Shown piece by piece: positions 1-32,000 of a stretch of 32,000 nucleotides of DNA. The notes below the pieces were generated by a model, which saw only the letters and a list, made by a program, of their open reading frames with translations, ran no database searches and was not told where the DNA came from. Location of the stretch: contig JBAZMW010000001.1 in the NCBI GenBank assembly GCA_041649575.1, positions 150,001-182,000 of the forward strand, in the 5' to 3' direction. The stretch's first letter is position 1. Every line of letters starts with the position of its first letter. A program made the translations under genes and the position numbers. Origin of the DNA: Patescibacteria group bacterium (GTDB lineage Bacteria; Patescibacteriota; Patescibacteriia; 2-01-FULL-39-33).

Positions 1-34
1 AAACAAAAAAACACCTCCGCTTTTAGGCGGAGGT
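1..34 (-). terminator. Intrinsic terminator downstream of the GT4 gene
   Basis: The hairpin is acctccgc/ttttag/gcggaggt at 13-34. On the minus strand it is followed by a T-run (complement of 1-11). It lies about 10 nt past the stop codon at 44-46. Confidence 0.6.
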
Positions 35-43
35 AAAATTTTT

Positions 44-1189
44 TTAAGCTTTTTTTAGAGCCAGCCTTCTCTTTTCCGGCATAATTTCTTGATAGAGGCT
101 AATGGTTTGTTTGACGATATTGTCCCAACCGTATTCTTTGTCAACGCGGGTTTTGGCCAACTGGGCTTTATCTTTGATAATCTTAGGATTGTCACAGGCA
201 AAATTTAATTTTCTGGCCAAATCCTCAATGTCTTTGTTTTTAAATTCCAGAGCAAAGCCCTTGACCGCCTCCCGGTTTTCCTCGATATCACTAATCAGCA
301 CCGGAATATTATAGGCCATGGCTTCCAATAAGGCGATAGATAATCCTTCGGCTTCGGAGGGCTGGATAAAGAGATAAGAGTTCTTAAATAAAGTTTCTAA
401 ATCACCGCCTGATTTTTGGCCGGTAAAAATTATTTTGTCATTATTGGCCGACAAGTTTTTGAGATAGTTAACATAGTTGTCGGTATTGGCGCCAGTGCCC
501 ACCAGCACCAGTTTTTTTTCGGTTTTTAGCTGTTGGTAAGCTTTGATTAAGGTATGAATGCCTTTATGTTGGATCAGTCTGGAAACGGCAATCAGGTAGC
601 CGTTTTTTTCCAGATTATATTTCTTTAAGATGTCGTTAGAATTTTTATTTTCGATCAACTGGACGCCGTTGGGGATATAGCTGGTTTCGCGATCAAAACG
701 ATACTTGCAATACTTTTTTAAGGTTTCAGAAACGGTAATGGTTTGGTGAGGAAAGCGGCAGGCAGCCCATTCGCCTAGTCCTAACATAAACCTGGCAAAG
801 CCACCCCATTTTTGATGGTAGCGATCAATGCAGTGAAAGGTGGCGATTACTTTGGCCTTTGGCTTGAAAAGCCGCGGAATCCACGATAACAGAGAAGGCC
901 CAACGCCGTGATAATGAATAATGTCATAATCCTTAAACAATGAATCAATGGAAGCAAAAAGAGTATGAGTAATCGCATCCAAATTTTTAGTCTTAATTGA
1001 AGGCAAATTAATAATTTTTACTCCCTGATAGGTATAAGAATTTTTGTAATTACCGGTGTAGTAGGCACGACTATAAACCGTGACATCAAAGCCTGCCCGG
1101 GCTAGCCTGGTAGAGAGCTCTTCGACATGTTTTTCAATGCCGCCTTGTTTGGTTGGTATGCCTTTTTGCCCGATTAATGCTATTTTCAT
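44..1189 (-). CDS. Glycosyltransferase, family 4 (GT-B fold)
   Basis: The ORF is 381 aa. Its N-terminus (MKIALIGQKGIP..GGIEKHV) is typical of GT4, and the C-terminal block PSEAEGLSIALLEAMA matches the GT4 E-x7-E region. There is no SD; an ATG follows an A/T-rich leader. Confidence 0.85.
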   Translation of the reverse strand: MKIALIGQKGIPTKQGGIEKHVEELSTRLARAGFDVTVYSRAYYTGNYKNSYTYQGVKIINLPSIKTKNLDAITHTLFASIDSLFKDYDIIHYHGVGPSLLSWIPRLFKPKAKVIATFHCIDRYHQKWGGFARFMLGLGEWAACRFPHQTITVSETLKKYCKYRFDRETSYIPNGVQLIENKNSNDILKKYNLEKNGYLIAVSRLIQHKGIHTLIKAYQQLKTEKKLVLVGTGANTDNYVNYLKNLSANNDKIIFTGQKSGGDLETLFKNSYLFIQPSEAEGLSIALLEAMAYNIPVLISDIEENREAVKGFALEFKNKDIEDLARKLNFACDNPKIIKDKAQLAKTRVDKEYGWDNIVKQTISLYQEIMPEKRRLALKKA

Positions 1190-1208
1190 AGATTCTTTTT
1201 AAGGGTTA

Positions 1209-1237
1209 ATCGTAGCAAATAAATAAAATCTTGTCAA
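1209..1237 (-). promoter_or_regulatory. Sigma70-type promoter for the GT4 gene
   Basis: On the minus strand: TTGACA (1232-1237), a 17-nt spacer, then TACGAT (1209-1214). The -10 box ends about 20 nt upstream of the ATG at 1189. Confidence 0.55.
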
Positions 1238-1286
1238 GGGCTATTTTTTGTTTTTAAGAGGATAAATCATTTTTGTTAAATTTAAG

Positions 1287-1334
1287 TAAAATAATAAGGT
1301 GGGGCCAAGCGATTTGCCGTCGCTTGGTCCCACC
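1287..1334 (-). terminator. GC-rich intrinsic terminator of cassette A
   Basis: On the minus strand: GGTGGGaCCAAGCGA-cggcaaa-TCGCTTGGcCCCACC (1298-1334), followed by ttattatttta. The hairpin starts 17 nt after the stop at 1352-1354. Confidence 0.7.
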
Positions 1335-1351
1335 AGGTGATGCACCTTCAA

Positions 1352-2542
1352 TCATCGGAAAAAGGGGACGCTCAGCGCCGCCATTTCCGGAGGCCGGTCT
1401 TCGAACACCAGCGAGCCACCTCGCAGGGTTATTGCCCGGCCATCAGTCGTGGCCGTTGGCACAGACCAGTTCCAGAGCGCCGCTTCCCAGGTGTCGCCGT
1501 TGGAGTCAATCCCGTCCAATTGGGTCATCAGGGTGTTGCCTGGCAACTCCATAATGACCGCCTGGCTGATCGAGAAGATCTGTTGGCGATAAACCGTCGC
1601 CGAGTCGCTGGTCCAACAAGTGAAGCGTACCAGCATGATGTCTGGCGGGCTACCAGTAAACAGGTTGCCAATTGCTGCTCCGTCGGCGTCGATCGTGGCT
1701 GTCAGCTTGCGGCCGTCAGCGGCATAGGCGAAGACCAGGCCCGGATGCGGCGTGTTGGCGGCTACTGTCAGCGCGGCGACATTGGACATTGTCTCCACGA
1801 TGACGTTTCTCACGACGCAGGTGTAGCTGCCGTTGTCCGAGACTTGCGCGGCGGTGATGATGAAAGCAGAGTTGGTGGCCCCACTTATCGCCGTGCCGTC
1901 CTTCTTCCATTGATAGGTGAAGAGCGGCAGATTGAAGCTGGAATCGGCTGCTACCGTGAACGTGGCCTGCGCATCGACGGCCACTGTTTGTGACGCCGGC
2001 TGCGTGTTAATCACTGGTGCGGCTGGTGCTGGTGTGGATAGGTCGAGGTTGTAACTGGCATCGGGTCGAACGGTAAGCGCCACGCCGTTGAGCCAGGCGT
2101 GGGCGATGCCGATTCCAAGCGATGGATCGGTATTGGCAAATATCCGTTGTTGGACGCCGCCGGGCGCGACCACAAAGTAGGGTGTGGTCCATAGCACCGG
2201 ATTGGTACTAAAGTCGAAGTCGACCGTGGCGCCAGAGAAGCTGGAAATGCCGTTGTAGCCGACCCCAGCGGTCTCTCCGATCGCGTCGCCGTTCGTTCCG
2301 ACGGCGCTAGTCTCGCAATGAGCCATCCAGGGAGGGACACTTCCGTACAACGCGGTCCCGCAAGCCGCGACATCCGACCACAGGTAATCGGGCTGGCCGG
2401 CGGCCACTTGCTTGAAGGTGCTGCCGTCGGCCAGGAAGACCACGTACAACTGGTCTTCACCAGGCTGGTGGAGATAGTAGACTTCCGCGGCTTGCACCCA
2501 GGCGGGGTAGACAAACAATAGTAGTACGAGTAGTTTCTTCAT
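1352..2542 (-). CDS. Secreted protein with one Ig-like (I-set/YQW-type) domain; high-GC cassette A
   Basis: I chose the ATG at 2542, not the track start at 2593, because GAAAGGAG lies 7 nt upstream. The N-terminus MKKLLVLLLFVYPAWVQA-AE is a signal peptide with an AXA cleavage site. The Ig-like block is QPASQTVAVDAQATFTV..YQWKKDGTAISGATNS..GSYTCVV. Overlapping ORFs in other frames are typical of GC-rich DNA. Confidence 0.75.
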   Translation of the reverse strand: MKKLLVLLLFVYPAWVQAAEVYYLHQPGEDQLYVVFLADGSTFKQVAAGQPDYLWSDVAACGTALYGSVPPWMAHCETSAVGTNGDAIGETAGVGYNGISSFSGATVDFDFSTNPVLWTTPYFVVAPGGVQQRIFANTDPSLGIGIAHAWLNGVALTVRPDASYNLDLSTPAPAAPVINTQPASQTVAVDAQATFTVAADSSFNLPLFTYQWKKDGTAISGATNSAFIITAAQVSDNGSYTCVVRNVIVETMSNVAALTVAANTPHPGLVFAYAADGRKLTATIDADGAAIGNLFTGSPPDIMLVRFTCWTSDSATVYRQQIFSISQAVIMELPGNTLMTQLDGIDSNGDTWEAALWNWSVPTATTDGRAITLRGGSLVFEDRPPEMAALSVPFFR

Positions 2543-2667
2543 GACACGACTCCTTTCGTCGGTTTGTGTGGGCAAAGATTGATCGTCGCCCACTTATGGA
2601 CAACAATCAACCGTTGACAATGTGCTTTCCGATTCTGGATAAATTACCACCAGATTCAGAACGTTGT

Positions 2668-2696
2668 ATTTTATATTATCTTTCGTAATTTGTCAA
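2668..2696 (-). promoter_or_regulatory. Sigma70-type promoter of cassette A
   Basis: On the minus strand: TTGACA (2691-2696), N17, TAAAAT (2668-2673). It sits in an AT-rich spacer 8 nt downstream of cassette B's terminator T-run. The implied 5' UTR is about 110 nt. Confidence 0.6.
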
Positions 2697-2703
2697 GTCT
2701 TTA

Positions 2704-2740
2704 TAAAAAAAGAAAACAGCTGATGCGCGCACCAGCTGCT
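2704..2740 (-). terminator. GC-rich intrinsic terminator of cassette B
   Basis: On the minus strand: GCAGCTGgTGCG/CGCAtCAGCTGT hairpin (2716-2740), followed by tttcttttttt (2704-2715). Confidence 0.7.
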
Positions 2741-2775
2741 GATAGTATGATGTACAAACGAGCAATCCCGAGACC

Positions 2776-3921
2776 CTAGAGTTGGCATGTCCAGGTGCTT
2801 CGGAGATCTTTGGCGGTCAGCTCTCCGTTGAAGAAGAGGTTGATGTAGTCCGGGTTAGCCCAGACCGTGCTGCCGTCTTGTCGGCGAGCTACCAGGTTGA
2901 ACCTCAAGGACGGTGTCCGGCCGGGACTGAGGAAAAACCGCAAGGGCCGAGTGGCTCCGGCCAGGTCTTTTCCTTCAATCGCACTCCAGGGCGGAGTGGA
3001 AACGGTGTCATAATAGCGAATGACATCAACCCGTCTGATCTGCGACCAGTCTGTCACGCCCGGGAAAGCCAGAGAGACGTGCTCCAGTCCTTGGTAGAGG
3101 CGAGCCTCGATCTTAGCTTTGGGCCAGACGCTGTCGTAGGTGAGCCAGAGAGTGGCTCGAAGTGGGGATGGTTCTATGACTACGTCGCGGATGACAGTTA
3201 AAGCCCAGTTTCCAGTAGAGTCCGCCACATCATACGACAAATAGTAGAAGCCAGGTTGTCGAGAATCGATCGATCCGGAGGCGATGATGTGACTGGTTAT
3301 GTCGCCGTCGATGTTATCAACGGCAGTCGCGCCCGGGTCGACGAATTCGTCACCAACCATGATGTAGGAAGTGAACCTGGTCATGAAGGCCAAGAGCAGA
3401 CTTCTTTGACCTGGTTGGTTTACCGGTATCAACCAGTATCCCAGCGGGCCATTGGCATCTTCGGCTTCCTCTTGCGGCTCGCCATCAACCGTGCAGGTGA
3501 GATTTGGCAGGTAGGCCCAGTATAAGCCGTCGGTTGTGGCGGGGTTGGGCGTGGTTGCATGCCTGGCAACCAGCGTGACCGCTACCGAGCCGACATCCGG
3601 CGGGAATTCGTGGGTGACAGCTAACCGTTCTGGGCAGTTAGGCGAGAATCCGGAAGTGGTGAATTTCATGGTGCTATAATTACCGCACCACATCATCACG
3701 CCGACATTCTCGATATTAGCGTCGGGTAGATCAATGAAGAGATCAGTCAGGAAATGGCATTCATCTTCATTGAAGTGAACCCATAGACTGGGCACCAGAC
3801 CGGTGTTAGCCATGGGCCAATTCTTCTGAGTGTCGCCTGGAGTTACGGCCGCTGGCGGACAACCGCTTAAGGGAACTAATGCTACTGCCAGGAGTAGTGT
3901 TGGGGCAATCAAGTTTTTCAT
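2776..3921 (-). CDS. Lipoprotein with a DUF5011-like bacterial Ig-like domain; high-GC cassette B
   Basis: The ORF is 381 aa, with GAAAGGA 7 nt upstream of the ATG. The signal peptide ends in the lipobox LSGC. The block VGDEFVDPGATAVDNIDGDITSHI..GFYYLSYDVADSTGNWA..R.VVI matches my recollection of the DUF5011 pattern. The N-terminal module resembles the central module of cassette C protein (HF..ECHF..MMWCGNY versus HHW..NCF..AMVCAYPN). Confidence 0.72.
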   Translation of the reverse strand: MKNLIAPTLLLAVALVPLSGCPPAAVTPGDTQKNWPMANTGLVPSLWVHFNEDECHFLTDLFIDLPDANIENVGVMMWCGNYSTMKFTTSGFSPNCPERLAVTHEFPPDVGSVAVTLVARHATTPNPATTDGLYWAYLPNLTCTVDGEPQEEAEDANGPLGYWLIPVNQPGQRSLLLAFMTRFTSYIMVGDEFVDPGATAVDNIDGDITSHIIASGSIDSRQPGFYYLSYDVADSTGNWALTVIRDVVIEPSPLRATLWLTYDSVWPKAKIEARLYQGLEHVSLAFPGVTDWSQIRRVDVIRYYDTVSTPPWSAIEGKDLAGATRPLRFFLSPGRTPSLRFNLVARRQDGSTVWANPDYINLFFNGELTAKDLRSTWTCQL

Positions 3922-3967
3922 GTCTTGATCCTTTCTGCCAAGCCCAACCAGAGGTCGGGGGTAGAAA

Positions 3968-4040
3968 GCGTGGACAAGATTTGCAAAAGTTATTGTCCAC
4001 GCCTGTGGACAACAGCTGTAAGCATGGGGCGCTGTCCACG
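3968..4040 (-). promoter_or_regulatory. Four-segment alternative-hairpin element in the 5' UTR of cassette B
   Basis: The 7-mer GTGGACA/TGTCCAC occurs four times in alternating orientation (3970-3976, 3994-4000, 4005-4011, 4033-4039). Mutually exclusive pairings are possible: a perfect 10-bp inverted repeat (3968-3977 with 3993-4002) and a perfect 8-bp inverted repeat (3993-4000 with 4005-4012). Confidence 0.4.
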
Positions 4041-4103
4041 GCCCTAGAAATCACAACTTCTCAAGGTGCTCCAAACCCGGGAACTGCCAGGGTTTAGTTG
4101 GTT

Positions 4104-4132
4104 ATTGTATGTTATTTTTTATAACTTGTCAA
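4104..4132 (-). promoter_or_regulatory. Sigma70-type promoter of cassette B
   Basis: On the minus strand: TTGACA (4127-4132), N17, TACAAT (4104-4109). It lies 12 nt downstream of cassette C's terminator T-run. The implied 5' UTR is about 180 nt. Confidence 0.6.
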
Positions 4133-4144
4133 TTAGTATTTAAG

Positions 4145-4198
4145 ATAAAAAAAGAAGGGGAACAGCCATGACTCTCTCGTGAGAGATGGCTATTCCCC
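4145..4198 (-). terminator. GC-rich intrinsic terminator of cassette C
   Basis: On the minus strand: GGGGAAtAGCCATctCTCTC-acga-GAGAGtcATGGCTgTTCCCC (4157-4198), followed by ttctttttttat (4145-4156). The hairpin starts 20 nt after the stop at 4219-4221. Confidence 0.75.
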
Positions 4199-4218
4199 GT
4201 CCAAGGTACAGAGCCCGC

Positions 4219-6714
4219 TTAGAGCGCGGGCATGTCGTAGTTGTCGCCGTCCGCCCGGCTCATGACGCTGCCATTCCAGGTTCCGGGAACCTTGCCAGTA
4301 TTGACGAAGTACCTGGCTGGGTCGCCGGAGAGTTTGACGAACGGGACGGCTCTTCGCGGCTTGTCCGAAACGTCCAACGTCACCGACGATGACCCTGACA
4401 CAGTCATCGTCGCCGACTTACTCTCGTGCCGCGACGGTTGGCTCGTCCACAGCCATAAGATCCCGACCTCGCAAACGTCGGCGTAGGTCTTGCCGGACGG
4501 CAGATTGCTGTACGGCGAGATGATCTCGGCCAGCGTCAGGCTGTCAGGCAGGATGCGGAGGTTGACCGTTGACCCGCCGCTGTAAGTGAATTCAGCGACA
4601 AGGGTCGTCGATGCTCCGACTATCAGTATGGCCTCGGTGGAGGTCACACTGCCGACAGCGTTGGAGACGGTGCAAGCGTAACGAGCCGTGTCAGTGTTCG
4701 TCACACCGAGCGTGAAGCTGGAGTTGGTGGCTCCGCTTATTGCCACGCCGTCCTTCTTCCACTGATACGAGAGCGGCGTCGTGCCCGAGGCCACAACCGT
4801 GAACGTAACCAGCGATCCAATACTGGCCGTCTGTGATACCGGTTGCGTGGTGATCGTCGGGGCGACCGCTGTCGATTCGATTGTCAGTGTAGCCACATTG
4901 GACGTTGCTGTTCCAGCGGCGTTTTTCACGACACAGCGATAGGCGCCTTCGTTGATCGCACCTGCCGACAGAATAGTGAGCGCGGAGCTCTTCACACCTA
5001 TCGAAGCGCTGTTCTCTGCGATGTCAACGCCGTTCATCTGCCATTGGTATGACAGCGGCGCTGTGCCCGTAGCCGTGACACTGAAGGTGGCCGACGCACC
5101 CAGGTCCACAGTAAGCGAGTCTGGCTGTTTGGTGATCGTCGGGGCGACGGCTGTCGACGCTAGCGTCAGCGTTGCCACGTTCGACGTTGCTGTTCCAGCG
5201 GCGTTCTTCACGATACAGCGGTAGGCGCCAGCATTCACTGTGCCAACTGACAAGATTGTAAGAGTCGGACTCTTTATTCCCGTAGACGCGCTGTTCTCGG
5301 GAATGTCCACTCCGTTGTCTTGCCATTGGTATGACAGTGGCGCTGTGCCGGTGGCCGTGACACTGAAGATCGCCTGTTCGCCGACGTTTACCGTCAGTGA
5401 ATCCGGCTGTTTGGTGATCGCCGGGCTGATGGCTTCTCCTGCGGCCATGGCCACGTCGATTTTGTAGTAGCCGAGTCCTTGCCCGCTGGAGCCGGTCTCC
5501 TCGTGGAGTTCGGTTCCGCCACTCACGCCGATGCCTTGCACTGTGCCGTTCTCGGCGGCATCGACCCGCCAGAGTTTGACCCAGTAGAAATGGTCGGAGT
5601 TCGGGTGTTTGGCTGCGAGTCGTAGCTCGATCTGTTCGGCGCCGGCCATGTTCTGTTGCCAGACACCTTTGAGATTGATCACGGCCGGCGTACCATACTC
5701 CCAGTCGGGTGGTGGTACTGGCAGGATGATGCCGCCAGTATCGTTCGGGTACGCGCAAACCATCGCGCAGAGTCCGCTCGGAGACTGGTCATCGGGCCAT
5801 CCGATGAAGCAGTTCCTCAGATCCCAGTGGTGTACATCGCAGTACACCGAGAGTTCGTCGCTGGTGTTGACGACGTTCAAGGTGACAATCGCGCTGTCGT
5901 CTTGCCAGGGGATTTCGCCCTCTCCTTCGCCTTCGCCTTCTCCTTCTCCGGCGTGATGGTTGGGATGGTCGTCCGGATTCAGTGGGTCGGTACCGGCATT
6001 GATTTCTTCGCGGTCCGTGTAGCCGTCTCCATCCGTGTCGGATCCGTACTGACCATACGGCAGGGTACCATAGAAGCATTCCTGCCAGTTGGGTACGCCA
6101 TCGCTGTCCGGATCGCCTAGGGACCCGTTTTCGCCCGCCGGATCGTGCGGATCCAGCGAGTTTAGTGACTCCCAGAAATTGGGCATGCCGTCGCCGTCGG
6201 TATCGTCCAGTTCCGGAGCTTGCCGCCGGATGAAGATCGTGATCACAGAGTCGTGTCCGTTTAGTTTAACGGATAGGTCGACTCTGATCGACTTCGCCGC
6301 CGGGCTTGGTGGTACCGTTACCTCCCACTGCGTGCCGTCTCCTTCGATGTGGGGCGGGTCACTGGGAACACCAAATGGTTTACCCACCTCATTGAGATAG
6401 AGTCCATCGGTGATGCCACTGGCTTTGCCGCAGTCAAGCGGGAAGTCGACCCACTGGCCTTGCATTTCGGGCAGGGAAATCTCATACGAAACCGTCCCGC
6501 CCCTGGCGCAGTCGAAGTGGGCGCCGTCGATCTTGATCTTGGCCCCGTGTGAAATAACCACTCCAGGGTTGGCAACCTCGACAATTCCGATTTGCTGTCC
6601 GGTCTCGCCGAAGGTCGTCACCAGGATCGACATCTCTCTTTTTTCGGGGCATCCTACGAACAGAAGCCCCATGGCCAACGTAACTGCCACGCACATACTC
6701 ACTCTCGTCTTCAT
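4219..6714 (-). CDS. Large lipoprotein with thrombospondin-type-3-like Ca-binding repeats, a (GE)6 linker and three tandem Ig-like domains; high-GC cassette C
   Basis: I chose the ATG at 6714 because AAAGGAGG lies 4 nt upstream; the track start at 6765 is a TTG. The N-terminus MKTRVSMCVAVTLAMGLLFVGC carries a lipobox-like VGC. Asp-rich repeats (DTDGDGMPN, DPDSDGVPN, DTDGDGYTD) resemble TSP type 3. There are three units of the form QPDSLTV..ATFSVTATGTAPLSYQW..GAYRC.VKNAAGTATS. Confidence 0.8.
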   Translation of the reverse strand: MKTRVSMCVAVTLAMGLLFVGCPEKREMSILVTTFGETGQQIGIVEVANPGVVISHGAKIKIDGAHFDCARGGTVSYEISLPEMQGQWVDFPLDCGKASGITDGLYLNEVGKPFGVPSDPPHIEGDGTQWEVTVPPSPAAKSIRVDLSVKLNGHDSVITIFIRRQAPELDDTDGDGMPNFWESLNSLDPHDPAGENGSLGDPDSDGVPNWQECFYGTLPYGQYGSDTDGDGYTDREEINAGTDPLNPDDHPNHHAGEGEGEGEGEGEIPWQDDSAIVTLNVVNTSDELSVYCDVHHWDLRNCFIGWPDDQSPSGLCAMVCAYPNDTGGIILPVPPPDWEYGTPAVINLKGVWQQNMAGAEQIELRLAAKHPNSDHFYWVKLWRVDAAENGTVQGIGVSGGTELHEETGSSGQGLGYYKIDVAMAAGEAISPAITKQPDSLTVNVGEQAIFSVTATGTAPLSYQWQDNGVDIPENSASTGIKSPTLTILSVGTVNAGAYRCIVKNAAGTATSNVATLTLASTAVAPTITKQPDSLTVDLGASATFSVTATGTAPLSYQWQMNGVDIAENSASIGVKSSALTILSAGAINEGAYRCVVKNAAGTATSNVATLTIESTAVAPTITTQPVSQTASIGSLVTFTVVASGTTPLSYQWKKDGVAISGATNSSFTLGVTNTDTARYACTVSNAVGSVTSTEAILIVGASTTLVAEFTYSGGSTVNLRILPDSLTLAEIISPYSNLPSGKTYADVCEVGILWLWTSQPSRHESKSATMTVSGSSSVTLDVSDKPRRAVPFVKLSGDPARYFVNTGKVPGTWNGSVMSRADGDNYDMPAL
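4849..5412. repeat. Two tandem 282-bp repeat units coding Ig-like domains
   Basis: The string ggtgatcgtcggggcgac starts at 4849 and at 5131; a related ggtgatcgccgggc starts at 5413. The period is therefore 282 bp (94 codons). The encoded units are about 80% identical. A more diverged third unit lies at about 4567-4848. Confidence 0.85.
5914..5949. repeat. Hexanucleotide-type low-complexity repeat encoding (Gly-Glu)6
   Basis: The sequence ttcgccctctccttcgccttcgccttctccttctcc encodes GEGEGEGEGEGE on the minus strand, between the TSP3-like region and the central module. Confidence 0.8.
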
Positions 6715-6926
6715 GTTGCCTCCTTTGCCCTTGAGGGCTGTCTGTGTTGGTCGCCCTCGGGGCAACCGTCTTCACTATGTGACACTCCATTACAACACTC
6801 TTACTTGCAAACGAACAACGCGGTTGTTCGTTTTCCTTCTTTGTTTCAAAGGACTGCCGACCACGAGTTCCATGGTCGCTTAAACTGGCCTAAGTCAAAA
6901 GAAAGACCGACCAAGTTTAATATATT

Positions 6927-6955
6927 ATTTTAGCAAGATTATATTTTTTTGTCAA
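6927..6955 (-). promoter_or_regulatory. Sigma70-type promoter of cassette C
   Basis: On the minus strand: TTGACA (6950-6955), N17, TAAAAT (6927-6932). The implied 5' UTR is about 210 nt and contains a perfect 10-bp hairpin at 6810-6832. Confidence 0.6.
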
Positions 6956-6980
6956 GATCTAAAAAATTTTTTAAAAATAA

Positions 6981-7015
6981 AAACAAAAAATTCTGATTAT
7001 CAGAATTTTTTGTTT
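6981..7015 (-). terminator. AT-rich palindromic terminator after the 7029-8306 gene
   Basis: The 16-nt arms are perfectly complementary: aaacaaaaaattctga / tta / tcagaattttttgttt. The element lies 14 nt past the stop at 7029-7031. The T-rich and A-rich arms make it look bidirectional. Confidence 0.55.
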
Positions 7016-7028
7016 AAATTTAGATAAA

Positions 7029-8306
7029 TTATTTAGCCTGAACTTTACCGTCACTTTTTTCGAATTCATCTCTGGATAAAGCGGTGGTAATTGAGTAAGG
7101 AGTGACAATATCAATCAGCTCGCTGGTAAAATCATCAGAAGCTGCCAAAGAAATGTTTTCTAAAAGGGAAGCCGGCTGGCCGATTTGTTCTTCAGTGGGA
7201 ATAATTTCTATTTCAAAAGCGGCCCCGACGCTGGGTAAAAAATTCGATGGCGCATAGACCTTGTCTATATTCCAGTTAATCTTTTTATTCGCTGGGTCAT
7301 AAATGATAGCCGAACCGTTGGCAGCACTGAAGCGATTAGTCCAGGAGACGTTAGTTGGCAGTTGGGCGCTGATAGTAAGGTTATTCAAGTCGTTGTATTT
7401 ATTTTCTAGGTTCAGAAAAATCCAATACCTGGTTGGCTGGCCAACTTGCGGTGGCAGTGGGCCAAAACCAAGCTGATCACTCTCCTCGGTATAATAGCGG
7501 GCAAAAGCGACTACTTTACTTTCGGTGCTTATCCTCTGGTTCAATGGTTGACCGGTGCTAAAAATAGGGGACGAATTTCTTTCATTATTTCGATAAAATG
7601 CTTCGACATGACTGCTAAGAACGAAATTCTTATCGTGAGCAGAGCTCTGCGGCAGTGACTTTTTGGTTTTGATGGAGAATTTAATTTCGCCAGTTTGTCC
7701 CGGATCCACCGAGGCCAGTTGCGGCAGCTGTTCTTTATTCCAGGTAATGACGCTTTCGCCGTCAATCATTCTTTCGTCAAAGATGGCTTTTAGTCGCAGG
7801 TCTTTCAAAATAAAATTTTCTCGATTTTCATATTTAAGCACATAGGAATAAAATTGCCCCAGGTCGATATTTTTTTCGGATGAAACCAGGCTTAGGATTA
7901 AGTTGGTTTTGGCCGCCGGGACTGTTTCAGTGGTAGACGCTTCTTGATAATTGCCATGAGAAATAAAGCTGTTAGAAAAATCATTTCTTGTTTTCGGTGA
8001 GGACAGTAAGAGTAAAAGATTGAAAACAATAAGAAAGATAATAGTTATAGCCAGCAGCAAATCCACAATCAGGTGCCAGTAGCCATATTTGTTCTTTTGC
8101 GGACTGTAGTGCTTGTGCCAGCGCTTTCTGGCGGGAGAGATAAAAACATTAAGCGTGCCAATAATGACGTTGCCGCTTTTTTTGACTTTTAACTGATCGG
8201 GATAAATAGTGACGGCCGTCTGATCGTCCGATTCTCTGGGTTTGGCCTCGATGATCTCGGCTTTTGTTTCATCGGGAAGTTCTATCAGGGAAGTTTGATC
8301 CGGCAT
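7029..8306 (-). CDS. Single-pass membrane protein, function unknown
   Basis: The ORF is 425 aa. It has one strongly hydrophobic segment (YWHLIVDLLLAITIIFLIVFNLLLLL) followed by a large beta-rich C-terminal region. Its composition matches the backbone, and it lies 15 nt downstream of the preceding gene, so it is probably in an operon. Confidence 0.7.
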   Translation of the reverse strand: MPDQTSLIELPDETKAEIIEAKPRESDDQTAVTIYPDQLKVKKSGNVIIGTLNVFISPARKRWHKHYSPQKNKYGYWHLIVDLLLAITIIFLIVFNLLLLLSSPKTRNDFSNSFISHGNYQEASTTETVPAAKTNLILSLVSSEKNIDLGQFYSYVLKYENRENFILKDLRLKAIFDERMIDGESVITWNKEQLPQLASVDPGQTGEIKFSIKTKKSLPQSSAHDKNFVLSSHVEAFYRNNERNSSPIFSTGQPLNQRISTESKVVAFARYYTEESDQLGFGPLPPQVGQPTRYWIFLNLENKYNDLNNLTISAQLPTNVSWTNRFSAANGSAIIYDPANKKINWNIDKVYAPSNFLPSVGAAFEIEIIPTEEQIGQPASLLENISLAASDDFTSELIDIVTPYSITTALSRDEFEKSDGKVQAK

Positions 8307-8321
8307 TTTTTTTCTTGATTA

Positions 8322-10448
8322 TTAATTCGCGGCATATTCAAAATTATTATTTTTTTCGATAAAGCTGGTGGTAAAAACATTGGTGGTTAGCGCCAGTATT
8401 TCGGCCTGGCCATCACTGTCAATGTCGCTCGCCAGCGGCTTGACGCCTTCGCGTTTTTGCGGATTGTAGGCCAGCCAAGAATTTAACAACCTGCCTTGCT
8501 GATTGAAAATTTTTATCTCCGGGCTACCGCCGAATCCAGGACCGGTGATGATCTCGTCTTGGCCGTCGCCGTTAACATCGCCGCAAGCGACATTGACGCC
8601 GCCGGCAAATTTTTTATCGTAAGCGAAGAAACCCATTGACAATAGTTTACCACGATTATCAAAGATTTTCACATGAGGCCCGCCAGGACTGGAGGCGCCA
8701 ACAACAATTTCGCTCTGGCCGTCGCCGTTAACATCGCCAGCAGCTACATTAACTCCCATTTTAGTCCAAGCTTTATTATAGGCATAAAAGCTGGTTGGTT
8801 TTGTTTTCCCTTGCCAGTTGAAAATTTTGACCAAATTAGCGCCGCCGGTTTCCGGGCCAGTGATAATCTCTTGCCAGCCATCATTATCCAAATCGGCGAC
8901 GGCCAGAGATAGGCCGCCGGCAAACTTAGAGCCATAAGGATAAAATTCGGCAATATTCTCTTGAGCGCTGTTATAAATTGTTATTTTATTTTTGGCGGCT
9001 ACCAAAAATTCTTTTTGACCGTCATTATTCAAATCGGTTTTGCTGATTTTATTGCCTCCCAGAAACAGTGAAACATAAGCAAAGAAGCCATTTCTCACGG
9101 TGTGTCCATAAGCATTAAAAGGTCTGGCAAAAGAACCATTAGCAAAAACGCCATCTTCGATTTCCGCTAGCGGTCTCAAAAGAATGACGCCATCGCCGGC
9201 TTCCAGCGATAGTTTATCAAGACGCGAGCCATTGTTTATTTCTGGGTCTTGGATGCCGTGTATTTTCTCGTATTCCGAGTCAAAGCTGACGGTTTGTTTT
9301 TTGTCGGTTGAATTTACAATAGCCACGCCGTTGGCAAAATCTCTTTGCCACAAGCCGGGCTGGAGATTATTGTTCGAAGTCAGGAGGTTTTTAGGAGAGG
9401 ATTTGGCCGGACCTAAGTTGACGTCATATTCGTCGTACCACCAAAAGTGCTCTCTTAGCTGGGTTCCAAAATTAAAACCATAATAGCCATTATAGAGCAG
9501 AGCACTGGCCAGTCCAAAGCGCATCAACTGGTAATTGGTACGATTGCCGGTATTATCGGTGTCAACGTTGATAATATTTAGACGCGGCAGATAGCCAGAA
9601 TTATTGGTATCGCGGTAGCGTTTCATCGAGCCATCCCAGCCACCTTCCCAATATTCGGGAAAACCTTCAAACATCCGGCCATTAAGATCCAAGTATGGGC
9701 CGTCGCCATTGCCGACAATCAGATATTTATCGCCAAATTTGTTTCTTAGATTTTTAAACAGATTTTTATAACCTTCTTGCCAAAGACGATCGATTTTTTC
9801 GGCGGAATCCAGATAACCGTCAGCGTCAATATCGATGCGCGAATTAACCCAGGAGACGTTTTGCCAGACATTGTCGAGCAGCAAGCCGTCCCAAAGGCCG
9901 GTGGCCAGCACTTTATTCTGATAGAAGTCGGCTAAATAATCGGCATAAGACTTTCCGAGCCGGTTTTTGACATAAAGATTCATGGAAATATTGCCCGGCC
10001 AGAAAGAGATATTTTCTCCAGCCACGGTTTTCAATTGCCAGCGGGGGTCGCTCTCCTTGGCCAAGGTGTGCCACAGGCCAGCGCCTTGCGGCTCAACCAC
10101 TGATAGCCTTTCGAGCGGGATTTCGTTGGCGGAAGTATAGGCCAAAATAACAATCCTGGGGTTTAGTTTCCTGATTAGTTTGATTTCTTGCTGACTAGTG
10201 CTTTGAGCCTGCATATCCAGAGCCAACAGATCATAAGCAGCCAGCTTAACAGCCTCTTCTTGAGTGATTGGAGTTTTCCAATATAAATTGACGGTACGAG
10301 GAAAGTTATAACTAAGCAAATCGACAGCTAAAAGCGACTTAAGCGGCAGAAGAATGGCGCTGAAAAAAGCCGCTAAAATCAAACTGCCGGCCAGAATTTT
10401 TTGCCAAAGCTTTATTTGCAAGTTGGTTTTGGGAAACAAAACAAACAT
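8322..10448 (-). CDS. Membrane-anchored protein with a glycoside-hydrolase-like TIM-barrel region and C-terminal FG-GAP/VCBS repeats
   Basis: The ORF is 708 aa with an N-terminal transmembrane segment. There are five Ca-binding FG-GAP-like repeats: DLNNDGQKE, DLDNDGWQEIITG, GDVNGDGQSEIVVG, GDVNGDGQDEIITG and SDIDSDGQAEIL. The N-terminal half resembles GHL-type putative glycosidases, but I recognise that only weakly. Confidence 0.7.
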   Translation of the reverse strand: MFVLFPKTNLQIKLWQKILAGSLILAAFFSAILLPLKSLLAVDLLSYNFPRTVNLYWKTPITQEEAVKLAAYDLLALDMQAQSTSQQEIKLIRKLNPRIVILAYTSANEIPLERLSVVEPQGAGLWHTLAKESDPRWQLKTVAGENISFWPGNISMNLYVKNRLGKSYADYLADFYQNKVLATGLWDGLLLDNVWQNVSWVNSRIDIDADGYLDSAEKIDRLWQEGYKNLFKNLRNKFGDKYLIVGNGDGPYLDLNGRMFEGFPEYWEGGWDGSMKRYRDTNNSGYLPRLNIINVDTDNTGNRTNYQLMRFGLASALLYNGYYGFNFGTQLREHFWWYDEYDVNLGPAKSSPKNLLTSNNNLQPGLWQRDFANGVAIVNSTDKKQTVSFDSEYEKIHGIQDPEINNGSRLDKLSLEAGDGVILLRPLAEIEDGVFANGSFARPFNAYGHTVRNGFFAYVSLFLGGNKISKTDLNNDGQKEFLVAAKNKITIYNSAQENIAEFYPYGSKFAGGLSLAVADLDNDGWQEIITGPETGGANLVKIFNWQGKTKPTSFYAYNKAWTKMGVNVAAGDVNGDGQSEIVVGASSPGGPHVKIFDNRGKLLSMGFFAYDKKFAGGVNVACGDVNGDGQDEIITGPGFGGSPEIKIFNQQGRLLNSWLAYNPQKREGVKPLASDIDSDGQAEILALTTNVFTTSFIEKNNNFEYAAN

Positions 10449-10450
10449 CT

Positions 10451-11632
10451 TTAATTATTTAGGTTTAGTAATTGGCTATAAATAGCTGACAATGCCTGGT
10501 AATGCTGTTGTGGATTGTATTTTGTTGCCGCCAGCTCTCTGGCCTTTAGGCCGAGCTTTTTTATCTTTTCACGATCGCCCGCTAATTCCATAATAGCATT
10601 TTTTAGGGCAGTCGGGTTGTCCGGCTCAAAAAGCAAACCAGTATCCTCGCTGACAATTTCCGGCACTGCTCCGACACGAGCGGCCACTACTGGCTTGAAA
10701 CAGCCGTAACTTTCCAAAATACTCAAACCAAAAGTCTCATGGACGCGTGACGGGAAAACAGTAAACAAACTTCTGGCGATAAGTTTGGTTAGTTCAGTAC
10801 CGGTTTTGCGGCCGACAAACTGTATCCGGCCGGCTAAGCCAGACTCGGCAGCCAAGGCTTTTAGTTCATCTTCTTGCGGCCCGCCGCCGGCAATTTTTAA
10901 TTTGATGTCCGGGATTTCTTTTAGAGCCCTGATTAATAAATCCACGCCCTTGCTTTCGTCGAGGCGGCCGAAAAACAGCAAGTAATCTTCCGCTGGCAGT
11001 GGCTGGGCCGGATAAGATTTCAGATCAATAAAATGCGGCAGGATTTGAATTTTTTCTTTTTTGAAGTTGGCTTTCAGTAGTTGATCTTTGACAAATTGCG
11101 AGGGGGCGATAAAAAGATCGATATTATTCTGATAAATTTTTAGCAGTTTATGAAAATTGAACTCCAGCTTCAAAATCCAGGCGATAAGAGAAGAATTCTT
11201 GTGTTTGGTTGGTTTGTTGTCGGCACGCAAAGTATAATCCGGTTTAACCAGCTTGAAATCATGCACGGTCATTACTATTGGCAGGCCGGCTTGTTTGAGA
11301 ACCGGCAAAATAGAGGGAGAAAGCTGATGATAAATGTTGTGCAAATGGACGATTTGCGGCCGGTCGGCCTTAATCAGCCGGCTGATTTTTCTGCGAGCCG
11401 AGAGTGACCAAAACATCCTGGGGATTTTCATAGCGCTTCTTAGACTGAATCGGCCCAGCTCCCAATCGGTAAGAAAATATTTTTCTTGTCCGCTGTTGAT
11501 ATTTTTGGGATTTTTTTGGGAGAAGTAAATTATCTCGTGGCCATGACCAGTCAAGAGGCGGCTTAAATTGAACAGGTAGGCTTCGGCGCCGCCGCGAGGA
11601 TAGAGAAATTTATTGACTTGGAGGATTTTCAT
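10451..11632 (-). CDS. Glycosyltransferase, family 4
   Basis: The ORF is 393 aa. The start MKILQVNKFLYPRGGAE and the block FPSRVHETFGLSILESYGCFKPVV (E-x7-E region) are typical of GT4. Confidence 0.85.
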   Translation of the reverse strand: MKILQVNKFLYPRGGAEAYLFNLSRLLTGHGHEIIYFSQKNPKNINSGQEKYFLTDWELGRFSLRSAMKIPRMFWSLSARRKISRLIKADRPQIVHLHNIYHQLSPSILPVLKQAGLPIVMTVHDFKLVKPDYTLRADNKPTKHKNSSLIAWILKLEFNFHKLLKIYQNNIDLFIAPSQFVKDQLLKANFKKEKIQILPHFIDLKSYPAQPLPAEDYLLFFGRLDESKGVDLLIRALKEIPDIKLKIAGGGPQEDELKALAAESGLAGRIQFVGRKTGTELTKLIARSLFTVFPSRVHETFGLSILESYGCFKPVVAARVGAVPEIVSEDTGLLFEPDNPTALKNAIMELAGDREKIKKLGLKARELAATKYNPQQHYQALSAIYSQLLNLNN

Positions 11633-11641
11633 AAAATAGCG

Positions 11642-13138
11642 TTAGCCGTTTGTTTCCGCAGGCAGTTTTTGGTTGTTAATTATTTTTCCGGTGCGAATCA
11701 GACCCAGAATCAGCCAAAAGAAGACGCCGGTTAGATTAGTTTCCAGATAAGGCTGGAACAGGCTGGCAAAAATCAGGGCAGTAAGACAAGCGACTAGACC
11801 CAGGTAGTAAGGATTTAAGTCCTCGTTTAAAAAAATTTTTTTCCAACTCTTGGCCAAGACCGTGGCGATGACTAATAAAAAAAGCAAGAGACCAATAATT
11901 CCCATTTGCACTAAAATAGCTAGTAGCGAGTTGTGGATATTGCGGACCTCTTCGAAGGTGTGCCAATCTGGCAGTTCCAGGGGGATTTTAAGACCGAAGC
12001 CTACCCCCAAAAAAGGATTAAGCAGCCAGACTCTTTGAGCCGTCTGCCACAAACTGATCCGCCAGCTGGCGCTGGTGTCGCCGGCGGTATTTAAGATAGA
12101 AACGACGCGTTCTTTCAGGTCGCCGCCGTAGTTGTTGATTCCTTCTGGCAAGCCCTGTAGCGGCAGAAGGTTGACTACCAGAACAACCAGGACAACAATG
12201 CTGGCCAAAACCATAAGATTTTTAAGGCCATAGCCGATTAGCTTTTTTCGGTTGGTTTTGGGGGCGATAAAAAGAAGCACTAAGGCGCCAACAACCAAAG
12301 CCAGCCAGAGGTGTCGCATCAAGGAGACGGCAATCCCCAGGCCCCAAAGCCACAAAACCAGGCTGGGCAAGCTATTGTTATAGAAACGTTTGGCAGCCAG
12401 TAAACTCAAAATTATTAAAAAAGTTAGAACCAGATAGAAGGCATGAGTTCCGGCCAAGAGGCGGACGCCGCCGGTGGAGAGGGGAGTAAATTCAGTCCAC
12501 AATCCCTGGCCTCTGAAAAAACCGATAGCAATAAAAACAATCAGCGCCAAGCCGCTTAAAATCATAATATGAATGAGGTTCTTAAATTTTTTACTGTCTT
12601 GAATAATATATATAACCAAGAAGTAGAGAATCGGATAAAAAGCGTAATTTTTGAAACTGCTGAAAACTACGGCCGGATCGGCGTTAATATCTATCAGACC
12701 GCGCAAAAAGTAGAGGCCGGTCAGGGCCATGAAAAGCAAGAGGATTTTTTCCGGGGCTTCCAAAAATAATTTGGGACGACTTTTTCTGTAAAAAATATTA
12801 ATTAATAGTGCCAGACCGGTAATCAAAATAACAAGGTCGAGCGGATAAATTTTGTAGGCGGCTTGTTCTATGACCAGTGACTGCAGAGTGAAAAAGCGCT
12901 CAAAGATCATGGTCAGACAAACAATTATTCCCAGCCCGAGAGAGTTGAGGGGCAAAATAAAAATAGCGGCGACAACGACAAAGAGGATAAAAATCAAAGG
13001 CGAAAAACTGAAATAGATTATGCCGATAACAAAAGCGGCCAGATAGATATAGGCCACTATGTTGTAAAGCAGAGTCCAATTAGGCGTCCGGCGCGGTGGA
13101 CTCTTCTTAGCGGTTAGGTTTTTATTTTTACCAGTCAT
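11642..13138 (-). CDS. O-antigen ligase / Wzy-like polytopic membrane protein
   Basis: The ORF is 498 aa with at least 10 hydrophobic segments. A large loop contains SWRISLWQ..NPFLGVGFG and HNSLLAILVQMG, which resembles the Wzy_C / O-antigen ligase domain. Confidence 0.7.
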   Translation of the reverse strand: MTGKNKNLTAKKSPPRRTPNWTLLYNIVAYIYLAAFVIGIIYFSFSPLIFILFVVVAAIFILPLNSLGLGIIVCLTMIFERFFTLQSLVIEQAAYKIYPLDLVILITGLALLINIFYRKSRPKLFLEAPEKILLLFMALTGLYFLRGLIDINADPAVVFSSFKNYAFYPILYFLVIYIIQDSKKFKNLIHIMILSGLALIVFIAIGFFRGQGLWTEFTPLSTGGVRLLAGTHAFYLVLTFLIILSLLAAKRFYNNSLPSLVLWLWGLGIAVSLMRHLWLALVVGALVLLFIAPKTNRKKLIGYGLKNLMVLASIVVLVVLVVNLLPLQGLPEGINNYGGDLKERVVSILNTAGDTSASWRISLWQTAQRVWLLNPFLGVGFGLKIPLELPDWHTFEEVRNIHNSLLAILVQMGIIGLLLFLLVIATVLAKSWKKIFLNEDLNPYYLGLVACLTALIFASLFQPYLETNLTGVFFWLILGLIRTGKIINNQKLPAETNG

Positions 13139-13943
13139 AATAGCGAGGAGTGGTGCCTTGCCCGTCGTCCATTACTTCCGGGTCGATGTCATTTTCGGTT
13201 GCCGCCGTCATAAAAGACAGAGCTTCATTGTTTAAATTCAGCTGCATCAGAGAAGGCTTATCGGTTTGGTCGTTTTTTTCTATCAGCTCCAGAGTTTCAT
13301 CTTTGAGGCGGCCGATTTTCGGCTTGAAAATCGATTCAAAAAGCTGTTGCTCCGGAAAAATAATAATCAGAGTGAAACCTAAGACGATGCCGGCCACCAG
13401 ACCCAAAACCGTATTAGTGGCGGTTCGCGGCTGATCGGGCTTATCAGAGGCCACCGGCGCGTCAATCATTTTTATCAGAATTCGATCGCCCAGCCCGTGA
13501 TAAAGCTGATGTTTGGTCATGACGGTATAGCTGATGGCTTGAGCAAATTGGTTTGCTTGGTCGCGATCGCGGTTTAAAACATTGATAAAAATAATGCCTT
13601 TGTTTTCCTCGGTCTTGACCTGAACGGCTTTCTTCCAGTTTTTCAAGCGAGTTTCCGCGCCAATGCCCAGCTCGTCTTTGAGATTAAAGTTGCTTTTAAA
13701 AGTGTTGTCTATAAAAGAGTTGGTATAAACCACTTCGGTTAAAACGTTGGCGATATAATCGGCAGTGCGACTGGCAGTGTAGGGGTCGACGTTTTCCTGA
13801 TTGACCACTACCAAGAGCTTGACCGAAGACTTGTATTTGGGAGTTTGCAGCAAGCTCACTGCCAAACTGGCGATCATTACCAAAAGGCCAATAGTAATAA
13901 TGGTTCTGATGTTTTTGGCGTTAAAAAGATAAGTTGAACTCAT
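13128..13943 (-). CDS. Wzz / chain-length-determinant-like protein
   Basis: The ORF is 271 aa. An N-terminal transmembrane segment is followed by PKYKSSVKLLV, the Wzz N-terminal motif style, and there is a second transmembrane segment (VLGLVAGIVLGFTLIIIF). It overlaps the next gene by 11 nt. Confidence 0.65.
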   Translation of the reverse strand: MSSTYLFNAKNIRTIITIGLLVMIASLAVSLLQTPKYKSSVKLLVVVNQENVDPYTASRTADYIANVLTEVVYTNSFIDNTFKSNFNLKDELGIGAETRLKNWKKAVQVKTEENKGIIFINVLNRDRDQANQFAQAISYTVMTKHQLYHGLGDRILIKMIDAPVASDKPDQPRTATNTVLGLVAGIVLGFTLIIIFPEQQLFESIFKPKIGRLKDETLELIEKNDQTDKPSLMQLNLNNEALSFMTAATENDIDPEVMDDGQGTTPRYYDW

Positions 13944-13989
13944 ATTTGTTTAAATTTGGCTATTTTTTATAATTGTTTATTAACATCAT

Positions 13990-14018
13990 AGATTATCATA
14001 TTTTTTATAAAATGTCAA
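13990..14018 (-). promoter_or_regulatory. Sigma70-type promoter of the polysaccharide operon
   Basis: On the minus strand: TTGACA (14013-14018), N17, TAATCT (13990-13995), upstream of the ATG at 13943. Confidence 0.5.
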
Positions 14019-14048
14019 ACATAGCCCTGTTCGATGGCCCAACGCTAT

Positions 14049-14077
14049 TAGACAATAAAGCCATAAGCGATTATAAT
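14049..14077 (+). promoter_or_regulatory. Sigma70-type promoter of the dcw cluster, divergent from the polysaccharide operon
   Basis: TAGACA (14049-14054), N17, TATAAT (14072-14077), 28 nt upstream of the ATG at 14106. Confidence 0.5.
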
Positions 14078-14105
14078 ATTTATATCCGGCGTTGCCAATA
14101 AAAAT

Positions 14106-14480
14106 ATGATTTTTTTTAAACTTCACGAATTAATTTGGGTTAATCCGGCCAAGCGCGACAAGGTAATCCTGATTAATTTGTCTTTAGCCCTACTGATTAA
14201 CCTGGCCTTGATAGCGGCGCTGATTTTTAATTTTTGGTGGGCCAAAGAATTCATAATTTTGCGTTTTAATATTTATTTCGGTATCAGCAGCCTGGGTGCT
14301 TGGTACAAGGTTTTTTTGATGCCGCTAATCGGCTTGATAATAATTGTTGTTAATTTTTTATTGAGCTTTTATTTTTATCTTAAAGAAAAATTATTGAGTT
14401 ATTATCTGGCCGCCGCCGCTTTGGTTTGTAATTTGATTTTATTGGTAGCGGGGGCTCTTTTAATTTATATTAATTTATAA
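14106..14480 (+). CDS. Small polytopic membrane protein, function unknown
   Basis: The ORF is 124 aa with three hydrophobic segments. It lies 18 nt upstream of mraY on the same strand. Confidence 0.6.
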   Translation: MIFFKLHELIWVNPAKRDKVILINLSLALLINLALIAALIFNFWWAKEFIILRFNIYFGISSLGAWYKVFLMPLIGLIIIVVNFLLSFYFYLKEKLLSYYLAAAALVCNLILLVAGALLIYINL

Positions 14481-14498
14481 TTAATACAACCATTTCTT

Positions 14499-15554
14499 AT
14501 GCTGATCGATTTTTTTGTAATCAAAATTTTCTTTTTGGCCTTTTTGTCGTTTATAGTGGCGATTGCCTGGACGCCGGCTTTGACTCATTTTTTATACAAA
14601 TACAAGCTGGGCAAACAAATCCGCACTTCCGATCGGGCGCCGATTTTTTCGCAAATGCATCAAAAAAAATCGGGCACGCCGGTGATGGGCGGCTTGTTGA
14701 TTTGGGTGACGGTTTTGGTTTTTGCTTTTGCTTTTCATTTTTTGGCAGTCTGGTTTGACGGCATTTTCGGCAAGTTTGATTTTTTGAGCCGATCCCAGAC
14801 TTGGCTGCCACTAGGAGCGCTGGTGGTGACGGCCCTGGTTGGGCTAGCAGACGACTTCTTAAATATCAGAAAGATCGGGCCCTATGGCGGAGGCCTGTCG
14901 GTCAGACATCGGCTGGTGGTTTACACCCTAATTGCTTTGGTGGTGGCCTGGTGGTTTTATTTCAAACTGGATTGGGACTTTGTGCGCATTCCTTTTTTGG
15001 CCACTTTTAATATCGGTCTGTGGTACATACCTCTGGTAATCGTGGTGGTGGTGGCCACTGCTTTTTCGGTCAATGAAATTGACGGTTTGGACGGTTTGGC
15101 CGGCGGGACGCTCTTGGCCGCTTTCTCCGCTTTTGGAGCGATTGCCTTTGCGCAAGGCCGCTATGATTTGGCGGCTTTCTGCGGCGTGATTTTGGGAGCG
15201 CTTTTGGCCTTCTTGTGGTTTAATATTACGCCGGCCAGGTTTTTTATGGGTGATACGGGAGCAATGGCTTTGGGGGTGGTATTGGCGATAATGGCGCTAC
15301 TGACCAATTCGGTTTTGCTCTTGCCGGTAATCGGTTTTTTGTTTGTGGTGGAATCGGCCTCGGTGATTATTCAGGTTGCCTCCAAGAAGCTGCGCGGTGG
15401 CAAAAAGATATTTTTGTCGACCCCGATTCATCACCATTTTGAGGCCAAGGGTTGGCCCGAGGCCAAGGTGGTAATGCGTTTTTGGGTTATTTCCGCCATG
15501 ACTTCCATTATTGGACTGGTGATATTTTTAATGGATAGAGGAGCGTGGCGTTAG
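14499..15554 (+). CDS. mraY: Phospho-N-acetylmuramoyl-pentapeptide transferase
   Basis: The ORF is 351 aa and polytopic. MraY signatures are present: GLADDFLNI, NEIDGLDGLAGG, FMGDTGAMALG and PIHHHFE. Confidence 0.92.
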   Translation: MLIDFFVIKIFFLAFLSFIVAIAWTPALTHFLYKYKLGKQIRTSDRAPIFSQMHQKKSGTPVMGGLLIWVTVLVFAFAFHFLAVWFDGIFGKFDFLSRSQTWLPLGALVVTALVGLADDFLNIRKIGPYGGGLSVRHRLVVYTLIALVVAWWFYFKLDWDFVRIPFLATFNIGLWYIPLVIVVVVATAFSVNEIDGLDGLAGGTLLAAFSAFGAIAFAQGRYDLAAFCGVILGALLAFLWFNITPARFFMGDTGAMALGVVLAIMALLTNSVLLLPVIGFLFVVESASVIIQVASKKLRGGKKIFLSTPIHHHFEAKGWPEAKVVMRFWVISAMTSIIGLVIFLMDRGAWR

Positions 15555-15560
15555 TCTGGT

Positions 15561-15588
15561 CGCTTTTCTTTTCTAGAAAAGAAAAGCG
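15561..15588. terminator. CTAG-centred perfect palindrome immediately after mraY
   Basis: The 28-nt sequence cgcttttcttttCTAGaaaagaaaagcg is a perfect palindrome, 7 nt past the mraY stop. There is no separate T-tract. A third aaaagaaaag copy at 15594-15603 offers an alternative pairing partner. Confidence 0.45.
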
Positions 15589-15605
15589 CACGCAAAAGAA
15601 AAGTC

Positions 15606-15758
15606 GCGAGCTAACATGAAAAATTTTGCGTTTCAGACAAAATTCTAACAAAATTTTTAAATTCCCCGCTCAGGCGCTGACGCGCTGAGCGGGTCAAACA
15701 GTAAAAATTTAGTAACGAATTTTGCCTTCACTTTTTTCAAAATTTTTCATAGGCTCGC
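15606..15758. repeat. Intergenic element of about 150 nt bounded by imperfect 21-23-nt inverted repeats, with an internal GC hairpin
   Basis: The left arm is gcgagc-taac-atgaaaaattttg (15606-15628). The right arm is caaaatttttcat-ag-gctcgc (15738-15758). Their cores are exactly complementary: a 13-nt block plus a 6-nt block. The internal hairpin is cccgctcag..ctgagcggg (15665-15693). Confidence 0.55.
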
Positions 15759-15784
15759 ATTGGGTAACTATCAAAAACAATTGT

Positions 15785-22894: not shown

Positions 22895-23866
22895 ATGGAC
22901 ACTTTAAATAAATTAAAGGCGGTGGTTTCTGGTTCCATAAAGGAGCGGGAAATTTTGGCGCCTTATACCACTTTCAATATTGGCGGCGCGGCCAGCTATT
23001 TTTATTTGGTTAATAATTCGGACGAGATGATTAAATTGGTGGCAGTGGCCGAAAAGAAAAAATTATCTTATCTTATTCTGGGCGGCGGCAGTAATCTGTT
23101 GATCAGCGACCAGGGCTTTCAGGGTTTGGTCATAAAAAATAATTGCGCCAAAATCAGAATAAAGAATGATTTAGTGGAAGCGGAAGCCGGGGTCTTGCTT
23201 TCCAAGCTGCTGGGTGAAACGATGGCTGGCGCCTTGCTGGGACTCGAGTGGGCGACGGGGATTCCGGGCACGGTGGGCGGCGCTGTTTGTAATAACGCCG
23301 GCGCCTATGGCGGGCAGATGAGCGACAATATTATTGGCGTTAAAATCATAAGAAACGGCAAAATAAAAGAATTGACAAACAAAAAATGCCAATTCGCTTA
23401 TCGAGAAAGTATTTTTAAAAAGCAAGAAAAGCGTGATGTCATTTTGTCGGTAGTCTTGAAGTTGAAAAAGGGGAGCGCTGTCCAGCTAATGAAGGCCAGA
23501 GAAAACATCAAACTAATAAACAAAAAGCGGGGCAAAAAATTCAGTAGCGCTTCAGCCGGCAGTGTTTTTAAGAATATTTTTTTGGCCGAAAAGGAAATAA
23601 TCGATTTTAAAAATAAATTTTCGCAACTGCCGGAAGAGTTTATGGAAAGTAGAAAAATACCAGCTGCCTGGCTGATCGATCAGTGCGGTTTGAAAGGCAG
23701 GGCTATTGGCGGCGCTAAAGTTTCAGAGGAGCATGCCGGTATAATTATAAATACCGGAACAGCTACCGCGGAAAACGTCATTATGTTAATTAGTGTCATC
23801 AAACAAAAAGTGAGAAGCAAGTTTAATTTGCAGTTGATGGAAGAGGTGGAGTACGTGGGTTTTTAG
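22895..23866 (+). CDS. murB: UDP-N-acetylenolpyruvoylglucosamine reductase
   Basis: The ORF is 323 aa. The FAD-binding start (LAPYTTFNIGGAA, ILGGGSNLL) and the C-terminal GSVFKN and AAWLID.CGLKG blocks are typical of MurB. Confidence 0.9.
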   Translation: MDTLNKLKAVVSGSIKEREILAPYTTFNIGGAASYFYLVNNSDEMIKLVAVAEKKKLSYLILGGGSNLLISDQGFQGLVIKNNCAKIRIKNDLVEAEAGVLLSKLLGETMAGALLGLEWATGIPGTVGGAVCNNAGAYGGQMSDNIIGVKIIRNGKIKELTNKKCQFAYRESIFKKQEKRDVILSVVLKLKKGSAVQLMKARENIKLINKKRGKKFSSASAGSVFKNIFLAEKEIIDFKNKFSQLPEEFMESRKIPAAWLIDQCGLKGRAIGGAKVSEEHAGIIINTGTATAENVIMLISVIKQKVRSKFNLQLMEEVEYVGF

Positions 23867-23961
23867 TTGTCATCGCGAGGGAGCGTAAGCGACCGTCCGC
23901 CTAGGTTTAGCGAGATAGGTGGCAATCTCGCGGGATTGCTTCGCTAAGCTCGCAATGACAA
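23867..23961. repeat. Structured palindromic intergenic element of 95 nt between murB and hpf
   Basis: The outer inverted repeat is ttgtcatcgcgag (23867-23879) with ctcgcaatgacaa (23949-23961), 12 of 13 positions complementary. The inner hairpin is gcgagat-aggtggca-atctcgc. The element is GC-richer than its flanks and starts on the base after the murB stop. Confidence 0.6.
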
Positions 23962-23981
23962 TTAGTAATTAACCAAAAAAC

Positions 23982-24287
23982 ATGCAAATCAACATCAAAG
24001 CGACCAAGGCGCAGCTCACGCCCCAGGCCCATGATATTATCAATGAAAAAATCGAGAGCCTGGCTAAATACTGCGACTGTATTATCAAAGCGGACGTAGA
24101 AGTGGGATTGACCAGCCTGCATCACAACAAAGGCGATATTTATCGGGCAGAGGTAAATTTGGAGGTGCCGGGAAAAGTTTTGCGCGCCGAAGCCGAGACC
24201 GAAAATATAACCAAATCAATGAACGAGGTGAGAGATAAATTAAAAATGGAATTAGTGAAGTACAAGGAAAAAATCAGAGAAAAATAA
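23982..24287 (+). CDS. hpf: Ribosome hibernation promoting factor / RaiA family (short form)
   Basis: The ORF is 101 aa. The pattern MQINIKATKAQLTPQAHDIINEKIESLAKY...YRAEVNLEVPGKVLRAEAE...M..VRDKL matches the S30EA / sigma-54 modulation protein family. Confidence 0.85.
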   Translation: MQINIKATKAQLTPQAHDIINEKIESLAKYCDCIIKADVEVGLTSLHHNKGDIYRAEVNLEVPGKVLRAEAETENITKSMNEVRDKLKMELVKYKEKIREK

Positions 24288-24298
24288 ATAAAAAAATG

Positions 24299-24335
24299 AA
24301 CTACCCCAGTTCTGATAAGAATTAGGGTAGTTTTA
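24299..24335 (+). terminator. Candidate terminator after hpf
   Basis: The stem aactaccc (24299-24306) pairs with gggtagtt (24325-24332) across an 18-nt loop and is followed by ttat. The large loop lowers my confidence. Confidence 0.4.
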
Positions 24336-24439
24336 TGAATCCAGAAATATTTTAATAGTTTGGACAGGTGGGGCAGCTTTTATTTGCCTTATCTTGACTT
24401 TTTTGTTAAAATAATGGCGTTATTATTTATTTTTATCAA

Positions 24440-27160
24440 ATGTCAATATTTTCTAAAATTTTCGGAGATCCCAATAAAAAAGTAGTTGTAGAAATGCAGG
24501 CAGTTATTGAGGAAATCAATAAGCTGGAAGCGCAACTGGAAAAACTGTCTGACGAGGAATTAAAGGGACAAACTCAAAAACTGAAAGAACAATTGACGCA
24601 AGGCAAGTCTTTGGACGATATCTTGCCCGAGGCTTTTGCCACGGTGCGGGAAGCGGCTAAACGCACCATCGGTCAGCGGCATTTTGACGTACAGCTTATC
24701 GGTGGCATTGTTTTGCATCGCGGACAAATCGCAGAAATGAAAACCGGCGAAGGTAAAACTTTGGTCGCCACCGGCCCGATGTATTTAAACGCCTTGGCGG
24801 GCAAGGGAGCGCATCTGGTGACCGTTAATGACTATTTGGCGCGCATTCACGCCGACTGGATGGGTAAAATTTATGATTTTTTGGGGTTGACCGTCGGCTG
24901 CATCCAACAGCAAAACACTTCCTATAAATTTGACGCCAAGTATGAGCGCCAGGAGGGTGACCCGATTTTGGACGTGCAAAATTTAGTGCCTTGCACCCGC
25001 CGGGAAGCGTATGCCTGCGATGTTTTGTATGGCACTAACAACGAATTCGGCTTTGATTATCTGCGCGACAATATGGTGCAGTCGCTGGAGGAAATGGTTC
25101 AGCGCGAAATTCACTTTGCTATTGTCGACGAGGTAGACTCGATTCTGATCGACGAAGCGCGGACGCCGCTCATCATCTCGGCGCCGGACATGGAGTCGAC
25201 CGACAAGTATTATCAGTTTGCGCAAATTGTCAGCAAGCTGGAGGCGGAAACGGATTATAATATTGATGAAAAAATGCGCGCGGCGACTTTGACCGAAGAC
25301 GGTTTGTCTAAGGTAGAAAAAATACTGGGTGTGGAAAACATTTATACCGACAGAGGTATCAGCGAAGTGCACCATGTCGAACAGGCGCTCAAGGCCCGGG
25401 CGTTATTTAAGAAAGATCGGGATTACGTGGTCAAGGACGGCGAGATAATCATTATTGACGAATTTACCGGCCGGATGATGTTTGGCCGGCGTTATAGCGA
25501 AGGCTTGCACCAGGCCATCGAGGCCAAAGAAAACGTCAAAGTGCAGAGAGAGAGCCAGACTTTGGCCACCATTTCTTTTCAAAATTATTTCAGGTTGTAT
25601 CAGAAGCTCTCTGGTATGACCGGAACGGCGGCGACTGAAGCCGAAGAATTTTCCAAGATTTATAATTTGGAGGTGGTAGCGATTCCCACCAACAAAGCCA
25701 TGATCAGGCGCGACTTAAGCGACCGGATTTATAAGAATGAAGCTGGCAAATTTAAATCGCTGGTTAAGGAGGTTAAGCAGCGTCATGAACAAGGGCAGCC
25801 AGTATTAATCGGCACCATCTCTATTGAAAAAAATGAACTATTGGCAGAGCTGTTGGCGCGAGAAGGATTGGAATACCAAATTCTTAATGCCAAACACCAC
25901 GAAAAAGAAGCCCATATTATCGCGCAGGCCGGTAAATTCGGCGCGATCACAGTGGCAACCAATATGGCCGGCCGTGGCGTGGATATTATTTTGGGCGGTT
26001 ATCCGTTCAATCAAGAGGAATACGAGAAGGTAGTGAAAAGCGGCGGCCTGTGTGTCCTGGGCACCGAGCGGCACGAATCGCGCCGCATTGACAACCAGTT
26101 GCGCGGCCGCAGCGGCCGGCAGGGTGATCCGGGTGAATCGCGATTTTTTATTTCTCTCGATGACGACTTGATGCGAATCTTCGGCTCTACCAATATGAAA
26201 TCGATCATGGAACGACTGGGTTTGCCCGAGGATATGCCTATAGAAAACAAAACCATCTCCAAATTAATCGAACAGGCGCAGAAAAAAGTGGAGGGTAATA
26301 ATTTTGATATCCGCAAGCACTTGGTGGAGTACGACGATGTGATGAACAAGCAAAGAGAAACTATTTATCGCAAACGGCGCGAGATTCTCAATAACATTGA
26401 TACCAAAGAAAATGTCTTAAACGCTCTAACCAAAGAAATTCAAACGGTGGTCGACTTTCATACCCAGAATCCGGCCGAAGAAGAATGGAATACCAAGGAG
26501 ATTTACGAGACTGTCAATACAATTTTTCCTGTCAAAAATGAAATGCGGCTGTCTTTGGAACAGTTGAGGCTGGAGGCAGGGGACGATCAGCAGGATAAGA
26601 TTTCTCGTGATAAAATTTTTGGCTATCTGAAAAAATTGGTAATCGATACCTACAATAATTTGGAAGAAAAAATTAATCAGTTGCCCAACCCTTTGCCGGA
26701 AGTTTTGCCCATGCGGCAGGTTGAAAGGGGCATGCTGCTAAGAGTAATCGACACTTTTTGGGTGGAGCATTTGGAGACGATGCAATATTTGCGTACCGGC
26801 ATCGGACTACGCGGTTATGGCCAAAGGGATCCGCTGGTAGAGTACAAGCGGGAGGCGCTTAGAATGTTTAAAGAATTATTGGCCAATATCGATAAGCAAA
26901 TAGCTTACAGTATTTTCAAAGTCGGTTTTATCACTCCCAGTGAAATCGCAGTCGAGAAGCAGCCGAAGAATTTGCAATTTTCGGCTCCCAGTAAGGAATC
27001 GTCTTTTCATTCGCCAATGGAAGCCGATGAGGGGCTGGAAGAAAGAAAAGCCGATAAAATTATCAAAGACAGCAGTCATTATGACGGGCAAAAAGTTGGC
27101 CGCAACGATCCATGCCCTTGTGGTAGTGGCAAGAAGTTTAAGAATTGTCATGGGAAGTAA
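24440..27160 (+). CDS. secA: Preprotein translocase ATPase SecA
   Basis: The ORF is 906 aa. It has the DEAD-like motor motifs (MKTGEGKTLV, VDEVDSILIDEARTPLIIS, TNMAGRGVDI, GRSGRQGDPG) and the C-terminal zinc-binding tail CPCGSGKKFKNCHG. Confidence 0.95.
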   Translation: MSIFSKIFGDPNKKVVVEMQAVIEEINKLEAQLEKLSDEELKGQTQKLKEQLTQGKSLDDILPEAFATVREAAKRTIGQRHFDVQLIGGIVLHRGQIAEMKTGEGKTLVATGPMYLNALAGKGAHLVTVNDYLARIHADWMGKIYDFLGLTVGCIQQQNTSYKFDAKYERQEGDPILDVQNLVPCTRREAYACDVLYGTNNEFGFDYLRDNMVQSLEEMVQREIHFAIVDEVDSILIDEARTPLIISAPDMESTDKYYQFAQIVSKLEAETDYNIDEKMRAATLTEDGLSKVEKILGVENIYTDRGISEVHHVEQALKARALFKKDRDYVVKDGEIIIIDEFTGRMMFGRRYSEGLHQAIEAKENVKVQRESQTLATISFQNYFRLYQKLSGMTGTAATEAEEFSKIYNLEVVAIPTNKAMIRRDLSDRIYKNEAGKFKSLVKEVKQRHEQGQPVLIGTISIEKNELLAELLAREGLEYQILNAKHHEKEAHIIAQAGKFGAITVATNMAGRGVDIILGGYPFNQEEYEKVVKSGGLCVLGTERHESRRIDNQLRGRSGRQGDPGESRFFISLDDDLMRIFGSTNMKSIMERLGLPEDMPIENKTISKLIEQAQKKVEGNNFDIRKHLVEYDDVMNKQRETIYRKRREILNNIDTKENVLNALTKEIQTVVDFHTQNPAEEEWNTKEIYETVNTIFPVKNEMRLSLEQLRLEAGDDQQDKISRDKIFGYLKKLVIDTYNNLEEKINQLPNPLPEVLPMRQVERGMLLRVIDTFWVEHLETMQYLRTGIGLRGYGQRDPLVEYKREALRMFKELLANIDKQIAYSIFKVGFITPSEIAVEKQPKNLQFSAPSKESSFHSPMEADEGLEERKADKIIKDSSHYDGQKVGRNDPCPCGSGKKFKNCHGK

Positions 27161-27172
27161 TCGGGACGGTCA

Positions 27173-27194
27173 CTTTTTTCCTAGGAGAAAAAAG
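27173..27194. terminator. CTAG-centred T-arm/A-arm imperfect palindrome after secA
   Basis: The sequence is cttttttcCTAGgagaaaaaag, 13 nt past the secA stop. It has the same style as the palindrome after mraY. Confidence 0.4.
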
Positions 27195-27234
27195 CTGACT
27201 AAAAAGAAATAGCTCGCATTATATAATTAGATAT

Positions 27235-27666
27235 ATGGATCACGTTGCTATAATGAATAAGTCGTGGAAGCTGATCCCGAAAATTTTATCAGGAGAGAAA
27301 ACCATCGAATCTCGTTGGTATCAGACAAAGCGCTCGCCTTGGGGAAAAATAATGGCTGGCCAGACTGTTTATTTTAAAAATTCTGGTGAGCCTGTTATTG
27401 CTAAGGCTATAGTCTCTGAGGCGATGCAGTTTGAAATTAATAGCATTGATGATGCAAGGGATATTGTAAGCAAATACGGCCAAGAAATATGCCTGGTCGA
27501 TAATAATCCAGCCCGATGGAGAAGGCTGGCTAAGTATTGCATTCTCATTCGTTTGAAAAATCCTGAAAGGTTAGCCACGCCATTTCAAATTGATAAAAAA
27601 GGATTTGGGAGCGGTGCGGCCTGGATTATAGTAGAAAGTATAGAAAAGATCAAAATAAAAGAGTAA
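27235..27666 (+). CDS. ASCH-domain protein
   Basis: The ORF is 143 aa. The N-terminal block KILSGEKTIESRW fits the ASCH beta-barrel signature as I recall it. Confidence 0.55.
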   Translation: MDHVAIMNKSWKLIPKILSGEKTIESRWYQTKRSPWGKIMAGQTVYFKNSGEPVIAKAIVSEAMQFEINSIDDARDIVSKYGQEICLVDNNPARWRRLAKYCILIRLKNPERLATPFQIDKKGFGSGAAWIIVESIEKIKIKE

Positions 27667-27678
27667 TTTTTATTTAGT

Positions 27679-27936
27679 ATGGATATCCTGGAAGAACGAA
27701 TAAAAAAGATTGAAGAGAGAAATCTCAAAGTAGAGGTAGACAAAGCCTGGGAAACCAGCTGGACCAGGAGGCTTTGCGTTGCTATTTTTACTTATCTGGC
27801 TATCAGTTTGTATATGTTGGCGGTTGATATAGACCGGCCCTGGCTTAATGCTATTGTGCCCACGGTTGGTTTTATGATTTCTACACTCGCCATACAGCCT
27901 ATAAAAAATATTTGGATTAAAATTAATAAAAAATAA
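27679..27936 (+). CDS. Small membrane protein, function unknown
   Basis: The ORF is 85 aa with a charged N-terminal helix and two hydrophobic segments (LCVAIFTYLAISLYMLAV, IVPTVGFMISTLAI). Confidence 0.5.
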   Translation: MDILEERIKKIEERNLKVEVDKAWETSWTRRLCVAIFTYLAISLYMLAVDIDRPWLNAIVPTVGFMISTLAIQPIKNIWIKINKK

Positions 27937-27946
27937 CAAGAATTAT

Positions 27947-28426
27947 ATGGAAGGCAAAATAAAAAAGCCACTAACTTTATGCTTAGTGCATCAGGAGAAT
28001 AAAATTCTCTTAGGTATGAAAAAAAGAGGATTTGGCGCTGGCAGATGGAATGGCTTCGGCGGAAAATTACAAGAAGAAGAAAGCATCGAAGCAGCGGCTA
28101 AAAGAGAAATGCTAGAAGAAGCAGGACTGGATGTGAGGGATTTAGAATTAGTGGGTATTATGGAATTTGACGCCCCGCATTTTGAAAAAATTCTAGAGGT
28201 CCATGTTTTTCGAGCGGGTGATTTTGAGGGTGAGCCAATAGAATCCGAAGAGATGTTGCCCCAGTGGTTTGAAACAAATCAATTGCCGTTTGACTCAATG
28301 TGGCCAGACGATATACACTGGATGCCGCTTTTTTTGGCTGGCAAAAAATGGCGCGGTAGATTCTTTTTTGATGAAAAAACCAACGAAATTGTGGAAATGG
28401 AGATATCAGAAGTTGACTCTTTGTAG
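27947..28426 (+). CDS. NUDIX hydrolase, MTH1/NUDT1-like (probable oxidised purine NTP pyrophosphatase)
   Basis: The ORF is 159 aa. The NUDIX box GGKLQEEESIEAAAKREMLEEAGL is preceded by RWNGFGG, which closely resembles the MTH1 motif RWNGFGGKVQEGE...RELQEESGL. Confidence 0.8.
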   Translation: MEGKIKKPLTLCLVHQENKILLGMKKRGFGAGRWNGFGGKLQEEESIEAAAKREMLEEAGLDVRDLELVGIMEFDAPHFEKILEVHVFRAGDFEGEPIESEEMLPQWFETNQLPFDSMWPDDIHWMPLFLAGKKWRGRFFFDEKTNEIVEMEISEVDSL

Positions 28427-28428
28427 CT

Positions 28429-28457
28429 TTGACAAAAAGCAGCTGTCATAATACAAT
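28429..28457 (+). promoter_or_regulatory. Sigma70-type promoter of cassette E
   Basis: TTGACA (28429-28434), N17, TACAAT (28452-28457). It begins 3 nt after the NUDIX stop codon. AAGGAGG (28489-28495) lies 8 nt upstream of the ATG at 28504. Confidence 0.6.
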
Positions 28458-28503
28458 GTCATTTTAGGAGCGTGGTACTTTCAACAACAAGGAGGATCTG
28501 GCC

Positions 28504-28872
28504 ATGTTACTGGACTGCGGGGCTTATCTCGAATTACCGGGCAATCTTCAGCGTGAGCTGGCTAGGCCACTGGCCGAGCTCAATCAGGAGCTCGGAAATC
28601 TCTGGCAGCGAGTAGGCGCCCTGGAAGAAGGACAAGGGGACTACCGAGCACTCGCCCAGGAAGTCTTTGAACAGCTTCTGGCCGAGGTCAAGATGTGGGT
28701 CAGAGGCATCGCCGCGCGGGAAGTATTGGACAGCGGCAGGCAGGCCGAACTTGCCAGGGCAGCCCGCAACTTCCAACTGCGGGTGATCGAGGCGGTTTAT
28801 ACTCTGGGGATAGAGTTTTCCTCTACCGTGCTGGTGGAAGAACCATCGGCGGCAGCAGCGGTTGTCGGCTGA
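28504..28872 (+). CDS. High-GC cassette E: small, predicted all-helical cytoplasmic protein, function unknown
   Basis: The ORF is 122 aa with a strong SD and about 63% GC in a hand-counted line. The sequence is Leu/Glu/Ala/Arg-rich and heptad-like, with no signal peptide. I recognise no family. Confidence 0.6.
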   Translation: MLLDCGAYLELPGNLQRELARPLAELNQELGNLWQRVGALEEGQGDYRALAQEVFEQLLAEVKMWVRGIAAREVLDSGRQAELARAARNFQLRVIEAVYTLGIEFSSTVLVEEPSAAAAVVG

Positions 28873-28903
28873 AAAGGTTTCGCCTTGAAGTTCTGGTGGC
28901 ACA

Positions 28904-28946
28904 AGAGCTGCTCCAACGGCTTGGAGCAGCTTTTTCTTTTGTTTTT
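28904..28946 (+). terminator. GC-rich intrinsic terminator of cassette E
   Basis: GCTGCTCCAA-cggc-TTGGAGCAGC (28907-28930), followed by tttttcttttgttttt. Confidence 0.75.
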
Positions 28947-28991
28947 AAAATGTTAAAATTTATCTACCTTGAATTTAAATAATCAAAAAAC

Positions 28992-29852
28992 ATGCCAGAA
29001 TTGCCGGAAGTGCAGACCGTCGTATCTGAACTGCAAAAAAAGATAAAGAATAAAAAGATAAAGGAAGTGCGGGTAAGGGCTGCTAAGGTAGCTTTGCCTA
29101 GCGTTAAAATTCTAATAGCCAAACTAAAGAACAAAAAGATTCATGGCGTTTCTCGCCGCGGCAAGATGATTATTATTGATTTGGGCGGTGATCACAATAT
29201 TTTAATTCATCTGAAGATGACCGGTCAGCTGGTTTATGTGTCTAAGTCTGGTAAAAAGGTTTCGGGTGGCCATCCAATTGGCAACGTTGGAATTTTGCCT
29301 AATAAATTTTCTCACGTGATTATAAAATTTACTGACGGTTCGGTTCTGTATTTCAACGATATACGTAAGTTCGGCTGGGTTAAATATGTTGATAATGCCA
29401 GACGGGATTTGGCCAAACAAAAATACGGCATTGAGCCGTTTGACAAGGAATACAAAATTGATTGGCTTGGGTCGCTCTTGAAAAGATATAAAAATAAAAA
29501 GATTAAGCAACTATTAATGGATCAAGAAAAAATCGCTGGTATTGGCAATATTTACGCCGATGAGTCGTTGTTTGCGGCCGGCGTTTTGCCCACCAGAACC
29601 AGCGGTAGCTTGAAAAAAGCGGAAATTAGTAAATTATTTGAGGCAATTCCTAAAATTTTGAAATTAGCAATCACCAAGGGCGGTACCTCGGCCGACAATT
29701 ACGTGCGCACCGACGGCACCCAAGGCGGTATGATGAAATATTTGAAAGTTTATGGCCGAAAAGGAAAAAAATGCCGGCGTTGCGGCGGCAGAGTTAAAAA
29801 AATAAAACTGGGCGGCCGTGGCACGCATTTTTGCCCAGCTTGTCAAAAATAA
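28992..29852 (+). CDS. mutM: Formamidopyrimidine-DNA glycosylase (Fpg/MutM)
   Basis: The ORF is 286 aa. It has the catalytic N-terminus MPELPEV, an H2TH region and the C-terminal zinc finger CRRCGG...GRGTHFCPACQK. Confidence 0.92.
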   Translation: MPELPEVQTVVSELQKKIKNKKIKEVRVRAAKVALPSVKILIAKLKNKKIHGVSRRGKMIIIDLGGDHNILIHLKMTGQLVYVSKSGKKVSGGHPIGNVGILPNKFSHVIIKFTDGSVLYFNDIRKFGWVKYVDNARRDLAKQKYGIEPFDKEYKIDWLGSLLKRYKNKKIKQLLMDQEKIAGIGNIYADESLFAAGVLPTRTSGSLKKAEISKLFEAIPKILKLAITKGGTSADNYVRTDGTQGGMMKYLKVYGRKGKKCRRCGGRVKKIKLGGRGTHFCPACQK

Positions 29853-29883
29853 GACAACTCTCTCCTTTGGTTCAAGGAGAGAG
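29845..29883 (-). terminator. Intrinsic terminator of cassette F, overlapping the mutM stop
   Basis: The hairpin is ctctctcctt-tggttc-aaggagagag (29858-29883). On the minus strand it is followed by ttgtcttattttt. No T-run follows it on the plus strand, so it is oriented for cassette F rather than mutM. Confidence 0.65.
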
Positions 29884-29919
29884 CATGTGTACGATTGTTC
29901 GCTTGGCGCCTCGGGCTGG

Positions 29920-30342
29920 CTAGGCGGCCGGTGTTTTAACAGTTCTTAATGCTTCTAGATGCGTCCGGCATTGCTCGGCGAGCTTCTGGGCGGTTTCATA
30001 CATTCTCATATCGGCCGCATGTTCCGCCTCATCTTCCTGTCTGGCTTGCGCGACCATTTCATCGGAGACTCTGGCTTTTGCTTCAGCGATTTTCTCCGCG
30101 TCGCCGGTCGTCAGTTCTTCTATCTCGCCCGCCAAAGTCCTGGGGTTGATATAAGCCAGTTGTGGCTTTGTCATGCCCTCAAGCTCTTTGATCAGGTCTT
30201 CCAGAAGAACCATTGAGACCCTGTCGATGATGGTTTCCGGGGTGTCTCCCTCTCGCAGGTTGATGTGGGCGTCACCGGGAGCGCCAACGCCCCCTACGCC
30301 CACATTAATTGAGCTGATTGTCCGCGCGCTGTCGTCTGGCAT
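29920..30342 (-). CDS. High-GC cassette F: small acidic, predicted helical protein, function unknown
   Basis: The ORF is 140 aa, with AAGGAGGG 6 nt upstream of the ATG at 30342. A Gly-rich N-terminal stretch (VGVGGVGAPGD) is followed by Glu/Ala-rich helices. There is no signal peptide and I recognise no family. Confidence 0.6.
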   Translation of the reverse strand: MPDDSARTISSINVGVGGVGAPGDAHINLREGDTPETIIDRVSMVLLEDLIKELEGMTKPQLAYINPRTLAGEIEELTTGDAEKIAEAKARVSDEMVAQARQEDEAEHAADMRMYETAQKLAEQCRTHLEALRTVKTPAA

Positions 30343-30372
30343 AAGTAACCCTCCTTTCCAAGGACTAGCTAT

Positions 30373-30401
30373 TTTATATCAGTTAACCGGCAAAAAAGCA
30401 A
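30373..30401 (-). promoter_or_regulatory. Candidate promoter of cassette F (weaker match)
   Basis: On the minus strand: TTGCTT (30396-30401), N17, TATAAA (30373-30378). It overlaps the T-tract of the upstream gene's terminator. Confidence 0.35.
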
Positions 30402-30425
30402 ACACCCTGATAAACGGGTGCTTGT
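30391..30425 (-). terminator. Intrinsic terminator of the divergent-PAP2 gene
   Basis: On the minus strand: CAAGCACCC-gtttatca-GGGTGTTTG, a 9-bp stem with one G-U pair, followed by cttttttg. The hairpin starts about 17 nt past the stop at 30440-30442. Confidence 0.6.
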
Positions 30426-30439
30426 TGGTTTGATGGAGA

Positions 30440-30874
30440 TTAAAGTATTATAAAAATCAAATAAAGCAAGATAGTCAGGCCGATGCCGATGCCCGTGCCG
30501 ATAATTACTTCCATTAAGCCGTGGCCAACCCGTTCTGGCAGATAGGTGATCGTCTTTTTGTTTTTGAAAATTTCTTTGGCCAGACGATTGGTGAGAGCGG
30601 CATTATCGCCGATTTCGCGGCGGAAACCGATAGCGTCCCGCACTACTATCACCCACAAGACAAAGGCAATGGCAAAGGCGGCGGAGTCAAATCTCTGGGT
30701 CAGGCCGACAACAGTAGCCAGAGAAGTGACAAAAGCCGCATGAGAAGAAGGCATGCCGCCGTAATCTCTGACCAGGTGTTGCCAAGTCAAATTATTTGGT
30801 ATACCATCAATAGAGAGTTTGATAATTTGAGTGGCGATACCCACTATAACGGGAATCAAGATTAACTCGAACAT
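30440..30874 (-). CDS. Divergent PAP2 / acid-phosphatase-vanadium-haloperoxidase-related membrane protein (DUF212-like)
   Basis: The ORF is 144 aa and polytopic. It carries the signature GGMPSSHAAFVTSLA. Confidence 0.75.
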   Translation of the reverse strand: MFELILIPVIVGIATQIIKLSIDGIPNNLTWQHLVRDYGGMPSSHAAFVTSLATVVGLTQRFDSAAFAIAFVLWVIVVRDAIGFRREIGDNAALTNRLAKEIFKNKKTITYLPERVGHGLMEVIIGTGIGIGLTILLYLIFIIL

Positions 30875-30888
30875 AGTTTTGATTTTTT

Positions 30889-31737
30889 ATGCAATATTTT
30901 TTAGCAATTTTTGCCGGAGTTCTGCAGGGGCTGACTGAATTTTTACCGATTTCCAGCTCCGGACACCTGGTAATCTTTCATCAGATTTTTAAGGTTTCTT
31001 TTATTGGCGGTCCGGGCGCGGGCGAGAGCTTGTCGGGAGATTTATTGTTTGATGTGGTGCTGCATCTGGGAACTCTGGTGGCTCTCTTGGTCTTTTTTTT
31101 CCGTGATGTGGAAAAAATTGTTCGTGGTTTTTTCTCCAGCCTGACCAACTGGAACTGGGCCAATAATTTTAATCAACGCCTGGCTTGGCTGGTAATTATC
31201 GGCACGATTCCGGCGGCAATCCTGGGGTTTTTTCTGGAAGATTTAATAACTAATTACTCGCGTTCCGCTTTTTTAGTGGCTATAATGTTGATTGTGGTGG
31301 CGGTACTATTTTGGATTTTTGAAAAATATTCTTTGAAACAGAAAGATTTGCAAACCGCCAGTAGATGGGATTCCTTGATTATTGGTTGCGCTCAAGCCCT
31401 GGCTCTGATTCCCGGAGTTTCACGCAGCGGCATTACCATTATAGCAGGTCTGGGCAGAAAGATGAAGCGAATCGAGGCCGCTAGGTTTTCTTTTTTGCTG
31501 TCGATGCCGATAATTTTTGCCGCCGGCATCAAAAAAATATTAGAAATCGACAGCTTGGCCAATGTTAATTGGCTAATTTTGATTATTGGTTTTTTGACGG
31601 CCACCGTCTCTGGCTATTTGGTGATAAAATACTTTCTTAAATACCTGAATCGTCATTCTCTGAATATTTTTGCCTGGTATCGATTGATAATTGGCTGTTT
31701 GATATTGATTTGGTTGATTTTTTTCTTTGGCGCATAG
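30889..31737 (+). CDS. uppP: Undecaprenyl-diphosphate phosphatase
   Basis: The ORF is 282 aa. It has the UppP/BacA motifs LQGLTEFLPISSSGHL and PGVSRSG.TI, and it is polytopic. Confidence 0.9.
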   Translation: MQYFLAIFAGVLQGLTEFLPISSSGHLVIFHQIFKVSFIGGPGAGESLSGDLLFDVVLHLGTLVALLVFFFRDVEKIVRGFFSSLTNWNWANNFNQRLAWLVIIGTIPAAILGFFLEDLITNYSRSAFLVAIMLIVVAVLFWIFEKYSLKQKDLQTASRWDSLIIGCAQALALIPGVSRSGITIIAGLGRKMKRIEAARFSFLLSMPIIFAAGIKKILEIDSLANVNWLILIIGFLTATVSGYLVIKYFLKYLNRHSLNIFAWYRLIIGCLILIWLIFFFGA

Positions 31738-32000
31738 AGAATAAGGCAAAAGCCGACAAAAACCATCAGCAAATAATTGTTTAAGCGGTTGAGCTCTTCC
31801 AGGTTTTCCAGTCTGACCAGTTTTTGCCAAAAATCCTCGGGGTAAAAATAATTGGCAGCCGGCTTTTGGTCACTGGAGTCGGCAGCAGAATCGGTTTCGG
31901 TGTCGCCCAGGACTCGGCTGCCAAAAAGTTGCACCACCACTATGGCCGAGTGATTTTCAAACTTTCCTTTCAGAGCGGCCAGCCCGATTTCCTGGTATTG
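31653..32000 (-). CDS. 5'-truncated ORF entering from beyond the window; unknown protein with a C-terminal hydrophobic segment
   Basis: The minus-strand frame is open from position 32000 down to the stop at 31653. The track's start at 31940 is only an internal GTG. The hydrophobic segment is NYLLMVFVGFCLILYA. The ORF overlaps the 3' end of uppP by 85 nt, which is unusual. Confidence 0.3.
   Translation of the reverse strand, partial: QYQEIGLAALKGKFENHSAIVVVQLFGSRVLGDTETDSAADSSDQKPAANYFYPEDFWQKLVRLENLEELNRLNNYLLMVFVGFCLILYAPKKKINQINIKQPIINRYQAKIFRE

What the first reader, a model, noticed from the sequence alone, without database searches (positions are those of the whole stretch)
1..32000. 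Translation-initiation dichotomy: all six high-GC genes carry a Shine-Dalgarno-type site, while about 20 backbone genes have none
**High-GC units.** All six have a purine-rich SD-type site 4-10 nt upstream of the start:
- A: gaaaggag-7-ATG
- B: gaaagga-7-ATG
- C: aaaggagg-4-ATG
- D: aaggagg-10-ATG
- E: aaggagg-8-ATG
- F: aaggaggg-6-ATG

**Backbone genes.** I read the 20 nt upstream of the starts at 1189, 8306, 10448, 11632, 13138, 13943, 14499, 15785, 18935, 20094, 21167, 22895, 23982, 24440, 27235, 27679, 27947, 28992, 30874 and 30889. All have A/T-rich leaders with no GGAGG-like element. Examples are aaccaaaaaacATG (hpf), aatcaaaaaacATG (mutM) and aaatttaaacaaatATG (13943). The only borderline case is ggaagag upstream of 22600.

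**Interpretation.** Two translation-initiation styles coexist in one 32-kb stretch and they match the compositional split exactly. Either the cassettes arrived recently from an SD-using donor, or SD-dependent initiation is used deliberately to give these genes a distinct translational regime.
Basis: seen in the sequence. Interest (0 to 1): 0.7.

Follow-up and report, generated by a model that had tools for sequence, protein, structure and literature searches.

The report
SD-led foreign cassettes in SD-less CPR genome
In a tiny-genome Patescibacteria (CPR) chromosome whose ordinary genes start translation without a Shine-Dalgarno site, six GC-rich lineage-specific inserts are complete promoter-to-terminator gene cassettes that all carry a textbook Shine-Dalgarno site. 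Related genomes show the same split between conserved genes and stand-alone orphan cassettes.

Summary
All six high-GC units have a canonical SD 4-10 nt before ATG (-5.7 to -12.4 kcal/mol against a generic anti-SD). None of 23 backbone genes in the window is below -4.1, and none of 45 backbone genes in 52 kb of the same genome has a well-spaced SD.

The window is a Patescibacteria chromosome (O-antigen-type glycosylation cluster (Wzy/Wzz, glycosyltransferases), dcw cluster, secA, mutM). SD-poverty is clade-wide and partly published: about half of Parcubacteria lack the anti-SD motif.

Each unit is an autonomous cassette:
- a host-type TTGACA-17-TAnAAT promoter (F: extended -10) in AT-rich DNA;
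- a GC-rich leader with the SD;
- an ORF;
- an intrinsic terminator.

Units D, E and F are absent from the syntenic sites of relatives. A-C are exported Ig-domain proteins, E and F are orphans, and D has only a 41-codon ORF.

Across 23 SD-poor relatives, all 24 strong-SD genes lack a homolog in any other fetched locus, against 0 of 195 conserved genes. One relative carries unrelated SD-led cassettes in the same mutM-flanking slots.

Best reading: these are acquired accessory cassettes whose SD is probably still used, because their start regions are folded and not A-rich. The organism's 16S 3' end could not be obtained, so a functionless relic SD remains a live rival.

The parts
1286..2696 (-). 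Unit A cassette. Promoter TTGACA-17-TAAAAT at 2696-2668; 119-nt leader (45% GC); SD GAAAGGAG at 2557-2550; ORF 2542-1352 (396 aa, Sec signal peptide, one Ig domain; 60% GC, GC3 0.72); terminator hairpin 1335-1298 plus T-run.
2705..4132 (-). Unit B cassette. Promoter TTGACA-17-TACAAT at 4132-4104; 176-nt leader (53% GC) carrying four GTGGACA/TGTCCAC arms; SD GAAAGGA at 3935-3929; ORF 3921-2776 (381 aa, lipobox LSGC, Bact_surface_Ig-like domain; 55% GC); terminator 2740-2715.
4146..6955 (-). Unit C cassette. Promoter TTGACA-17-TAAAAT at 6955-6927; 206-nt leader (49% GC); SD AAAGGAGG at 6726-6719; ORF 6714-4219 (831 aa, lipobox FVGC, TSP3 repeat, three I-set Ig domains as 282-nt tandem modules; 59% GC, GC3 0.70); terminator 4199-4154.
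18421..18832 (-). Unit D cassette, inserted between murD and ftsW. Promoter TTGACA-17-TAATAT at 18832-18804; SD AAGGAGG at 18759-18753; ATG at 18742; only a 41-codon ORF (18742-18617), followed by 185 nt of 69% GC; terminator 18465-18432 plus T-run. Possibly a decayed gene or a small peptide/RNA.
   Evidence: murD and ftsW are adjacent in L005, L009, L011 and L092
28429..28944 (+). Unit E cassette, inserted between the nudix gene and mutM. Promoter TTGACA-17-TACAAT at 28429-28457; SD AAGGAGG at 28489-28495; ORF 28504-28872 (122 aa orphan, predicted three-helix bundle; 59% GC); terminator 28903-28934.
   Evidence: slot empty in L003
29847..30382 (-). Unit F cassette, inserted between mutM and the DUF212 gene. 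Extended -10 (TGaTATAAAAT) at 30382-30371; SD AAGGAGGG at 30356-30349; ORF 30342-29920 (140 aa orphan; 55% GC); terminator 29884-29857.
   Evidence: slot empty in L003
7029..18321 (.). Backbone block 1: hyp425, GHL15/FG-GAP, GT4, Wzy and Wzz on the minus strand; hyp124, mraY, hyp376 and murD on the plus strand. All starts have A/T-rich, G-poor leaders without an SD. The operon promoters at 14098-14070 (minus) and 14049-14077 (plus) are of the same sigma-70 type as the units' promoters.
18935..28426 (+). Backbone block 2: ftsW, murG, murC, hyp89, murB, hpf, secA, hyp143, hyp85 and nudix. No SD at any start. hyp89, hyp143 and hyp85 are lineage-specific, of native GC, and SD-less.
28992..29852 (+). 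mutM, a backbone gene lying between units E and F; its leader is aatcaaaaaacATG with no SD.
44..1237 (-). GT4a, a backbone glycosyltransferase with its own TTGACA-17-TACGAT promoter (1237-1209) and a roughly 13-nt SD-less leader. It shows that the units and the backbone share the same promoter type.

Best explanation
The window is a stretch of a Patescibacteria (CPR) chromosome. Its conserved genes, like those of its relatives, initiate translation without a Shine-Dalgarno interaction. Their leaders are A-rich, G-depleted and unfolded.

Six lineage-specific, GC-rich inserts are self-contained expression cassettes. Each consists of:
1. a host-type sigma-70 promoter in AT-rich DNA;
2. a GC-rich leader with a canonical SD 4-10 nt before ATG;
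3. one ORF;
4. an intrinsic terminator.

The cassettes are accessory genes of foreign origin: three exported Ig-domain surface proteins, two orphans and one short or decayed ORF. The SD came in as part of the imported translation-initiation region and is most likely still used. The cassette start regions are GC-rich and folded, so they cannot use the backbone's unstructured A-rich mode. Pairing with the 16S 3' tail would give the 30S subunit its foothold.

Shown: the motifs, spacing and statistics, the cassette anatomy, absence from relatives, and clade-wide restriction of SDs to non-conserved genes.

Inferred: the foreign origin, that the promoters fire, that the lineage keeps a usable anti-SD, and that the SD is functional.
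For: **SD split**
- Six of six units have an SD, against 0 of 23 backbone genes in the window and 0 well-spaced among 45 in 52 kb.
- This is not a GC artefact and not start mis-annotation.

**Backbone initiation mode**
- Positions -25..-1 are 43% A and 11% G, with 49-60% A at -11..-5.
- Start regions fold at -4.3 kcal/mol, against -10.1 for internal windows of the same genes.
- The units' start regions fold at -10.0 kcal/mol (p = 0.002).

**Cassette anatomy**
- Five perfect TTGACA -35 boxes with an exact 17-nt spacer, and one extended -10.
- Five of the eight best promoter-like sites in the window precede units. The other three precede the backbone operons GT4a, Wzz and mraY.
- Every unit has a hairpin-plus-T terminator.
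- Promoters are 13-32% GC, leaders 42-53% and 3' UTRs 52-69%, against 16-37% for most backbone intergenic DNA.

**Insertion**
- In L003 (SecA 75% identical), nudix-mutM-DUF212 are 54 and 45 nt apart.
- murD and ftsW abut in L005, L009, L011 and L092.

**Clade level**
- Relatives have 0-15% of genes at or below -6 kcal/mol, equal to the 8% background. Geobacter and Firmicutes controls have 54-67%.
- All 24 strong-SD ORFs fall among the 198 with no homolog in any other fetched locus, and 0 of 195 conserved ORFs has one (p = 6e-8). SD-using genomes show no such bias.
- Those SD-led genes show the same promoter-SD-ORF-terminator anatomy, and 9 of 10 tested have no Pfam match.
- All three GC outliers (at least +0.10) in relatives have an SD (p = 2e-4).
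- L088 has unrelated SD-led cassettes in the same two mutM-flanking slots.
- Some SD-led cassettes are compositionally native (L006:9473-9721, 26% GC), which argues for retention by selection.

**Assembly**
- Units lie inside contigs of two assemblies that are 100% identical to the window.
Against:
- The anti-SD motif was detected in only 48% of Parcubacteria (PMC9297842).
- No donor was identified. E and F are orphans in about 15 billion proteins. A and C match others only over Ig repeats, at 45-53% identity.
- The host-like promoters are hard to reconcile with a simple one-step import.
- No mobility gene, tRNA, att-like repeat or target duplication flanks the units.
- The syntenic 'empty site' test was possible only for D, E and F.
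- The clade-wide statistics rest on a crude ORF caller. 'No homolog in the other fetched loci' is not the same as 'accessory'.
- The three assemblies may derive from the same reads.
Confidence: 0.5

Rival explanations
1. Relic SD. The cassettes were imported from SD-using, roughly 55-60% GC bacteria so recently that neither composition nor SD has decayed. The recipient's ribosome lacks or hides the anti-SD, so the SDs do nothing. Any translation of the cassettes is inefficient or absent.
For: - Anti-SD loss is documented in about half of Parcubacteria.
- Conserved genes are not merely SD-poor but SD-free: 0 of 195, below the 3-4% rate of control windows. This is what a ribosome without SD recognition predicts.
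- In this window GC and SD co-vary, and lineage-specific genes of native GC have lost or never had an SD.
- Unit D looks decayed.
- The nearest Ig relatives live in 55-57% GC genomes that use SDs moderately.
Against: - All six cassettes keep a strong host-type promoter, an intact terminator and, in five of six, a long intact ORF. This is unexpected for untranslated DNA in a streamlined genome.
- SD-led cassettes recur in at least 10 related genomes, some with fully native or lower GC.
- There is no donor for E and F among 15 billion proteins.
Confidence: 0.3
2. A dedicated second translational channel. The lineage keeps an anti-SD that is normally occluded or used only by a ribosome sub-population, as bS21-lacking ribosomes are in Bacteroidia. 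SD-led accessory cassettes are translated only under particular conditions, for example host contact, which separates accessory from core expression.
For: - Precedent: Bacteroidia ribosomes are SD-blind because bS21, bS18 and bS6 sequester the anti-SD, and bS21-less ribosomes translate SD-led rpsU (PMC9976891 and PMC13000457).
- There is a sharp all-or-none split between conserved and non-conserved genes across the clade.
- The backbone's upstream-adenine pattern resembles that of Bacteroidia.
- A-C are surface adhesin-like proteins next to type IV pilus and glycosylation genes.
Against: - There is no evidence here on ribosome composition or the 16S tail.
- The SDs (7-8 bp) are ordinary. They are not the extended helix of below -13 kcal/mol (13 bp) typical of Bacteroidia rpsU.
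- The SD-led genes are unrelated orphans with no shared regulator or leader motif.
Confidence: 0.15
3. Artefact. On this reading the pattern comes from chimeric assembly of a high-GC contaminant, from chance SD-like strings in GC-rich DNA, or from wrongly called backbone starts.
For: The sequence is a metagenome-assembled genome, and the unit boundaries show sharp GC steps.
Against: - Units are internal to contigs from two different assemblers, with backbone on both sides, and are 100% identical to the window.
- Six separate inserts each sit between a host-type promoter and a terminator.
- The chance rate of an SD this strong in unit-like sequence is 1.9% per window.
- Alternative starts do not reveal hidden SDs.
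Confidence: 0.02

Closest known systems
SD-independent initiation in Bacteroidia (anti-SD sequestered by bS21/bS18/bS6; upstream adenines select the start; rpsU is the lone SD-led gene) - PMC9976891, PMC13000457
   Same: - Conserved genes have essentially no SD.
- Leaders are A-rich, G-poor and unfolded.
- A small minority of genes nevertheless carries a canonical SD.
   Different: - This is a different phylum (Patescibacteria).
- The SD-led genes are not rpsU. They are unrelated, non-conserved stand-alone cassettes.
- Their SDs are of ordinary length.
- Whether the anti-SD is present, lost or hidden is unknown here.
Anti-SD loss in a Parcubacteria subgroup (Tsurumaki et al. 2022, PMC9297842)
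   Same: The same radiation. It explains, or at least fits, the SD-less backbone and the SD-poor relatives.
   Different: That work looked at 16S rRNA only. It did not report SD-led accessory cassettes inside such genomes. If this MAG lacks the anti-SD, the cassette SDs are relics.
Morons of temperate phages (autonomous promoter-gene-terminator units of deviant composition inserted between genes; from my own knowledge of Juhala/Hendrix et al. 2000)
   Same: - One gene with its own sigma-70 promoter and intrinsic terminator.
- Composition unlike the neighbours.
- Wedged into intergenic gaps without disturbing the flanking genes.
   Different: - The neighbours are chromosomal core genes (dcw cluster, secA, mutM), not a prophage.
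- There are no phage genes in 52 kb.
- PHROG hits are to generic Ig domains only.
Ordinary horizontally acquired genomic islets at pan-genome hot spots
   Same: - Atypical GC and GC3.
- Absent from syntenic sites in relatives.
- The same intergenic slots hold different cargo in another species (L088).
   Different: - No integrase, tRNA, repeats or donor.
- Each islet is a single gene with a host-like promoter.
- The feature that marks them is a translation signal the rest of the genome does not use.
Integron gene cassettes
   Same: Single-ORF units, three of them in a same-orientation array (A-B-C).
   Different: - No intI and no attC-like conserved recombination site.
- Every unit has its own promoter and terminator.

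Membership tests
Canonical Shine-Dalgarno translation-initiation region | A purine-rich motif complementary to the CCUCC core of the 16S 3' tail | tested here: met
   AAGGAGG or GAAAGGAG variants occur in all six units, at -5.7 to -12.4 kcal/mol (short anti-SD) and -10.6 to -17.7 (long tail).
Canonical Shine-Dalgarno translation-initiation region | Spacing of about 4-10 nt to the start codon | tested here: met
   Spacings are 7, 7, 4, 10, 8 and 6 nt.
Canonical Shine-Dalgarno translation-initiation region | A complementary anti-SD present and accessible in the organism's own 16S rRNA | not testable with these tools
   There is no rRNA in the window or in any fetched locus. The literature reports the motif in only 48% of Parcubacteria.
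Canonical Shine-Dalgarno translation-initiation region | Translation depends on the SD | not testable with these tools
   This needs reporter assays, ribosome profiling or proteomics.
Bacteroidia-type SD-independent initiation (for the backbone) | SDs absent from nearly all genes, including ribosomal protein genes | tested here: met
   No well-spaced SD among 45 backbone genes, including rplJ and rplL. Relatives are at background level, and 0 of 195 conserved ORFs has one.
Bacteroidia-type SD-independent initiation (for the backbone) | Upstream adenine enrichment and low structure at the start | tested here: met
   A is 49-60% at -11..-5 and G is 2-11%. Start regions fold at -4.3 kcal/mol, against -10.1 for internal windows.
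Bacteroidia-type SD-independent initiation (for the backbone) | Anti-SD present but sequestered by bS21/bS18/bS6 | not testable with these tools
   Neither the 16S rRNA nor these proteins are in the accessible 52 kb.
Phage moron | Own promoter, a single ORF and an intrinsic terminator, with composition unlike the neighbours | tested here: met
   (sequence-level signals only).
Phage moron | Located between genes of a prophage or phage genome | tested here: not met
   The flanking genes are murD/ftsW, nudix/mutM/DUF212 and glycosyltransferases. There are no phage families apart from Ig-domain hits, and no viral-contig relative of unit B.
Integron cassette array | An intI integrase, attI/attC sites and mostly promoterless cassettes | tested here: not met
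   There is no integrase in 52 kb and no shared 3' recombination-site repeat. Each unit has its own promoter.
Horizontally acquired islet | Atypical composition, including synonymous sites and non-coding parts | tested here: met
   Units are 55-60% GC against 34-51% for the backbone, with GC3 0.60-0.74 against about 0.50. Leaders and UTRs are also GC-rich.
Horizontally acquired islet | Absent from the orthologous site in related genomes | tested here: met
   D, E and F are absent in L003, L005, L009, L011 and L092. A-C could not be tested because no syntenic relative was found.
Horizontally acquired islet | An identifiable donor lineage or close homologs elsewhere | tested here: not met
   E matches only itself. 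F matches itself plus a weak P2-domain hit. C matches others only over Ig repeats, with 33-35% coverage.
Horizontally acquired islet | Mobility signatures (integrase, tRNA target, flanking direct repeats) | tested here: not met
   There are no tRNAs and no flanking repeats beyond AT-rich motifs.

The most novel reading that the evidence does not exclude
SD-poor Patescibacteria keep a working (perhaps conditionally exposed) anti-SD that serves almost exclusively a floating pool of autonomous promoter-SD-ORF-terminator orphan cassettes. These cassettes settle in recurrent intergenic slots, such as the mutM flanks and the hpf-secA gap. The cell would then run two separate initiation channels: SD-free for the conserved core, and SD-dependent for accessory, surface or host-interaction genes.
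Probability: 0.2. Interest if true: 0.75.

Novelty: new variant of a known kind. Interest (0 to 1): 0.5.

Why it matters
CPR/Patescibacteria make up a large share of bacterial diversity, cannot be cultured alone, and have reduced, unusual ribosomes. How they choose start codons is barely studied.

This locus, together with the clade-wide pattern found here, gives a clean natural contrast. Conserved genes never carry an SD, while a subset of stand-alone orphan cassettes always does.

- If the anti-SD is intact, this is a second example, after Bacteroidia rpsU, of SD use confined to a special gene set, here accessory genes. It would give a handle on how foreign GC-rich genes get expressed in an SD-free host.
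- If the anti-SD is gone, SD motifs become a simple, composition-independent marker for recently imported genes in these genomes, and a caution for gene callers.

Either answer needs only the 16S 3' end and a genome-wide scan.

Tried and rejected
- **Structured RNA or tRNA.** Rfam at gathering threshold found nothing in the window. Relaxed scans of unit D and of 1190-7030 gave only noise. ARAGORN found no tRNA. Unit D folds only marginally better than shuffles (z = -2.2).
- **Integron or mobile-element boundaries.** No shared repeat defines the unit ends. Only Ig-module repeats and AT-rich motifs were found.
- **Defence or phage origin.** PADLOC gave nothing, PHROGs gave only generic Ig domains, and unit B has no relative in viral contigs.
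- **Function of E and F.**
  - No Pfam match.
  - AlphaFold2 single-sequence models were weak (F pLDDT 63; E pLDDT 73, a three-helix bundle). Foldseek of E against the PDB found nothing significant.
  - The exhaustive HMMER search for F gave one weak hit to CheA P2-domain repeats.
- **Close relatives for an insertion-polymorphism or SD-conservation test.** The metagenome scan with SecA returned nothing above 65% identity. The GTDB scan's best hit was 75%.
- **16S rRNA.** Conserved 16S motifs were absent from every locus fetched to that point (the first GTDB and same-genome loci). Walking beyond the window is blocked because only window proteins can be looked up.
- **Motif scan.** A naive 'SD motif + start + ORF of at least 40 aa' scan was too noisy: 135 hits against 117 in the mis-spaced control. 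It was replaced by the start-anchored tests.
- **Homology among SD-led genes.** The SD-led genes of relatives are not homologous to each other or to units A-F.

Full report
**What the window is.**
- The backbone (about 41-49% GC per gene) encodes glycosyltransferases, Wzy/Wzz, mraY, murD, ftsW, murG, murC, murB, hpf, secA, a Nudix hydrolase, mutM, a DUF212 protein and uppP.
- SecA's nearest relatives in GTDB genomes are Patescibacteria/CPR MAGs. The best is 75% identical, followed by 61-52% hits that include Magasanikbacteria, Uhrbacteria, Moranbacteria and Nealsonbacteria.
- Units E and F are annotated at NCBI as WC518_00850 and WC518_00860 of a 'Patescibacteria group bacterium'.
- ENA and Logan contigs are 100% identical to the window. 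The high-GC units lie inside those contigs with backbone on both sides. The units are therefore not an assembly chimera, although all assemblies may come from the same reads.

**Checking the observation.**
- Against a generic anti-SD (ACCUCCUUU, positions -25..-4), the units score -8.5, -5.7, -11.8, -11.2, -11.2 and -12.4 kcal/mol.
- The 23 backbone starts lie between +2.9 and -4.1. This is weaker than the all-window background mean of -2.45.
- With a longer Bacillus-type tail the units reach -10.6 to -17.7, and unit B's AGAAAGGA then pairs over 8 bp.
- GC-richness is not the cause. Only 1.9% of 22-nt windows inside the units' own sense strands reach -8.5.
- I extended the test to 52 kb of the same genome using the database's gene calls. 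The 45 backbone genes average -1.1 kcal/mol. The only two below -6 have the motif too far from the start. rplJ and rplL have no SD. Units versus backbone gives p = 1e-4.
- Scanning all in-frame alternative starts does not uncover hidden SDs. The two exceptions are TTG codons 20 and 33 codons inside murB and murG.

**Anatomy of the units.** Each unit is a complete monocistronic transcription unit.
- *Promoters.* Five have a perfect TTGACA, an exact 17-nt spacer and a TAAAAT, TACAAT or TAATAT -10 box. F has an extended -10 (TGaTATAAAAT).
- *Terminators.* Each ends in a strong hairpin followed by a T-run.
- *Shared promoter type.* Of the eight best promoter-like sites in the window, five precede units and three precede the backbone operons GT4a, Wzz and hyp124-mraY. 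The units and the backbone therefore share the same transcription signals and differ only in the translation signal.
- *Composition by segment.* The promoter segments are host-like (13-32% GC). The transcribed non-coding parts are not: leaders are 42-53% GC and 3' UTRs 52-69%, against 16-37% for most backbone intergenic DNA. GC3 is 0.60-0.74 in the units and about 0.50 in the backbone.
- *Products.*
  - A has a Sec signal peptide and one Ig domain.
  - B and C are lipoproteins (lipoboxes LSGC and FVGC). B has a Bact_surface_Ig-like domain. C has a TSP3 repeat plus three I-set Ig domains.
  - E and F have no family.
  - D has only a 41-codon ORF, followed by 185 nt of 69% GC in which GC3 periodicity continues a little past the stop. 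It may be decayed.

**Are the units insertions?**
- In the closest relative, L003, nudix-mutM and mutM-DUF212 are separated by 54 and 45 nt, so units E and F are absent.
- murD and ftsW abut in L005, L009, L011 and L092, so unit D is absent.
- No syntenic relative was available for A-C.

**Is there a donor?**
- E matches only itself among 5.8 billion clustered proteins.
- F matches itself plus one weak domain-level hit to CheA P2 repeats in an exhaustive HMMER search.
- C matches others only over its Ig repeats: 33-35% coverage at 45-53% identity, in Acidobacteria, Verrucomicrobia and Proteobacteria.
- Two of those relatives sit in 55-57% GC genomes with sigma-54 regulators and moderate SD use. 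This fits a donor of similar GC but does not name one.
- No integrase, tRNA, att-like repeat, defence or phage signature accompanies the units.

**The backbone's mode of initiation.**
- Positions -25..-1 of the 45 backbone genes are 43% A, 33% T, 13% C and 11% G. A reaches 49-60% at -11..-5.
- Their start regions (-30..+30) fold at a mean of -4.3 kcal/mol, against -10.1 for internal windows of the same genes.
- The units' start regions fold at -10.0 kcal/mol (p = 0.002).
- This is the pattern described for SD-independent initiation in Bacteroidia, with upstream adenines and SD-blind ribosomes (PMC9976891 and PMC13000457).
- A GC-rich, folded start region cannot use that mode, which is a mechanistic reason for the units to need their SD. 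This step is inference.

**The clade.**
- With the same crude ORF caller, the Patescibacteria relatives have 0-15% of genes at or below -6 kcal/mol, which equals the 8% background. Geobacter, Firmicutes and Dehalococcoidia loci fetched in the same scans have 54-67%.
- SD-poverty is thus a lineage trait. It agrees with the report that the anti-SD motif is detectable in only 48% of Parcubacteria 16S rRNAs (PMC9297842).
- Within 393 ORFs from 23 SD-poor loci, all 24 ORFs with an SD at or below -8 lack a homolog in any other fetched locus (24 of 198, 12%). None of 195 ORFs with homologs has one. Fisher p = 6e-8, and control windows give 3-4%.
- In SD-using genomes the two classes do not differ: 23% against 26%.
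- Most of these SD-led genes show the same anatomy as the window's units: TTGAC[AT]-17-TAnnnT 65-120 nt upstream, consensus AAAGGAGG 4-9 nt before ATG, and a terminator right after the stop.
- Nine of ten tested have no Pfam family, and they are unrelated to each other and to units A-F.
- The only three GC outliers (at least +0.10) among the 393 all have an SD (p = 2e-4).
- L088 (SecA 63% identical, 37% GC) carries unrelated SD-led, GC-elevated cassettes in exactly the slots that E and F occupy here, upstream of mutM and between mutM and DUF212.
- Some SD-led cassettes are compositionally native or even AT-richer (L006:9473-9721, 26% GC, aaaaggaggaaaaaaATG). 'Recent, un-ameliorated import' therefore cannot be the whole story.
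- Conversely, lineage-specific genes of native GC in this window (hyp89, hyp143, hyp85) have no SD.

**Interpretation.**
- *Best-supported reading.* The six units are acquired accessory cassettes that run on host-type transcription signals and keep a foreign-type translation signal. That signal is probably functional. All six retain strong promoters and terminators, and five of the six retain long intact ORFs. Their start regions are unsuited to the host's SD-free mode. The same cassette architecture recurs across the clade, including in native-composition examples.
- *Main rival.* The SD may be a functionless relic in a lineage that has lost or hidden its anti-SD. The complete absence of SDs from conserved genes and the published anti-SD losses favour this.
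- *Minority reading.* There may be a regulated second channel, modelled on the specialised bS21-less ribosomes of Bacteroidia.
- *Artefact explanations* are effectively excluded.

**Comparison with what is known, and novelty.**
- The backbone behaves like Bacteroidia-type SD-independent initiation and fits the published anti-SD loss in Parcubacteria.
- The units work like phage morons or single-gene genomic islets. They fail the moron membership test because there is no prophage context. They fail the integron test because there is no intI or attC and each unit has its own promoter.
- What I did not find described in a limited full-text literature search is the strict restriction of canonical SDs to stand-alone, non-conserved cassettes in SD-poor CPR genomes, or the re-use of the same intergenic slots by unrelated cassettes in different species.
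- I rate this a new variant of a known kind. Interest is moderate (0.5).

**Limits.**
- The anti-SD used for scoring is generic.
- The ORF caller is simple (first ATG, at least 80 aa).
- 'No homolog in the other fetched loci' mixes true accessory genes with genes that merely lie outside the sampled neighbourhoods.
- About 10 of the 24 SD-positive ORFs in relatives have poor spacing and may be chance.
- The GC-outlier test rests on three genes.

Noticed in passing
window 7007-7028 and 18867-18888 (weaker copies at 1270-1290 and 13943-13964): A 22-nt AT-rich, partly palindromic motif, TTTTTGTTTAAATTTAGA[TC]AAA, occurs twice with at most one mismatch (0 expected by chance). It lies 34-51 nt upstream of the -35 boxes of units C and D, and in the second case also upstream of ftsW. 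A degenerate copy sits upstream of the GT4a promoter. It could be an operator or UP-like element, or part of AT-rich terminator hairpins.
   Followed up: partly
window 13956-13965 (-), 18915-18924 (+), 21136-21145 (+): An exact AAATAGCCAA lies 10-13 nt upstream of the starts of Wzz and ftsW, and of the TTG at 21155 of murC. It may be a -10-like element with a short-leader start site, or a start-proximal signal of SD-less genes. If the spacing matters, murC may start at TTG 21155 rather than ATG 21167.
   Followed up: partly
window 3968-4041 (leader of unit B): There are four 7-nt arms: GTGGACA (3970), TGTCCAC (3995), GTGGACA (4006) and TGTCCAC (4033). They can pair 1:2 with 3:4, or 2:3, like an attenuator. 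In DNA they form a perfect TTGTCCAC-N4-GTGGACAA palindrome, like a repressor operator. No Rfam match.
   Followed up: no
window 23867-23962 (between murB and hpf); similar type at L088 6196-6270: A GC-rich palindromic repeat element (TTGTCATCGCGAGGGAGCGTAAGCGA ... TCGCTAAGCTCGCAATGACAA) raises this intergenic spacer to 50% GC. It resembles the small REP/MITE-like 'GTCATTGCGAG / GTCATTCCCGCGAAAGCGGGAAT' palindromes common in environmental genomes (a resemblance recalled from my own knowledge, not tested here).
   Followed up: no
window 18432-18742 (-): Unit D has an intact promoter, SD and terminator but only a 41-codon ORF. The same frame continues for 47 more codons after a TAG, and high GC3 persists slightly past the stop. 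Overlapping ORFs of 62-73 aa exist in other frames. It may be a pseudogene, a small peptide or an RNA.
   Followed up: partly
L088 6337-6558 (-), 6672-7025 (-), 7248-7631 (+), 8637-8864 (-): A related species (SecA 63% identical, 37% GC) has four small stand-alone cassettes around mutM. Three have clear SDs and GC 6-11 points above the genome, and they occupy the same slots as units E and F. One encodes a Cys-rich 73-aa peptide. None is similar to E or F.
   Followed up: yes
L003 4884-5393, L015 2232-2525, L006 9473-9721, L007 9047-9595: In four relatives the gap just upstream of secA (after hpf) holds an unrelated, Pfam-less gene with an SD (-7.3 to -12.3 kcal/mol). The window has only 150 nt there. 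It may be another recurrent cassette slot, but the excess over chance is modest.
   Followed up: partly
window 29920-30342 (-), residues 31-113 of unit F: An exhaustive HMMER search gave one weak hit (E = 2.5e-8) to a Methanococcoides protein made of six CheA P2 (response-regulator-binding) domains plus a CheW domain. Pfam itself does not call P2 in unit F.
   Followed up: partly
window 22600-22869, 27235-27666, 27679-27936: hyp89, hyp143 and hyp85 are also absent from the closest relative. They have native GC (38-48%) and no SD, and they sit inside operon-like spacing rather than as stand-alone cassettes.
   Followed up: partly
window 4745-5308, and 1869-1920 versus 4721-4772: Unit C contains 282-nt tandem Ig modules (70% identical). 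A 52-nt stretch of unit A's Ig domain is 85% identical to one in unit C. This suggests module exchange or duplication between the two cassettes.
   Followed up: no
L085 11252-19313 (just left of the window): A type IV pilus cluster (MshE/T2SSE ATPase, T2SSF, GspH and N-methyl pseudopilins, PilM/N/O) lies directly beyond GT4a. The Ig-domain cassettes A-C are therefore embedded between pilus and surface-glycan genes.
   Followed up: no

Follow-up and report, generated by a model that had tools for sequence, protein, structure and literature searches.

The three GC-rich genes described here occupy, in our reading, a hypervariable slot for surface proteins that is found in one Patescibacteria clade, and are its content in this genome. 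Such a slot would contain one gene or several, the products being secreted proteins or lipoproteins assembled from shuffled beta-sandwich modules (I-set Ig, DUF5011, InlB B-repeat, PASTA and TSP3, plus at least three family-specific domains, with (GE)n linkers). Each gene would form an autonomous unit, probably strongly expressed from a near-consensus host sigma-70 promoter, with a structured leader whose hairpin at the 5' end of the transcript likely stabilizes the mRNA; the ribosome-binding site would be strong and the intrinsic terminator efficient, blocking read-through into the next unit. The slot varies through changes in domain-repeat copy number, as seen between near-identical strains, and through the set of genes that each relative carries; in addition, homologous recombination in the conserved flanks may now and then replace its content with genes from a clade-wide pool whose GC3 (~0.55-0.7) would be independent of the recipient genome, uptake probably being by natural transformation. 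The products are presumably displayed on the cell envelope, where they may bind the surface of a partner or host, or vary so as to evade phage or host defenses; adhesion is a plausible role, given the domain types. Taken as a whole (slot, mosaic surface proteins, autonomous units, exchange with a pool, and envelope display), we regard this explanation as fairly likely, and we treat the slot as a candidate host-attachment locus rather than as a new mobile element.

Organization of the array

Genes A (1352-2542), B (2776-3921) and C (4219-6714) all lie on the minus strand of an AT-rich Patescibacteria chromosome, within the 32,000-nt stretch of DNA that was analyzed (hereafter, the window). The original prediction that these genes are far richer in GC than their surroundings held when examined both in 500-nt bins, which range from 0.50 to 0.61 across 1501-6500 vs. 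0.40-0.47 in the bins flanking the array on both sides, and gene by gene: GC is 0.60, 0.55 and 0.59 and GC3 0.72, 0.63 and 0.70 for A, B and C, as against a median GC of 0.45 (range 0.34-0.59) and a GC3 of 0.29-0.63 for the remaining 23 ORFs of the window. Elsewhere in the window, two small orphan ORFs reach the same level (GC 0.59 and 0.55); these units, at 28429-28934 and 29920-30342, encode non-secreted proteins, and GC-richness is therefore not confined to surface proteins.

The array was also correctly placed at the edge of a surface-glycan locus. Upstream is a cluster encoding Wzz, Wzy, glycosyltransferases, a GHL15/FG-GAP protein and, last, a 425-aa membrane protein, and on the other side of the slot are a conserved GT4 gene (44-1189) and then a type IV pilus operon. 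ORF lists and Pfam searches of the window and 10-kb flanks returned only glycan, pilus and cell-wall genes in the neighborhood of the slot; the window also holds the dcw cluster and SecA, and NCBI records of A, B and SecA bear the name Patescibacteria group bacterium.

The sharp change in composition at the junctions could signal a chimera of assembly or binning, in which GC-rich foreign DNA was joined to an AT-rich genome, and the related contigs L005 and L006 do end inside their islands, breaks that hint at strain heterogeneity. However, the identical array with both flanks is present on a 126-kb ENA contig and in a separate Logan assembly, analogous islands lie inside contigs of 467-702 kb, and host-type promoters and terminators stand between the GC-rich genes, leaving this explanation with next to no credibility. 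The array, recovered from a second, separate assembly, is not chimeric; a look-up also lists it on longer contigs, the longest being an NCBI MAG contig of 245 kb.

Each of the three genes is preceded and followed by its own predicted expression signals, all on the minus strand, the functions of promoters, leaders and terminators being predictions from consensus and folding. The left boundary of the slot is the terminator of the backbone gene for the 425-aa protein (7029-8306), a 16-bp stem followed by a T-run at 6981-7015. Next comes the promoter of C (6927-6955), which reads TTGACA-N17-TAAAAT with a TG before the -10 box, and then a leader of ~206 nt (6715-6926) that, from sequence and folding, consists of a chain of hairpins, the first of which begins ~7 nt past the -10 box, and ends in the Shine-Dalgarno sequence AAAGGAGG; its minimum free energy is -74.2 kcal/mol (z = -3.8 relative to dinucleotide shuffles). 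Transcription of C would end at 4145-4198, where a GC-rich hairpin (4198..4157; -32.0 kcal/mol) is followed by the T-run TTCTTTTTTTAT. Gene B has the promoter TTGACA-N17-TACAAT (4104-4132), a leader of ~176 nt (3922-4103; z = -3.4) in which a 5' hairpin, two hairpins with repeated GTGGACA/TGTCCAC arms and a weak Shine-Dalgarno site, GAAAGGA, follow in that order, and a terminator at 2703-2740 (hairpin 2740..2715, then the T-run TTCTTTTTTTAT). Gene A has the promoter TTGACA-N17-TAAAAT (2668-2696), a leader of ~119 nt (2543-2667; z = -3.2) that has one hairpin at its 5' end and a long one in the middle, as well as the Shine-Dalgarno site AAAGGAG, and a terminator at 1288-1334 (hairpin 1334..1298, then a T-rich run; -25.6 kcal/mol). 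The promoter of the backbone GT4 gene, TTGACA-N17-TACGAT (1209-1237; 10/12 match), forms the right boundary of the slot, and a homologous GT4 promoter was seen in loci L009 and L007.

These features agree closely with what had been predicted for each unit: a promoter of the form TTGACA-N17-TAnAAT (11/12 match before A, B and C), a 5' UTR of about 110, 180 and 210 nt for A, B and C, a Shine-Dalgarno site (each read from the sequence), and a GC-rich hairpin plus T-run after each gene. The terminator scan picked up only the hairpins at 2740..2715 and 7015..6981; those after C and A were read from the sequence, with the folding energies given above. All four promoters (of C, B, A and GT4) lie in AT-rich spacers. 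None of the leaders had an Rfam match, either in the whole window at the gathering threshold or in 1150-7100 at E-values up to 1.

Mosaic secreted proteins and lipoproteins

By the signal peptides and lipoboxes read from the translations, one product is secreted and two are lipoproteins, as first described. Gene A (1352-2542, minus strand) encodes a 396-aa protein with the signal peptide ...WVQA|AE, an N-terminal domain, one I-set Ig domain (aa 176-260; a single domain matching Ig_3 at 44.9 bits and I-set at 29.5 bits, above the gathering threshold) and an orphan C-terminal region. Gene B (2776-3921, minus strand) encodes a 381-aa lipoprotein (lipobox ...VPLSG|C) that consists of a "YW" domain (nt 3388-3837), a DUF5011-type Ig-like domain (PF16403, aa 185-247) and a divergent C-terminal domain. 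The largest product, the 831-aa lipoprotein encoded by C (4219-6714, minus strand; lipobox ...LLFVG|C, with the invariant Cys as in B), begins with a domain common to an archaeal protein, followed by TSP3 repeats, a (GE)n linker and a "YW" domain (nt 5485-5931), and continues with three I-set Ig domains (~nt 4615-5430) and a "DGDNY" beta-sandwich (nt 4222-4617). Its Ig region is partly a 282-nt tandem repeat, and Pfam recovered TSP3_bac and the three I-set copies (127.5 bits, likewise above the gathering threshold). The domains thus found (I-set/Ig_3 in A and C, DUF5011 in B, TSP3 in C) are those that had been proposed for a check.

The modules shared among the three proteins were, in part, as first described. 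The Ig domains of A and C are related (49% identical), and the HxW..CF module assigned to both B and C is real: direct BLASTP missed it, but a protein of locus L006 bridges the two (E = 1.4e-14 to B and 3.4e-17 to C). The suggestion of a related C-terminal domain in all three proteins fared less well: the C-terminal family of C does match A weakly (E ~2e-3), but in the N-terminal part of A, at residues 28-158, and B is linked to the family only indirectly and marginally. We rejected a C-terminal domain common to A, B and C, the domain of C being a distinct family that matches A N-terminally. An AlphaFold model of full-length C (pLDDT 60.7) is poor outside the Ig and C-terminal domains; modeled alone, the C-terminal domain gives a generic FnIII/Ig-like sandwich (pLDDT 88.5), and a search of the PDB yielded no informative structural neighbor (best E = 0.015, TM ~0.4).

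This C-terminal domain family is rare, with nine representatives (clusters) among 1.84 billion proteins. The seven of these proteins that we retrieved all share one mosaic build, and the four with an intact N-terminus have a signal peptide and lipobox. In IMG/VR, profile scans with the C-terminal and YW domains recovered no loci, and the matches among PHROGs and GenBank phages were to the Ig or DUF5011 domain only, with no phage copies of the family domains.

A donor lineage, which homology searches had been expected to identify, could not be named: A, B and the N-terminal half of C matched generic domains only, except for the archaeal protein P0097. These searches bear on the possibility of a single recent transfer, in which a three-gene block came from a GC-rich bacterium (e.g., of the PVC group) and has not yet ameliorated. 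The genes are GC and GC3 outliers, the PVC group is rich in I-set Ig proteins, and the best external matches to the Ig and TSP3 domains include proteins of Opitutaceae and Kiritimatiellia. However, the external matches are to generic domains, cover ~20-25% of the query at no more than ~54% identity, and leave A and B without full-length relatives; moreover, each gene lies behind a host-type promoter in an AT-rich spacer, and at least 15 other genomes have GC-rich genes of their own in this slot, related to these but distinct. The searches turned up no donor genome with syntenic, near-identical genes, which weakens this account further, and we consider it improbable.

The slot in related genomes

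Comparison of the interval between GT4 and position 7029 across relatives revealed an island at the matching position with differing gene content. Among metagenome loci, 14 of the 17 whose GT4 is at least 59% identical carry a GC-rich segment upstream of GT4 (at least 1 kb long, with GC at least 0.08 above that of GT4, within 3 kb upstream), vs. 2 of 37 more distant ones. In L005, L006, L007 and L009, the island is downstream of the orthologue of the 425-aa gene and upstream of GT4, and GC jumps right after that orthologue. The number of slot genes ranges from 1 to 4, and gene sets and domain architectures vary by relative; despite this, most products are secreted proteins or lipoproteins made of beta-sandwich modules (Pfam hits over 28 island proteins: Flg_new_2 10, DUF5011 6, I-set 6, TSP3 3, PASTA 2). 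Relatives thus hold different members of one mosaic family at the matching position, which lends weight to the initial view of a diversifying surface-protein family. Several of the related MAGs are labeled Gammaproteobacteria in their records.

The expression signals recur along with the genes. Across 17 loci, a TTGACA-type promoter (at least 10/12) precedes 21 of the 27 island genes examined, with predicted leaders of ~8-260 nt (48-260 nt in 20 of them), and most island genes have an AGGAG-type ribosome-binding site and a signal peptide, often with a G-C-P lipobox. A terminator is present for most complete island genes. All 13 leaders tested start with a hairpin no more than 10 nt from the -10 box, and leaders fold better than shuffles (median z ~-3.3, n = 17); their sequences are not conserved between loci.

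How the slot changes is seen most directly in loci L024 and L025, the only near-identical pair (99.7-99.96% identity), which differ by one 219-bp domain repeat in an island gene, i.e., by repeat copy number and not by replacement. Positional homologues of A and C occur in L013 at ~29-40% identity, vs. 69% for GT4 (residues 1-334 of A are 31% identical to the gene in the matching position). Their presence is as compatible with vertical descent and rapid divergence as with exchange. No pair of near-identical island genes in distant backbones was found among the loci compared, and the DNA of the flanks is only ~65-70% identical between relatives, which is poor for homologous recombination.

Island GC3 is 0.55-0.69 whatever the GC3 of the backbone (0.14-0.55), the extreme being L023, at 0.67 vs. 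0.14, while in L013 and L030 the values for the island (0.59 and 0.56) are near those of the backbone (0.55 and 0.53). Codon usage correlates at 0.52-0.79 between islands and less well between an island and its own backbone (0.31 in this window, -0.10 in L009), and GC1+2 is uniformly 0.48-0.53 in islands, as against 0.36-0.43 in backbones.

These patterns might also arise if the genes were a resident family, vertically inherited and evolving fast, whose GC-richness is kept up locally instead of being imported from a pool, either by selection (e.g., on the stability, structure and lifetime of the mRNA, or on a particular amino-acid content) or by a recombination hotspot at which gene conversion favors GC. 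The restriction of the slot to one clade makes it probably ancestral, A and C have their positional homologues in L013, the family-specific domains occur only in these islands with no donor found, promoters, lipoboxes and terminators are of host type, leaders are strongly structured, and the uniform GC1+2 of the islands points to a family-wide bias in amino acids. However, the gap in L023 is the opposite of what translational selection would be expected to produce in so AT-rich a genome and far exceeds reported effects of gene conversion, the two orphan genes that match the array in GC encode non-secreted proteins, and islands are closer to each other in codon usage than to their own hosts. 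Residence without import is thus a possible but not a probable account, and exchange with a clade-wide pool remains our preferred reading.

Neither the junctions nor the surroundings of the slot point to a dedicated mechanism of mobility. We considered a new kind of mobile cassette, in which promoter-to-terminator units insert head to tail through a dedicated but unseen mechanism, as a self-expressing analogue of integron cassettes. As predicted, the units are tightly packed, with only 8 and 12 nt separating a T-run from the next -35 box, and the 12-mer TTCTTTTTTTAT noted at both internal junctions does occur there, exactly twice in the window; because it is the T-run of the terminators, it counts for little as a repeated element. 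The whole array is bracketed by the copies (1243-1272 and 7005-7034, minus strand) of an imperfect direct repeat of 30 nt, whose 23/30 match was reached by 0.5% of local shuffles, and in several loci the palindrome CTAAATTTAG is found upstream of promoters of slot genes and of GT4, although it generalizes unconvincingly. These features, together with a slot gene number of 1 to 4, would suit mobile cassettes. However, the bracketing repeat was not consistently seen in other loci, and a search of the junctions uncovered nothing common beyond promoter and terminator consensus and no attC-like inverted repeat, the hairpins being dissimilar terminators. In line with the original prediction, the ORF lists and Pfam results for the window and 10-kb flanks show the slot and its immediate neighborhood to be free of integrase, transposase and recombinase genes; ARAGORN detected no tRNA or tmRNA able to serve as an integration site, and the neighbors are chromosomal (glycan cluster, GT4, type IV pilus, dcw, SecA), with no phage genes nearby. 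Some slot genes are predicted to be co-transcribed without a promoter of their own (gene g3 of L009, the first three genes of L066, and the L070 genes), and neither viral nor phage copies of the family domains were found. Repeats within the island are limited to tandem copies of Ig domains and the Ig similarity of A and C, which do not make up the target of a diversity-generating retroelement, and no reverse transcriptase is among the ORFs scanned in the window.

The idea that the units represent an undescribed class of mobile element is therefore unsupported, because no integrase, attC-like repeat or phage gene was found. The promoters, like that of the backbone GT4 gene, are of the extended -10 type that is usual in this host; the family-specific domains turned up only in such islands and in no GC-rich donor or viral contig; and comparable organizations, in morons and in replacement flexible genomic islands, have already been described. 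We consider a new mobile cassette quite unlikely.

Significance and comparison with known systems

Patescibacteria are mostly uncultivated epibionts, and to our knowledge the determinants of their host choice are largely unknown. They have natural competence, and their epibiotic growth depends on pili and adhesins (PMC10633639); in Paceibacteria that parasitize archaea, genes for secreted proteins with an Ig fold rank among those of highest expression (PMC10936435). A conserved but fast-changing slot, adjacent to a type IV pilus operon and seemingly highly expressed, is thus a concrete candidate for a determinant of host attachment, and its easily recognized flanks open it to metagenome surveys of variation among strains and of association with hosts. 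The unusual composition of one family, with a GC3 of ~0.6-0.7 in genomes ranging from 0.14 to 0.55, is relevant to the rate at which streamlined genomes bring foreign or special genes to equilibrium, and islands of this kind can fragment assemblies and misdirect binning by composition.

The slot resembles several known systems in part. Like arrays of integron gene cassettes, it consists of head-to-tail single-gene units that vary in number at one site; unlike them, it has no intI and no attC, and each unit has its own promoter and terminator. Integron cassettes are generally promoterless and driven by a common Pc promoter. Closer in organization are phage morons, single genes of deviant composition that have their own promoter and terminator and lie between two neighboring genes (PMC4378225). 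Slot genes likewise have their own predicted promoter and factor-independent terminator and differ in composition from their neighbors (GC 0.55-0.60 vs. a median of ~0.45), but morons are defined in genomes of phages and prophages, whereas the array is on a cellular chromosome with no phage genes nearby, and its units recur as a homologous family in a single slot. A bolder version of our reading, which we hold to be doubtful, is that of a clade-wide "landing pad" receiving self-contained cassettes (promoter, leader, gene and terminator) for GC-rich mosaic lipoproteins, determinants of host or partner recognition that circulate without a dedicated recombinase. Such cassettes would be a chromosomal, non-phage counterpart of the moron, moving between Patescibacteria of very different base composition and perhaps archaea, and through this circulation among genomes the family would keep a composition of its own and escape amelioration.

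In expression signals, there is a parallel with vacA, whose mRNA is stabilized by a 5' stem-loop (PMC4843948). Slot genes share with genes of this type a monocistronic arrangement, strong promoter, long leader with a 5'-proximal stem-loop, strong ribosome-binding site and efficient terminator, but mRNA stabilization is a prediction here, and the leaders are unconserved between loci and belong to no Rfam family. S-layer genes and ompA are further highly expressed surface genes with stabilizing 5' leaders. A hypervariable Ig-domain gene module of Thermococcales is likewise reported to be a locus centered on secreted multi-Ig-domain proteins, with a proposed role in recognition or conflict (PMC8416519); it is set apart from the slot in lineage, domain set and gene neighborhood.

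Replacement flexible genomic islands are usually AT-richer than the genome, whereas the GC of the slot is above that of the genome and roughly constant in absolute value across hosts. In aquatic bacteria, these islands are variable sets of surface genes at one locus, whose exchange is thought to run by homologous recombination in the flanks (PMC4033161). Unlike them, the slot contains mosaic lipoproteins instead of glycosyltransferases, and was compared among fairly distant genomes (GT4 59-69% identical) rather than among strains of one species; alternative versions of such an island would coexist among strains of one species or population, and here the pair L024/L025 differs by the 219-bp repeat, while the contig breaks inside the islands of L005 and L006 hint at strain heterogeneity. 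As in replacement flexible genomic islands, the slot has a fixed position between conserved core genes and beside genes for glycan synthesis, an atypical composition and no mobility genes, and it holds, in each relative, different genes of similar function at the exposed cell surface.

Three predicted expression units at the edge of a glycan cluster

The contiguity on which the original prediction depended holds: The identical array, together with the DNA on either side, occurs on a 126-kb contig of an ENA assembly and again in a separate Logan assembly, longer contigs are also listed for it (up to a 245-kb NCBI MAG contig), and the array is not an assembly artefact. The rest of the window is ordinary bacterial chromosome (encoding MraY, MurD, FtsW, MurG, MurC, MurB and SecA), and NCBI records give the source of the proteins as "Patescibacteria group bacterium". 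A glycan cluster (Wzz, Wzy, glycosyltransferases and a GHL15/FG-GAP protein) lies upstream of the array, and a type IV pilus operon downstream of the glycosyltransferase gene GT4.

The predicted anatomy was borne out almost point by point, from GC content through promoters, leaders and Shine-Dalgarno sites to terminators. In 500-nt bins, GC is 0.50-0.61 over 1501-6500 versus 0.40-0.47 on either side of the array, and the minus-strand genes A (1352-2542; GC 0.60, GC3 0.72), B (2776-3921; 0.55, 0.63) and C (4219-6714; 0.59, 0.70) compare with a median GC of 0.45 and GC3 of 0.29-0.63 among the remaining 23 window ORFs. A sigma-70 consensus scan placed predicted minus-strand promoters scoring 11/12 before C (6955..6927), B (4132..4104) and A (2696..2668), and one scoring 10/12 before the backbone GT4 gene (1237..1209); all four are correctly oriented within AT-rich spacers, and the array genes share the promoter type of GT4. 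The leaders span about 206 nt (C, Shine-Dalgarno AAAGGAGG), 176 nt (B, GAAAGGA) and 119 nt (A, AAAGGAG), and a GC-rich hairpin with a T-run behind it comes after each gene (-32.0, -15.6 and -25.6 kcal/mol for C, B and A). The 12-mer TTCTTTTTTTAT is indeed common to both internal junctions, as claimed, but is simply the terminator T-run. The B leader also contains two successive hairpins (about 3960-4045, minus strand) whose arms are repeats of GTGGACA / TGTCCAC; from the sequence, these could pair alternatively in an attenuator-like layout, with no T-run following them.

A GC-rich slot in related genomes

The array occupies a variable slot between the gene for a 425-aa membrane protein (7029-8306) and GT4 (44-1189). 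In four related loci (L009, L007, L005 and L006), where the 708-aa neighbour protein is 54-59% identical, GC jumps to 0.53-0.59 right behind the 425-aa gene's orthologue and, where the contig runs on, has fallen back to the backbone value ahead of GT4. A GT4-seeded metagenome scan yielded 80 loci, and a GC-rich segment (at least 1 kb, at least 0.08 above GT4 in GC, and at most 3 kb upstream of it) was present in 14 of the 17 loci whose GT4 identity is 59% or more and whose upstream sequence is long enough, and in 2 of 37 more distant ones. The slot is most extreme in L023, a 702-kb contig with backbone GC of about 0.28 and island GC of 0.53-0.59. The titles of four genome records (L005-L008) read "uncultured Gammaproteobacteria bacterium", but their loci clearly fall within this Patescibacteria clade; the four are probably mislabelled MAGs.

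The unit architecture recurs: Among 27 slot genes examined from 17 loci, 21 have a TTGACA-type promoter with a score of 10-12 of 12; the predicted leader is 48-260 nt long in 20 of these and about 8 nt in the remaining one, and a few genes lack a promoter of their own. An AGGAG-type ribosome-binding site precedes most slot genes, most encode a signal peptide, in many cases with a G-C-P lipobox, and most complete ones have a terminator. A hairpin begins 1-10 nt past the -10 box in all 13 leaders tested, and over their full length leaders are more stably folded than dinucleotide shuffles (median z about -3.3, 17 leaders); the leaders were not alignable between loci and matched no Rfam family. 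Stem-loops close to the 5' end are known to stabilise mRNA, as in vacA (PMC4843948), and we infer that slot genes are monocistronic and strongly and stably expressed. 

Several related loci (L009 14423-14432 and 16962-16971; L005 13840; L021 5046; L024/L025 9919; L030 9882; L035 9879; L063 1209) have a 10-bp palindrome, CTAAATTTAG, some 30-120 nt ahead of slot-gene and GT4 promoters; it could be an operator or UP-like element, and the window holds only a degenerate copy (7014-7023). L009 also has about 420 nt of non-coding DNA (14020-14440) between backbone terminator and first slot promoter, with intermediate GC and several hairpins and without counterpart in the window.

Mosaic, probable surface proteins

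As predicted, one product is secreted and two are lipoproteins: Read from the translations, A has a cleavable signal peptide, and B and C have lipoboxes. Pfam assigns one Ig_3/I-set domain to A, a DUF5011-type Ig-like domain to B, and TSP3 plus three I-set domains to C, and the Ig domains proposed as common to A and C are 49% identical. The module in B (N-terminal) and C (central), which we term YW, is real: Direct BLASTP of B against C did not detect it, but an L006 protein bridges the two (E 1.4e-14 to B, 3.4e-17 to C), and its conserved core is visible in a four-sequence alignment. The C-terminal domain suggested for all three stands in part: The C-terminal 132 residues of C form the basis of a family, whose counterpart in A is N-terminal (residues 28-158) and weak (E about 2e-3), and to which B is tied just indirectly. 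For the domain of C, a confident model (pLDDT 88.5) shows a generic FnIII/Ig-like sandwich, and a structural-neighbour search with this model returned nothing informative.

Across 28 slot proteins, Pfam modules (InlB B-repeat in 10, DUF5011 in 6, I-set in 6, TSP3 in 3, PASTA in 2) are combined with family-specific N-terminal, YW and C-terminal domains and (GE)n linkers. The linkers, short and encoded by 12-nt tandem repeats, lie between domains in many slot proteins (window 5914-5949; also L009 g2 and g3, L013 and the protein P0184) and appear to be a family hallmark. L013 (GT4 69% identical) has C-like and A-like genes in the same order at about 29-40% identity, and no B counterpart in its slot. 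Two loci that are 99.7-99.96% identical, L024 (8848-9333) and L025, differ by one 219-bp (73-aa) tandem domain repeat inside a slot gene.

The C-terminal domain has 9 cluster representatives among 1.84 billion proteins; all seven proteins retrieved share the mosaic build, and all four with an intact N-terminus have a signal peptide and lipobox. Among the relatives with GC-rich backbones and the viral contigs that were searched, none carried the family domains. The closest relative of C's N-terminal half (37% identity over 250 residues) is P0097, on an archaeal contig bearing proteasome, prefoldin, RpoP, L37ae and exosome genes. P0097 (L011 2604-4736; also L012) has a lipobox, TSP3, PASTA and InlB B-repeats, and its gene has a long leader, a hairpin terminator and a GC of 0.53-0.59, closer to its own backbone (about 0.49).

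Origin and relation to known systems

Island GC3 is 0.55-0.69 irrespective of backbone GC3 (0.50 in the window, 0.40 in L009, 0.55 in L013, 0.53 in L030 and 0.14 in L023), with L066 the sole exception, and the correlation of codon usage is higher from island to island (0.52-0.79) than from island to host backbone (0.31 in the window, -0.10 in L009). This likeness favours a shared gene pool that would not have equilibrated with its hosts. However, a resident family whose high GC is maintained by selection or biased conversion fits equally well, given that the slot is clade-specific, that positional homologues exist and that a donor is missing.

In L066, a more distant relative (GT4 50% identical), the slot holds an 8.5-kb block (1800-9800; GC 0.60-0.67, GC3 0.85 versus 0.36 in the backbone) of four genes, among whose products are MopE-like and Dicty_CTDC repeat proteins. 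Host-type promoters are missing from three of the four genes, and the block looks like a truly foreign import. Outside the array, the window has a GC-rich unit at 28429-28934 (plus strand) with a TTGACA-N17-TACAAT promoter, an AAGGAGG ribosome-binding site, a strong terminator and a helical-looking 122-aa ORF (GC 0.59) without signal peptide or Pfam or PHROG match, and another at 29857-30342 (minus strand), where a 140-aa ORF (29920-30342; GC 0.55) precedes a terminator. Both orphan products are non-secreted, so self-contained GC-rich units in this genome extend beyond surface proteins.

Searches of ORFs (Pfam), flanks, repeats and PHROG found no integrase, transposase, attC-like element or phage gene at the array. 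An imperfect 30-nt direct repeat brackets it (1243-1272 and 7005-7034; 23/30, AAATRATTTATC-N7-AAACAAAAAAT), a match reached by 0.5% of local shuffles; comparable repeats bracket L023 and L030 but not L007, L018 or L032, and the repeat does not generalise across loci. A new class of mobile element is thus not supported, given the lack of recombinase, attC or phage gene, the GT4-type promoters and the inconstant repeat.

Slot proteins may plausibly have a role in host attachment, since cultivated Patescibacteria are naturally competent, with pili and adhesins essential for epibiotic growth (PMC10633639), and Paceibacteria that parasitise archaea highly express Ig-fold secreted proteins (PMC10936435). 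The nearest concepts are replacement flexible genomic islands and phage morons. The slot resembles the former (PMC4033161) in position, flanks and functional class, although its strain difference (L024/L025) is a repeat copy and not a replacement; the array genes, while lacking the phage context of morons (PMC4378225), match them in unit structure and deviant composition.
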